In this document: piece after piece, positions 1-64,000 of the stretch
Layout of the letters: every line of letters begins with the position of its first letter
Position numbering within the stretch: the stretch's first letter is position 1
Source of the DNA: Octopus sinensis
Taxonomy: Eukaryota
Length of the DNA stretch: 64,000 bases
Direction of reading: 5' to 3'
NCBI RefSeq assembly: GCF_006345805.1
Contig: NC_042999.1
Span: 139,810,001 to 139,874,000 of the forward strand
The notes under the pieces: model-generated
Told to the model about the DNA's origin: nothing
What the model saw: only the letters and a program-made list of their open reading frames with translations
The model's database searches: none
Made by a program: the position numbers and the translations under genes

Positions 1-174
1 TAAACATTCTTCAGTCATTTCCTCACTTTTTAGCAAATCAAGCACTTGTTTTATTAAACTATGTAATGCATAAACCATAAACCCACAATTTCAAAATTTG
101 TTACCATCCATAATCAAATTTAAAGCTCCTGCTTACCTGAAAGAAAATCTTTTCCTTTTGTATTTCATTGGAAG

Positions 175-223
175 ATGGAAGAAAAATTACTGAAAATTTA
201 ATTTTCTATAAAATGGCTAAAAG
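175..223 (+). CDS. Putative internal exon of an unidentified plus-strand gene (DGRKITENLIFYKMAK), phase 1 to 2
   Basis: Acceptor tttccttttgtatttcattggaag, donor AAAG|gtatgt, open frame. Phase matches the acceptor at 4661. No homology recognised. Confidence 0.3.
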
Positions 224-390
224 GTATGTAAACACAAACAAGTGCAGAGAGAAAAGCCACTACTTTTAAGGCAGTGGCATCAAAATACAAACATGAGAAC
301 AGTTAATGGAAGAAAGGATTTGTAGTGATCTAATGAATAAAATACCAGCTGAAGAGTTAATATATTTCAAGACCTATAGCATGTCACTGT

Positions 391-608
391 TTAACTCTTT
401 AGCATACATATTTTTGTCAAAAGTAATGCTTATTTATTCACCTTGTTTTTAATTAATCATGCATTATCTTGTAGCTTTGAGATTCTGATGAGGTAACTGA
501 TAATTTTTTAGAATGATATTGTTGGTGTGAGAAATCCAATCTATCCAGTTTGAACATAAAACAGAATATTTTGGTTGGATATGGCTAGGTTAAATGCTAA
601 AGGTTTAA
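391..608. mobile_element. TTAA-flanked MITE (piggyBac-like non-autonomous element)
   Basis: TTAA at both ends with short imperfect TIRs (ctctttagcat...atgctaaaggt). Related copies at 5042-5276 and 54254-54430. Confidence 0.6.
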
Positions 609-789
609 AGTGAATTGACCCAAAAAGAATATCAGTACAAAATAAATGGGTCTAAAACAAGCAATCTCAGAAAAGCAAGTAGATCCTATGTTTTTATTAT
701 TTATTCATCTAAAGAATAACAATGTTCATTACTGGATCTAAGGGAAGGAGTAATACCCATAGCTTTGACAAGCCCACCTAGATAGATGA

Positions 790-1520
790 GATGAATGCCA
801 TTGACATTCCTCTTGAAACTTTGCAAGTTGTGGGGAAACATGGGTAAGGAGGAAATTCCAGAAGGTGAATGTGTTGGGCAAGAATGATTAAGTGTAGTGG
901 TTAGTGTGGGGTTAGAAGGTTGGACACAACAAGAGTGATGAGAAGAGGATAAGTGGGTCAGGAATACTGGGCTGAAGGTGTCAAGAGCCTAGCCAGCTCT
1001 GAGAAGACCCTGTGGACCAGAGGCTGGAGTGCATCTGTAAGTAACTTCATACTAATCAGTTGAATGGCTCTTTTCCTGATGCAGTCTAGGATGCCTGTGT
1101 GAGCAATAACAATTCCATTCCAGATGTGAGAGAGAGCAATGCTCCATTGTGAGCCTCACCTGAGTGTAGTGATTAGTGTGGGACTAGAATGTCAATAACT
1201 ATCAGGAAATGAAGTACCTTCTGGCTCTGAAAAGAGCCAATTGTTAGGATGTAGTACTAGCTATGTACTTTTACCAGGAGAGATCCTCGGTGAAATTATA
1301 AAGGTTTTAGTTGAGTAGAATGTATTGCAAGCAATTGTCCAATTAGAATTAATGTAAGCTCAAGATTGGAGGGAAACATAAGGGAAGGATTTCAAGCAGT
1401 ATAGTTCTTGAAGTATTAAGTATATGATTGGAAGCAGAGAGTAACTAAGACAGATAAGGAAACTGACAATAAATCTTTATATCATGTGAAGTTTGTCTTG
1501 TCCAGACAATGATGCGTAGT
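790..1520 (-). mobile_element. Degenerate CR1/L2/Jockey-group LINE, 3' part of RT ORF
   Basis: Minus strand translates to ...THLSSSHHSCCVQ...SSLPMFPHNLQSFKRNVN, the typical C-terminal WNSLP..FP..YNLQ.FK..VN segment. Many stops and frameshifts. Confidence 0.6.
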
Positions 1521-3614
1521 AACAATATGTAATCTGTTATTAGCAACATTCAATATTAATTTATCAGACAATATGCTCAATCAATCAGCACTGCTAAACC
1601 AAAATACTCAAAAATTTTAGCTAAGTGAAACTATTTAAAATACTTAATATTAGGCATATTATATAAAACGAGTAACAGTTGAAGTAGTAGTAATGATACT
1701 GGCAGAGTCATTGAAGGAAACAATAAGCGACAAAGTAATCAAACAGTAAAAAATACATATAAGAACTTGCAACAATATAACTGTAATCATGACAATAACT
1801 GCACTTACAAAGAAACTAACCATATACTTATGTTCTCATTGAAGTACACTTGTATGGATCGAGACCCAGCTATCTATATTTATATCAGCTGAAAGTAACT
1901 GAAGTCAGGTAGGTAAGAGAAAAGGGAGAGAGAAAGACAGAAAAAGATAACTAGATGTAAAAATACAAGGTGGAATATTTTAACAGAGAATTATTGATCC
2001 TGATAGTAGTCAAAAGGCAAATCAGTGGAGCTGGTGCTTGGCAGTGAGGTAAAAAGAAAAAGATGACAAAGATAAAAACAGTGTCAAGATGAAAATCAAT
2101 TGCTACTCCAATTTTTTAAGTTTAGAATTTTTTTTTTGAAACTGCAACACAGTTCAATCAGAGACAAGCTTTAGAAAGTCAAATATTTGTCAAAAATCCT
2201 TCATGAAAATATAACAAACATTTTGAAACTGGAATTTTTTCAAATTCTTTGTGAAGCAGTTTTAACTTTGATGAAAATAACCGAAGTGGTAACTGATCAA
2301 AATTATTCAGAAGACTGAAAATATGTTGACCAATGATGACTCACAAGACTAGCTTTATTGATTGGTAAAAATGCCACATTTTAACCAGGCACAGCTCTCA
2401 GATTGGTGAGTTTGTGGCAGCACTATATCAAGAAAGGAGGGAGCAAAAGAATCACAGTTGTTCATTGCTTCAACAATTATCACCATCTCCAAATTATTAA
2501 ATAACCACCAATATAAAGTTAGATAAAATGCATTTACTACTACTACTATCTATGTATTTACTACGACTACTACTATTACAATAGATCCAAGCTTGGATAT
2601 CAGGGCACTGAAATCCTGAATGGTCACTCAACCAGCAACAAAACTTCCTCTACCATCTTGATAAAAATGGGACACATAGGAGAATGTATTCCTGTGTATG
2701 TATGTATATATACATACATACACACACACAAAGCATGGTCACGGTTGGAATGTCATTGAACACAGCTCGATGAAAACTGATCTGTGGTGAAGCAATTTCA
2801 GTACATCTAGCTCCATCATATTTTATGAAAGTGTGTTGCTGATTAGACTGGAATTATGTACCATATCCATTAATATCTACTAATCAATGATGGGTTTTCT
2901 ATACAGTGTTTTTGTGCACATTTCAGACTTTTTAATGCATGAAATATTGCTTGGCTCACATATACTTTGTGTATCCTCTACATACTAAGTTAACATCAGA
3001 AATACTCTGACCAGAGTTTAGGTTCAATGAAGAATTGATTGCACATTGTTATAGTTTTTGAAATGCTAACAGAAAAGTCTAGGATTGGTTAACCCTGAAA
3101 ACATTTCTATGGTGCTGATTCAGTTCTTATGAGGAAAATGTCAAAGAATTCATGAAAATCATTTCAAAGTTGTAAGAATAGTTTAGAGTCTAAAGGTCTA
3201 AAAATAACACGGCAACAACCAAAATACTTGTTTCAAATGGGAAATATGCAATCTCAGAGACATCTAGGAAGGTGACTTTGCTCAATATGTAAAAATATAG
3301 TTAGGACCTCAAATATACTATGTGCAAGCAGTTTTTTTTTTTGGTTCTTTCTCGAGCCATGCCTAGCTCATAAAGGCTTGTTTCCCAGTTTCATTGGTGT
3401 ATAGGTTCCCCACCTGGACAGGACACAGGTCCGTTGCAGGTGAGCTGCTAGATGCTGTGCAAACAGTAGGTACATAAAAAAAAAAATGCAGTGATATCTC
3501 TGACAGGATTTCAGATATCTAAGATGTAAACAAGTATATGTGAAATGAAGTCATGAACTCCCAGAGCTCAGCAGACATAGTTGATAGGTTTTGCTACTCA
3601 TATTATTCAACAGT

Positions 3615-3886
3615 CAGTGGCGGACTAGCCAGGTTGCCAGCTTACCCAATGGCAAGTGGGCCCCTGCGCCATTAGAATCCATATATGGGAGCCCATCGCC
3701 TCAAGTTTGACAATTTTTTAATTCACTCCTGGAAGAATGCATTAATCATTTCAGCCTGGCTGTGTCTGTAGACAGTTGAAAAGAATACTTTTAACAACAA
3801 AAGAAAAAATAATAATAAATTGTAAGCTGTGGGTGGGCCCCCTTAGTCTCCTGGTAACTAATATTTTTAGACCCAGTCTGCCACTG
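3615..3886. mobile_element. hAT-type MITE, 272 bp
   Basis: TIRs CAGTGGCGGACT / AGTCTGCCACTG, with an 8-bp target site duplication tcaacagt (3607-3614) / ccaacagt (3887-3894). Confidence 0.8.
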
Positions 3887-4660
3887 CCAACAGTACTGAA
3901 GATAGATATAGTGAAAACATAATTGTATGATACAGGTAAGAGCTAGAGAAATTCAGTATTCTGTTACCAACAAAGTTTCTCTCTTCATGGAAAAAAAAAA
4001 AATCAATACAAAGTATGTCTCAGAAGTGTGATTCTAACTGGTAAGATACTAACAAAGATTTGTGGAGGTGGGTGAGGAAAGAGGTAGGATTTGTTGAATG
4101 GGTAATGAGAAGCTGCATAAAATGCACCAGTATATTAAACTGTTTAACATTATAAATGTGGGGAAATAATGTCTTGGTAATACAAATGGACTACAAACGT
4201 TGGGTGAATATGTTCTCTGTTGTCAATTATAGAGTACCTATGAAAGTAAAAGATTGGGGAAGATATGCAAAAAATAGTGAGCATAGAGCTCAAGATATTC
4301 AGTCTCTCAGAAGAAAAGACACAACAGAGATAATAATGTAAAAATATGCTGTACTTCAGACCTAACTGACACATGCTGGTATGAAATAAGGAAAATTAAA
4401 ATGGTTGATATTCATGATTGCCATGCTTTATTTTGCACTTTGTTATTTTTTTAAAATTTAAAGTTATGGTTATTTCTGCACAATATCTTTACTGGCCCAG
4501 AGAAAATGGAAAGGACAACTACTTATGGAATCTTGGAAGAGAAACCTAGTCATGCAAGTCAAAATAGGAGGGATAAAGTTATGTTTAAAAGAGAAGAGGT
4601 CCTTGTATGAAACTGTAGGAATTACCTCGCAATTTTCATTTTTTTCTATTCCTTTTACAG

Positions 4661-4685
4661 TGAAGTTGCAGTTCCACTTAACTGA
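4661..4685 (+). CDS. Putative terminal coding exon (S-EVAVPLN*) of the plus-strand gene
   Basis: Strong acceptor attttcatttttttctattccttttacag. The phase-2 reading joins exon 175-223. Confidence 0.3.
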
Positions 4686-5041
4686 AGGGAACAATGTTGA
4701 TTATTAATTCCTAAATGCCAAGAAATACAATGCAAACACAGCTAGAATTCCATTGGCAGCATGTTGAGAGTGAATCGTCACCTCTCTACAGCTGGTGATT
4801 CATTTTGACTCACATCATGCTTTTTATTTTATGTCAAGTGCATCTAGTTGTAGAAAGCATTCCAAAGTAGACAGTGGCGCATAATGCAGTCAGATCCTGT
4901 CAAACCATCTAACCCATGCCAGCATGGAACACATGCTAAATGATAATGATGCTGATGACGATAATTAGCAATCCAGTCCTAAGCTAATTAGAACAGTTGG
5001 AGACAAGGAGTAATAAGAATGTGAGAAACTAAGTTTAGTCA

Positions 5042-5276
5042 TTAACTCTTTAGCATTCAGGTTATTCTGTTAAATGTAAAGCTTATTTATTAACACTGTT
5101 TTGAATAATAAATCATGCATTATATTGCAGCTTTGCAATTTCAATGACATAATTGTTTACTTTTAGAATGACATTATTGTAAGGCAAGTGTGAGAGGTCA
5201 CATTTGGCTTGTTTGGATATAAAACATAGAATATTTGGGCAGGAAATGGCTAGCTTAAATGTTGCTGAATGGTTAA
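5042..5276. mobile_element. TTAA-flanked MITE, same family as 391-608
   Basis: Shared internal sequence (aatcatgcattat...gtagcttt/gcagcttt; ataaaacagaatatt) and TTAA ends. Confidence 0.6.
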
Positions 5277-5583
5277 GAGAAAATCTGGAAATGTATGACA
5301 ATTCATCTTTGCAATATAAACATAAGAATATTGTTTGAAAAAGTACTCTAATAGCATCCAGCTAAGTAATTTGAGACAAAGAAACCTTAAAACTCCATAT
5401 AAGCTGATACTAACTCAATATGATGCATATTTCGATAGAATTACACATCAATGTTTAACTATTACCTTGTACAGAAATAACAGGGGGAAGAAAAGTTAGA
5501 AAAATAAAGTGTCATGAACAAAAATGCTTGGAATATGAGAGAAATGTAGGGGATGATACACAATAACAAGGAACTATGCATAT

Positions 5584-5690
5584 TTAACAAAGACACTTCT
5601 TTCCACAATGTTTTTTGAAGTTGGATAAACCACATTTGATATTCTGCAGCCAAGAATACTGACATATGACCCACCAGTCCTGTTCATTGT
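5584..5690 (-). CDS. Putative last coding exon of an unidentified gene (DNEQDWWVICQYSWLQNIKCGLSNFKKHCGKKCLC*)
   Basis: Acceptor aagtcatttctctag, phase-1 open frame to TAA, protein-like composition. Joins exon 5931-5980 in frame. Confidence 0.5.
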
Positions 5691-5930
5691 CTAGAGAAAT
5701 GACTTTCAACTTTTATTTGATACATGGGATACTGAATATGGTGTTGAAAGCATTATGGCACACGATCAGCATATATGTTATATTTTCTAAATAACAAGTA
5801 TTAAATCAGAGATAAGTGAACGCTACTTTTTGACACAGTGGAACATACATGTCTCACTGTTGTGTTAAAAATCACATGTTTTCTAAATAACTAGGCATTC
5901 TCCAACTTCTCTCAAAAACTCATGACATAC

Positions 5931-5980
5931 CTGTAGAATATATCACATTTATCAGGATAAAGTAGTTGAAAACATCTGGT
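5931..5980 (-). CDS. Putative penultimate exon (R-PDVFNYFILINVIYST), phase 2 to 1
   Basis: Acceptor aactaccaccactag, strong donor CAG|gtatgt, 50 nt, phase-compatible with 5690. Confidence 0.5.
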
Positions 5981-6529
5981 CTAGTGGTGGTAGTTTATAA
6001 AATTCAGTAGTTTTGACAGGAGCAGAGGCACTTAAAATGCCAATGTTAAAAATTTGTTGGTAATAGGATGGTTAAATCAAACTACAAACAAAATGGAAGG
6101 TGAAAGACACAAAGAGCAAAAAGTTTTAACCAAATATTAACGTATTTAATGATGTAAAGAAGAAAAACAGTGTAAAGAATACAAAAAGAAAATGAGATTT
6201 AGCAACATGATATAATAACAAAAACGGTGTCATAATATATGACGCTTGTGTAATTATTGTGAAGTAGGCAGTCTCCACACCAGACACATTTTGTTTTTAT
6301 AAGAGACAAAGCCAAAAAAGACACATGCATACAGAAAAAAAAAATCTATTAAGTATTTTTATCACTGTCAAATGATGTAAAGAATCATTTTGTAAATTTT
6401 AGAAGTAGATTTGAAGAAAACACATGCACACATACACACTTACCTCTGCCCAACTCCACATCGCAATTTTTTTAATCTCCATGATTACCAGCATCACATG
6501 TAGGATTGGCTAACAAGCAGTTTTCTTTA

Positions 6530-6930
6530 ATGAATCATTATGTACTTAAAGAAAGTTTTCCTTTTCTCACAAAGAAAAGCAAACATTAAAAAAAATCTAA
6601 ACAAAGGCTCTGGAAGTTGTACATGTAACTGAATATCTTTCAGAAAAGCAAACTGACCAGATCCAAACAAAGTCTGTAGATTGTTAAGGTCATAATACTT
6701 AAAAAAGGGCAATAATGTTTTTTCCTCAGTTCATTGTTAATCTTTCAGGACCTGACTTCAGCAAAATATTTTTTTTTACTGCATTTTTTAAAAAGTCTTT
6801 CTCGCTTCCTGCTCAATTTTATTACAGTCCAAAATTGCTAAAATATTTCAGAGTATCAATAAGCCATGTTATTGTACGAAGAATTGCAAACCACCATTCC
6901 AAGCTCTAAATCATTATTATAATAAATAAA
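6530..6930 (-). mobile_element. piggyBac transposase C-terminal remnant
   Basis: Broken translation RAWNGGLQFF..DMAY...RKDFLK...C..C...C resembles the RRWP..FY..LD.A..N segment and the Cys-rich tail of piggyBac. Frameshifted. Confidence 0.4.
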
Positions 6931-7240
6931 ACTATGAATAAAAAATAAAAAAAAACCCAACACAATAAAAGTAAAATAACAATGCTACTGTCCCTTCTTC
7001 CAAGATAAAACCCAATTAAAACCTTAAACAAAGTTATCACATTTGTGGAAAAAAAGTTAATTTTTGGGGTCCAGAATAAATTTATAAAAAATATCCAGAA
7101 AAAAGTTATAAAGACATATCATAAAGCAAGAAAACATCTTGTTCAGAATATACTTGGATTTTCTTGTATAGGTCTACTTAATCTTAACACAAAAAGCAAA
7201 GATATATGAGTCTTGTAGCTAACATCTAAATATCAATTTG

Positions 7241-7245
7241 ATATA

Positions 7246-7291
<46 letters not shown>
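7241..7291. repeat. (AT)n microsatellite (one of many; others at about 13855-13886, 17679-17747, 32729-32790, 40240-40278, 44364-44423, 50017-50067, 59220-59276)
   Basis: Direct reading of the sequence. Confidence 0.95.
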
Positions 7292-7292
<1 letters not shown>

Positions 7293-8119
7293 CTTGAGAG
7301 GACTATGATTCAGAAATGTAGATCAGAAAAATAGAAACAAATCAGTTTAGAGAGGTAAGTTATGAACATATAAAGGTAAAAATGAAATTTCTTATTAATT
7401 ACCAAGGGAAAGAAGAAAAAGAAGCTAGCACATGTATGCATGTACATCTGTCAATTTAATACAACAGTTAAGTGGATTGAGTAAATAGAGTTGCAATACA
7501 GGCAATCTGACTGCAAATGAAATGGGTGAAAAAAAAGCTGTATATCTATTGTTTCATAAACTAATCTAACAATCTATGTGCACACAAGTGTGCTATATTA
7601 AAAAGCAGCAATGCATGTGTGTAAAATTTGGGACTGTGAAAAATCTTGTCTAACAGGTTTCAGTAATATTACATCTCATGCTAATTTTTTTTTATGCAGT
7701 AAGAAAAACTATCTAAAAAAAACAAACAAAAAATTTTTACACTAGAACATGCCAATTCGAACCATCCTGACTATCAATATGAATAGTTATCACAGTCTGT
7801 TATATAATGTTAGACAACAAACTTATGGATAACTAAAACACAGATGACTCCGCATTACATATGAAAGTTCACAATGACTATCGAAAAAGCAGTTAAATAA
7901 GGAACAAAGAAAATAAAAATAAAATTATGAATAAAAATCTAATAATTTAGAAGTGAGTACATATTTACAATATTTGAATGTTTTTTTTAAAAAACAATTT
8001 AAAAGGTTCTTTTATACAGGTGGAATAAGCAATTTTCCAATTCTAACCTTACAATAGTATGGATATTATCTACCTACACACACATTCATATACACATATA
8101 AAATACTAAACATAATATA

Positions 8120-9190
8120 CACACACATCTGAGTTGGGTAAACAATTCAGAAGAGGTGACATTATCAGTCTACATATTTTGCATAACCTCAGGAACCACT
8201 TCACAGTTGTAAAGGTGAATTGTATTGGGATGATGAGCCTTTGACATTATATATCAACCTACAGGCAACCAACCAATTTAGAAAGACCATATATTCTCTT
8301 TTAAGAGAATCTGGGCTGGCAAATCACTATACAATTAATTTAACACGTTAACTTTGTCAATGTCATTTTAGACCTGACAATGCTCTATATATTATCCTTA
8401 CCTCAAACCAAACAAATCATTTCGATATATCCAAATATTCCAACCACATCAGGAACATTACTAGTATTTAGTTTTAAATATTTCTATCAGACTCCTACAT
8501 TTTCCTGTAAATGAACATATATATCTTAAATAGTGCTGTTTCTAGAAGTAGCTTTAAGGAGAGAATTAATTACCAATGTTAATATCCAACCTTACTCAAA
8601 TAAATGCAGGAGACATACAAATATTAGTACAACCCTCTCATCAACTTAATAGCACCAAATCCAGTTAATAGATGCTTCTTTACACTCCTCAAGGAAGACT
8701 TTCATTCACAACACAAATGTTACTAGATATTTAAAGAAAACATTATCAGGCTCTCTTATTCAACCACCAACAATTTTGCTAAAAATCTTATGTCTAACAT
8801 TTCTAAACTCAACAATTCTAGTGAATCTAGCATTCCATGTAGCTGCTCCAACCCCAGCTTGTCCCTGGTTGACTTCCATATACAGTTTACCAACACAATG
8901 TGAAAACAAAATCTGCCTTGAAAGCATATATCAGTATGAATTTGAATATTTTAAAACAAAATAATATGTGCATTCATCTTTAGAAATCCCAGTAAATACA
9001 ATCATACATCTGGGAACTTAACAAATCTCTACCATTCCAACTCAGTTGAAAATACATGAATAGAGTGAAATCATACTCTGGAAACAAGGAACCCTGTAAC
9101 CTTTGTATGGCTGAAAGTTTGGTGATCGTATTTGCAAAGGTAACCATTATTGAAGAAAATTTCTGAGCTTTTTCCTCATATACGCATTAG
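8120..9190 (+). mobile_element. Penelope-like retroelement remnant (RT C-terminus + GIY-YIG endonuclease)
   Basis: Broken frames give VNFVNVILDL (about 8345), ..YNP.. (about 8620), IF...IRLSYS (about 8730), SYIWELNK (about 9010) and CNLCMAESLVI (about 9095), in the order expected for PLE RT-thumb then GIY-YIG. Confidence 0.7.
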
Positions 9191-9433
9191 GTGCTTAAGA
9201 TGTAGAGATATTTTAAAACAATTAACTACTCTGACTGCTAATGAATTCTGGATACCTATCATTTAATTAATTTCTCAATTTTAATCACCACTGATTACTT
9301 CCCACAATTTTTTATCATAATTATCTTAGTTTTCCTGCATATCTTTTCATGCTAATTCCTTTTATTTCTTATAACAAGGTTTGTCTTTCACCATCTTTAT
9401 ATAGTCAATTACTTTAGTCCTTTATCTATTTAT

Positions 9434-9540
9434 TCATCATCATCATCATTCAACATCCGTTTTCCATGCTGGCACGGGTTAGACGGTTTGACTGAGAACT
9501 GGTAAGCAAGGGAGCTGCACCAGGTTCCAACCTGATTCCT
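9434..9540 (-). mobile_element. RTE-tail SINE / RTE LINE 3' end with (GAT)n tail
   Basis: catcatcatc...ttttccatgctggcacgggttagacggtttgac. The same motif recurs more than 12 times in the window. Confidence 0.75.
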
Positions 9541-11249
9541 TCTATTATAAATATTCCTAATACTAAGATCAGGATTACTAATGCTATTGTTCCATAAAGG
9601 TTCACCTCCATGGTTATAATGATGGTGACAATGACAATAAAAAATTTTTTAAGTAATAGATTGTGTTAATATTACTATTATCACCAATATTATTATCATC
9701 AGGGCAGTGAAGTGATAGAATCATTGGAGCATCAGTCAAGCTACTGTGCTACAATTGTCCACACACTGTGTTCTGAGCTTGAAAGTTGCTTTGGATTAAC
9801 TTTGCTGTGCGCACCTCCAAAGACAGTAAAACATCAGTCAAGTGTTAAGGTTGTTTTAAATTGAAACCTAACCAATTTTCTAGCTATGTTTGATACAGTT
9901 ATTAGTACAGCTATTGTTATCATTACTATCACCATCATTATTAGTATCTTTTATTATGATGATGAATATTGTTAAAGAGTTCAATGCATTGTGGTATTTT
10001 TCTAGCTTTCCTATGTTCTGAGTTCAAATCCTGCTCAAGTCAACTTTACCTTTCATCCTTCTGGGATCAATGGTATTGAATAACCACCCCTTCCTTCAAA
10101 ATTGGTGGTTTGTGCCTAATTAGGAACAATGAAGCATTATTTTTATGGTCATTATTATTGTTGATGATGATGTAATTGTGAATGCTGTCACTTATAATGA
10201 TGATAGTAATGATACTATTGTCAGTGTTATTACTTGTAATAGTATTACAATGAATTTACTATTTTAAATTTTGTTTCTTAATCTATCTCCAGTATTGAAA
10301 TATATTATACTTAATTTCTAATTTATTTAGTTACTTGAGCATAAGACACCAAATACCTGCTCTTAAATTTCTCAAAGTTACAACAGAACTTTTATTGGCA
10401 AACCTAGATTCCAATTAATAGAAGGGCACCAAAACAAACAGTAATCAATAAATAAAAACAAAATACAAACACAATTATACATTACAACTCTTAGACACTC
10501 CTATAAATTCTTAGCCCAATCAACCATCTCAACTTGAATATTAATTTAGGTTGTACCCAGTCTCTTCAGCTTTGATGTATGTGAATATATAGATGTGGTC
10601 TTGCTGAATTGTTAAGTTCACTTCACAACCACAAGGTTCAGGGTTAGATCCCACTGTGTGGCATCCTGGGCAAAAGCCATTTTCTAAAGCTTCAGATTGA
10701 CCTATACTTTCTAAGTAAAATTGGGTTGATGGGAACTGTATTATAGAAACCTATTGGGTGGACTGAAGCTGTAATTCAGAAGGCACAGCCTTGTCAGACA
10801 CACAATCAAACAAATTCTGCTTGAACACTGAGTCATTTACACATTAATTCAAGATGCCAATTATAGAATAATACTGAGTCCATTGCTTGTTACTAAGCTG
10901 TAGAGTAAAAACTTCACAACCAAGCAGATGACATGCAGTATTTTTTTCTTTTTTTAAAGTTAAGAAAGAAGGTAATGGTCATGACTCTTTATAGGACCTC
11001 TGAAATTGCAGGGAAAAGGCAATAGAAAAGCCTACTTATATTGGAGACCTGGTACAAATACTTGTAACAGAGGATTCCATTAAAGGCACTAAAAGTGCCA
11101 GATTCTGCTGTTATTTCAGGTAGCATATTAAGTCTGCTACAGCTATCACAAACTTTCCTTTCTCACTTAACTACAACTACATAATCAGGACATGTGACAT
11201 TGTTTATAGACCTATGTCTACTAGCATTATTGAATGATTGGCAGACATG

Positions 11250-11850
11250 AGTAGTCCTTTTGTCTTTGGTTTGCAATGAGATTTGTCACAGATGATAGTC
11301 CTTTCATGTGGCTAACAAGACAAGCAATAGATGGATAAATGTTGTCACATATTGAACATTTGCAGGGATTATTGCTATGGAGTTTCCTTTCCTTTTGTTT
11401 GGTTTAATTTTGCATATTGAATGATTTTCTTCAAAATGTATGAATACTTTCAGTATATTTTTCTTTATTACCCTTTTAACTGCAATAACTTCCCAAGTTT
11501 GCACATTAATATTGCTCTTCTTCAGATCCAATTTAAGAAGACCATAGTTCTATAAATAACAATAGTCTCTACCCAAACCATAGTTCTTCATAGACAGAAG
11601 CTTTAGAATTGTTCCAAATGAGTTACATGACTTGCTTACTTCAGTCTGTAAAATTGCAAGCAAGTTTCCATGCTGCTGTTTCATGAAATTAACAGGCAAG
11701 CGGTTGAACACTCCATAGACATGCATACCCATAACATAGTTCTCAGGGAGATTCAATGCGACACAGAATGTGACTAGGTTGGCCCTCTGAATTACAGGTA
11801 CTACTAATTTTTGTGAGTTAAGTGAACTGGAGCAATGTGAAATAAACAAA
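11250..11850 (-). mobile_element. RTE (BovB-like) LINE 3' remnant
   Basis: QRANL...MHV...RLP..MKQ..GNL then NINVQTWEVIAVKR...FEE..KRK...C..C..H matches the RTE C-terminal domain. Interrupted by stops. Confidence 0.7.
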
Positions 11851-12699
11851 GTGACGTGCTTGTTTGATGATACTTTTGCTGAAAATGCTCAACTGCTTAA
11901 CGTTTAGCATCATTTTGTATATATTATTGAGATCAGAGAATATTGTGATATTCCAAAAGATTCTATTTATCTTGTCATCAAGATTTGTATGTGATTAATA
12001 TGCTAGCAAGATATTTAAAGGAAGATAGTTTTTAAAGTTATACCAAACAACATTGGGAGATACATGAGATTTTTCAGACAAATGCTGAATATAAGAATAA
12101 TTTTACCATGGTCTATTATAAGACTTAACATGTTATATACCAATAAAATTTTGTCAATAAGAATTTGAAGATCGTTTCTATTATGTGTGACATTATTCGT
12201 CGTTAGCAAATATAAATGTGCCTTATTAGAGTTAAGAAGTGATTTACAATTAAGATGTTGAATAATTTATCAATTATATGGCTGCAAATATAAATACCAT
12301 TAAAGAAGCTTTGAAATTTATAAAAAAAAAAAAAAAAAAAAAGCTCTTGTGAAATATATGGAAAATCGAGTAAGAACAGTCATGTCAATCATTGAAAAAG
12401 GGCCTAAGAATTCTTAATTAATGTGAAAAGATTTGGGTAGGGAATAGATCACTGTTTTATGAATCTCCATTGATAAATGAAAATATCATTACTTCCTTGC
12501 TTAGCAGGAAAACTGAGTGTTAGGAGGAAAGGATATCCTAACATTGAAAAAGCCTATCCAAAATTGTCACATGCACACATTACTACACACCAATATACAT
12601 ACAGATACATATACAGATATAAAAACCTACATAAATACACACATTGTTCCCATTGCTTGGTCTGGAGGAAGAAGCAAAGTCTGCACACGTAAATACATT

Positions 12700-13290
12700 C
12701 ATACATCACCATCATATTACATTAAGTTTTCATGCTGGCACAGGTAGGACAGGTTGCCAAAGATGCTAATCTAGACAAGTAAGAAGATTGTATATTGCCC
12801 ATGAATTTCTTTTTTGGCTTAGTTTCTATATAAATATACAAACGCTAAATGATATATATATATATAGCTAATGATGATATTGTATCATGTAAGTTGTCTG
12901 ATAGGTCAAAGGACTACCTAGTTCTGGTTTCTGTTTTGGCATGGTTTCTATGGTTGGATGCTCTTTCTAATGCCAACCACTGTACAGAGAATACTGGGCT
13001 CTTTTTTGTGTTACCAGCATTAGTGAGGTTGTCGAGTAGCTTGCAAGACAAGACACCTTGATTGAAGGGGGTGTAGTATTGAAGGAGGTGGATTATGCCA
13101 GGTAGCGAAAGGCAAGAGTTTGACAGAGTAATAGAAACAGGTGTCCTGTTGTAGTGATGGTACACAGTTATTCCGAGTGTAAAAAAGAGAGACAAAGATG
13201 GTGCTGATAAAAAATGTGGGTCCCTGTGTGAAAAAATATACACACATAAAAGGAAAAGAAGTCCCACTCATGCCAGCATGAAAATAAAAG
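12700..13290 (-). mobile_element. Long copy of the RTE-related SINE/LINE tail family
   Basis: Contains ttctatggttggatgctctttctaatgccaacc and acaggtgtcctg segments shared with 47130-47960 and 48800-49050. Confidence 0.65.
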
Positions 13291-13519
13291 TGATATTCAA
13301 TTTAAGACAGTATATACTGAAGGTTAAGTGTAAAAAGAACTTTGGAGAGTGGGATACTAAAATCAAGTGGAGAACTTGAGTGATAGGGAGAGGGGGAGAG
13401 AGAGAGAGAGTGTGTGTGTGTGTGTATATAAATGTATATATGCTTACATAAACATGTCACACATTTAAGGATATGTAACAAATAGATGTAAATATATATG
13501 AACACATAGTTACATATGC

Positions 13520-13682
13520 TTCTCAAGCATATGGTCTCCATGGAGTTAGGAAGGGCATTCAACTGTAGAAAGATTGCCAAACCAGACTAAAAGTCTGGTG
13601 CAGCCCCCCACCCCAACTTGCCAGCTCTGGTCAAACTGTCCAACCTATGCCAGCATGGACAACAGACAGTAAATGATGATAT
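13520..13682 (+). mobile_element. RTE-tail SINE copy
   Basis: gttaggaagggcattcaactgtagaa...ccaacctatgccagcatggac...aaatgatgat. Confidence 0.7.
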
Positions 13683-13854
13683 ATATATATACGAAACCAG
13701 TTATTTCTCCAAAAACTATGTTACTATATACAAAATTTTCTAACATAACTTAATTATATTCTTTAACCCTATAAAACAAGCCTTCTGTAGTTTTTTTCAC
13801 TCTTTTCTATTTTTTATACATCCAACCATGTGCTTTCACACACCAACTTTCTGA

Positions 13855-13889
<35 letters not shown>

Positions 13890-14099
13890 GTGTGCATGCA
13901 TACTTTATACACACATTTCCCCCAGCTACTTCCACCTAGCATTATATAATGAGTTAGCCATGTATCACCTCTAGGGCAAGACACTCTTGCTTGTCCCTCT
14001 ACAGTACTTTAAGCCTAACACCTGGAATAAAGCCACCAGTCCCCACTTCTAAAAACACTCTCCTCACTTAGTTGAAGAAACCTTTTCCTTTTCTCACCT

Positions 14100-14312
14100 T
14101 ACAAGTTACTCGGCCACCTCATTAGTGCTGGTGGCATTAAAAAAAACACAGCAGCCAGAACACATTGTAAAGTGATTGGTGTTAGGAAGAGCATCATGCT
14201 ATAGAAACCACGTCAAAGCTTATACAGGAGCTTAATATAGCCCTTCAGTTTACGAGATCCTGTTAAACTGTCCAACCCATGCCAGCAAGAAAATAAACAG
14301 TAAATAATGATG
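14100..14312 (+). mobile_element. RTE-tail SINE copy
   Basis: gtgctggtggc...gttaggaagagcatc...tccaacccatgccagcaag...taatgatga. Confidence 0.7.
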
Positions 14313-17054
14313 AACACACACACCATTTTAGCATCAACTTTTTCAGGCTTGCATAGGTCAAATGGAATTTGTTGAAGCAGATTTTCAACAGCCAATGTCA
14401 GGACATGTTTCCATGGGAGATTGGAAATGAAGAACACCCTTGTAGGATGGTGCTCCTCTGCAACTACTGCCCTATATCAAAGCAAAGAGACAGAAAAACA
14501 CACAAATACGACAGATTTCTTTCAGTTTCCATCTCCCAAATCCACGCAAAAGACTTGTTTTACTGGGGCTTCCCCATATAGAGACTTCCCCATATATAAA
14601 TATAAATATATATATATGCATATATAGATACACATACATATCTATTTCGTAACTCAATTGTGGAAGAGCCATTTCCGACATCTAATAAACACATTGAGCT
14701 CTTAGATTCATTTTCATCTAGATTTATTTCATGAGGTCACAAAATTTTTGTTACACAACTAGCAGCTTGTCACTGACACAGTTCCAGTGCAAATATTGAT
14801 AATCAGTTTAAGCTTATTTATGTAGATTGACAGGGTTTTACATTTTTATCATTTGCTTACGTATTTCTTGTTGAGCTGAGAGGCATATAGTTTTGTATTT
14901 ATGTAGAATGACAATGTCTAATTATATGTTAACTATAATGCAGGTAATATGGATGTAGTTTCACTGTATCTATCCATATAAAATTTGCTGTTAGTAAAAT
15001 ATGCAGAACTGATTTTTAAGAGCAAGGCAATATTCCTTAATATTAATACTGATGTGCTTGACCTTTTCCTAGTTATTAATACATGCGGTAAAGAATACCT
15101 CTTTAAGCAACCTACAGAATTCCTGTCCCATCTTGACCTAAGACAAGGCATACAGTGAACCATTGCTATTTCTTTCAAAAAGACTTCAAGCAAATCCTGA
15201 GTTGGTTGGACCAGAGCAATCCACTACACTTTAGATAGTCACATTGTAAGAACCACAGTTGCATGTGCATTTGGCGTCATTCCTAAAGCTACCTTGAAGA
15301 ATTATATTTCTAAGTTTGAGAACAAATTTCATAAACAAATGAAATGTGATGCAATCAGAGTTGGAATTGTTGCTGACATTACCAACCTTTGCATGGTGTA
15401 GCCAGATGGGAAATGAAACCAGAAAATAATTAAATCTAGCATTGCTCTCAATTTAAACTCTATTTTTCCTGCATACAAGTTGAAATTTTCAGACAAAAAA
15501 TTCCATGTGAAATGCAGCAGGATTTGAAAGAGAATGAAGTTTGAATGTTTATATTACATTTTTACATAATGTATAATGTTGACTTTTATGCTGGAAAATA
15601 TACTATCATTAACCTCATTAAAGTGAATCTTCATATTGACAAACATGTGGATAGAGAACACATGATGAATACTATATAGTACATAGCAATTTCATCTGTT
15701 ACTGACTACTCCTCTATGTACCTAAATAGCCATTTATCTGTACTGAACACTTAAATTATGAACAGAAATCATTATCATCAACAGTACACCAAAATCATAC
15801 ATACTACACATGCATTATAGAAAACTTATGGTGAACCAAAAAAGATTTTGTAATGAAAACTGTCAAAACAAACATTTTAGTAGTAGACTTAGCAAGAGTG
15901 GTAAGAAATGAGCTATTCATGTGCCAACTGCAAGAATGGCGGAAATTCATTTAGTATTTTAGTTTAAAAAGATAGTCAACTGGTTACACACTAAAAAATG
16001 GGCTCAAAGTGTTATAAAGGAACAAAGAAAAGGTGTGATAATAGTCTAAAAAAATACAGATGAAACATGCCCTTTATGTGTAACAAGTTTGCAATAGGGT
16101 AGTTAGGGACAATAAGATAGTCAAGACCAGTATACTCAGTGACAATAAAGAGCTTTGTGTAATGTTTATAAACATGACAATAGTGAATTAGCTTGTAAAT
16201 GTAGAAGTATCTTAAAAGAATCTAAAATTATCTGTAAATCTCATCCTTTTGACAAGGTCACTTGTGAAAGTGGCAATGAAATAAATATATGCCAGAAACC
16301 CACATATCAACTCCAAGGTCATAAAGAGCCTTAAAGGAACATGTCCTAACCTCTTATATGGAAGAGACTGCATACAAATTAATGAATGATTCAGTGAACA
16401 TTGGAACAGTTAAAAATAAAAGTACTTCTATTTTTTTACCAACATACATACAGTATAGTCAATCAATACAGTGAATGTATAGCAGCATATCCCTATGGCA
16501 TAATGCTTATACAAATAACTGAATCAGTTGATATACTAGAAAACATACCTAGTTCCAACTGTCAGTCCAAATGGGGCTAACAATAATGCTCCACACACTC
16601 AAAATACATATATACATGTATGGAGTGTGTGTATATGCATATGTGCACACAAAGTATATAATTATGTGTAATCACATTTGTAAGTTTATACAGATAGATG
16701 TATGTATTTATCAACATTTGCCCATCTCTCCAACCCTACTTTGCTTCCCCATTTTTGTACACTTTTGAACAATTTAACCTATACATATAAATATATATAT
16801 ATAATTATGTGCAAAGACATTTGTAAGTTAATACAGACAGATGCCCATAACTTTATCAAGATTGTCTCTTTAACATTTTGCTAATCGCATACTAATTTTT
16901 TCCTTCTATTCAAAGTATAATTTTGAAACATGTAACAGAACCCAATTTCTAAGACAATATAACAGTTTTATACATAGTAATTGAAAATGAGGAGGTAACA
17001 AAATACAATAAATAAATGTGAAACAAGTAAAGAAAATTGGTAGAATGATGACAG

Positions 17055-17278
17055 TTACCCTTTTGATACCAACCCTCCTGAAACCACTTCTGATTTAGTG
17101 ATACAAAATTCTTTTAAAATGATTAAAATGAAAACCTATAAAAATTCCATGTTAATTCAGGTTCCAAATAGACGCTGAATAATGAGAGTTCTCTTACTAA
17201 GTTCTTCATTATTTTCAAATTTAACTGTAATAATGAAAGCAGTGCATTTCAACAAAAATATCGTAATAAAAGGGTTAA
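17055..17278. mobile_element. TTAA-type MITE, second family (also 25120-25348)
   Basis: cccttttgataccaaccc...aaagggttaa. Related copy at 25120 (ttaaccttttcattaccaaccc...aaaggattaa). Confidence 0.55.
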
Positions 17279-17673
17279 TATACACTAGGTTGCAAACAAA
17301 CAAACTGAAAATGATTGCTGATTACTGCTGTCATGTGGTCAGATATCAATCTACATGAATACAACAAACCCATATGCTATTAAGCTCAACAATAAAAAGG
17401 GAACAAAATAAAAAAATCTTCAGACATAAAAACTGGCTGTTATACTGGCTATTAAATAGTTGTAGCAGAACTATTTCAGTGACAAGGCTGCATTTGTGCT
17501 ATGAAAATTTTGACAGCACATGAAATAAACTTAAAGGGAAATTAACAGCTTGAATGGCTCAACATAGTTGCTTCAGTTTCAACATATGATCTTAAATCAA
17601 GTTACTACCACAACTCAAATAAACAAATAAATAAATATATAAATATTTTTTTTCTATAGACACATACACATGA

Positions 17674-17747
<74 letters not shown>

Positions 17748-18389
17748 TACATAAATATAGGGCATATCTGTCTTATATACACATACCATCATCTGAAGAT
17801 GATTTCAAAGAAAACTGTATTATAACTCCCATTTAACTAAATGATTGTCTGCAGGAAAAAAGTATGAAGGAAAGAGGCTGTGCAAAGTTTACAATGCAAA
17901 TGATAAGGTATATGCAAAAAGAAGGGTATTTCACTATTTTGCAAGACTATAATTTATGGAGGTGTGTGTGAATCTGATCTAATATCAAATTTTCTTTAGT
18001 CATGCACATCCTATATACTTTAAAACACCCCCACCTCCAACCTTTATAAACTATAAAGGTCGATATTTCCTTATTTACTAGCTAAAGGCTTTCAAGCCTT
18101 TAGCTAGTATATAAGGAAATAATCACTACCTATTTCATTTTCTTTTTGTGGAATAAGAATATCCAAGACTACAATTATCTGATGTGGTGTCCTTCCATTG
18201 TAGTGGAACCTAAGGAGATCTGACTACTATTTTTAGAAGATCTAGTAACCACGTAAATGAAACTAGTGAATGTATAGATGTTTTGGTCTACATTCTGTTA
18301 CCATCTCTGGATGGTAATCGTGAACACTGAGAGTTCGTTTATAAACAACGTTACTTGTTGCACTGGCACAAGTCCACAAATGCAATAGG

Positions 18390-18555
18390 TAACCAACCAT
18401 AATGTGTTACTTTATCGACTCCAGAGAGACGAAAGGCAAAATTCAACCTTGCCAGGATTTGAACTTAGAATCTAGAACAATGACATCATATACTGTAAAG
18501 CATTTATTCAATCATGACGCGTTCTACCATTTCTGCCGCTTTCACTGCCTTCATA
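18390..18555 (-). mobile_element. tRNA-derived SINE
   Basis: Reverse complement has aaggcag...gcggcagaaatggtagaacgcgtc...ttctaagttcaaatcctggcaaggttgaattttgcctttcgtc (A/B-box-like head). Similar copies at about 9990-10130, 33225-33420, 38965-39150 and 63820-63900. Confidence 0.65.
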
Positions 18556-18800
18556 TTAAAAAAAAATCGATCGTAACAGGGTAACTTTAACAACAGTAAA
18601 TATATCAAATAGCAAAAAAAAAAAAAAAAAATTCGGTGAATAAAACAGTTGAAAAAAGAGACGAAAAACATGCACCCTTTTTCATTTTTGCTTTTGTTGT
18701 TTTGCATTGTTTTTTATAAACATATCCAAACAAATGTCAATAGAGAGGAAAAAAAAAGAACAAGAACAAATTTGAATAAAAACTAAGCAGTCATTCTACA

Positions 18801-19760
18801 TCATACCGATGTTTCTTTAAAGTGTCTTTTCTGCATGACCCTTTTTAAATTCCTTCGCGGTAAGGTAGCCACAGCACCTGTTGATTCTCTGTGTCCTTTG
18901 TGCGGGGAATGTGGTAGCTTTTTTAGTTCTCTCCCCAGAAGAGAGACACTGCTGTGACGTCTGTAATTGCTATCATTTGCTTCTTGCTCCAACAGATGTA
19001 TGCTGTTTCGCCGCTTGTCCACCCATTCATCTATTTCCTTTTCTAAGTGCGACGTCCTTTTACGATGAAGGGACACCCACTTTTCTAAATCCGTTTCCCT
19101 ATTTAAAGCACTCTGCTGACATTGACCAACCCATTTCTCTAAATCCCTCTCCAAGCTAGCAGCATTCTCTCGCTGCTGGATCTCCCATTTTTCAAGGTCT
19201 CTATCCAAACTCACTGAAATATCATGATAGGGTACTGGCCATTTATGAAGAATTCGTTCTTTGTTCAGTATAGCAGTGGGACGCTTACACATCAATTTTT
19301 TAATATTTTTATCCAGACTAGATACTTCTGTGTTCAGACCTTTCCATTTATCTACACCTGAATAGAAAGATTGATTAATTTTCGCCCATTTTTCGAGATC
19401 ACGGTCCAAGCTGGAAGCTACATCATGTAATTGACTAGTTGTCCACCTGTTGAGTGGTTTATGATGAGATGGAGTGCTATGTTGGCTAGCCCACCTTTCT
19501 AGCTCTGCTAGGTGTGAGGCACTCCCATGATGTCCACTGCTCAGCCGTTCCATATCACCCTCAAGCAGGGACTCACTGGTCTCCTGTTGTAACGACCAGT
19601 TTGGGGTTTCCTCTCCAAAAGCAGAAACGGCATCTTGTTGCTGTTCCTCCCACAATGCCAAATCTCCCAGGGCAGACGCCGTACCTTGCAGGTCATCTTT
19701 CTCCTCCTCTTCCAGAGAAGAGTGGCTACGCGGCTGCTCTTGATCCAGTTTCGGACGGCT
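18801..19760 (-). CDS. Terminal coding exon, 319 aa + stop, unknown protein with tandem 18-aa Trp-anchored repeats (SLDRDLEKW)
   Basis: The frame stays open 33 codons upstream of the tracked TTG start (SRPKLDQEQPRSHSSLEEEEKDDLQGTASALGD-LALWEEQ...). It begins exactly after an in-frame TAG that is a splice acceptor (gtgactgtaactttag|AGC), phase 0. 960 nt stop-free in about 35% GC DNA. Confidence 0.85.
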   Translation of the reverse strand, partial: SRPKLDQEQPRSHSSLEEEEKDDLQGTASALGDLALWEEQQQDAVSAFGEETPNWSLQQETSESLLEGDMERLSSGHHGSASHLAELERWASQHSTPSHHKPLNRWTTSQLHDVASSLDRDLEKWAKINQSFYSGVDKWKGLNTEVSSLDKNIKKLMCKRPTAILNKERILHKWPVPYHDISVSLDRDLEKWEIQQRENAASLERDLEKWVGQCQQSALNRETDLEKWVSLHRKRTSHLEKEIDEWVDKRRNSIHLLEQEANDSNYRRHSSVSLLGRELKKLPHSPHKGHRESTGAVATLPRRNLKRVMQKRHFKETSV

Positions 19761-22700
19761 CTAAAGTTACAGTCACACAAGTAACATAAAAGGATACATT
19801 TCCCACAAAAAGCTTATGACAGCTGATCTAACGACAATAACGCATCAGTCACTGTTTTGCTTTAAAGTATAGGGTAGTACGCTTCACTTGAAATATAGTC
19901 AAACCTACAGGCACTTATTTCTCTCCGTCTCTTTATCATAAACCCAAATTACAATATTTTAAAATTGTAAACAGAAGTTACATTTATTAAAAAAAAAGTA
20001 AATGAAACAAAATACTTTGAAATTTCGAGATTTAGATAGAATTTCAGTGAACAAAAACTAAAAGTTCAAGATGAATGTATATAAGCAATGTTCGAAATTA
20101 GACCTCGATTTATTTCTAGTCATTCATTTCAACAAATGACAGCGCATTCCTTTTATCTTTGACTTTTTCAAAATATATCGATTCAACTTCTTATCGATAA
20201 TAAAATGATTTTAAATGCATTATATGTATATATATATCAATGAGCCGTAATATTAATACATAATGCTAGAAACAATTATTAAAGTGTGGTATTAGAAATA
20301 AACGCAAGCAAAAACATTCCGCTCGGGGATTAAAATCGATCTCCGGTTTCAGTGAAAGTAATTTTCTTTTGTTCCAATAAAATTGCACAGAAGGAAATGT
20401 CGCCATCAATTTGGTCAGTAATTCCTGGAAAGCATCCTTTCAATCACTTTCAACAGAACATTGAATATTTTCGTCATATGAAAAAAGAGAAATGTGTTAT
20501 GTCGATGTAAAAATCCAAATACATGTGCACAATATATTGTTTGTTTTCAGCTATTTTCTAGAAGAAAAAGAATGTGGGAAGAATACAAGAAAAGAGAGGA
20601 TTCTATTAACTTCATCGTCCAAAGTGGCTTTGACTAAAATTTTAAAAAATAATCTGCTACAAACCACATGATATAGATTTGCAGGGAGAAAGTACTTCAG
20701 TAGGGTTTCCGGAATTTTCCAATGATCAGTGGGATAGCAGCATCACAGAACTGATTCCTTTTCTTTTTAAATAAGCGGATTCTGTTGAATGTTTCCAAAA
20801 AGACAGCGAATAACAGTAAATTCCATTACAAACAGGGAAAGAAGAGATGAATGAGGGAGAAAAAATGCACCTGTAGTCAGCAGTGTGATTTTATTCCAAT
20901 AACGGTATTGAAAGTAAGAACAACTCTATTTCCAAATACATTCCATTCCTTAGAGCATGTTTTACTAATATTTCATTTACGAAAATTTGGTCCTTGTTCA
21001 AGTACCTTTATAATCGTTTTTCTCATTCTTATATAGAAGCAGTGAGATATATAAACACATATATGGAGCTACATCTTTACAAGCAAATACATTTTAGCTC
21101 ATAACACATCTATATTAAAAAGGAGAGTGATACACGATAGAGAAAGATTAGCTTATGGCGAAAATAAGCTTATTGTTTCAAGCAGGTGCTAGCACGGTTC
21201 ACTGTATTCCATTAATTGTTTGAAACTGTTATTGTTGTCCGAACAGTTATTCCAACTGCCGAAGGTAGGAACGACAGTCTGCTTTTATGATAGTTGTTAG
21301 GAGTAGTGAGCATGCGGTAAATGGCACAGACATCTCCCGCCATACTGCCTGCTGAGAGAGTGAGTGACAGCGAGCGAAGATAGAGAATGAATGAATGAGA
21401 AGGAACTAGTCAGAGAATGAATGAGAGAGAGAGCGATGTACAGAGAAAGAGAGAGAGAGTGTGAAGCTGAGAAAACGCCAGTCGTCCGTGGAAAAACATA
21501 CGAGGTAGAAAGAAATCTATTTGTTGACTGACGAATTTAATGAGAAAATTAATTCAGGATTTTTATTATAAAAAATAAAGTAATGTCGGTGAGTTAGTGT
21601 TTTCTCCTCAGTCAAAAAGACACAGAGTATCAAGAGTGTTAATGTGCAATTGAGAAATAAATTAGAAAAAACAGTGTAAGAGCTACAGCTACGGTAATAT
21701 AATGTAATTTATAACAATCTTGGAAGTTATGAAAAGCAAACTGGAAACTATGGAAAGGAAAAAAAAATTATAGATGAGAAGTGAAGATATTTTAAAAGAT
21801 AGTAGCAAGTGTAATGTTAAGGTTGGATGAGAAAGTGGCCGAAACCCAATTTGTATCGATAACACGAATTATATTTTGTCGATCGGAAGGAGAAAAATGA
21901 ATCTTAGAACAAGCGTAGTTAACGACACTTAATTAGTTAGCAGTAGATCATACAGGGGTATTGGGACGATAACACGCCAATGAGGTGTGCAGGAATCATT
22001 AGGTGCCAACAACTGTGCATACATTATTCCTACACCTTGTCATAAACGGTTGACTGGGGGAACATTCATCAATGTTGGAATTCAATCGTACTGGGTTAAT
22101 GGGGAGGCGCTTACTATTTGCTTGATGCATTACATGTGCAAATCACTGATTAGGTCACGAGTTCGCTCCCTCGTTTCTCATTAAATTCAATTATTTACTT
22201 CACAAGTAGACCAGGTAAGAAAAAGAATATGAACGACGGGGTGCTAGTGCGAACATTGAATCAATGAAAAATAAACTGAAGGTGGTATATATAGGATGAA
22301 ACTCTTTAGATTATCAGTTAACCTCTAGAAAGAGTTTAACAAAATGAAAAATCTGTTCTATTCTCGGTATTGACGAATGAGTGACGACAATGATATATAA
22401 ATAAAATATTTAGTCTGCTGCAACTATATAACTAAGTAAATGGATCTCCATTGTTTTCAACAATTTCTGTGGTTCGATCAACTGAACTACCTATTCATTG
22501 AATAGCGTGTAAGCTACAGAGAAATCCACAGACACGTGTATCTCTGACGTAGTTATCAAGAAGAATCAGCGCAACAGTGTGATAAAGATAGCTCTTGAAA
22601 TAATAGAGTGCATCAGACCGGCTTCAATACAGTTTCCGTCTACCCAATTTCACTTACAATGATTGGGTCAGCTCGAAACATTTGCTAAAGATGTCAGGAA

Positions 22701-25119
22701 GTGAGATTGAATTTGGGACCTTACGACTGCCCTGCATAACAACTAAGCTATGCCTGCGTCCATACATTAATAGATTTTCAGTGATGACGGATAAATAGAA
22801 AACTACTTAGTGATTTATAATTGTTCACCCCTCCTCCTTAGCCATTATAATACTCTTTTTACATAAGATATACTTCAAAATATGGTATTTTGCCCCAAAC
22901 CAATCCAAGTATCTAGACAAGAAATAAATGCTCAACATTTAATTTTTTCTTTACTTGCCAGTAAGACAAATTGATTATAATTGAACAAATGTAACCTGAA
23001 TATTTCTTGACTTTGGAATTTTTATCCTGTAGCATCTGACCTCCAGTTCCAATATAATCTGTATTGTATAGCTTCATATTTCATAGGAAGTAGAATGTTA
23101 TAACTTGTGTTGTTTATACTTCCTTTAAAACAATTTAGTAATGCAAAGTGCTTGCAACTGGAAGACAAGGCAGGTTGCAAACTTAAATTTACAAAGTTGT
23201 TATCACTGCAGCACTAATAACAGAGCCCATGAATAAATAGATTACAGGTGCAGGTATAGCTTTGCAATTAAGAAGTCTGCTTTGCATGGCACCTTGGGTA
23301 TTTTGTACCCTAACTTAGGGTTGACCAATATCCTGTGAGTAGAAGTTGGTTGAGTGAAACTATACAGAAGCTGCCATGATTATGTAGATATCTTTTGCCA
23401 TATGTCAGCATAGGGTGTAAACACGGGTGAAAATCCAGTGCTCTTCAAACAAAGTCCCCTAAATTACATATGATCCCATGTCATTCTTGTTAATTAGAAA
23501 TGCAGTGAACCACTCAATGATTAAATTGTTGAAAATTTTGTTAAACAATGACATCATTGTTCCATAAATTGAAAACAAAAGTATCTATAATTATAAAATA
23601 TAATGCAGTAAACAAATGTAGAATGTTTTTATCCCCAATATAAATTTCTGAACAAGAATAAACATAAATAATGGATTTTTCTATGAAGAGATCAAAAGTT
23701 CAAGGCTTTGTGATAAATACAAGAACCATAAATGGTTTGCTTTTCACAGCACATTCCATTTCCCTTTAATGCATCACAACTATCTACTTACACACCAACA
23801 GAGAATTCCTATAACAGGTATAACTTTAAGAGGAATGAATTTTGCTCTCAGGTAAGTTATATGAAGATAAACTTTCCAGTGTCATTCCCATTACTGGAAG
23901 GATTAGGGTATCCAACATATGTATGCGTGCATAGTGAATATTTTAACAAACTTCATTAACTTAGAAAAATAAATAAAAAGGAATAAAAAAATAGACAATA
24001 AACCTCCTCATAACCAGCAGCAAAAGCAATCGAACTGAGTAGTAAAATAATATGTGATAGAAACATCATTACTCATTCTTATAATTCATGAAGTGGAATC
24101 ACAATTGTAAAAAATAATGTTCTCAGGGTCAAAGTATGACCTTGATAGAAAAATTCCAGATTGACATTATATATTAGGTTATGCACCTTTTCAATTACAA
24201 TGAGACTGTATTTTTGTATGTACATGTGTCACATGGAATATATTTCAATTGAATTACTACTGGAACATGACAATATTGGAACCACTCAGTAATTAAATGC
24301 CATAAATATCTAAGAATTAAATTTTATACATTCCTCTATTTCTGAAATAAAATCTCACTAGAATCAACTTTACTCTTCATCTTTATTGTCTCAATCAAAT
24401 AATATTGATTCAATTAACTATCCTGCCCAAATCTATGACTCTGTTTCAATTAGAAAAAGTATATATGAAACAATATACCATATTACATTGTACAATGGAA
24501 ACAATAAATTCCATGTTATCAATGATAAATGAAGCCTAGAAATAGTTTGAGATCTATTTCATAGCCTGACAAGTGCCCATAAATGTTACAAAATTATCTA
24601 AGTTGTTGGGCCTGAAAATTATCTTTAACTTTACAATCAAAATATAGTGTTTGCTGTAACACTAGCCACTATCAAAATAATGAACCATGTTGGTTAAAGT
24701 ATTCATCTTGGGAGAGTTGCTTACTTTAATATAATACTTCTAATATACTATTTTGTCATACATTTAAGGAAAGAAGAATTATTAAAATAGTCTCAGCATT
24801 TGGTCCTTATATGTAGCAAGGCTACTGTGTATACATTTCCACTCTAAGTTTGACACCAATTCTACAATCCAGTAAATAAAGTTAAATACAATAATTTTAA
24901 AAGTTAACATCTGTAAAATCTTAGGTTCATAGCTGTCTGTTACATATTGTCAGATTAAGAGGTAAAAAACTCTCTCTGTACATATTCAATTGTGAAATGG
25001 TTAGCAAATTCACTTCATATAATAATTCACATTAGAAAATATATCTAATGTTAGCTCCAAGAACTAGGAATTAGTTGATCATAACTCAGTGTTAGAGTTT
25101 TAACAATACAAAGAGTTAA

Positions 25120-25348
25120 TTAACCTTTTCATTACCAACCCAGCTGAAACCGACTCTGGCTCTGAGTACAAATATTTTGTTTTCATAAGTTTTAAATTAA
25201 AATCTTTCACCAAACCTTAGTCACAATTTATGTTCCTAACACTAGCTTAATGATAACTAAGTTATTTTAATAAACTCTTTGTTATATTTAAAATTAATTG
25301 AAAGAACCACAGAGTATCTCAAAATAAATACAGTAACAAAAGGATTAA
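25120..25348. mobile_element. TTAA-flanked MITE
   Basis: TTAA ends, imperfect TIRs, related to 17055-17278. Confidence 0.6.
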
Positions 25349-27063
25349 TGTGGAAACTGCATCTATGAAACTCTGATATTTATAACTAGATTTACTTTTG
25401 TAAATTTTAACCATTTAACACATCTGTAATATGATTGTTGCAGTTTCTATAACATTTAATCTTTGTATTCATAAGACAATTGACTGATAAGCTATGGAGC
25501 TAATATTGTGGGCTTGCCATATGCATCTTTCTATCACATGAAAATTAGGATGTAGTACAGCACATTAAGGTTGATTAATGTATTAACATAGTTGTACCAC
25601 AGCAGAATAATAATATAGACAGTATCTTTGATTTTGTTTCATAATTTGGATTATTTAAAGCATTTGTCATAGACATATTCTTTCTTTTTTAATAAGTTAG
25701 GATAGAAAGGTAGAAAGGTTATTTGTATGCTGATATTTAAGTAACTCTTTCTAGATTGTGTTAACTGCTTTTAGTGAAGATATGACAAGTGTATAGTAAG
25801 TAATATGCCATATTTGTTAGCTTTCAAGGTGAACAAGCTTTAATTTGGTAACTATTTACACCTGATATTTGTAGCCCCCCTATTATCAAATCATTTTCAA
25901 GTTTAATATATTCAGATCTTTATGAAATCCCACTACTTTTCCATTAAAAAACCCACAAAGCCTTTTAATACTGCATTTTGAATAAAATAAACCTCATAAA
26001 TATTTTATTTAAATTCTAAAATAATCATGAATTTAGATTTGTTCATATAGTGGGGTTTCACACAAAACAAAGTTCAAGATACAATTACAAAGTATTTTTA
26101 GTTTAAATATAATCACATAAAATGAATTATTGGTTGATATTGTATTATATAATTAACTAAATAACTGCTGGCTTCAAACTAATGAAATATGATAGGACTA
26201 GTGCATGATGTCAATTTTGACACATAACTGACTGTGAGTTTTGTTTAAATGTATGATCAAGCATTTTCAGGAAACACTAATAACAGGAAAACACTTATAA
26301 GGAAGATGTTTATAAGATGCAGGATGATTTCTTGGGACATTTTTAGGAAAAGCATACATATTATAAACTGCTAAATATGGTAGTTTTGAAAGAGGCTATT
26401 TTCTAAGACTGCATTTTCAGTACTACTTGTGTGAATATAACTCCATCTAAAGAATCAAATGCACCACCTCCAACATTATGTATTTTATGGTACTCTATAA
26501 ACTTGCAACAATCTGAATGTTTTCAAAACTGTGGTATTTCCAGAGTTACTGCTATTATATATAATTACATGCAAATTTGTTTGATCTTTTGAGAAAGTAT
26601 GTCTCATTGACCAATACCTTGAGTGAAATTTCCTAAACAGATACTATGTAAAAGCCTGACATGTGTAAATGTTAATTTTTAATGTCTTGAAATTATCTCC
26701 CTTCTTTCTTTGAGAGATGTTAACTGCCATTAAGTTTTTGTTTTCTTTTTCCAAGTAATTATATTTTTTGCATACAGCATTCCATACATCACCCTTATTT
26801 CTCTAAAAATATGTTAACTTAGACAATCAACAAAATGAATATCACAGTATATACTATATAATTGTCAGACACACTTGAATGTGTCACCCCAGGATAGCTA
26901 CAGTGCAATGACTGAAACTAATGAAAGCATATATTAATGGTTAATAAAAAAAAAATCCCCAACATTTTTGAAAACTTAAATAAGAACATAAAATAACGCA
27001 AGACTTTTGATTAAACAAGAATGGAATTAAGAAAACAAAAATAAAAAAGGTTCGCTGACTTAC

Positions 27064-27113
27064 TGTTGAGAACCGGTGGGTCTGCTTTGATATTTGAACA
27101 TTCTGGGTATCAC
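27064..27113 (-). CDS. 50-nt internal exon (G-DTQNVQISKQTHRFST), phase 1 to 0
   Basis: Near-consensus sites gtttctttctgtttcag|GTGATACC...TCAACA|gtaagt, open frame. Converts phase-1 upstream exons into the phase 0 needed by the 19760 acceptor. Confidence 0.7.
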
Positions 27114-28141
27114 CTGAAACAGAAAGAAACTATTTTATCAACAAATGGGTAACAGTGGAAAATGACAAGCTTGCATTTATGCATGTAATTATAAATAATA
27201 GGGTGAAGTTCCATTTCTGAGAATATGATACATAAGGAGTTGTAAGAAGAATAAACAGTTTAGTAGGCTGCCTGCATACATGAATCAGTTATGTAGTATA
27301 AAAACTATTTGCTGTTTCAAAGATAGAGGAACTGTTAAATCAACTGCCAGAGGTGAAATTAAACTTGCAAGCAGAATCTATCAAAGAAGGAAGAACCAAT
27401 ATAATGTTCAGTTCATATTCTACAATGCATGTTTTTGATAAAAGTCATGATTTTCTTTTTTTCATTTCCAACAGTTGTTTTTGTGCTACTGCAAAATTTT
27501 CAATAATAAATATAAAAATAATTATTTCAGTCTTGTGAGCTAGAAGTGAGGATGTATGGTGTACTTTAGGATACAAAAATCATTGTTTGCTTTTAGTTAG
27601 ATAATAGTTTGATCCTTTAAAAAATTTTGATCACTAGCACACCAGTCAAGCAACATTACCGAACATACTTAATTTACAATATTTTCATGATTTTCTTTTC
27701 AAAAAAATTACATTCTCTAGAAAGAAGGAAGAGTACACAAGATAAAACAGTTAATGATTTAAGCAGAATAAACGCATACAAGAAAAAAAAAAATAAACAT
27801 CAGTCATTGCTACAAAAAAATATAATTAATCACATTTTAAAGAGAATGATTGTTTAAATCTTTATTGATACAAGTCATAACACCATAATATTTGTTATAT
27901 ACAAAATTTTATTACATACATTTTTGCCATTCAAACACTTATTTTAATAGAAAAATAATAGAAAATAACAAACAAACAAAAAAAACCCACTTTATTCAGT
28001 GCAGTAAGGATCTCCCATATATTTACATTCCAACCTTTCAAAACTTGAAAGATAATCTGTTTAAAACAGCCAATGAAATCTACTCATAAATCTTTCCAAA
28101 TTGTTTTAATTTACAAAGCAATACGACCCTTCTCTTTCCCA

Positions 28142-28209
28142 CTATAACTGGACTGATTTAAATTCACTTCTGTGTTTTCTGTAATCCTTTGTTTTCTGAA
28201 AGTTTTTGT
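28142..28209 (-). CDS. Exon after a strong acceptor: either a 42-nt symmetric phase-1 cassette (28209-28168) or a short terminal exon DKNFQKTKDYRKHRSEFKSVQL*
   Basis: Acceptor tttcaattcttttcttcttctag, purine-rich open frame. Internal donor GAA|gtgaat at 28168, stop at 28142, AATAAA at 27991-27996. Confidence 0.55.
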
Positions 28210-28338
28210 CTAGAAGAAGAAAAGAATTGAAACATTAATTTATAAAAATAAATATTTTATATGACAAAAATTATCATGAAATCCAAAAATGACAAAAATA
28301 TATATTTAAGGTTATAAAATAAATAAAATTCAACTAAC

Positions 28339-28347
28339 CTGAAGGAG
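28339..28347 (-). CDS. 9-nt microexon CTCCTTCAG (A-P-S), phase 1 to 1
   Basis: aaactttgtttctccag|CTCCTTCAG|gttagt; frame-preserving. Confidence 0.5.
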
Positions 28348-28708
28348 CTGGAGAAACAAAGTTTTCTTTAAGAGTCAGCAATCAGGTTGAATGCAGCTTT
28401 CTACTTGCATCAATGAAAATCTTGCAAATCATGAATTAGGTATGTACAATTTCAAATATACTTGCTATTGAAATCATGGATTTTTAAGTATCTAGGCTGT
28501 CAGAACAGGATATTACAATTCAAATAGGTTTGATCATGATGCACTGATTATCTTCTTACAACTCACCATAACCAATTGTGACAGAAAATGGTACACATAC
28601 GTAACAATTCATGAACTTAATGAATTCAGCAAAAGTTTGAAGAGTCAAATTATTTAATATGAAAATATTTTAAAAGCATGAAATGTTTTAAAGTATTACA
28701 GAAGTATA

Positions 28709-29353
28709 CAGGCATACCTCACCCTACGTCGTTAATTGGTTTCAGGAGACACGACTAAAGTCAAATTAACTTGTCTCTAGGCTAAACCAATAATAAACAT
28801 TCCCACTTCTGTACTTTATTTATGAATGCATTTTCAATAATACATGGTTAATAAAAAGCTATTTTAAGCTTACAAACAACTAATTTTTATTTTTTAATAC
28901 AGTACAGTAAAAAAAAAAAGTAATCTCAATTTACGAATACAGTTTGACGGTGTTTACTGTACATCGTATACGCCTTATTTATGAAAGTTGTTTTCTAATA
29001 AGACATGATAAAATAAAAGCCTCTTTTAAGCTTAAAAACCAAATTCAGTAATTATTATTAAATCATTTTAAATTTACCAATACATACAATTTGGTGTACA
29101 ATTTCATGATTTTGTTCACTAAGCTAAACTCTTTTTTGGTGTGTATCTTAACATTTACTGTACTATTTTAATATGATTTTATATGCTTTTACCCTTACTT
29201 ATTGTACAGTAACATGATTATGTGCTTTTAATGGTTTTCTAGTGATTTTACAATTCCAACATTTGTGGTAGACAGATGTAAAGTCGAGTAAAATGACTTG
29301 ATTTTTATTTTTCCATATATTATTTTTGAATGACTTAAATCGAGGTATGCTTG
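28709..29353. mobile_element. Tigger/pogo-type MITE, 645 bp
   Basis: TIR starts CAGGCATACCTC / CAAGCATACCTCG, with a TA target duplication on both sides. Confidence 0.8.
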
Positions 29354-30129
29354 TATTATATGTACTGTAAAAATAAATTAACACAATGACAAAATCTAAA
29401 AATCTGAATCTCTAAATGGATTTTGCTAGGGAAGACATGCCAGAGATGTAAAACAGAACAACTAGGTGTCTCTGAAGGACAAGTTACGAACCAATTCTAT
29501 AACTGGAGCAGTATTCAACCACAACTAAGTAACAGGTTTGGAAGAGGTTAAAGATAGTGATCATGAAGAAGCTACACTGAGAGCAAGATATCAAGTTTAA
29601 GCGTTGGGAAACCAGGAATAGAATTCTGTGACATGAGGATAAGGATCACATGGTGTTCCAAACACTAAGGTAGAATGTTTGAATCAAGAGGTTACTGTGT
29701 GTGTGTGGAGGGGTTACACACATGTGGATGTGTGCATGCAGTTTCCTGCAAGGATGATGCATGAAACTCCTTCCATGAGATCTTGTTGAAAGTGGAATGC
29801 AAATGGGATAGTAACTACTCCAAGTAATGCAATTGTAAGAATTGATAGACAGTGCTATATTTTCAGTATCACTCAATTCTTTTAATTCTCTATATATTAT
29901 TTCCAACTCAGTTGTCACATGTATATTTTGATGGAATTAGTTTGTTTTAGAATTGCTACAGTAATAAGTTACATGCATTTGCAAGTAGGCATTTAGACAA
30001 AGTCTTAATTCTGAATATAAAATGTTTCAACAGCAAAGGGTTGAAGATAGTGAAAAGAAACTCATATGGCATATTTTTCACCAACATACTAGACTCTAGC
30101 CTAATGTTGCACTGTCTCTTCTTTCTGCT

Positions 30130-30420
30130 GAATGTCAGGAAGGCCATGAGCCAAGTTCCAGCAACATAGATAAGTCCCATCTGCTTTGATACATTTGTTC
30201 CATTGATTTTATGTCCTGATGGGTTACCAAGATTTTCAAGGAAATTGTTATAGTGACTGTGGAGACAGTGCAGTTTTATACTCATATTTGCTCCCAACTT
30301 TTGAAAGCTGTCCAGAATGTTATTGACTATTTTGGTGTAGTTAGCTGCTTTCTTGATGCCCAGAAAGTCATTTATAACTATTAGAAATGATTTCCAGGCT
30401 GTTACTACAGTCTATGCTGG
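30130..30420 (-). mobile_element. Chapaev3 (CMC)-like transposase C-terminal remnant
   Basis: AWKSF..V.NDFLGIKKAANY..IV.NILDSFQKLGANMSIKLHCLHSHYNNFLENLG matches the NFLGN.KA.NY...LGCNMS.K.HFLHSHLD.FPENLG motif (family label from memory). Confidence 0.6.
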
Positions 30421-31504
30421 GCTACAGTCTTAATTAGTATGACAATTAGTGAATTATATATAATTAATAGAATTTTGACTCGAAATACTTCAATAACGAA
30501 GAGGATAATCCATAATTTGTAAATGATGTTACCTGTTGTTGATAGAAAATTATAAAGGGTTTCTAGCAGTCACCATTTGATAGACATAGAAAATAATCTA
30601 TAACATATTTTAATCCAAATCTACAAAGCATAAACTATAAAAACAAACAAGGTTTCTATAAATACAGATACAATATCATCACACTCTATCTTATCACCAA
30701 AATTGATACTTATCAAATGCTCCATCTAGAGACAAAATGAATACCTATGCAGGATAAAGAACAAAATTTTAGACTTATTCCCTACATCTACTTGAATCTG
30801 AAGATATGAAGGAAAAAAAACCCAAGGTTAATGTCAATGAAATTAAGTCACAAGCTTCACTTACAAAAGTATTAGCACAACTACAATGTTATTTTATATA
30901 AGTCTCTTAAATATACCAAGTAGTATATTACAGCAAAATATTTTCTTGGTAATTTACATGATTAAAAAAATATTTCCTTTTCTCTGAAATGCATAAAAAC
31001 ACTGAAATTAAAGACCTCGGGAAAAGACAACTATAAAGAAAAGAAAAAGAAATGATCTATACCCATCGAAGATAAAAAGTCTTATGTTGAACATTCTTGT
31101 TCAGTTCAAACTAAGATCACATAACGTACAAATGTTGAGTACTGTTAGTGTCTTTATTAGGTAAGTCAAATTGCAGGACTTGTGCTAAATTAATATTATA
31201 TTTCTAAATATCGACTAAACATATCGTTTTTTATTTAAAACGGTCTTTCAAGTATAAATAGTAAGCGTTCTTATATAAACATGATACTAAACATTCGTTT
31301 ATACAATAGCGAAATATAAAGGATAGAATTTAAAAGCTGAACGTAAATTAGTATAGTTACAAACGGAAAGACAAAAACAATTTTAAGAGACGATAAGAGC
31401 ATGAAATGCAACCAGATTAATTGTCTCTATAACTTCTCTACGTTATAGATCTAGCATTCTCTCAATACTCCACCTCCATCATTAGAGAAAGCTTGTACAT
31501 TGCA

Positions 31505-31512
31505 TGACGTCA
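31505..31512. promoter_or_regulatory. CRE/ATF palindrome TGACGTCA
   Basis: Exact 8-mer about 180 bp into the intron after the HTH exon donor. Conserved in the paralog at 37355-37362. Confidence 0.45.
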
Positions 31513-31686
31513 AACTCAAGTCCGACTCAGGTGGATTCTCAAAATGTTTCTCTCACTCTCACTACGCTGATACTACTTAACTATCTCCCTCTTTGTATCT
31601 ATTTCTCTCCTTCATACGGTCTACGTTATGTATAAGATACCAACAGCAAAACGTTGCCTGTTTAGTTCCCTAGTTTTACAACTCAC

Positions 31687-32128
31687 CTTTTTGGTTCGGC
31701 GTCTGAAAATTGAATCCGTATCTAGCTTGGAAGCGCTCATACCAATTATTACGGAAGCAAAATTCATTGTAACCAAGGCTGTGTGCTACTTCAACAGCTT
31801 TTCGCTTGATTTTGGTGGCATTTAATTGTACTCCTTGACGACGAAGCTGTAAGACCCATTTGTATATGGCCTGTTCGACATCTCTATAAATTGTACTTCT
31901 AATTCGCTTGCGTTGTGACGAGCCATTGTCTGTGAAATCTTCCAAAATACGCGCGCGGTTTTTCATAATAGTTGATAATGTTGTCGCTGGGATACCGAAT
32001 TCGCGGGCGATAATTTTTTTCTTTTTTGTGCCTTCGTCTACGGCACGTATTATAGCCACTTTTGTCTTGAGAAGCAAACCTTTGCGTTTGCAACCATAAG
32101 GCTTCGATTTATTGATACCAGAAGTCAT
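31687..32128 (-). CDS. First coding exon: pipsqueak HTH + CENP-B/Tc5 HTH (Tigger/TIGD-type DNA-binding module), 147 aa, phase-1 donor, no DDE domain
   Basis: KRK.LLLKTKVAIIRAVDEG..KKIIAREFGIPATTLSTIMKNR and YRDVEQAIYKWVLQLRRQGVQLNATKIKRKA...FRNNWYERFQARY. Donor AAAG|gtgagt; the frame stops 3 codons into the intron. Confidence 0.88.
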
Positions 32129-32732
32129 TTTTTTAAAGCTGCAGTCTACTTATCGCTTCTCACTCTACTCACTTTTACTACGTTATATTTAGAATGAAGT
32201 CACACTCACTTCGTTCACTGCCTGCAATGATTGGCCTTAGAGTTAGAGAATTACTACTGAAAGATTTAATGCACTATGTGGCCTCTAGCAGCACTTGAGC
32301 TCTCTAGTAGTAATCGTCTAAACAAACCAATGTATTGTAGCTGCATAGATTTTAGTTAAATAAACCTGATTCAATGAACTAAATTACTAAAGTTTTCATA
32401 TAATAATAACAATAATAAATAACAGAAATACCGGAGGTAGGGGTAAGGATAAAGAGAAGTTATGATAGTATTTAAAGCGCTCGAATTTTGTTAAATTGAA
32501 CGGTGGAATATAAGGAGTTTCCTCATTACTGATTGTGAGTGGATGTGTATTGCGTTGGTCTTACACAATGTCTCGAAAAACAAACAAAAAACGCTTAAAC
32601 AATTTCAAAGGAGGTAGGGGACATTGATTAATAGGAAGATTTATCACTATAAATCAAACAACAAAACCTCGATTTCTTTAGAAAGGAATCTTAACACTGC
32701 ATTGATAAAATGTTATAATGGAATTAATTTTA

Positions 32733-32788
<56 letters not shown>

Positions 32789-33224
32789 CATATACAACAC
32801 ACTGGGGGTAGCATGTGATTCCTTAAATTAGATATAACCTCTTTAAGAGACTGAACTTTACAATAGGGCAAAAACTGAGGACCAGAATATGATATCGAAG
32901 TACAGATCCAGCAAAGATCTTTTTGTTTTCTTGGTTCTCTTCATACATCTAACAAGATACTTGTTTGAATTTGTTATGAAATTCTGGTTTCACACAAACG
33001 CTTTATTTAATCAATATCTATGGATATTACATAAAAAGAACACATAGTTCAACCTTATTACAAATAGCAGCCAAATGTCAAACCACATATACACTCTACA
33101 GTCCCTCAAAACGAGGATGAGACTGGTCAGGCCTTACTTGCCTTTCAGCTTTAAGTCTACTCGCTTTTAAAGACGAATTAGGGTTGAACAACAAACAAAA
33201 TTTTTTTTACAATACATCAATTTT

Positions 33225-33420
33225 GTTTTCAGTCATTGGACTGCGGCCATGCTGTGGAACAGCCTCAACGGGTTTAGCCGAACAAATCGACCCCAGTACT
33301 TGTTTTTTAAAGTTTAGTACTTATTCTGTCGTTTCCTTTTGCCGAATTGCTACATTACAGAGGTAAAGAAACCAACACCGGTTTTCAAGCAGTGATGGAG
33401 GACAAACACATTATATATGA
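33225..33420 (-). mobile_element. tRNA-derived SINE (octopus-type) fragment
   Basis: gtcattggactgcggccatgctg...gaacaaatcgaccccagtact...gtacttattctgtcg...ttgccgaattgcta. Confidence 0.65.
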
Positions 33421-34079
33421 AATATAACAAAACGAAGACCCACAAAATTGTATAATGTGACCTTTCATACTGAATATGTTAATTGAACTACGAAATATAT
33501 TTATGAATTATTTCAGAATAGTTTCAAGTTAATGCTTCAAATTACCTCCCCTGTACTACGATACTATTTCACATTTCTTTCTAACTCCACGCGCTCCAAA
33601 GGACAAATAATTATAAAACTTTTGTGACAGCTACACCTACCACCGTCCCATGGACTTTCATAAGTAAGCTAAGAGATAAATTTACTATAATTTAATTTTA
33701 CTTTAAGCCGATTCTAGTACTCCTTTTTTATACGCGATCTTTCATTCATTCGTTTATAAAATACAAGCTTCTCTGTTACATGTCGGTCCGTTAACATTAA
33801 TTTCTTTTATATTTTTTAAAAAGTAAGACAGACGGTACCCATAATTATTCAGAAACCTTCCAAGATTAGATGGAGAGAAGGCATCCTGAAACCAGAGATA
33901 AGACTTAAATGCTTGCAACATAGTGCATGCTGCTAAGGGCATCGAAGTGGGCCACAAAAGGATTTGAATAATGAACACAAACAGCTGGAACAAATACTAC
34001 AAGGCAACCTGCTATTATTTCAGTTCCATCAATTCATAACCCAAAATGATAAAATCCAAGTGTCACAATAAATAACACA

Positions 34080-35250
34080 GCATTCTATCTGATGCTTCAA
34101 TGGCTACCAATCTGTTGCTCTAATATAAATGAAAGATGTTCACAGCACCTAGGTTTCACAAGCAGTCACTTGCATTGTAGAAAAATCACGGAGATCTGTC
34201 AAGATTCCAAACATCAAGTTCAAATTCAATTATAATGGTTTGCTACAATAAAACCATTTGCAACTCAGTACTTATTAGCATTAAGCACAAAGTATTGGTT
34301 AAGGAAGGAAAGTAGGTTCCAATATTTTGCTTTCCTCATGTTGAATGGAATCACAGTGACAAATGTCATAATGAACTTCTGTGTGGGACAATAACATAAG
34401 ATCTTCAGAACCAAGTTGAAATTACAAAACTGCTACCTGATCAGAACAGCATAATTAACAATTATCTTAAAAGTTTAATTTCAGAAATGTAGACTATTTT
34501 CCCTTGATGTACCTGGAAAGGTGGTGGCTCATGCTGCATTCAAGTCCCCTTTCAACTCGGTAATAAATGAAAGTGCTACAGAAAGCATCAGCAAAGGAAC
34601 TGGGATGATAGAGGTTCGGAGAAGTTGCAAATTCATAATTTGGAATGAATATACAATGCTTCACAAAGTAACAGAAGTTTTGGACAGGGCATTGTATAAA
34701 CAAAAAGATAAAGGGGAAATCCTTGCTTTTATGTTGGAGATTTTAGACAGATACGGGCTGTTGCTTTAGGAGAGACAAGAACAGATGAACATTTACTTAA
34801 GATCTCATATCTTTGGAGAAATGTAATGAAATTACACTTATCTACCAATTTAAAAGACAATCCATTTGCTTATCAGTTAATTGGCCAATCTGTAAACAAG
34901 TCACTGCAACAATAGAAAATTCAAACCAAATGAAGAGGAAGAATTAATATGGGAACAGTAAGCAAAACACTACCATCTGCTCACAAACCAAAAGGAATGT
35001 CTACTCAAATCTTCTGAATAACTATCAGAATCACAGAAAGAGTAATATTAGTTCTAAAGAACAGTTGCAGCTGATGGCATCAACACAGTTTCTGCAGTAG
35101 CTTCTACTAAGAACCATTGTTACTAATCTTTTGAAACAGTACTTGATATCCAAAAAGAGTTTCTAAATTAACTAGAAGTTTCAGGAAACCTACTACAAAA
35201 ATTTAAAATTTTAAATAAGGAAATGGCTATCATGCTCCTTATAACTTGAA
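34080..35250 (+). mobile_element. Helitron Rep-Hel remnant (PIF1-like helicase)
   Basis: VAHAAFKSPFN..ESATESISKGTGMIEVRRSCKFIIWNEYTMLHK.TEVLDRAL corresponds to RTAHS.FKLP...C.LI.WDE.TM.HK..EALDR of Helitron helicases. Degenerate. Confidence 0.75.
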
Positions 35251-37518
35251 TTCAGCAGGAACAAAATGTCACTGGTAAGACTATAACTTTTTGGACATGA
35301 CAAAGAGGTATTCATGAGTATGTTTAAGAATCTTGTTTCCTGACCCTGTGGTTTAAGACTCACTTTCACTGCTCAGCCCATGAGCAAGTATCTTCTACAT
35401 AAATAAATTAGAAAACCTTTCAACTCACCCCACTCCCGTATTATTGCAAAATATTCCCAAATACACGTTTGACGTGAAAAATTAGTATCTTTTATCTCTT
35501 ATGTATACAATGTCATTTGTAAATTTTCTTTTTCATTAAACACAAATTTTACAACTCTTAACTGATCGGATTGTGAAAGTTAGGGTTATGTTCATTGAAG
35601 ATCATATGATCTTCAGTATTTTTACACACACTAACAAAAAATCTGGGTTCATTGATTCTGAGGAACAATACGATAAACATTGGATTTTGTTTCTCTATCA
35701 TAAGCAAGATAAGGACAAATATAAAGGCAAAAGCTATCCAGACCAAATTATTTGACAGGCAATACATCCAAATCATCAATTCTCATCCTTAATAGAACAG
35801 AAAATAATGAACTTATAAAAATTGATAGACACAATGAAATGGAAATCCATACATTTTTTTTTGTATTGATTCAAAATATAAAGGCAAAATTTAAATATGT
35901 AAATAATGAAATACTTATATTTCATTGTATATACAGCATAAAGCAAGAATTGTAAGTTTCCATCATTCCTAAATTAGAAATTATTATTACTAACAAGTTT
36001 TATTTAGATGAAATACGAAACATCAAAGAAACACGTCAAGATAATTTATGAATAGAAGTGAAAGACATCACAAATATCATCACTACTCGATCACCAAAAT
36101 GAAAGCAGCTTTAGGCTATGGTTTAAAATTAAAACGACTACATATTTTATGTGAATACTTTAATCTATAGAAGAACCCACAAACACTAGTCAAGTTAAGT
36201 TTACAGTTGAATTAAATCTCTCACTACATAGAATCATTCGATAATTAACACTCAGATTAGATTGATGATATACGCAATCCAAAGATTCAATGTTACACAT
36301 GTAGAGTGAACAAAACACTAGATTTGATTAGGTCAATAGATTATCCACTCTTTTACATTCTGATAGTCATAAATAACTTATACTTAACCCCTTAATGCTC
36401 AAATTATTTTCTTCATCCCAAATTTTCCTTCTATAACTTTATAAGAACGAAAAAAAAAAACTTGAATGCGTTGCCAATATTCATTGAAATGTGTGGTTTT
36501 TAGAAGACACTTTAGTCTTATGGTTAATGGCAATGCTTCGGTATTCGTATTAAGAGTGACATTTTAAAAAGCAACTGCTTTTAGATATATCTCTAAAATC
36601 GTTGGTAAATTAATAATCAATTCTTGTGAACTCAAAAAAAAAAAAAGACCATGGGCATTAATGAGTTAAGCTTGAGGTTTAAAAGCTGCTAGTCAAATTA
36701 AGATAAAAGAGAATTAACTTAGTTGGAGGTGATCCAACGAAGAAACAAACTTAAGCCATTAGCTTCACTTAGAAACTCAACCACAATTTAATATAACACT
36801 TTTTACCAGTTTCAGAATGACAGTGAGTTAAAAGAAAAATCAATAAATTTCAAACTAAAATTATCATATAATCCACAACCTTTCTTATACTGAGCACATA
36901 CGGTCTCTCCAGATTTAGTAAGCGTGTAAACGTTCACTAGTATATTTGTTCAGTATTGTTTTAACAGTTCTTCTAAAATAAATTGCATCTATCAGTTTAA
37001 CAGCTTGTGTACGAGTAAATTAAGAACATTCATCTTTCCAAATATTGAATAAAAGTATCCCATCCTTTTCTATTTATATATAACAATCGTTTCTTCAAGT
37101 GAAATTTACATACATAGTGATGGTTTGTCACTCTTTTTGATCTTAGAAACATACCATATATTATTGTTTATACAATACCGAAATAGAAAGAACAAGGAAT
37201 TTGAATGCAGAACGTAAATAATATGGTTAGGAACGGAAAGACAACAGTGATTTTTAAGAAACGATGAAGATACAAAACGTGACCATAGACTGATTGTCTA
37301 GATTTACTACGTTATATATCTAGCAGCCAGCCTCTAAATTCTCTACACACTACATGACGTCAAACTCGAAGTCCAACTCAGGTGTGTTCTCATATTGTTT
37401 TTTTTTTTTCTTTCTCTCTCTCCAACGTTGATGTTACTCGACTCTTTCTATGAGTGTATTTCTCTTTCATATACTCTACGTCTGCTACCACTACCATCAC
37501 ACTTTTTGTTTATCTCAC

Positions 37519-37948
37519 GCTCTTAGTCAGGCCCATGAAAACTGTTATCTAGCCAGAAAGGGCTCTTATCAATTATTCAAACGCAAAATCCACTACAATC
37601 AAGACTGCGTTACTTCTACAGTTTAATTTTTGATTTCAGTAGAATTTAGTTGTACTCCCTGACGACGAAGCTGTAGGACCCATTTCTAAATGGTCTTTCC
37701 GACATCTTTATAAATTGCACCTCTAACCGTCCAACCCATGCCAGCAAGAAAGGACGACGTTAAACGATGATGATGATCTCGCTAGTATTGCTATGAGGCA
37801 TAGTCAGACAAAGTACGAGCGCAATTTTTCATAATGGCTTATGTCATTGCTGGCATACCAAAATATTTGTTTCTTTTTTTTTTTTTTTGGTACCTTCATC
37901 TGCAGCACGTATAACAACCATATAAGATTTCGATTTACTAGATGACAT
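37519..37948 (-). pseudogene. Decayed paralog of the psq/CENP-B HTH exon
   Basis: MSSSKSKSY..VIRAADEGTKK...KWVLQLRRQGVQLNSTEIK still readable, but with a deletion, frameshifts, stops and a SINE insertion. Confidence 0.85.
37726..37776 (+). mobile_element. 5'-truncated RTE-tail insertion inside the pseudo-exon
   Basis: accgtccaacccatgccagcaagaaaggacgacgttaaacgatgatgatga interrupts the alignment with 31900-31915. Confidence 0.85.
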
Positions 37949-38337
37949 TTGCTTTTGACCAAACAGCTTCAAGATAACGTCTGCTTAACGCTTCTTACAT
38001 TACTCACTTTTTACTACACTAAACAACATCCTTGTAAATGGCCTCAAGTAGCACTCGAGTATACAAAACGAATTATTGTAGCTTTTATACATTTAAGAGA
38101 ACTTCGAAAATGTTTTATGGAAGTTAATGAATGGAAATTGTGAAGAAACTAAAATAGGTTTTAAAAGAAGGAAATGTGTTAAGTGGAAGTTGAGTGTTGG
38201 CTATTTTGTTAAATTGAATGGTGGAATTACAGAAACTTAACAGCTTGTCGCCCCCTTTGGTGCGTGTATATTACAATAATTTACACCATAACTAAAAAAT
38301 GTAATTTCACAGCAGAAAAACTTAATATATGGATTTA

Positions 38338-39382
38338 TTGTTACATTTGGGGACGGTCATCTTTTGCCAGTAAACACATGCTCTATTTACTTGATCTTCA
38401 TTTTATTAATATTGAGTGAGAGAGCAGTGCATGCCATCAAGCGACATTGAGGTAAGCTATATGAAGCCCAGTACACCCATCATGGCTACCTGTCTGATAA
38501 GAGCACACCAGGTACATGCATCACAACCATATGTGCATGACCTTCCAGGTGGGGCCCAGTGAGAATTTTCATCAGGTCAAGTAGCCCATCCTGCTCAAAT
38601 GGTCCCTGAATAAAGGTTGTTTAAGGATGCTGAATGTAAAACCCATGTTTCCAGAGGTGAATTATTCAAATCCCAAAGAATTCCTATCAACATGCAACTA
38701 TGATGCCCCCCCCCCTCACATTATTTCTGTTTGCAATTAGAGATGCACATATCGTCAGCCACCAAGGGACATGCTCAACTGGTTTTGGTCAAACAACTGA
38801 CAAGAAAATCTGTGGTATTGAGCAGAATATTTACTGTAGCCCATCTTTTATACCAAAGCGAAAACATGTACATGATAACACTTCCAATCACTTAAAATAA
38901 AAAACCATGAGGGCCAGTGCCTGGTACTGCATCAGGGCATATATTATTATAATTATCATTATTAAGGCAGTGAGCTGCCAGAATCATTAGCATGCTAGTC
39001 GAAATGCTTGCCGTGTTCTGAGTTCAACTTTGCCTTTCATCCTTTTGGGGTTGATAAATTAAATACCAGTGAAACATTTGAGGTCAATGTAATCGACTAG
39101 TCCCCTCTCCACAAATTTCAGGTCTTGTGCCTTTAGTAGAAGGGATTATTAGTTTATTTTCCAGAGTTCTCTTGTACATTCTGTGAGCTCTTCAATGATT
39201 TTCTGTCTCTTGTGTTTCCTCTTCTCTCTGGTTTTATCCTGTCTATACCATTTTGTCTTTTGCTGAAGAGGTCACAGAATGTGTGACGAACTACTACTAC
39301 TACTACTACTGTTGCTGCTAAAGTGAAGATATAATAGTGCACGTGTTTATTGGCAAAAGATGACCATCCTCTAATATAACAA
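38338..39382. mobile_element. Non-autonomous DNA transposon with about 45-bp TIRs, containing a nested SINE
   Basis: Left gttacatttggggacggtcatcttttgccagtaaacacatgc versus reverse complement of right gttatattagaggatggtcatcttttgccaataaacacgtgc. Confidence 0.7.
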
Positions 39383-40246
39383 AATCTATTTCAACACATG
39401 ATTTCATATCAACAATTTTGCAAAACATAAACATATTAATAATTTACTACTGCACAAAATAAATAAATAAAAAACTGCTTCAAAAACATTAATTTTACCA
39501 GTAAAGAATGGAAATAACACTGAAGAAATGAAATGTTATAATGACAGTAATTGTAACCATATATAAACAAAAATATAATTTTGATACATGCAAAAAGGCA
39601 TCTGATTCATGTTGCATAAGAAACTGAACTGCAGTTTGCAGGCCCCAAAACTGAAGACCAGTATGTCTACAGTAGTGTATATACTATGAATGGTTTCTCT
39701 ACCACTAGCACAAGGCCACAAATTAATTAGTGAAATAGATAATCAAATCAACTGCAATACTAAACTAATATATTATTGGTAATAAATGAATGAAAAGTGA
39801 ATCCAATCCTGCTGATAAACAAAACAACCATTTCTGCTGTTCCACAAATACTTACAATATATATATATATATATTATAAGTAGAAGTGCTCTTAAAAAAT
39901 TAGTATACATAAAAATTATTTTGCTTCTTGTATGCTGGTATGCTCAGTAATATATAACTTTACCAATTATTTACTTCATAAATAACCATGAAACCTCCAA
40001 CCAAAGAACAATAATTTACATGATTGTTCAACTTGCCAAAAATTGCAACCAAATCTCCCCGAAAACACACCTTTATGTCTAAAAATAGACCAAACCAAAT
40101 AACCTACTCCATTATACCGTATTGCTAAAAAACAAAGGTTCATCATAACTTGAATGCCTTTCAACACAGGGTATTCTGATTTTTGTCAGACAGGTAAACA
40201 GAAGTTAAGTATGTACAACATTCTCTCTCTTTTATGTGTGTGTATA

Positions 40247-40279
<33 letters not shown>

Positions 40280-40479
40280 CATCATCATCGTTTAACGTCC
40301 GTTCTCCATGCTAGCATGGGTTGGACGGTTCGACCGGGGATCTGGGAAGCCAGAAAGCTGCACCATATATGTATTTAAATTAATTGTCTCATGACTGGTA
40401 CAGCCAATTATTGTAGGTGTTCATTCTAGATATTCTGGCTGTTGTCTCTATTCATATGTGGAAGGGCTGCAGAACAGAA

Positions 40480-41130
40480 TTTCTTTGCTTGCTACTTCTT
40501 GGCCCCACCCCATAACTATGCCCTGGAGAATAGTTTTGGATAGGGAATCATGGTAGGATACATGTCCATATCAGATGAGCTTTTGTTGTTTCACTGTGGT
40601 AGGGCATGGCTCTCACCTGCCAACGTATCTGGTAAATTATTGCCTAACAAAGCTGTTGGCTTTGTGCTTTTTACATAGGGGACAAATAACAGCCCTCTAA
40701 GCAACCATACTCAAATGCCTGGATTCTAAATTCTGTGTTAAGCTGTAACTGTTCAGCTTTCAAACCCATGTAAAAATTTCTAAGTCAAGGAGAATTCCTG
40801 CAGTTTGAACTTTGATGTAACTACACTGCTGACAATGTTTAACTTCATCATGGCAGAAAAGAATATACCAAATCATACTTTTTATCTCCTTTTCTGAGCT
40901 GCTGTTCTTAAAATGGATCCAAAGTAAAAGCTGTCTACTGTTTCAAGTTTTGCTTTACACAGTATGTTGGTTGCTGCATTGTAGTTGTGTCTCTTGACTA
41001 GTATTTTACTCAATCCTGGACTAGCTTCCATTCCATATGCTCCAACTGCTTTTTCCAGTCTAGCGTTAAATTCCTAGAGATCTGTTTCATTGCCACCCAG
41101 CCCCATTAGGTTGATATAGTCAACAGAATG
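40480..41130 (-). mobile_element. RTE LINE reverse-transcriptase remnant
   Basis: Broken translation ..RLEKAVGAYGME...KLETVDSF..GSIL...RIQAFEYGC fits the RTE RT region after the DD motif. Confidence 0.6.
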
Positions 41131-41649
41131 CCTCCTTTCCATAATCTTATGACACATGTAGCCAATCAGAATTCTTTAAAATATCACTTGGAAAAACAGG
41201 AATAAGTTTACACTAAGTAGCTAATAAGACAAAGTGTGCAAGGCATCCTATTTTTAAGTGAATTATTTATATATGTATAAATATCCCATCTATTAAATTG
41301 CTTTTGTTCTCTAAAAATCTTTGTTCACACACATATGAGAGAGAGGAGCTAATCAAAGTTTTTTTTAGAGAAAAACAATTTAATAATTAGATGGGATAGA
41401 TCAAGTACCTTATCCATATCAACATGAAATAAATGTTAATCACAAATATCGCTTTATACCTTGATGCATGTGGCTGGGCATGCAATATTTTTTTTATAAC
41501 TCACTGGGTCTGGAGGAAGAGGCCATCTTTTGCTGGCCCTCTGATGCTGTTAACATTCTACTTAAGATATTGCAAGTCAATGACTACAGGAAAGAAATGA
41601 GCAAGGAGATAGAAGTTGACATTTTGGACACAGTAATTGGTATGGAGAC

Positions 41650-42050
41650 TGGATGGAAAGACAATATGGATAATAGTAGGTGAAGAGACAAAGAGTCAGA
41701 AGTACTGGAGTGGAGATGTGAGACTAGTCACCTTTGAGGAGCAGTGGCCACTGTAGTAAAAGTAGAAAAGGCAGAGAGAGGAAGTAGGCATGAGTGAGTC
41801 TATGAATGATTTTATGCTAATCAGCTGGGTGGCCTTTTTCTGTCAGTCGACTAGGTCGTCTGTGTGAATAGCAACAGATGTCCATCTTTGATGAGGGAAC
41901 AATATTCCAATGGGTCTCACCTGAACCTTGCAGAAGGTCAGAAAATGTTGGGGGCTGAAATATTTTCTGGCTCTCCTGAAAAGAAAGGTCAGTCTTTCAG
42001 ATATGTCCCTCGTTACATTAAGGATGACTATTTCTCATCGAAAGCCTTCT
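41650..42050 (-). mobile_element. CR1/Jockey-group LINE endonuclease-linker remnant
   Basis: Degenerate similarity only (..HTDDL..KGHPA..). No intact frame. Confidence 0.35.
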
Positions 42051-42640
42051 AAATGAAGTGAAGAGAAGCATTTAGAAATGACCATGAGGGCTCTAGTTGC
42101 ATACTGCTCATGTTCAAGGAGGTGACATACAATGACATTTTCTTGATATGAGCAGTGCTTGTGAGTTGCTTCTTTTTTACTGTTGAAAGACACAATTTGC
42201 CATGTTCCCATTGAAAAATGCTTTTGAGGTCTCCTATGTTCATAAAGTTAGTGTATATTTTGATGCAACTGTCTAGATTTCATGTGAATGACACTTTGTT
42301 AGGTAAAATTAGGGGAGATGAAAGGTGGTATGCTACAGCGAAGTGGCAGAAGATAAAGGCATGCAAGGCGGACAGAAAAAAGCACTTCAAAGAGATACTC
42401 AAAGCCTCATTGAAAAGCTGTGAGATCAACCCTGACACCTGGGAAATGCAAGTACAAGACCACCCTCCCTGGCAAAGCGGCATCAGCAGAGGTGCCACTT
42501 CCTATGAAGAGAACAGGATTGCAGGGGAACAAAGAAATCTTGAACTGCACAAGTCAGAGTCAACTCTTTGCCTTCAGTCCAAGCAGACCACTACAGTCTT
42601 TTGAGCACGCATTGGACTGAACAGCTGGACACATTATGAC
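42050..42640 (+). mobile_element. RTE (BovB-like) LINE 3' remnant
   Basis: KKHFKEILKASLKSCEINPDTWEMQVQDHPPWQSGISRGATSYEENRIA, followed by ARIGL. Confidence 0.8.
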
Positions 42641-43489
42641 CAATCTTCTTCTCCCAGGTGATATCTTTGATCATCATTAACAACAACAGATTAACATCAT
42701 ACCCACCAGAGGGATTTGTACATTTAATCATACATAGTCAGGAAGACATAGGATGAGAAGGTGAAGCAAGATCTTTGAATGTGGGTTCTCAGAGGCAATG
42801 ACAAGTGATTGTGACCATTGGGAAATTTGCTGTTCTTGAGAAGACTCATCAAGCTAAGTGAAATCATAGTTGTGGCTGGTGCTGGTGGCACATAATAGCA
42901 TCTGTGCCAATAAAAGGCATTGACTACACTCTCTGAGTGGTCAGCATTAGGAAGGGCATCCAACTGTAGAAACCAAGCCAAAATAAGACTGGAACCTGAT
43001 GCAGCTCTCTGCCCTACCAGTTGCAATCAAACTGTCTAACCCATATCAGCATGAAAAGCAGACATTAAATGATGATGACAATGAATGATGTACATTTGAT
43101 GACCACAGTTGAATGCTGAAAAGATGCAGAACGTGTTCTATACTGAGAATATTCCACAGTGCAAAAGACTCAATGTCTAAATGGTAAGTTAGTAACAGAG
43201 TTTCACATCCTTGACTTCTAGGGAGATCGAATGAGATCTCTGGTATGATTACATTAAACTCCATATGAATTGTTACAATAAATTATGACAAAGTTATCAG
43301 ATTCACACAACAATATCTTACACAATGCTTTCTAACTCTGTATTTGTAACAACTGAATTATAAAACTATTCAACAACAAAAAAGACTTGAAATCAATAAC
43401 TAATCTCTTACACCATTTTACTTATGAGATACTTTAGAACCACTTGAAAAGATAACATTATGCACTCAAATAGATACATTTATTCTTAC

Positions 43490-43849
43490 CTTGAGCTTTT
43501 CTAACTCGCTTGTCACTAATGCCATGAACAAATCGGAAAGCCTTTGAACAAACTCTAATAAACCTCCCATCAATATTTAAAAAATATTCCCATGTACAAG
43601 TTCGACGTGAAAAGTTAGGATCTTTTCTCTTATGCAAACACTGTCCTTTGCAAGCTTTCTTCTTCATTAAATTAGACAAATATAAATTTTGCAAGTTCCA
43701 ACTAGCCAAGTTATGAAAGTTAGTAAATAATGTGTACTTCACATGATCTTCAATATCTTTATAAGAACAAAATATTTGAGGGCACTGACACTGGGTTACA
43801 ATATCATAAACAGTGGTTTGTGTTCCAATATGTTTTTCCATCATCAATT
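43490..43849 (-). CDS. 360-nt exon encoding a Cys/His transposase-like N-terminal module; phase-1 donor; in-frame ATG at 43844
   Basis: QCQCPQIFC...LFTNFHNLASWNLQNLYLSNLM...SRRTCTWEYFL..IRVCSKAFRFVHGISDKRVRKAQ, intact. Donor CAAG|gtaaga. The first AG after a pyrimidine tract is at 43850-43851, giving a symmetric 1-1 exon. Confidence 0.75.
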
Positions 43850-44376
43850 CTTTTGTTTTTGTACAGCACAATTGAGAGGTAGAACAAAGGCAATTAAATT
43901 TTCTTTTAAATTATAAGAAAAAGAAATGCATGCTATTCAGTAGTCCATTTTGTCTATCATGACAAACCATGTGATATTTTAAAGGATTCTGATTGGCTAT
44001 ATTTGTCATATGCCTTAAAAAGTAACATGAAAAAGTGGTAAGTAAAAGGGAGATAACTAATAAGGACGACATAAGCCATACAAAGGAAAAAATTGATTTC
44101 TTGCACAAAGAAAAAAAAAACGCAATCAATTCCCTCATTTATAGAGTACAAAATAATGTATTGAAAATATATTATAGGGTAGAAAATAATAGAAAACTGG
44201 TAGAAGGAAGCAAAATGCAAAAGATCAAATCCCAAATCTTTTTCACCACATATATATATATATTTTTTTATTATTAATACTTGGCAGAGGTTACAGTGAC
44301 TCAAAGCTGCAAGCTTTGCGCATCAGCCCTTGAGATACTCTAACTTTTGCTGATAATTAAGACACACACACACACA

Positions 44377-44424
<48 letters not shown>

Positions 44425-47129
44425 TTTATATTTTGAGTTCTATTTTTCTGTTTGCACCACTAAGCCTATACAACGGGGACACACATGCCAAAACTCAAGA
44501 TCTTTAGTGAGACACCACTTTATGTATGAATGTACCTGATGTAACCCAGACTGCAAGATTGATGCAACATAATATGATGTCCAGCATCCCATCCATAAAG
44601 GACAGTCGTAGAATGGGTCAAAACGGTTGTTATACAAAATAGTTATACCAATTCCATGTGTCGTTTCCATCAATTATTATACACACACACACTCACGCGT
44701 GTATGCTACATTAAATGAGCATGTAGTTAAGATCCTGTTACATTTAATTTTTGTAGGTGGTATAAATAGGAAGAGGTTTCCTTAGCTCAAATATACAACA
44801 ATAACCTACTAATAAGTAATAATTTTTAAACTAGAAAGAACAAAAGATTTGAATGCATCAAAACAACGTGAATAATTTGATAAATGGGGTGGTATGACAG
44901 AAACTAATAAAATTTACTAAAATGAGTTCAAAACTTAGTTACATAATACAAATGAGGGCCACTTAACTACAAAGATGATAAACCACTACACAACCAAGAT
45001 CAGGGCAGCTCATGGGCTTCAATAATCATCTGCAAAAATAGGCCTTTGAAATCCTTGCCTATCAGTACTTTCAAATTGGGAGAACAGTTAATTTTCCAAT
45101 GTCCTGTGGAGAATAGATTATTAGCTGTATGGAGACTAGCTTACATTTTTGTACTTTGATATAAACTTATATAATCTCCTCCACAATTAACACATTATTC
45201 TCTTTGATCTCCTTTGGCTCACTCTGAATTTCGACCAATCTCACCACTAATTTGAACAACCATGAAGCACAGCCACTTCAGCTAGATAGGCATTTCTAGA
45301 GGAATTACTAACCTCCTACACCCTCTTAGTTCAGGCTCATTTTCTTCCTTCTTCCTTTTTATTATCCATCATGGTTTCTCATGTTTAAACTCCTCTCTAG
45401 GGTCATAAGATGAAAGGGTAGAACTGTGTTGTTCTTCACCCATAGATCCCTTAGATTGTGACCTAGCATGTTGGTGGTACTGAGAATGAGGCAACAAAGT
45501 TATTCTACTCTGGCTATCCTAACAGATTGTTGTCGTTGTCGTCATCATCATCCTCATATTTAATGCCTGCTTTTCATAATAGCATGGGTTGGACAGTTTG
45601 ACAGGATCTAACAAGCTACAGGGCTTCATCAGTCTCCAATGTTGGTTTCTCAGCAGTGAGTTCTTTGGAAAACCCCTTCCAAAATGGCTAATGTTGCTTT
45701 AATATAGAAAATCCCCATATCACATGATAATTTTACTCTGACATGATGATGCCTCCTACAACCGCAGAGTGATATAATCTTGAGAAAGGTATTATCACAG
45801 GATGTAACATGTTAGTGATCCTTTACAGACTTTCTATTGGCATGATGGTAATGTCAGCTGAAGTTCAGCAGCAAGAGCTGTTCACCAATTCTGTTCTGGT
45901 GCTTGGTAGTCAGAAGAGCTTAGGGAAGTTAATGATTTGGGCTCACATGAATTTCAATACAGTCAAGAAATACCATCTATCAGCAAAAAATCAGAGTCTG
46001 CAAAAGGTGTTTGACAGCAGCTTGAAAAGCACATCCATTTGTGAGATCAGCTAAGAATTGGAAGCACAATTAGTCACAATGGACCAAATAACTGGAAAGA
46101 TCAAGGCTTGGGTAAGGCACCCTCGCATGGGTTCTTTAGCCCCTTTTTGTATACAAGTTCTCAACAACCACAGTTGATGACTTTGAAAGTAGGGTCAGTA
46201 TTCCCCTGCAGAAGTGGTTGAGACTACTGTAGAGCCTGAGCTGCAATACTTTGCAGGGACAAAATAATAAGTTCAGAATATGATATGTTAAACAATATTC
46301 AGAAATTTAAAGGCAAGTTGAAGATAAATCTTGCTATAAGTGAAAAGATGCTTTGAGTTCAACCTATATTAGATATTTTTTTGGAGGAAGCCATCATCTG
46401 TTTGTGTTCTTTCTCAAGAGTTCTTAAAGTCTGGTTCTAACATGCCTTTGACATGTTTTGCTGCTTTACACAACCATGATGGTCTGCCGTAACCCTATTC
46501 TTCCAAACTTTGTGTATGCGCATAGATACACACACTGACATCTATATCTATAGCTTACTTTACTATCAGTTATAACTGAATAAGATCTGGTAGTTTGTAC
46601 TATGCATTTATTTATATTAGGTGCTTATGTCATCAAGAGCAGACATGACACTCACCTGGCCTGGCAGAACACTGTGGAAGAAGAGGATGCACCATCAGCC
46701 AACCAGTATTCGATTTCAGTTAAGAAAACATACATCATCATCACTTAACATTCACTTTCCTATGCTAGCATGTATCAGACAGAATTTGTGAGACAGATTT
46801 TCTATACCCAGATAACCTTCCTCCTGCCAACCATCACTTGTTTCCAAACAAGCCAACATTTCCTCATGGCCAGACATGTTTTTCACAGAAGACTGGAAAT
46901 GAATATTGTTTGCATGAAGGCAATGTTTGTTTAGAACCATGATGCTTAGACAAAGGCACACACAAACACATATGTATGACGAGTTTCTTTCAATTTCATT
47001 CTACCAAATCTACTCACAAGATTTTGGTTGAGCTGGGGCTATAGCAGAAAACACAAGTTGAGAACACATGGTTGAGAAGCAAGGTTCTTCAACATGCAGC
47101 TATGCTACACCTTATGTACATATTGTCAT

Positions 47130-47960
47130 TGCTTAATGTCATTTTTCCATGCTGGCATGAAGCATGAATTGGACTGTTTGACAGGAGCCAATAAGCCAGA
47201 GGACTGTAATAATCTCCAATACCTACTTAGGCCAGGTTTGTATGACTGCATGCCCTTCTTAATGCCAACTACTTCAAAGAATGTACAGGGTACATGGAGC
47301 TGGTACAAAGTGAGGTCACCAAGTAACTTGTAAGGCAAGATCTCTCAATTGAGGTGGGCATAGTACTGAAGGAGGTGGTTATATGATGATGAGATGTTAA
47401 AATATGATAGAGGGACAGAAACAGGTGTCTTGCAGTACAGGAGACACTAGACTATTTCAGTTAAAAAGGAGAGCAAATGGTGAAGAGGTGTCAGGATGTG
47501 CCTTCAATTTACAAAAAGGTGAACATAAGTGGTCCAGAGGATTGGACAGGATGAATGGGTAGGTAAGTTTGCAAGAGTGTTAAAAGAGAGTAGCAGATGG
47601 ATAGAGATGGAGATAGAGGTGGATGCAGTGAATTATGATCAATGGTGAATATAAGTAGTAAGGAGGAGAAGGTGAAAACAATAGGAGGTGCACAGGTGAT
47701 GTGAAGTGTAAGCAGTGTGCAAGAGATGTACAGTGTTAGGTACAAGGTCAGGAGCACATAAGAGTGGAAATAATAGGAAGCAAATATAAGTGAGTAGTGG
47801 GGAGGCTGTAAAGGAGAAAACAGTGTTCAGTGGAAAATAAGGTGGTCTGGAATGATACAGAGAATGCAAGAAACAAAAGTGGCTCCAGGGAGGGTGAGAG
47901 GAAGTGTAAAAAGGTGGGGGATGAAATATGTGCATGCGGTGCTGCACTCATATAATTACA
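47130..47960 (-). mobile_element. Long RTE-related repeat copy
   Basis: Begins with tttttccatgctggcatg and shares internal blocks with 12700-13290. Confidence 0.55.
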
Positions 47961-48159
47961 GCAGTTAAATGAAAAGTGCCACTATAAAATGAGCCCAGAG
48001 GGTGAGGAATGTTAGGAAGATGAATTGTGGGGAAGACATAGGGACAGATTTGCTGTAGGGGCACAGTCATAATATGCTTTTAAGGTCTCCCTTTTGCTGA
48101 GATGCATGAGTCTTCTCAAGCATAGCAGATTGCCAATCAGTTTAGTACATTGTTATCAC

Positions 48160-48770
48160 CAATGAGAATTCTAACAAGTCAATGAGAGCCATTGCCATGT
48201 GTCAAAATCAACAATTAGCTGTGCATGACGATATCAAGTACAAAATCTGTAATGAGAAGAGAACAGTTCATGCCCAAAAAGTGAACAGGAGGAATCACAA
48301 ATGGCTCTGTGATAGATCTATTGAAATCCCCATCTTGGAAGTTATGAGCATGTCATGCCTCCTCACATATCCCCACAAGTCTTAAGGTCAATAGAGGTAG
48401 CCTCATCAAGACAATGGAAACAGTTGTCAAGTCCAAGATTGAGAGGGTAGTTTGGAAGAGGCAGTACATATACCACCAAGACTGATTCTCCTTACACAAC
48501 CAGCATGAACCAGGAGTGGATGGCCAAAAATTTTCATAATCAAGTTATCTCTAACATTTGGTGTCCGAGCTCTCCTGATTTAAAACCCCTGGATTACAAC
48601 ATCTGGAGTGTCAATGAGCAGGAGACCAACAAGCATGCCCTTAATACTAAGGACTTGTGGAGGTTTGCTGTTAGGGACATAATGGCCAACATGAATAAGG
48701 ATCACCTGTTCAACACAGTCATTTCAGAAGCAGTATTGAGGCACTAATCAAGGTTGGTGGCAGTTTTATC
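48160..48770 (+). mobile_element. Tc1/mariner transposase remnant
   Basis: NKSMRAIA.., VMPPHI.., ..TVVK..IERV.., WCPSSPDLKPLDYNIWSV (WPP.SPDLNP.DY motif). Frameshifted. Confidence 0.8.
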
Positions 48771-49449
48771 AATTAGCCTTTTGCTGTGTATGTCATTGTC
48801 ATCATTTAGCATCCATGTTCCATGCTGGCATGGCTTGGATGGTTTGACAGAAACCAATGTGTCCAAGGACTGCATAAAGCGCCAATGTCTGCTTTGGCAT
48901 GGTTTTTACAGCTGGCTGCTATTCCTAATGCCAACTACTTTACAGTGTGAACCAGGTGCTTTTTTTTGTGCCATCTGCACTAATGAAATAGATACCAGCA
49001 GGACTATGAGCCCTTGGGTAAGGGATCAGCTTCATGTTAGTGGACAAGGGGATTACAAATATGCATACCAAAAACTATATAAATACATTGTTTTTTTTTT
49101 TAATATTTTTGTCTTCTTTATATTAAAATTTTGTTCTCAAATAGTTAAGAAACCCTGTAGATACTTAAATATATAAACATACATGCACACAGACATATAC
49201 AAATAGACACATGCACACACATGCATCTTTGCCATCATTTCTCTCATTCTTTTTCTCCTTGTATTACTCTCTAACATACTCTCCTTTCCTTTCCAACTGG
49301 GGTATCCATGTATGAACAACATGACACCTATCTCAGTCCTTCAATACCTTAAATCTCTCAATTGGCACAATACTATCAATACTCATCGATACTATTCCCT
49401 GATCCCAGTTGAGGGATTTTTCCTTTTTAGTCTCCTTTTTCTTGCAAGG

Positions 49450-50010
49450 TACTTGGTGACTCTGTTTGTATTGGTACCACATAAAATGCACCCAGTACAC
49501 CCTGTAATGTGGTTGGTGTTAGGAAAGGCATCCATCTATAGAAACCATGCCAAAACAAAGGGGACTGGTATGGCTGAGCCTTGCCAGCTCCTGTCAAACA
49601 ATCTAACCAATGCCAGCATGGAAAATGGATGTTAACTGATGATGATACATATTTTATACATATATACACACAGTTTTATATATCATCATCGTTTAGCGTC
49701 CGCTTTCCATGCTAGCGTGGGTTGGACGGTTCAACTGGGGTCTGGGAAGCCAGAAGGCTGCACCAGGCCCAGTTTGATCTGGCAATGTTTCTACAGCTGG
49801 ATGCCCTCCCTAATGCCAACCACTCCATAAGTGTAGTGGGTGCTTTTTACGTGCCATACGAGTCTGGCAAATGGCCACGATCGGATGGTGCTTTTTATGT
49901 GCCACCAGTACGGGGGCCAGGCGAGGCTGGCAACGACCACGAACGGATGGTGCTTTTTTTTATATATATATCATCATCATCGTTTAATGCCCGTTTTCCA
50001 TGCTAGCATG
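49450..50010. mobile_element. Cluster of three RTE-tail SINE copies in opposite orientations
   Basis: ...ccaatgccagcatggaaaatggatgttaactgatgatga (49645); catcatcatcgtttagcgtccg (49682); catcatcatcgtttaatgcccg (49971). Confidence 0.75.
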
Positions 50011-50011
50011 G

Positions 50012-50049
<38 letters not shown>

Positions 50050-50099
50050 GACAGACACACACACATACACATCATGGGCTTTCCTGTCATAGGTAACAG

Positions 50100-50880
50100 A
50101 TGAGTTCTGCAATTTCTTGCTGAACAACCTGCACGGATGATTTGTTCATATTGATCAAATGTTTGTATTGTGCATTAGCTTACTTCCTCCATCAAACTGA
50201 CACTGTCTGCACAGGTGTACAGTGTGTCACATTTCAGATGTCAATGTGATCAAAAAGGAATCTGAGATGAATTGTTTTGTTTACGAACACAATGTATTGT
50301 CGGGTCTGGGTTTTGATCCTGAGTGCAAGACCTTAACCACTAGGCCACATGCCCTCTCTGATAATGATTTCCAAAGTTAGCTTAAAAGTCAAATCATTTA
50401 CAAAAATGTTAACTTCGTCAATTAACAATAAACGGTTTGGTGCCCAGGTTTGTATATACACATATATACCTATCTCAAACTACACACATGAAGCCATAAA
50501 GCAGTTACCTATTATTTATAGTTTTAGGATGCTCCAAGATATTCAGTTATCAGATGACATTCTCAAGAAAACTTATACAATTGTTATGAAGTCAATAACA
50601 TACATATGTATGGTGATTGCGACATCTTCACAGATGACTTTTGTCTCCTTGTGCTTCCTCATTGTCAATGACATTTCTGACTTTCTGTCTATGACCTCTC
50701 AGATAACTATTCAGTTATGTTGCAGATCTCCATGGTTTGAAGCATCGGTGAAAAAGTTGTAACCTTCAGTACCTTTCCAACTGGTTAGCTCTGCACATGT
50801 CTCCACTCTTCCATAACCTTAGGGCTTTCAAAAGATGGAATGACAAAGGAAGTCACCATAAACGGACATCTGTACATCAT
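50100..50880 (-). mobile_element. Highly degenerate Tc1/mariner N-terminal fragments
   Basis: Fragments such as QKVRNVID..., KVICEDV and VQVVQQ resemble the N-terminus of the element at 48160. Confidence 0.35.
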
Positions 50881-51978
50881 TACATTATAGTGATAAATGC
50901 TTGTATATCATGAGTACCACTCTCTAAGTCTCCATGACCAGTGCCTAGTGACAGGCTGAAGCAAGATGTGCAGTAATCACATGAAACTGCAGGTTTTACA
51001 TCAGTGTCCTTCTTTTAGAATAATGCTGTGGCAATACATAGGGATCCCTCATTCCTGATGGTTTTACTGTGTACCTTGATATCAACCAATGGTATTTCTG
51101 TGTCCTGCACTTAGAGCGATTGTCATCATATTTGCTAGTTAACGTACAGATGGGATCCTGACAAGTACTACTACTTCAGGTCAGAGTAGACCAGGAAATA
51201 ATAGAGGTTAAGAAGTGGTTCCACACTCCTAGGAACCCTGAAACTCCCGAACCAGAGCCCCACTACTGGATGCAGTTTAAAGTCATACCCATACATACAT
51301 ACATACACAGATATATTGAACTCCTGTCAGCAGTCCAACACAAACCAGCATACAAAATGGGACATTAAAAGACAGAGATGATGATGAGACATACATGTAT
51401 ATATACACAATATATCTATATCAATTAATCATTATATGCACACGGCTTGCCCAATAGAAATTTTTTTGATTTTGTAACAAAATTCCAATGTTTAGATTGC
51501 TTAGATTTGTGCTTTGTTCATGCTAATAAAATATGCATAGTTGTGGTGTTTTCTTTTGCATTTTTCTGAGATGTACAATGTATATTGGACATAGAATTTC
51601 AATACAAAATTACAAAAATAGTTGCCAAATAGCACAGCAAAGAAATACAATTTTGTAAAATCACAATATCATATGAGCATACAAAATGAAATAATTTCAG
51701 GCACAAAATATATGTGACCTTTAGGACAAATACACTATAAATAATATCTATTTCTGGAGTGAGGTAAGAAGCAGTAGTAAAAGAAGCTATTATTGCAAGG
51801 GAAGAATAATAATCTCTTACTTTTGAAGATGTTTCTTCAGAAGGTAAGAATGTATAGTATATGAATGGAACTTCATATTTAAACATGACTCAAAAGCAAG
51901 TTAGCTATGAAGGGTTTCTTGCTCATGAACCACTTCATAAAAGATATTTATGAAAAATGAAGAAAAAGAGGCACTCAC

Positions 51979-52250
51979 AAGAGTTTCTCTCATACGAATT
52001 AGTTGCAAGCAGCAATGGATTTTCAGGTTTAATATCATGACTTTGAGGTGCTTTGGGTACATTGTTGAATATTGTAGGAACAGCATATCTCTGAAGTAAA
52101 GCCCGCCCCCCTGGCTTGATCATTTGGAAGCAAGATTTTTCAAAATGTTGACTGCATATGTAGGTGTAATGGCTAGGAGTCCAGTTCTGACGGGCAAGAG
52201 CACGGACCCATTTTTTCCACAGACCTGGCTTTTTACGCACATCAGGAAAT
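51979..52250 (-). CDS. THAP-A exon 2 (FPDVRKKPGLWKKWVRAL...YICSQHFEKSCF...YAVPTIF...), phase 2 to 1
   Basis: Acceptor cctttccttttcatttag at 52251-52252, donor CTT|gtgagt. THAP motifs FP, W, C..HF and AVPTIF. Confidence 0.9.
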
Positions 52251-54253
52251 CTAAATGAAAAGGAAAGGAAAAAATAAAAGAGTTATTAAAACAGTGAAAT
52301 CTACAAAGAAAAAGTAAAAGAAAAACGTTTATTATAGTAATATTTGAGGCAACCAGCTATTTAAAATGAACAATTTGAAATCACACCACTGGAACATGCT
52401 AAGTTTATTCAGCTGCAAAAGTCAAGTTAACTTTATATTTTGGGAATGACTAACTATTCATGTTAGAAATAAAATCTCATCTATATGAATTCAAGGTAGA
52501 ATGACTGGATCAATGTTCTCTTTAAATTTTCTCTACCACTGAGCAAAATTATTTTCTATTCAAAGCCAGTGTGCAGCATACAAACTTTAATGTATCATAT
52601 TAACTCTCTTGTAATATAAAGTTTTAAAGTGATCGAAATTAAAACCTTATATCAAAATTTCACATTAACCGAATTTCCAAATACCAGATTAATAATTACA
52701 AAGTTATTTGACTAAACTCCAAATTAATTGAAATAAAGGTAGTGTATTTCAACTGAAATATAGTAAGAAGAGAACTAAATGCACATTGATAAGTTAAAAT
52801 GAACTGCAAGATTTTGATGTGTACAGGTGTACATTAGTGCAGTTGTAATATTGTTAAAGAGCAACTATGCAGCTGCACACTTAAGCAAATTAGCAGCAAC
52901 ATAGTTGGGATCACTTGAATGCTTACCTCTTGTTGTGGACAGAATCTTTTTATTAACGGATTGCACAAGAATTTTAAAGTTTAGTGAGTAATGCATATGA
53001 AAAGACTGTACACAACAGAGTAAATAGCATTTTGACATAGCTGTGTGATCATATTAAAAATGATAGAAGGGCAACATTTGGTTAGTATGAATTAATGCAG
53101 TAAAATCTAGTTACTATCAAACTTTCTCATAACAAAGGCCAGTTTCTGTAAACAAAATCTGAGCTAACAGTGTATACATATAATTCCTATAAATGACAAT
53201 CCACCAGCAACTCAAAAGCTTTTTGATATCATAAAACAGGATATCCAGTGTGTGTACAATTGTCAAGCAACAGAACTTTTAAAATTATTCTGATATAAGT
53301 CAAATAGCTTTTGACAGAAATTTATTGAATATTTCATATAACTTATGTTAAGAGACAAAAATGTTGTTCTTTTAGAGATGTTAATGTTGATAAAATAACC
53401 AATGAACCATCCTATATCTTCTATCACATAGAAAAATCTGCAGAGCAATTAAATTTTATCAGAAACAAACACATCTAAATTTTCTTGAGTATGAGATACC
53501 TTATAAAAAAGCTATCAAACCTCAATAAATTACAAAAATTATTGAATGTTCAAAGTATATTGATAGCAGTGCTGTTATTGAATCTGCATAGATCACAGGA
53601 AATAATAGCGGTGTTGTGGCATCAAAGCGCTAATGAGTTTTGAAGAAAAAAACTAGAAATAATTTACATTGAATTCACCTCATCCACTTGAAACACTTTT
53701 CAAGAAAAAATTGTACATAGGTATATGGTAGAGAAGTAATATTTTAAAATACTAAATTGCATTAATGTTTACTTTGCCTTTCAGTTAGACTCCTCTTCTT
53801 CCAAAAAGGGTTTTATTAAACACTATAAGATATTAGATCTAGAAAAATAGAAAAATCTTTGCTCTGTTGTGCATGAAGAAAAGATGTACAATGAATTGAA
53901 GATTAAGCTGAATTTTGATAAGCTTAAGAAATATGAAGAGATTGAAGATGACAAATAATAATGAAAAGAAAATGAGTAAAGTATTTATAAGCTATTGGTC
54001 ATTAAAACTGGAGATGATGTAAATCAAATAGGAAATACAGGTGCTAAGCATAAAAAACTAGATCTGATAAACAGATTGGCTAAGTCAAGGCAATGTAGAG
54101 AGATCACCCAGAACAATGAAGAGTTAGAACTACAATTAATATATTAACTCCAGTATTTCACACATGTCAGTAATCCAAATGCACACTATACATACAAATG
54201 TAGGCTTTATGATGCATGTCTTTTTAGAGGAAGTTACTTGTAGAAACATAAAA

Positions 54254-54430
54254 TTAACCCTTTAGCATTTAAACTGGCCATATCCTGTCAAAATATTCTA
54301 CTTGTTCTAGCCTTTCACACCTACCCTATAATGTCATTCCAAAAATAAATATTCACATCATCAAAAGTTACAAGATAATGCATGATTAATTCAAAACAAT
54401 GTGAATAAATAAGCAAAACAAAAAGGTTAA
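54254..54430. mobile_element. TTAA-flanked MITE (family of 391-608, opposite orientation)
   Basis: ttaaccctttagcatttaaactggccatatcc...aatgcatgattaattcaaaac...aaaggttaa. Confidence 0.6.
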
Positions 54431-56854
54431 TTTGCTGTCAAGAGGTGAAAGAACTTCTGGATACACCATATCAAACCATACTATTACTTTTGTGTTGCCT
54501 CAGCTACCTATTAGACACATAGTGCTGTAGGGTTAATCAAACAGAGTGACTTATCAAGTCCAGCACAAAACATTCCAGTATTCAACCAGGTTGTCTGCTT
54601 TAATATCACACACAGTATGCTATTTCGCAGATGGTTTATATTTATGGTGCAGTAATCTAAAGTAGGTACATTTTGTTGGCATTCTGTCCTGCCTGTATCC
54701 ATGTATCTAGAGGGTTAAACAGAATTTGAATAGTTTATAGTTTCATTTTAAGAAGTTTCTAACCACTGTTTTTGGATGTACAATCATATGCACATTGCTC
54801 TGATATGTTAATACAGATATAGACATGAGAAGTGGTCCACATAAAATATGACTCATAAGGATGGCTGCACTACTACAAAATTTCGAATTAATCTTTCATT
54901 AGATGTACCATTCAGAAAGTCTTCTTGGCTGCAAGTTACACATGACTGTGCTAATACATTCAGTCTGTAAGCTGAATCACTATAGTACATTTTGTCTAAC
55001 TGACAACACCCATCTCTCTTTATGGTTGAATGATTAGCGAAATATTCCATCCATGCTAGTTTAGTAATGTAAAATGAATAACAAGGACTGATAAACAGAG
55101 TTTAAGAAGTGGATTTTATAGTATCAAGAAAATAAAAGATATATCTTTTCTTGGAGAATGTCAAACTTAGATAGCATTCATAGATGATCTGCTACCTATA
55201 CTAAAGTGTGTAGAATTAAGTGAACACAATAAAATGCCTGCAGTTGATTTAAACTCAAGATACATGCAGTCATATGCCAACATCATATGCACTCACCCAT
55301 TTTACTACTATAAAGGAGAAAGATTTTGCTTAAATTCAATGCTCTATTAGAGACCTCTTTCTAAATCATAAATACCTGTGGAACTTATCTCCAGTTTCCA
55401 CAGGTTTGATCTATATTCTTGGTTACAATGCTTACAAACTAGTTTTTCCTAGAAGAGAATTAAACTATATCACAAGCCAATGAATCAGTCATCTGTTTCA
55501 AAGAATTGTTGTCTACAGTTGTGAATATACCAAATGATATCGGGTGCCCACTGAGAGCTAGGAACATAAGAACAAGTGAGAAAGGAAAACTGGACATGGC
55601 CAGTCAACATGCTACTAATAGCAGTCAGATCGTCTTCAAAGTATATTCAACTGTTTTAGAAAAATACACAATATTTAAGAGGAAGATGAATAGTTAGTCA
55701 TGCCTAAAATTATCTTTGATCTGCTCAGTCAGGACTGATCTGTAGCCAAACAACGATTCAGTGGACCTAGCCGCTGAAAACCAAGTACCTTGACCATGAA
55801 TGGTTTACATAGTGCTGGCTGTCTGGTATCATGTTGTGAGAGATATCCAGTGAACACTCATTATTTTGTTGCAAAGACAATAATTCTCAGGCAAACAAAG
55901 TGTATACAGTCGTCCCCTTAAAATGATGCACAAATATAGTATTCACTAGAGGGATACAGATAAGTAAACAATCTCTTAGCTTTAACTATCATTGATCAAT
56001 GTTCAGAAAGGCAACATAAAATAATCATATATACGATCCATCGCCTACCAAGTACATACACCAACAATACAGATATATTCTATAACTCAGTACTGAACAT
56101 TTTCACATTCTATTTATCACACGGTATTGTAAACACACAGGAAAAGAACATGTGCCTGTTAATCAAAGACTACAAAAGTTCAAGCCAGTAGTTCCTTTGC
56201 TAAAATCCACATCGTCAACATTTGACGCTGTCTGTCATCAATTATCACTCAGCGACTTCATTTCTCTAATTTTTCGAAAGAAAAGTGTCACTAACCATCA
56301 TCCTGGCCAAAGACAAAAGAGTTTGTACACACGGAAAGGAGTTATAATGTTAGAATGTTGTATTAGACAATTTCTATTGAATAGCTCAACAGAAGTTCTA
56401 TATTATAGCGAAAATTCTGCAAAAATGTTAATCTCGGTGGCTAAATCTATAAAATCCATGTGATAAAAAGTATAAAAACGTGGAAGGAGAGCTGACCGAA
56501 TATCAAAGGAAAAGAGAATAATAGTGTGTATGTAATGAATGAGAGAGAAAAATAAAAACTCAGAGATAGTTATACTTGTAAAAGAGTAACGGAAACAGAA
56601 TGGCAACAGATCGAGTGGACAGAGTGAGATAAGATCAAAGAGGAGGGGTAAATAGCAGAGCGATCGTATTTGAAAGATATTTAGTCTCCGCTACTTCACT
56701 AACTTAGCTAACTAGAGTCTGATCCCGTGTACTAGGTACTTAGTGACTTCTGGAATTGTCATACGGAAATGAGTTAAATTGAAACAAACATTAATGGGTA
56801 TAAGAAAACGGGAAAAAATCAAACAACAATAACAGCACAGAAAATTTATCTTAC

Positions 56855-56925
56855 CTGTGGAAGGAAATGCCGCTTCCAGTCTTGTGTTTACTGCTACAAC
56901 CAAACACAGCACAGAAGTTCACCAT
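56855..56925 (-). CDS. THAP-A exon 1 (MVNFCAVFGCSSKHKTGSGISFH-R), phase-2 donor
   Basis: ATG, C-x4-C, ISFH(R), donor CAG|gtaaga. Joins 52250 as HR|FP, the classic THAP intron position. Not in the ORF track. Confidence 0.9.
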
Positions 56926-58464
56926 CTTTCTACAGTGTTTTCATTCAAAGCAATATGGCTGCCCACATATACATCCAAGCATGTCGGCCGCTCACTCAGT
57001 TGGTCGGTGGGTTGGTCGGCTTAGTTCACTGCTGCTGCTGATCCTTAGGATTTTATTCTTCCTTTCATTTTTTTTGTTGTTCTTTCATTCCATCATTTCA
57101 TTCTTTATTGGTTGGTTTATCTTCCATTCGTTTGGGTGTGTTCTTCAAATTCCATCGCTATTTAATTCAGATTGGTTTGCTTGCTTTCTTATGAGAAAAT
57201 TCCAAAACGGAAGTGTAATCGATTAATGAATTATCTTGTATTTTAACCACTGGAATCGACAACTATCAATGAACCAGCGTAACATATTTATTGAATGGAC
57301 CTGCTCGAGTTTATAAACTTTATAAATTGCTTCAAAAATTGCTGCAGAAAACATTTTGGTGAGATTCTTTCTCTCTTTTTTTTTTTTTTTAGGGGTTTTC
57401 AGAGAGACTAATAAAAAATGAAAACGTTCACATTATATACAGAAAAAGCAATTCTTGTCAATCATCAGAACCACGAACACCACATTAATTATATGTGTTC
57501 ACATGAGAGCATCAGTTCATTTGCTGGCATAGTTTTTCATTTCTCGCAGTCAAAATACAAGATAACGAAATACACTTCCATTCGATCTTTGACTACGGAT
57601 CGATTTTTTAATTTTTCAGGGTCATTTCCTTTACAACGAAGAAAATTAACTTTTATTAATTATGAATACACCTCATAACAAACACGTGTGGAGCAAAACA
57701 TTAAAAAAATCTAAGCATCGAATAAGATCATACATAGTGATTCCAACGATCTTAAAATGCTGGAAGATAAAATTCAGCAAACATTTTCCAAGCACTGACA
57801 TAAAAACGCAGATAGGTGGGTATTAAGCCAAAAACATCATTACACTTTAAATCAAATAAAAAAAACATTTCTTTCTCTAGAATGTCATATTTTAGAAAAA
57901 AATATCAACAATAAATATATGATATCTATATTTTCAATCTGATTCATGCTATCATCATCCAAAAGCAAACAATGTTCATATCCTCATGTTCTATTGAACA
58001 GAAATGTCTTAAACCTACATAAGTAGAGCTTTATAGAGGTTGTAAAAACAACTAGGATCCTTCGCAATTCTAACAGAACAGTTACGCAACTGCGACGACC
58101 TTTATACACAAGTGGAGGTGAGGTGAGGATGATTTTTATTAATTTCGAACAGATAAAACGAAAGTAAAGCGGTCAAGGATTTGTTGCAATTACGTCGCCA
58201 TCCTGTTTATTCATTTCACAACACAATAACTACCTAAGAACATTACACGATTGTATAAACAAACAGTTGATTTTACATCAACAATAATTGTTGGATTTTA
58301 TTTTGCTTTTCATAAATCAAAATTCATCCAAAAATCCAATACTTAAAAAAAAACAAAAAAAACATCTAGACTGCAACTACTCGTTATTGCCGAATCAATC
58401 GATTATATTCTCAACTTCAGCAATGTTAGAAATTATCATTATTAATTCGGAAGTGTAAACTCAC

Positions 58465-58696
58465 CTGTAAAAAAATGAACACATGGCATATCGATTCTGT
58501 CAGTACTTTTCTTACCGCGATTAGAACATTTTGTCGGTGGCATATTCCGGAGTTCAGCTTCCTTTTTTCTCCAGTCCCGAACAAGTTTTTCATTAACACT
58601 AAATTGTCTCCCGGCTTCAGAATTATTGGTTTTCAGAGCCAGCATCACAACTTGTAGTTTAAATTTTGAAGTATATTTCATTCGTTTAAAACCCAT
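58465..58696 (-). CDS. First coding exon: Brinker-type DNA-binding domain (pogo/POGK-like), two alternative phase-1 donors (58516 and 58465)
   Basis: KRMKYTSKFKLQVV.LA..TNNSEAGRQFSVNEKLVRDWRKKE.EL..MP.TK..NRG. Donors CGCG|gtaaga and ACAG|gtgagt. Confidence 0.85.
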
Positions 58697-58914
58697 TTTT
58701 ATTCAGATTTGTTTCCGTTTTCGAAGTAGCGCAAATATTTCCCTAACCTGAGTTAATTGATTTCAGTTTGTTGAAAGTTCTATTTAGAAAAAAAGCTAAC
58801 GATTTTTCATCCGTGCAAGGAGAAATCACTTCCTCCTTTCACTGCATCTTTCCGAATGATTTCTAACTTAAAAAAAAAACAATAACAAAAAAAAAAACAC
58901 GAAGCTTGTTTTAA

Positions 58915-59014
58915 CCGGAAGTTCGGATTGCGTCTTACATTCCTAAGTCTTTTATAATGTTTGAAAATATCGAAAAGAATGAGAAGATGAATGGTTATTA
59001 TAAAAATGGCTGCG
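58915..59014. promoter_or_regulatory. CpG-retaining promoter region with ETS-type CCGGAAGT (58915-58922) and YY1-like AAAATGGCTGC (59003-59013)
   Basis: Motifs read directly, 220-320 bp upstream of the Brinker-domain ATG. Confidence 0.45.
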
Positions 59015-59216
59015 AAGTTCTCATAAACTATTTATCGATCACTTTCTGTCTATTACAATTGGTGTTTGAGATTAAGAGGAAATGTTTATTCATTGGATGA
59101 ACAATGCCTAATATGAAATGGAAATTTGAATCTTGTAAGTCGATTGTTTAGAAGGGAATTTCGAGTTTTAATCTCTATTTCATGCAATACAATCAATTCT
59201 GAACATTATACATACA

Positions 59217-59250
<34 letters not shown>

Positions 59251-61055
59251 ACAAGAGAGAGAGAGAGAGAGAGAGCGAAATGATCCCTCCCTTCCAATAT
59301 ACTGATAATAAATTTTCCTTTATTTCTACTCGAAGCTTGCAAAGAAATACATTTTCTCATTAAATAGTGTCTGCATTCCTTTTTTATTTGGGTTCCTTAG
59401 CCCGTATTTCCCCCTGTACCAGTTCACTATTCCGATCACATCTCCACCCCTATACACACAATAAGAAAAAAGAAGTCCAATACAATACAATTTATTGCAT
59501 AGGATTGACAACCTTATATTAATTTAACATTAATGTCCTTTAAAAAAAAAATCAACATTAAGGAAAATAAACAGCAAAAAAGGTGTGAATAATGCTGAAG
59601 AATAAAAAAAAATCCACACTGGGAAAGAGAGATAGAAAGAGGGAAAGAGAAAGAGAGAGAGTTGTGAGGTTTTCAGCAAACCCAGGATCCGAACTAGATT
59701 CCCGATGGAAATAGCTGCACAATGTTATTAACACTTGGAAGGGGATAGTCGTAATATCTTTTTCTCATTTCACATAAAACAATTTTTCTAATCTCACCTC
59801 TACAGGACTACATTTCTCTGAAATTCAATTGCATTCTCTTTACCTATTTTATCGAATCTCCATTTAGAAATACTAAAAACTGTTCATTGTTCTCCAATAA
59901 GAAATGTATAATTTGAAAACAGAACCTCCTCAATTAAAAACCAATTAATAAAAGTATCTTCCACCTTATATAGAACATTTAATAACGTGTTAACTCAGCT
60001 CCACATTACTTAGTTTTGTAGGAGCAGGTAAGTGCCTACATCCCATTCTTTTGTTGAGGGTGAGTGTGGATATTGAAATCTTTCTACTTTGCGATATTCT
60101 GTATATTTTATTGTAATGTCTTCGTCAAAGAAGAACTGGGCCCAGAACACTTTTCAGAGCCTCAATAACTGCTTTCAGGAATTTTATCCTCAGATCGGGG
60201 TCCTGGTGAATATTCTCGCAATAGAATGGGCTCCGCTCACTCAAGGTGGGAGTTAAACCGTACAAGAGATTAAGTTTTCCACCCAAGAACAGGAACGGTC
60301 CTTCCAATGAACTTTCACTCAGTTTCTCTCTAACTTCATTCACAACACATTGAAACTGTCAGAAAACCTTTGCCGAAGGTATTGTGTAGAGGAACCTGAA
60401 ACAACGCAGCCACGAAGCGATGCTTCCATTTGCACAGCTATACTCACGCCCACTATATGCTTTGATTGTGCGTCTGCATCGATCAAGAGCTAGACAACTG
60501 TTATTAATCATTCCAGTCCAGTAGATGAGTTAATGATTTTGTTTGGGCGGTATTAAAGAATTAAGTACTCAGAATGAAAGCTGCATCGGAAATGTATGCT
60601 CCTAACGCAAAGTTCCTAAGTCACCCTTTCAGTTCGTTTCTAAGTTTTCTGGGAAAAGACATAACGAATTTCTCCCACCCTCTTTAAGCAAAGTCTATGC
60701 AAAGATGAACAGTTATAAATCCGTATTTTGCGCGAACTAACCTGAAGTTTGTTTATAAATCCATATTATTGGAGAAAAAAGAAAACCGGAGGCAATTGTT
60801 TACTATTAACGGGCTTGTTTACATTTGAACATGCGTTGCCAAAATCATTAAGACGGGATTTTATGATCCAAAGTAGTCACCATTCTACATTTACTTTCAA
60901 GGAAATGTACTTAGGAATACAGTATCCAATGAGTTCTTCCTTTATTTAAGACCGTGCCGTGTTCATTTGAAGGAAATAAGGATATCTTTAGCAGGTTGGG
61001 GCCCTGCATCGGGTTGCGTCATTCCTTGAAGTAAGACATACTGCTATAACTTCTG

Positions 61056-61094
61056 TGACGTCATGATAACTCGAATCTTAATCTGACCAATCAG
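61056..61094. promoter_or_regulatory. CRE palindrome TGACGTCA + CCAAT box
   Basis: tgacgtca at 61056-61063 and gaccaatcag at about 61085-61094. Confidence 0.45.
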
Positions 61095-61306
61095 AATGAG
61101 GTAGAAGGTTCGAAAAATTAAGCATCATTATAGAGATGGTGTTGGCGACACAGTGCTGAGTGAGAGAAGAAAACAGCACGAATTGGATAACTATGAACAA
61201 ACGAAACAAAGCAGAAAGGAAGAAACAATATAGATGGACTACGAATTATGCTCATGAACTGAAGAAAAAAAAAACATAAAGCAGGTTTCATAGATAGTTT
61301 CTTTAC

Positions 61307-61547
61307 CAAGGTAAATCGTTGGGAGATCATAAGGACTTTCCTTACGGTTGTTCCAGAAATGCCTGCTGCACACCCGATGGTCACGACTTATGTGCTTTAC
61401 TTCTTCGTAATTATTTGGGTCATAGCCAGCTCGTCGCATCCACTCATTTCTTAAATGGATATTTTTCCATGGCAGACGGTAGAAGCTAATCGGTCCACCT
61501 TTCTTCTGAAGGGACCGACAGCCTTTCACTATACATTTGGTTGGCAT
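61307..61547 (-). CDS. THAP-B first exon: complete THAP domain in one exon (80 aa), phase-1 donor
   Basis: MPTKCIVKGC...ISFYRLP...RNEW...RVCSRHF...LPTIYL. Donor CTTG|gtaaag; the read-through is low-complexity intron. Confidence 0.88.
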
Positions 61548-62169
61548 TTGTAGCAAACCGCAGAATAAAACCAGTTATGCAAATCAGTGAACCTACATGA
61601 ATTTTTCTAAATTTCGAGATGACATCTGCAACAGCAAAAGGAAAAATACCCTAAAGATATGTCGTGTAAACCACCAATCTACCTGCTTCTGATTGGTTGG
61701 TTGATAGAACTATTTAAACAGCATAGAAACTCACTAACACCCGCATCTTTTCAAAATTCCACCTTAATTTAGAATATATTAAGAATAGCAATCACAAAAA
61801 ATAATTCTTAAAATAGAGCGTATATTTTAATCTACAAGTAGAATTGATAAATTTCCGTTTGTCGCGATTAAATTTATAATGTTCAAATCACAAATTCTTA
61901 CAGAGAGAAACAATGGAAGATATAACAAGTACTTAATGTAATTCTTTTCTTAAGATCACAGAAGGATTGATACATTATTCAGTCGTTAATACACACTAAA
62001 CACCTTACGTAATAATTATGTAATTAAACTGACTGAAACAGATATACCTCACTGAAACTATATTTTTAGGATTGATAAAATTAATAACAAAAGTGCCGAT
62101 GTTCATGCAAAATAATAATAAAAAAAACAATTTTTACAATCACTTCAGTAATCCACTTTTTCAATGCGG

Positions 62170-62580
62170 TCGTCGTCGGCATTAAATCATATCCAAGTAG
62201 TTAATCTGTAGCGAGTGATTAGGCCTCTTTATCCTGATGGCTAGGAAGGGTGCCGATGCCCGAGTACCTGTTCAGGTATAGAAGGGCAATTATCGCAGAG
62301 GATTGGTCGTCGGTGGGTGGGTGGGAGTCACTGTTTGCGTCTTCGACGTCTGATCTCTACCTCTTGATGCCTGTTATTTTCCATCTGGTTCGTTCCCTCG
62401 ACGATGACATGCTGCCACTTGGGCGGTCCTTGGCGATTCTCTCCCAGGTATTTGGGTCAATGGAGCAGCGGAGGAGAGTAGCTTTAAGCTGGTTTCGGAA
62501 ATGGTCTGGTGCTTGAGGCCAACTCCACAAAGAGGAATTGGCGGGTGAGGGGAATTTGAGGTATACGTATGAAGCGGAGG
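62170..62580 (-). mobile_element. RTE LINE 3' end
   Basis: FRNQLKATLLRCSIDPNTWERIAKDRP...ENNRHQEVEIRRRRRK...CDNC...H, then a short repeat tail. Confidence 0.8.
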
Positions 62581-64000
62581 AGCAAATGTTTTTGTTTTGA
62601 AACGTATTGCATCATAGACTCTATAAAAGTCAGAACTACAATTTTAACTTCGGGCTCATATTTTTAAAAATTAACTCTAAGGACACCAAACCTATACAGA
62701 ATACAAATATATGAGACCAAAACCTACAAATTACTTAATGGTATATATACAACAAAGATATATTCTCTCAGTCACCCACGTTTATAATTGTAGAAGATAT
62801 CACTCAAATCCTGCCATTTCTAAACATCAGCTCCAACCACTTAGTTGTTTCCAAACAATTAAATGAAAAGAAGCACATACCAGTTCCACTGCTTCCCTTA
62901 CCAGCAAAATCAAATAAAAATATCCATCATACTCAATATCATAGATACACAGAAACAAAAATATCAGTAATTGTATGTAATGCCTCGAAGATATTTATAG
63001 TACAAATAGTAGACAGTCAAGAAAGCAAAATGCTGTGCAAACATTACTCAGAAGTTCTCTGCAGTCAAAGACCAGTAGATGTTCAACATTAACATCAACT
63101 GCATTCATCTCACCAGTCTATGAGCACCTGCAAACCTTATGACCACTACCTATTTGATTAGCCCTTAAAAAATTGTTCAACACTAATCCTGCAAGTAATA
63201 CATTAGATTAATCACAGATTTATAAAAATAGCAACATCAATAGCCTTATTATTGCGGAAGAGCATGCTGAGATGCACATCATGAATGGCAATGCAAAGGA
63301 ACAGCAACTGTCATGAGTCAATTGAGTTTACCTTGACTGTAGTTACTAGAACAGCTCGATTATGTCCATAAACCAATAAATGTCAGAGTGCACAGTATAG
63401 ACCTCAACTAGAGGCAGTAGAATGCACTTAGTGGCTTCAAAACAAAGAATATTTGTTATACACCGTTCTTAAGAGCCACAGACTGGTCATATAGTCTGTT
63501 TGAAATAACAAGAAAATCCCCCCAAATCACACAATATTATCTTACAAAATACTCAATAAATAATGCTGTTCTGAGCCTTCAGTTTAAAGGAAAACAACAG
63601 GTAGGTCATGTTTGGAATAACTCTGGTCATAGATCTGTCTTGATCAGGACTGACTTCGAGTTAAACAACAACAGTTACAGATATAAATCAAGTCCTCAAT
63701 CTAATCTGACATTTAGTCATTATTATATTGATTTCTAATATGGCTACAAAATCACTAATTTTATGAGAGAATATAGTTAATTGTTATAACACTGAAAAGA
63801 TAAAGTGCAAAGTTGATACTGGGGCGATTTGAACCTAGAATATAAGGAAACATAGCTTACATAACTCAAAGCATTTTGTCATAGGCTCTATTGATGAAAC
63901 CATCAACTGTCCTTTAATAATGATGTTTTCTTAACTCATGTACATTAAAAATGTATACTCTGTAGTTCTGGGTTAAAAGGAAAGCTTACTCCTTCAGCAC

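What the first reader, a model, noticed from the sequence alone, without database searches (positions are those of the whole stretch)
18801..61547. Candidate protocadherin-like locus: variable transposase-derived DNA-binding first exons, all phase 1, upstream of one constant region
Seen: five intact minus-strand exon units carry unrelated DNA-binding modules (THAP-B, Brinker DBD, THAP-A, Cys/His module, psq+CENP-B HTH), plus one pseudo-unit. Each is cut right after the DBD by a canonical GT donor, and every donor is phase 1 (241, 181/232, 71+272, 355 and 442 nt from ATG; all 3n+1). No DDE or other catalytic domain follows any of them. Downstream is a chain of exons with phases 1-1 (9 nt), 1-1 (42 nt), 1-0 (50 nt), then 0 (960-nt terminal exon), so each unit could join it without frameshift or stop. 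Known: these are the DNA-binding domains of P-element, pogo and Tigger transposases. Clustered protocadherins use variable first exons on constant exons, and Drosophila mod(mdg4)/lola put variable DBDs on a constant BTB. Inference: one gene generating a family of transcription factors with interchangeable, transposon-captured N-terminal DBDs on a shared effector tail, i.e. mod(mdg4) in reverse polarity. Five matching phases would occur about 1% of the time if phases were uniform ((1/3)^4), but phase-1 bias at domain borders weakens this.
Basis: partly seen in the sequence, partly recalled or inferred. Interest (0 to 1): 0.93.

Follow-up and report, generated by a model that had tools for sequence, protein, structure and literature searches.

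The report
Octopus BTB gene with swappable DNA-binding heads
The window holds part of one very large octopus gene in which many alternative first exons, each encoding a different transposon-derived DNA-binding domain, are spliced onto a shared BTB-domain tail.

Summary
The five minus-strand units exist at the stated coordinates, and each ends in a phase-1 GT donor. Four carry significant Pfam DNA-binding domains: THAP, BrkDBD, THAP (split by an intron), and CENP-B_N plus HTH_Tnp_Tc5. The same four occur in RefSeq or ENA protein models of one gene, O. bimaculoides LOC106877732, which has at least 36 isoforms. They are isoforms X21, X27, X11 and X10; X10 also has an O. vulgaris counterpart, CAI9720177.1. 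Each is spliced directly to the 50-nt exon at 27113-27064.

After the 50-nt exon come four more constant exons that encode a BTB/POZ domain. They lie 43-70 kb beyond the low end of the window, in O. sinensis CM016861.1, which abuts the window at 100% identity. The 9-nt and 42-nt exons are no better than chance. The 960-nt ORF is a real, constrained coding exon (omega 0.16), but no protein model contains it. The Cys/His unit is unverified.

THAP-B, Brk and THAP-A exon 1 are conserved as islands, in the same order, in Argonauta. THAP-B and Brk there show strong purifying selection and a conserved donor. The architecture sits in RefSeq as "uncharacterized protein", and I found no paper describing it.

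The parts
61307..61547 (-). Variable first exon THAP-B (ATG to phase-1 donor, TTG|GTAAAG)
   Evidence: Pfam THAP E 9e-11. 100% identical to the N-terminus of O. bimaculoides isoform X21, XP_014782210.1, which continues ...PTIYL-G-DTQNV. Conserved island with a conserved donor in Argonauta, pN/pS 0.04-0.09.
58516..58696 (-). Variable first exon Brk (BrkDBD/psq-type HTH), donor CGCG|GTAAGA
   Evidence: Pfam BrkDBD E 1.9e-11. My predicted spliced protein (this exon + G + constant region) is exactly RefSeq XP_014782217.1, isoform X27. 61-68% identical to the N-termini of pogo-type transposases that carry DDE_1. Conserved in Argonauta, pN/pS 0.25, with a G|GTAAGA donor there too.
56855..56925 (-). 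THAP-A exon 1 (71 nt of CDS, donor phase 2)
   Evidence: Found by scan. Joins exon 2 to rebuild a complete THAP domain, E 8e-17 in P0050. The exon and about 85 nt upstream are conserved in Argonauta.
51979..52250 (-). THAP-A exon 2 (272 nt, donor phase 1, TCTT|GTGAGT)
   Evidence: Matches O. bimaculoides isoform X11, XP_014782200.1, with 2 aa differences and junction ...ERNS-C-DTQNV. Also matches the Argonauta THAP+BTB protein P0002.
43490..43844 (-). Cys/His unit: candidate variable first exon, unverified
   Evidence: Intact 118-codon ORF with a phase-1 donor CAAG|GTAAGA. No Pfam or PDB match, and the AlphaFold2 model has pLDDT 39.6. The predicted isoforms were not found by exact look-up. A decayed paralogue at 35439-35691 suggests this copy is kept by selection.
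37602..37862 (-). Pseudo-unit: decayed copy of the CENP-B-type unit 5
   Evidence: tblastn 47% identity to unit 5 aa 44-117, with in-frame stops and an insertion.
35439..35691 (-). Decayed copy of the Cys/His unit
   Evidence: 70% nucleotide identity over 253 nt to 43581-43824, with stops in frame.
31687..32128 (-). Variable first exon unit 5 (CENP-B_N + HTH_Tnp_Tc5), donor AAAG|GTGAGT
   Evidence: Pfam 4.6e-13 and 2.2e-12. 100% identical to the N-terminus of O. vulgaris CAI9720177.1 and 99.3% to O. bimaculoides isoform X10, XP_014782199.1, with junction ...PNQK-G-DTQNV.
27064..27113 (-). Constant exon C1 (50 nt, phase 1 in, phase 0 out), GDTQNVQISKQTHRFST
   Evidence: Present in all isoforms that use the window's variable exons, and in the Argonauta P0002 model. 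Strong acceptor TTTCTGTTTCAG|. Its donor joins the HFVGG exon at L004:44150, outside the window.
18801..19760 (-). 960-nt conserved coding exon; membership in this gene not shown
   Evidence: The ORF opens exactly at an AG acceptor. It is 95% identical in another Octopus species against about 89% in the flanks. Omega is 0.16. Its first Met is not conserved, so it needs an upstream coding exon. Absent from every protein model: only a raw ORF call, P0001, matches it.

Best explanation
The window is O. sinensis CM016861.1, about 139,810,001-139,874,000. It covers the middle of one gene of more than 130 kb, LOC115209932, the orthologue of O. bimaculoides LOC106877732. The gene is an array of alternative first exons. 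Each has its own ATG and encodes a complete DNA-binding module, and most of these are of transposase type. Each ends in a donor that splices to the next constant exon downstream, and the other variable exons in between are removed as intron.

The window's units form one tier whose phase-1 donors all join the 50-nt exon C1 at 27113. C1 then joins four further constant exons, C2-C5, outside the window. Those encode a Gln/Arg-rich linker, a BTB/POZ domain and a long Ser/Thr-rich tail. Further tiers of variable exons lie upstream of the window and between C1-C2 and C2-C3.

Shown: the exons, donors, acceptor and junction residues; the domain identities; and conservation of exon order, coding sequence and donors in Argonauta.

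Inferred: each variable exon has its own promoter. The products are sequence-specific factors that dimerise or recruit partners through the common BTB domain. New heads arose when transposons landed upstream of a constant acceptor and a GGT-AAG or GGT-GAG codon pair inside the transposase ORF served as a phase-1 5' splice site. The Gly codon is rebuilt by the GT that opens C1.
For: - Pfam domains of the units and of the full isoforms.
- RefSeq and ENA isoforms whose N-termini equal the window's exons: X21, X11, X10 and CAI9720177.1.
- My own predicted Brk isoform is exactly XP_014782217.1.
- At least 36 isoforms share one tail, with three or four junction classes.
- L004 abuts the window at 100% identity. 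It carries C2-C5 and at least 15 further variable exons in order.
- In Argonauta, THAP-B', Brk', THAP-B, Brk and THAP-A exon 1 lie in the same order, alignable only as exon-sized islands of 79-86% identity in otherwise unalignable DNA. The donors are conserved for THAP-B and Brk, and pN/pS is 0.04-0.25.
- An independent Argonauta model joins THAP-A to C1 to BTB.
- The Brk alignment to pogo transposases runs through ...CSNRGKK, so the donor sits in the ancestral Gly-Lys codons.
- Decapodiform relatives have HTH+BTB ORFs on short contigs that look like cDNA.
Against: - The XP_ models are computational. I could not inspect RNA-seq, Iso-Seq or CAGE support.
- In O. sinensis itself, the indexed gene range starts downstream of the window, and sinensis-type isoforms carrying the window's heads are not in the collection.
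- The O. vulgaris entries carry O. bimaculoides and O. sinensis names, so they may be lifted over rather than independent.
- Separate promoters, DNA binding and BTB function are all untested.
- The Cys/His unit has no support beyond its ORF, its donor and a decayed paralogue.
Confidence: 0.85

Rival explanations
1. The heads are joined through 9-nt, 42-nt and 50-nt exons to the 960-nt exon at 19760-18801 as the common terminal exon, giving DBD proteins with a repeat-rich tail and no BTB. A weaker form has 19760 as an alternative terminal exon used alongside the BTB tail.
For: The C1 donor is phase 0, and the 19760 acceptor is phase 0 with a usable pyrimidine tract. The ORF opens exactly at the AG in two species. 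Its first Met is not conserved, and no conserved ATG...GT phase-0 first exon lies within 1.7 kb upstream, so it must be fed from further upstream. It is under purifying selection, omega 0.16.
Against: No protein in either large collection contains this exon, apart from a raw ORF call on a genomic contig. All isoforms that use the window's heads go from C1 to HFVGG. The 9-nt and 42-nt exons are in no isoform and are at chance level. A different 42-nt exon, LKTQNQINEEYDV, is the real one, and it is not in the window.
Confidence: 0.12
2. The 960-nt exon belongs to a separate, unannotated, lineage-restricted gene nested in the 70-kb C1-C2 intron. Its promoter or first exon would lie near the almost invariant block at 21190-21350 or further upstream.
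For: The exon is single-copy, with no paralogues or TE relatives. It is constrained. A 160-nt block about 1.5 kb upstream is nearly 100% identical between species whose flanks differ by about 11%. The protein ends in ETSV, a class I PDZ-ligand pattern by general knowledge, which is unlike a transcription-factor tail.
Against: No in-frame conserved first coding exon was found in 19761-21450. No gene model exists in any of four annotated octopod genomes.
Confidence: 0.5
3. The head exons are inert transposon debris or separate small genes, and the multi-isoform models are annotation artefacts that chain chance ORFs to a BTB gene.
For: The introns are full of TE fragments. The Argonauta pipeline produced a clearly chimeric model, P0003. 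ORFs of 100-140 codons are common in this AT-rich sequence.
Against: The exons alone are conserved between Octopus and Argonauta, with saturated synonymous and few non-synonymous changes and a conserved donor. Every donor matches the phase of its constant acceptor. Two independent RefSeq annotations (O. bimaculoides, O. sinensis) and one Argonauta annotation all give DBD+BTB proteins. The THAP-A domain is rebuilt only by splicing.
Confidence: 0.04

Closest known systems
Drosophila mod(mdg4) and lola
   Same: A single locus produces 20-30 or more transcription or chromatin factors that share one BTB/POZ domain and differ in an alternatively spliced DNA-binding module. One octopus head is even a FLYWCH finger, the mod(mdg4) module.
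   Different: The polarity is reversed: variable N-terminal first exons and a C-terminal shared BTB. The heads belong to many unrelated folds (THAP, psq/Brk, CENP-B/Tc5, FLYWCH, Tc1-like HTH, a zinc-finger-like head, DUF3504/Crypton-like) rather than one. All exons are on one strand, so cis-splicing suffices and trans-splicing need not be invoked. The BTB domain is closest to IVNS1ABP, ZBTB and BCL6 types, so the resemblance is convergent rather than orthologous.
Clustered protocadherins and UGT1A (variable first exons on constant exons)
   Same: A tandem array of self-contained 5' exons, each spliced to common downstream exons, with the intervening variable exons removed as intron.
   Different: The variable exons are mostly not paralogues of one another. 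Constant exons are interleaved with tiers of variable exons, giving three or four junction classes. The product is nuclear rather than an adhesion molecule or an enzyme. Per-exon promoters are not shown.
Host-transposase fusion genes (transposase DNA-binding domain captured by a host gene through splicing; Cosby et al. 2021, from my own knowledge)
   Same: Transposase DNA-binding domains without the catalytic domain are fused to a host protein-interaction domain by splicing and kept under purifying selection.
   Different: Dozens of captures sit in one locus. The transposase part supplies the first exon and the donor, rather than accepting a host 5' exon.
Octopus THAP, CENPB and HTH-Psq 'gene expansions' reported in PMC10027918
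   Same: These are the same proteins. That paper notes that Octopus THAP and CENPB proteins are mostly associated with BTB/POZ.
   Different: It counts them as separate genes, treats BTB as transposon-derived, and never uses the word 'isoform'. Here they are alternative products of one locus.

Membership tests
Variable-first-exon array (Pcdh/UGT1A type) | Tandem alternative 5' exons, each encoding a complete N-terminal module with its own ATG | tested here: met
   At least 15 more in L004.
Variable-first-exon array (Pcdh/UGT1A type) | Each variable exon is spliced to the same constant exons | tested here: met
   Four of the five window units occur in protein models joined to C1, with matching split-codon residues. 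This rests on predicted models, not on reads.
Variable-first-exon array (Pcdh/UGT1A type) | Each variable exon has its own promoter | not testable with these tools
   No CAGE or RNA data. The only indirect hint is conservation upstream of THAP-A exon 1.
Variable-first-exon array (Pcdh/UGT1A type) | Variable exons are paralogues of one another | tested here: not met
   The heads are unrelated Pfam families. Only local duplicates exist: THAP-B/THAP-B', Brk/Brk', unit 5 and its pseudo-copy.
mod(mdg4)/lola-type BTB multi-isoform locus | Shared BTB domain with alternative DNA-binding modules from one locus | tested here: met
   BTB E about 1e-10 in every isoform, with different DNA-binding domains.
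mod(mdg4)/lola-type BTB multi-isoform locus | BTB in constant 5' exons, variable modules as 3' exons | tested here: not met
   Variable exons are 5' and the BTB lies in exons C4-C5 at the 3' end.
mod(mdg4)/lola-type BTB multi-isoform locus | Arthropod TTK-group BTB sequence type | tested here: inconclusive
   The best PDB matches are IVNS1ABP, ZBTB17/BCL6 and SLX4. A Drosophila CG6765 BTB matches only weakly, E 4e-4.
Host-transposase fusion gene | DNA-binding domain homologous to that of a transposase | tested here: met
   The Brk exon is 61-68% identical to proteins with BrkDBD+HTH_Tnp_Tc5+DDE_1. Pfam finds THAP, CENP-B_N and HTH_Tnp_Tc5.
Host-transposase fusion gene | Catalytic domain lost and DBD fused to a host domain | tested here: met
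   No DDE match downstream of any unit. Fusion to BTB is seen in the models.
Host-transposase fusion gene | Purifying selection on the captured domain | tested here: met
   THAP-B pN/pS 0.04-0.09 and Brk 0.25 against Argonauta. Not testable for unit 5 or the Cys/His unit.
Autonomous DNA transposon copy | Transposase ORF with DDE/RNase H domain | tested here: not met

The most novel reading that the evidence does not exclude
Octopods, and probably coleoids generally, carry a 'DNA-binding-domain capture' locus. A BTB gene with very long 5' introns and phase-matched acceptors has repeatedly turned transposon insertions into new transcription-factor isoforms. At least 36 promoter-specific heads from eight or more unrelated fold families now share one dimerising tail. 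If head choice is cell-type-specific or stochastic in neurons, and isoforms heterodimerise through the BTB domain, this would be a combinatorial regulatory code that parallels clustered protocadherins. It would be a convergent, reversed-polarity counterpart of mod(mdg4)/lola. The 960-nt exon could add BTB-less isoforms that compete for the same sites.
Probability: 0.2. Interest if true: 0.9.

Novelty: new variant of a known kind. Interest (0 to 1): 0.72.

Why it matters
The locus shows how one gene can assemble a whole family of transcription factors from unrelated transposase DNA-binding domains. It also offers a readable mechanism: a splice donor inside the ancestral Gly-Lys or Gly-Glu codons, with matched phase. 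It revises published counts of octopus THAP, CENPB and Psq "genes", many of which are isoforms of one locus. It supplies a clear case of convergence with Drosophila mod(mdg4)/lola outside arthropods. Finally, it gives a tractable system for asking whether cephalopod nervous systems use promoter choice to diversify regulators, as they are known to do for protocadherins.

Tried and rejected
- **9-nt and 42-nt micro-exons.** Rejected. They are in no isoform. Thirteen equally good candidates lie in the same interval. The real 42-nt exon (LKTQNQINEEYDV) is not in the window.
- **Brk donor 58465.** Rejected in favour of 58516.
- **Homology searches with the 960-nt ORF.** They returned only its own orthologous ORF and a spurious repeat protein.
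- **A local first exon for the 960-nt ORF.** None is conserved in 19761-21450.
- **Rfam on the whole window.** Nothing.
- **Cys/His unit.** Pfam, PDB sequence search, single-sequence AlphaFold2 (pLDDT 39.6, so no fold search was run), an exact ORF look-up and predicted-isoform look-ups were all negative or uninformative.
- **Transcript contigs for individual isoforms.** These look-ups failed because only the longest product per gene is indexed.
- **Six-frame Pfam scan of the whole minus strand.** Prepared but not run. I used tblastn with all known heads instead.
- **Literature.** Searches for the locus name and for BTB with alternative first exons in cephalopods found no description.
Full report
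**Observation**

Each putative exon ends at a GT, and the lengths from the ATG are all 3n+1: 241, 181 or 232, 71+272, 355 and 442 nt.

Pfam gives significant matches for four units:
- THAP at 61547-61307.
- BrkDBD at 58696-58516.
- The C-terminal two thirds of a THAP domain at 52250-51979. Its N-terminal third is a 71-nt exon at 56925-56855. The spliced product is a full THAP domain (E 8e-17).
- CENP-B_N plus HTH_Tnp_Tc5 at 32128-31687.

The Cys/His unit at 43844-43490 matches nothing in Pfam or PDB, and a single-sequence AlphaFold2 model was useless at pLDDT 39.6. No DDE remnant follows any unit.

**What the units belong to**

I searched with the concatenated heads and found an Argonauta hians protein with THAP and BTB domains (P0002).

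I then searched with its non-THAP part. This returned O. bimaculoides LOC106877732 and O. sinensis LOC115209932. Their isoforms share an identical tail of about 580 aa and differ only at the N-terminus. Listing the clusters showed at least 36 isoforms, X1 to X36.

Four of them start with the window's units:

| Window unit | Isoform | Match |
|---|---|---|
| THAP-B | X21, XP_014782210.1 | 100% |
| THAP-A | X11, XP_014782200.1 | 2 aa differences |
| Unit 5 | X10, XP_014782199.1 | 1 aa difference |
| Unit 5 | O. vulgaris CAI9720177.1 | 100% |

For Brk, I built the protein expected from donor 58516, the split Gly codon and the O. bimaculoides tail. An exact look-up returned XP_014782217.1, isoform X27.

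In all four cases the head is joined directly to GDTQNVQISKQTHRFST, the 50-nt exon at 27113-27064. The residue at the split codon is the one predicted from the window's nucleotides: G, G, C, G. The donors and the acceptor are therefore confirmed to the base, at the level of predicted gene models.

**The constant region**

After the 50-nt exon every isoform continues HFVGGNGPTRDHPD..., which is not in the window.

Looking up the O. sinensis X1 protein gave 80 kb of CM016861.1 (L004). Its first 928 bases are 100% identical to window 928-1. The window is therefore O. sinensis, about CM016861.1:139,810,001-139,874,000, and L004 continues it downstream.

L004 carries four constant exons, at 44150-44245, about 68199-68435, about 68520-68828 and 69184-70245. 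Pfam places the BTB domain in the last two.

L004 also carries at least 15 further head exons. They include THAPs, psq, CENP-B type, a Tc1-like HTH, a zinc-finger-like head and three DUF3504/QRICH1-type heads. They sit in two tiers, one joining the HFVGG exon and one joining the AGPSNQ exon.

A further tier uses a different 42-nt exon, LKTQNQINEEYDV. Its heads include FLYWCH, another CENP-B type and other THAPs. That exon is not in the window and must lie upstream of it. The locus spans at least 130 kb.

The 9-nt and 42-nt exons are in no isoform. Thirteen equally good phase-1/phase-1 AG...GT candidates lie in the same 4.6 kb.

The 960-nt exon is not part of any protein in either large collection. 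Only a raw ORF call on a genomic contig of another Octopus species matches it.

The exon is nevertheless real:
- It is 95% identical between the two species, against about 89% in the flanks.
- All indels are in frame, and omega is 0.16.
- It opens exactly at an AG in both species.
- Its first Met is Ile in the other species, so it must be fed by an upstream coding exon.

I found no conserved first exon within 1.7 kb. A 160-nt block at 21190-21350 is almost invariant. Whether 19760 is an alternative terminal exon of this locus or part of a nested orphan gene remains open.

**Independent support from comparison**

In Argonauta (L002), the only DNA that aligns to this part of the window is exon-sized islands, apart from a short interspersed repeat. 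The islands are two THAP-B copies, Brk and THAP-A exon 1, in the same order and orientation. A second Brk copy (44% aa identity) lies between the THAP-B copies.

THAP-B has saturated synonymous change with pN/pS 0.04-0.09, and the GGTAA donor is conserved at the same position. Brk has pN/pS 0.25 and a G|GTAAGA phase-1 donor in both species.

The Argonauta heads correspond one-to-one to O. bimaculoides isoforms X20, X19, X21, X27 and X11. The array therefore predates the split between Octopus and Argonauta.

Cuttlefish and Logan contigs show related HTH+BTB proteins. Some are long ORFs on 1.8-2.5-kb contigs that look like cDNA.

Neighbouring paralogous genes carry THAP, FLYWCH or FAR1/ZSWIM3_N heads on the same kind of tail.

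**Mechanism**

The most likely mechanism is alternative first-exon use. Each head has its own ATG and no acceptor. Its donor takes the first constant acceptor downstream, and the other heads are spliced out.

THAP-A exon 2 does have an acceptor, but it is phase 2. Upstream phase-1 heads cannot use it in frame.

The donors look like by-products of the captured ORFs:
- The Brk alignment to pogo-type transposases runs through ...CSNRGKK, so the donor G|GTAAGA lies in the Gly-Lys codons.
- Unit 5 ends ...NQK-GE, with the donor G|GTGAGT in Gly-Glu codons.
- C1 begins with GT, which rebuilds the Gly codon.

This explains the uniform phase 1 better than chance or a general bias at domain borders.

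The following are inferred, not shown: a promoter per exon, DNA binding by the heads, and BTB-mediated dimerisation or partner recruitment.

**The Cys/His unit**

It has an intact 118-codon ORF and a good phase-1 donor ending in G. Its predicted isoforms were not found, either with the O. bimaculoides tail or with the O. sinensis/vulgaris tail.

It has a decayed copy at 35439-35691, and unit 5 has a decayed copy at 37602-37862. On the minus strand the order is Cys/His, pseudo-unit 5, pseudo-Cys/His, unit 5. This looks like an old duplication of a two-head block followed by complementary decay. That pattern argues the intact Cys/His copy is maintained by selection, but it does not prove it.

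**Novelty**

The isoform set is public in RefSeq under "uncharacterized protein".

One paper (PMC10027918) noted that Octopus THAP and CENPB proteins are associated with BTB/POZ. It counted them as separate genes and never mentions isoforms.

I found no description of the locus or of its architecture.

The BTB domain is of a generic type, so the likeness to mod(mdg4)/lola is convergent. I rate this a new variant of known kinds: variable-first-exon arrays, BTB multi-isoform loci and host-transposase fusions. It is already modelled but apparently undescribed.

Noticed in passing
window 18801-19760 (-): Orphan coding exon with repeated SLDRDLEKW-like motifs and a C-terminal ETSV (class I PDZ-ligand pattern). 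It is under purifying selection between two Octopus species and has no homologue in 1.8 billion representative proteins apart from a spurious repeat match.
   Followed up: partly
window 21190-21350: A block of about 160 nt that is almost 100% identical to another Octopus species whose flanking DNA differs by about 11%. It is preceded by a CT-rich tract, has no Rfam match and no convincing coding exon. It may be a promoter, a 5' exon or an enhancer.
   Followed up: partly
window 37602-37862 and 35439-35691 (-): Decayed copies of unit 5 and of the Cys/His unit, alternating with the intact copies. This suggests an old tandem duplication of a two-head block followed by complementary loss.
   Followed up: partly
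window 1-928 = L004:928-1: The window is O. sinensis CM016861.1, about 139,810,001-139,874,000. In that genome's indexed annotation the BTB gene range starts downstream of the window, so the window's heads appear not to be linked to it there.
   Followed up: partly
window 48505-48747 (+) and 42218-42604 (+): Plus-strand ORFs that look like transposable-element debris inside the introns. By eye, one is a mariner/Tc1-type transposase C-terminal fragment. The other is a LINE-tail-like ORF that resembles a piece of the chimeric Argonauta model P0003.
   Followed up: no
window 40278-40338, 49682-49739, 37722-37777; many sites in L002: A repeat of about 60 nt, 80-89% identical between Octopus and Argonauta and present in many copies in both orientations. 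It is probably a conserved SINE or MITE core.
   Followed up: no
L002:10001-29820 (Argonauta): Gene model P0003 (405 aa) is chimeric. It strings together the Brk' head, a retroelement-like fragment and the Brk head, and it ends through an invented mini-intron instead of the conserved G|GTAAGA donor.
   Followed up: partly
proteins P0019, P0032, P0039 (O. bimaculoides LOC106877737, -745, -743): Paralogous genes on the same chromosome (consecutive LOC numbers suggest they are neighbours) have the same tail type with THAP, FLYWCH or FAR1/ZSWIM3_N heads. The head+BTB design is therefore a family, of which this locus is the extreme case.
   Followed up: partly

Follow-up and report, generated by a model that had tools for sequence, protein, structure and literature searches.

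Tandem helical arrays in described systems

The described proteins closest to the repeat reported here carry short helical sites in series. Sfi1p and hSfi1, and with them hPOC5 and the Sfi1-like giants of ciliates, carry their repeats in tandem along an extended alpha-helix, poor in proline, that presents equivalent sites one after another, rotated by about 60-65 degrees from each repeat to the next. Two patterns have been given for these repeats, AX12[F/L]X2W[K/R/H] and [F/W/L]X2W[K/R/H]X21-34[F/W/L]X2W[K/R/H] (Kilmartin 2003). The Sfi1 consensus is AX7LLX3F/LX2WK/R and the reversed centrin triad is L8xxxL4xxW1; the Trp-to-Trp repeat length is 23-37 residues, and 33 in most non-fungal eukaryotes. 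Myosin-type IQ arrays also line up serial sites for small proteins, at a motif spacing of 23-26 residues, on an exposed helix that is stable only with its ligands bound, and their motifs are basic. Paxillin-type LD motifs (LDxLLxxL) are short acidic amphipathic helices on a scaffold protein that are bound by helical-bundle domains. The MAP6/SAXO family has an N-terminal cysteine-rich motif 1 and Mn repeats, arrays of helices of about 7-9 residues with a Ser/Thr N-cap, for which the minimal unit signature is [TS]-[TS]-x4-[YF] (Andersen et al. 2024). Vangl1 and Vangl2, four-pass membrane proteins with a Pfam family of their own, end in -ETSV, a canonical class I PDZ motif.

The array encoded at the present locus resembles each of these in part. 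It shares with Sfi1 a Trp anchor, Leu or Phe at -3 and Leu at -7, and would likewise set out equivalent sites in series along a long, proline-poor helix. The parallel with IQ arrays is an analogy, and the IQ consensus IQxxxRGxxxR is absent. Like LD motifs, its motifs start with L-D and have hydrophobic residues at positions 1, 5 and 8; unlike them they have Trp for the last Leu, lack Leu at position 4, come without LIM domains and number 15 copies at a fixed 18-residue spacing as against five dispersed ones.

A constrained terminal coding exon

Within the 64-kb window (the whole stretch of DNA analysed), one open frame of 319 codons on the minus strand begins in phase 0 at a splice acceptor and runs to a stop codon at its 3' end (Table 1). 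The acceptor's own TAG is an in-frame stop upstream of this frame, and the start region of the exon has no conserved in-frame ATG, Met70 being Ile in the relative. An earlier note on this DNA had described an ORF of 286 residues, which is present at 18801-19661, but its TTG start is spurious, a product of listing ORFs in bacterial style, and the frame comprises all 319 codons. Because the acceptor, the stop codon and the polyadenylation signal downstream of it are all conserved in two species, the exon is taken to be terminal; the signal is the sole AATAAA or ATTAAA within 2 kb downstream of the stop. The host genome is that of an animal, AT-rich (GC about 33%) and rich in transposons.

Table 1. 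Features of the exon and its surroundings in window coordinates; residues follow exon numbering
Feature	Position	Strand	Evidence or remark
Coding part of the 3'-terminal exon	18804..19760	-	Open frame, dN/dS, 3-nt indels against L001
Splice acceptor: pyrimidine-rich tract, branch-point-like TGAC/CTAAC, ...ctttAG	19761..19790	-	Sequence; kept in L001
Irregular N-terminal units 1-9, residues 20-174	19239..19703	-	Repeat statistics
C-terminal units 10-15, residues 175-282, each exactly 18 residues	18915..19238	-	Repeat register, hydrophobic moment
Predicted single long alpha-helix, residues 178-280	18921..19229	-	AF2
R-K-R-T-S, residues 233-237, candidate basophilic kinase site in an inter-repeat linker	19050..19064	-	Sequence; identical in P0001
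R-R-H-S-S, residues 267-271, second candidate basophilic (RRxS) kinase site	18948..18962	-	Sequence; identical in P0001
Non-repeat tail, residues 283-315	18816..18914	-	His/Ser/Pro-rich, then basic PRRNLKRVMQKRHFK
C-terminal E-T-S-V, putative class I PDZ-binding motif (x-S/T-x-V-COOH)	18804..18815	-	Sequence; identical in P0001
Stop codon TGA	18801..18803	-	Sequence; kept in L001
Polyadenylation signal AATAAA	18503..18508	-	292 nt past the stop codon; identical in L001

The only known relative is a genomic contig of a closely related species, L001, whose protein (P0001) has 95% amino-acid identity to the exon product. The 319-codon frame is open in both species, the other two frames contain 16-28 stops, and the two indels that separate the sequences are each 3 nt long. 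Nucleotide identity is 93-99% per 150-bp block within the exon, as against about 87-90% in the flanks. The dN/dS ratio is 0.16 overall (Fisher p = 4.6e-9), 0.23 over residues 37-156, 0.05 in the block of exact 18-residue units (residues 157-264) and 0.06 in the tail (residues 265-319). The overall, block and tail values indicate that the exon is coding and selectively constrained, at a conservation depth that is shallow, given one very close relative.

Could the frame nevertheless be non-functional, whether it arose by chance, is a pseudogene in decay or is left over from a transposon or virus? The surroundings are rich in transposon relics, and none of the annotated proteins in the databases searched contains the exon. 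However, a frame of 319 codons has an estimated chance of about 1e-11 per start at the base composition of the window, and this one has been kept in a second species with low dN/dS and in-frame indels alone. The exon occurs once in the window, its relative was seen on just two contigs elsewhere, and Pfam gives it no match to any transposon or viral protein family. A non-functional origin is thus barely credible; as judged from sequence, 18804-19760 belongs to a real protein-coding gene and is its last coding exon.

Register and units of the repeat

The earlier note had placed Trp at 4, 22, 57, 73, 92, 106, 141, 159, 177, 195 and 213 of its 286-residue ORF, and all 11 residues are there, as is every one of the motifs that it listed: SLDRDLEKW (twice), SLERDLEKW, RETDLEKW, LEKEIDEW, LAELERW, LEGDMERL and LGRELKKL. 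Five Trp-Trp pairs stand at lag 18 (p = 1e-5 against random placement of 11 Trp, and 1.2e-4 once the choice of the best lag between 2 and 40 is allowed for). A hydrophobic residue occupies -3 of the Trp in 10 of 11 cases, with 2.2 expected, and the triad hydrophobic-x3-hydrophobic-x2-W occurs five times where 0.43 is expected (p < 5e-5). The relative supports the register independently: the residue called Leu 123, a filler in the proposed series, is Trp in P0001.

The consensus is S-S-L-(D/E)-(R/K)-(D/E)-L-E-K-W, in about 15 units. A hidden Markov model of the unit finds 15-16 contiguous copies across the exon and none elsewhere in the window, a check that is circular because the model was built from the units themselves; no other repeat-bearing segment occurs in the window. 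The proposed 18-residue period holds exactly in the last seven units (residues 157-282) but not in the N-terminal half, where units span 14-19 residues. Units 1-9 end in Trp, or in Leu in two cases, and are joined by linkers of Pro, Gly, His and Ser; unit 9 (residues 157-174) already has exactly 18 residues, which is why the exact run starts one unit before the C-terminal set. Units 10-15 contain the SLDRDLEKW, SLERDLEKW, RETDLEKW and LEKEIDEW cores; two of these units are degenerate, ending in S and L.

The two identical SLDRDLEKW copies differ in five of nine codons, all synonymously. All nine motif positions, the charged ones included, are kept between copies despite the codon differences, and the linkers differ. 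Together with the lag-18 statistics and the Leu-to-Trp difference in the relative, these synonymous differences argue that the repeat is under selection as a peptide, and both the Trp repeat and its register are real on this evidence.

Helix geometry and self-association

AF2, run on an alignment of two sequences (overall pLDDT 57, pTM 0.26), predicts one helix over most of the exact-18 region, with block pLDDT 80-89 for residues 181-260. Confidence is low over the N-terminal units, where the predicted helices are broken at Pro and Gly. Long helices are also an easy default for such sequence. The hydrophobic moment of residues 175-264 has a sharp peak at 100 degrees and is down by a third at 102 degrees; over the same residues L(-7), L(-3), W(0) and V(+1) fall within an arc of roughly 100 degrees. 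Since 18 residues make five helical turns, the Leu/Leu/Trp patches would all point the same way, forming a single straight face with one patch per 27 Å. The amphipathic helix suggested in the earlier note is therefore supported for the C-terminal units, which have both the predicted helix and the moment at 100 degrees, but not for the N-terminal units with their Pro/Gly linkers and low AF2 confidence.

Such a helix is unlikely to stand alone. ER/K single alpha-helix (SAH) domains have a very high, alternating content of E and K/R and few hydrophobic residues, and with about 38% charged residues a helix of that kind would not be stable on its own. Residues 175-264 have 34 of 90 charged (20 D+E against 14 K+R, net acidic) and a regular Leu/Leu/Trp/Val stripe, so a SAH domain was rejected. 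At this charge content the helix would need either a partner or self-association.

Self-association would take the form of a straight, non-supercoiled coiled coil with 18/5 periodicity, in which the repeats are structural and not ligand sites and the core is built from L(-7), L(-3), W(0), +4 and +8. The long predicted helix, the weak charge and the coherence of the moment over 90 residues at exactly 100 degrees are all consistent with it, the core spacing of 4, 3, 4, 4, 3 can be read from the sequence, and the five-position seam (L, L, W, Q/C/H/R, A/A/T/I) could support a straight form. Against it, each repeat places a polar or small residue at two of its five core positions (Q/C/H/R at +4, A/A/T/I at +8) and fills another with Trp, which is bulky and uncommon in cores. 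Charged positions outside the core are also as well conserved between copies as the core positions themselves. The N-terminal units, being variable in length and containing Pro and Gly, could not extend the coil. This straight coiled coil is unlikely, though far from negligible. The canonical heptad form was rejected: the moment peaks at 100 degrees and not at the 103 or so of a 3.5-residue periodicity, and of the five seam positions in every 18 residues, two hold polar or small residues.

Comparison with Sfi1

If the helix is instead stabilized by a partner, each Leu-x3-Leu-x2-Trp site might bind one EF-hand protein of the centrin or calmodulin type, making the whole a Ca2+-sensitive filament like Sfi1. 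The core spacing of the exon motif is that of the Sfi1 consensus and of the reversed centrin triad, the exact-18 region is nearly proline-free, and Sfi1 too forms one long helix with regularly spaced sites and an invariant Trp. The differences are nonetheless considerable. Trp-to-Trp spacing in the exon is 14-19 residues, outside the range of all described Sfi1 repeats, and 27 Å per site leaves scarcely enough room for a two-lobed EF-hand protein. The exon sites would all lie on one side and would not rotate along the helix, and the N-terminal units are split by Pro and Gly. Centrins are acidic, and the units are net acidic as well. The exon has no Ala at -16 and K/R/H after Trp in one of 11 cases; [LF]x2W[KRH] and both of the Kilmartin 2003 patterns have no match in it. 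Pfam gives no Sfi1 match at E up to 10, and the repeat profile misses the Sfi1 chains in the PDB. A true Sfi1-like filament is, on balance, improbable.

Searches for relatives

The earlier note recognised no family for this protein, and Pfam, PDB sequences, Foldseek and exhaustive phmmer searches likewise place it in none. Pfam searches of the whole exon and of three sub-regions gave sub-threshold noise alone (KIF21A-like, GH134 and two DUFs). PDB sequences yielded nothing meaningful against the exon protein and three chance-level matches against the repeat profile; the AF2 model had no Foldseek match in the PDB. A word-indexed homology search returned P0001 as its one match, and exact look-up of the window ORF found no record in the public assemblies searched. 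Two internal-repeat profile searches returned nothing, and they also missed the positive control P0001, to which the same profile gives 202 bits locally. A protein-pattern scan of metagenomes found no match. A two-motif DNA pattern picked out one metagenome contig (L002), whose unrelated Lys/Glu-rich ORF has DFEKW twice, 18 residues apart; it was judged a chance match and rejected. Nothing relevant was found in the literature on 18-residue Trp repeats or on the motif string.

The exhaustive phmmer search returned, besides P0001, one further protein: P0002, a 2266-residue member of the SAXO1-2 family, at E = 6.8e-14. Could the exon encode a divergent MAP6/SAXO protein whose short helices bind the microtubule lattice? 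P0002 carries S-x3-D-Y-x2-W-E with a W-18-W spacing, shuffles of composition and column-permuted controls never matched the native score, and Mn repeats, described as arrays of short interspersed helices, resemble the exon motifs in helix length and N-cap. However, the score is built up from one alignment, about 60 residues long and scoring 2-8 bits, which is counted again for each of 29 near-identical copies in P0002, and one of 300 permuted repeat controls already reaches 62 bits. The minimal Mn signature occurs 29 times in P0002 and not at all in the exon, and Pfam PF05217, which matches P0002 at 1.5e-100, finds nothing at E = 10 in the whole exon or its sub-regions. In the literature the Mn-like motif is rich in Pro and has an F/Y that never varies, which sets it apart from the acidic helical motif of the exon; the exon also lacks Pro-rich inter-repeats. 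Homology to P0002 was rejected as an artefact of repeat summation in the absence of the Mn signature from the exon, and membership of MAP6/SAXO is highly improbable.

Upstream sequence and the nuclear reading

No upstream exon of the gene was found in the 44 kb of the window upstream, where no further protein-like open segment stands out save transposon relics, and Rfam has no match across the window. In the block at 21200-21350, which is 99% conserved, there is no ORF, good donor, Rfam match or significant fold. Two ORFs with THAP domains lie on the strand of the exon (51938-52282 and 61242-61574), among clear transposon relics. The well-formed THAP exon with consensus splice sites at 52250-51981 was rejected as the direct upstream exon, since joining its phase-1 donor to the terminal exon creates a TAG.

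These ORFs bear on the reading towards which the earlier note leaned, a multivalent effector domain. On that reading a nuclear transcription factor, perhaps of THAP type, would carry in this exon an acidic domain for activation or cofactor docking and, at its C-terminus, a nuclear localization signal. Its motifs do unite acidic residues with Trp and Leu, the tail is basic, and THAP ORFs lie upstream on the same strand, the one at 51938-52282 with consensus splice sites. But each motif is as basic as it is acidic (R and K are invariant), a balance seldom found in acidic activation motifs. The THAP domains here sit among relics and the one candidate join fails, and ETSV at a free C-terminus suggests cortical PDZ scaffolds and not the nucleus. 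A transcription factor is accordingly a poor prospect.

The C-terminal tail

The stretch PRRNLKRVMQKRHFK described as an NLS-like tail is present and basic: the 37 residues from 283 to 319 contain nine K+R against two D+E. The nuclear label fits less well than a reading in which this basic stretch leads into a terminal class I PDZ ligand, ETSV, that the earlier note had missed. These four residues directly precede the stop codon and match the pattern x-[S/T]-x-hydrophobic at what would be a free C-terminus. They are also the last four residues of Vangl1 and Vangl2, with nothing further in common; the Vangl Pfam family has no match in the exon. A motif of four C-terminal residues can also arise by chance. 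R-K-R-T-S and R-R-H-S-S are putative kinase sites, picked out by the general R/K-R/K-x-S/T rule.

A possible docking scaffold

The reading preferred here, at a little under an even chance, is that the exon encodes a rod-like, multivalent, PDZ-anchored helical scaffold for docking. The module would have three parts. The first would consist of about nine short amphipathic helices, each with a Ser N-cap, on flexible linkers of Pro, Gly, His and Ser; in the second, six units in strict 18-residue register would fuse into a helix of about 100 residues (about 150 Å); the third would be a phosphorylatable basic tail with the ETSV end. A small partner domain, the same for all of the nine-residue helical motifs, would dock once on each of them, and a PDZ-domain protein at a membrane or at the cortex would hold the ETSV end. 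PDZ anchoring, docking in preference to self-association and control of the module by phosphorylation are what we infer from these features.

Docking is favoured over a coiled-coil core because the copies agree at every one of the nine motif positions, even at the D/E, R and K that face the solvent, and diverge in the linkers, and because the N-terminal units are of variable length and contain Pro and Gly. The string of docking motifs proposed in the earlier note is thus plausible, in that the nine positions are kept between copies with differing codons.

A more specific form of the scaffold is a filament that binds EF-hand proteins (centrin- or calmodulin-like) or other small domains, is anchored through PDZ at a cortical or synaptic site, is switched by phosphorylation of its linkers and is specific to its lineage. 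This form is a long shot. If true, it would have the closest site spacing known (18 residues, 27 Å) for an Sfi1-like rod, with all sites on a single face, and would be a lineage-specific mechanical or signalling element of what is presumably the cephalopod cell cortex.

If the exon is expressed, a previously undescribed short helical repeat, 18 residues long, Trp-anchored and in exact five-turn register, would join the known tandem-repeat scaffolds. A constrained rod with identical Leu/Leu/Trp patches every 27 Å along a single face and a PDZ ligand at its end would be an unusually clean natural case of geometric multivalency, and the module could serve as a simple system for how spacing controls the loading of partners. 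The locus also suggests that long, strongly constrained coding exons of large, transposon-rich invertebrate genomes are still missing from protein databases.

Exon structure and constraint

We describe the feature as the coding portion of a 3'-terminal exon, which fits it best: a sequence reading places a pyrimidine-rich tract ending in ...ctttAG directly 5' of its frame, and a single AATAAA lies 292 nt past the stop codon. An earlier note had listed a 286-aa ORF here, and that frame is present, but its TTG "start" is an artefact of bacterial-style ORF listing, since the in-frame stop at its upstream limit is the TAG of the splice acceptor itself. The frame stays open for 319 codons; residue 70, where Met first occurs in it, is Ile in the relative described next. 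The ORF has no exact match in the public assemblies searched. Two antisense ORFs over the exon are ordinary by-products of the long sense ORF (see table).

A word-indexed search of 5.8 billion proteins returned a sole relative, P0001, at 94% identity. The 3.8-kb contig that carries it, L001, comes from a closely related species and matches 3.3 kb of the window at 88.7%; because this alignment takes in the flanks, L001 is genomic sequence and not a transcript. Identity per 150-bp block is 93-99% across the exon, with zero out-of-frame gaps and two indels of 3 nt each, and overall 90% in the upstream and 87% in the downstream flank; the acceptor, stop and AATAAA are all kept. Nei-Gojobori counting gives 27 synonymous against 18 non-synonymous changes (dS 0.150, dN 0.024), a dN/dS of 0.16 from a single very close relative (Fisher p = 4.6e-9). 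The ratio is 0.39 (not significant) for residues 1-36, 0.23 for 37-156, 0.05 for 157-264 and 0.06 for 265-319, and the other two frames of the exon hold 16-28 stops. Judged by this comparison with one very close relative, the exon is real and constrained; a non-functional ORF is one of the less likely readings.

Features of the exon and its surroundings (window coordinates)
Feature	Position	Strand	Description
Exon coding part	18804-19760	-	319 open codons from 19760 to 18804, then TGA
Antisense ORF	18881-19159	+	92 aa
Antisense ORF	19514-19789	+	91 aa
Conserved block	21200-21350		150 bp
Pogo/Tigger-type transposase relic	31679-32149	-	matches CENP-B_N, HTH_Tnp_Tc5
THAP exon	51981-52250	-	second part of zinc finger, Pfam THAP positions 21-87, E = 1.3e-11
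Pogo/Tigger-type transposase relic	58445-58702	-	matches Brinker-type HTH
THAP domain, one ORF	61242-61574	-	starts MPTKCIVKGC; Pfam THAP positions 1-61 of 87, E = 1.1e-10

Genomic surroundings

The window is AT-rich (GC 28-41% in 2-kb bins) and abounds in transposon relics (CENP-B/Tc5 HTH, BrkDBD and two THAP domains), besides which it holds no other protein-like open segments; Rfam has no family match anywhere in it. The THAP exon, a well-formed internal one, shares the strand of the repeat exon and has a consensus acceptor, ttcatttAG, and a consensus donor, GTGAGT, in phase 1. Splicing it directly to the repeat exon was rejected, as the phase-1 join creates a TAG. Since the window lacks other candidates, the upstream exons should be small, lie outside the window, or be joined via unrecognised exons. 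The second THAP domain probably represents a fragment of a THAP gene, either P-element-like or domesticated.

The conserved block, some 1.5 kb upstream of the exon acceptor, is 99% identical to L001 while its flanks are at about 87%. It occurs once in the window, all its frames lack an ORF, Rfam does not match it, and its RNA fold is not significant (z = -1.5). It may represent a conserved non-coding element, or else a UTR exon or promoter belonging to the same gene.

Repeat architecture

The tandem Trp-anchored repeat reported earlier is confirmed: on re-reading the exon protein every listed Trp position is correct, the quoted motifs and basic tail are all found, and five Trp-Trp pairs fall at lag 18 (p = 1e-5 against random placement, 1.2e-4 once the best lag of 2-40 is allowed for). 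A hydrophobic residue stands at -3 for 10 of the 11 Trp (2.2 expected), and there are five instances of the triad hydrophobic-x3-hydrophobic-x2-W (0.43 expected). Cutting at Trp (or Leu) anchors yields 15 units with the consensus S-S-L-(D/E)-(R/K)-(D/E)-L-E-K-W, preceded by about 8 variable residues. The claimed "about 14" repeats of 18 residues need adjustment, as units range from 14 to 19 residues and only the last seven are exactly 18. The repeat occurs nowhere else in the window.

Two identical SLDRDLEKW copies differ in 5 of 9 codons, all synonymously, which marks them as old copies whose likeness is due to selection rather than to a recent duplication of the DNA; Tandem Repeats Finder detects no DNA-level repeat in the exon. 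Leu 123 of the 286-aa ORF, an anchor without Trp, is Trp in P0001. This swap and the synonymous divergence both point to selection acting on the repeat as a peptide.

Beyond the repeats, residues 283-319 form a basic tail (9 K+R to 2 D+E) ending in E-T-S-V before the stop, a class I PDZ-binding motif identical in P0001 within a tail block of dN/dS 0.06. The basophilic kinase consensus sites RKRTS (233-237) and RRHSS (267-271) are both invariant in P0001 and are putative phosphorylation targets.

Family searches

Pfam returned sub-threshold noise only, queries of PDB sequences using the protein or a repeat profile yielded no meaningful match, and Foldseek of the model against PDB gave none. Two internal-repeat profile searches also found nothing, but they missed P0001 too (202 bits locally with the same profile) and so had no power. 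Exhaustive phmmer against 1.84 billion representatives found P0001 and one distant match (E = 6.8e-14), P0002, a 2266-aa SAXO1-2 protein of near-identical 69-residue units. Against P0002, the native sequence outscored all composition shuffles, Trp-fixed shuffles and column-permuted repeat controls. Homology was nonetheless rejected: the score sums one alignment of about 60 residues, at 2-8 bits, across 29 copies; 1 of 300 permuted controls reached 62 bits; and the minimal Mn signature [TS][TS]x4[YF] occurs 29 times in P0002 and 0 times in the exon. The exon motif is quite different from the Pro-rich Mn-like motif in the literature, and Mn-like microtubule binding is among the less likely functions. 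The P0002 array of about 29 units is itself unusually large and homogeneous for Mn repeats, with Trp spaced strictly 18 then 51 residues apart.

Two metagenome scans found no relative. A two-motif DNA pattern retrieved a 360-aa Lys/Glu-rich ORF (72-1154 of contig Ga0209636_10384022) in which RRDFEKWEKEK and KRDFEKWEEKK stand at a spacing of exactly 18 residues; we reject it as a relative and judge it a chance or convergent helical motif. With P0002 set aside, the earlier failure to recognise a family holds: the exon is in no recognisable family, and its repeat type is not described in the sources searched.

A helical docking rod?

AF2, given two sequences only (mean pLDDT 57, pTM 0.26), predicts residues 178-280 as one unbroken helix (block pLDDT 80-89 for 181-260). 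For residues 175-264 the hydrophobic moment has a sharp maximum at 100 degrees (0.33, falling to 0.22 at 98 and 102 degrees), and an arc of about 100 degrees takes in L(-7), L(-3), W(0), V(+1) and a few more residues. The proposed geometry, in which 18 residues make five turns, is borne out here, with patches on a straight stripe, one per 27 Å. It does not extend to the N-terminal half, which is predicted with low confidence and where Pro/Gly positions interrupt the helices.

Only 38% of residues 175-264 are charged; judged by what is known of ER/K helices, a lone stable helix is unlikely at that level, so the rod should need itself or a partner. Self-association as a straight 18/5 bundle is a serious rival, albeit a less likely one. 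Against such a core, all nine motif positions, solvent-facing charges included, are kept between copies while linkers differ, and the variable-length N-terminal units with Pro/Gly linkers suit beads on a string rather than a continuous bundle. We therefore favour, tentatively, a multivalent docking rod anchored via the PDZ ligand, partner and anchoring both being putative.

Could the partner be centrin-like? The core Leu-x3-Leu-x2-Trp has the spacing of the Sfi1 consensus AX7LLX3F/LX2WK/R and of the reversed centrin triad L8xxxL4xxW1, and Sfi1 is likewise one long helix carrying serial sites. However, successive Trp lie 14-19 residues apart here but 23-37 apart in Sfi1, both published Sfi1 search patterns give 0 matches in the exon, K/R/H follows Trp in only 1 of 11 cases where Sfi1 has K/R, the units are net acidic, and Pfam and PDB-sequence profiles make no connection. 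The exon repeat was accordingly rejected as an Sfi1 repeat. The helix may still work in an Sfi1-like way, with a small partner loaded per site, although 27 Å per site leaves scant space for a two-lobed EF-hand protein; centrin-like loading is less likely than the docking rod, as is a transcription factor's acidic effector domain. The exon repeat would take its place among helical tandem-repeat docking scaffolds, as a type without prior description in the sources searched.
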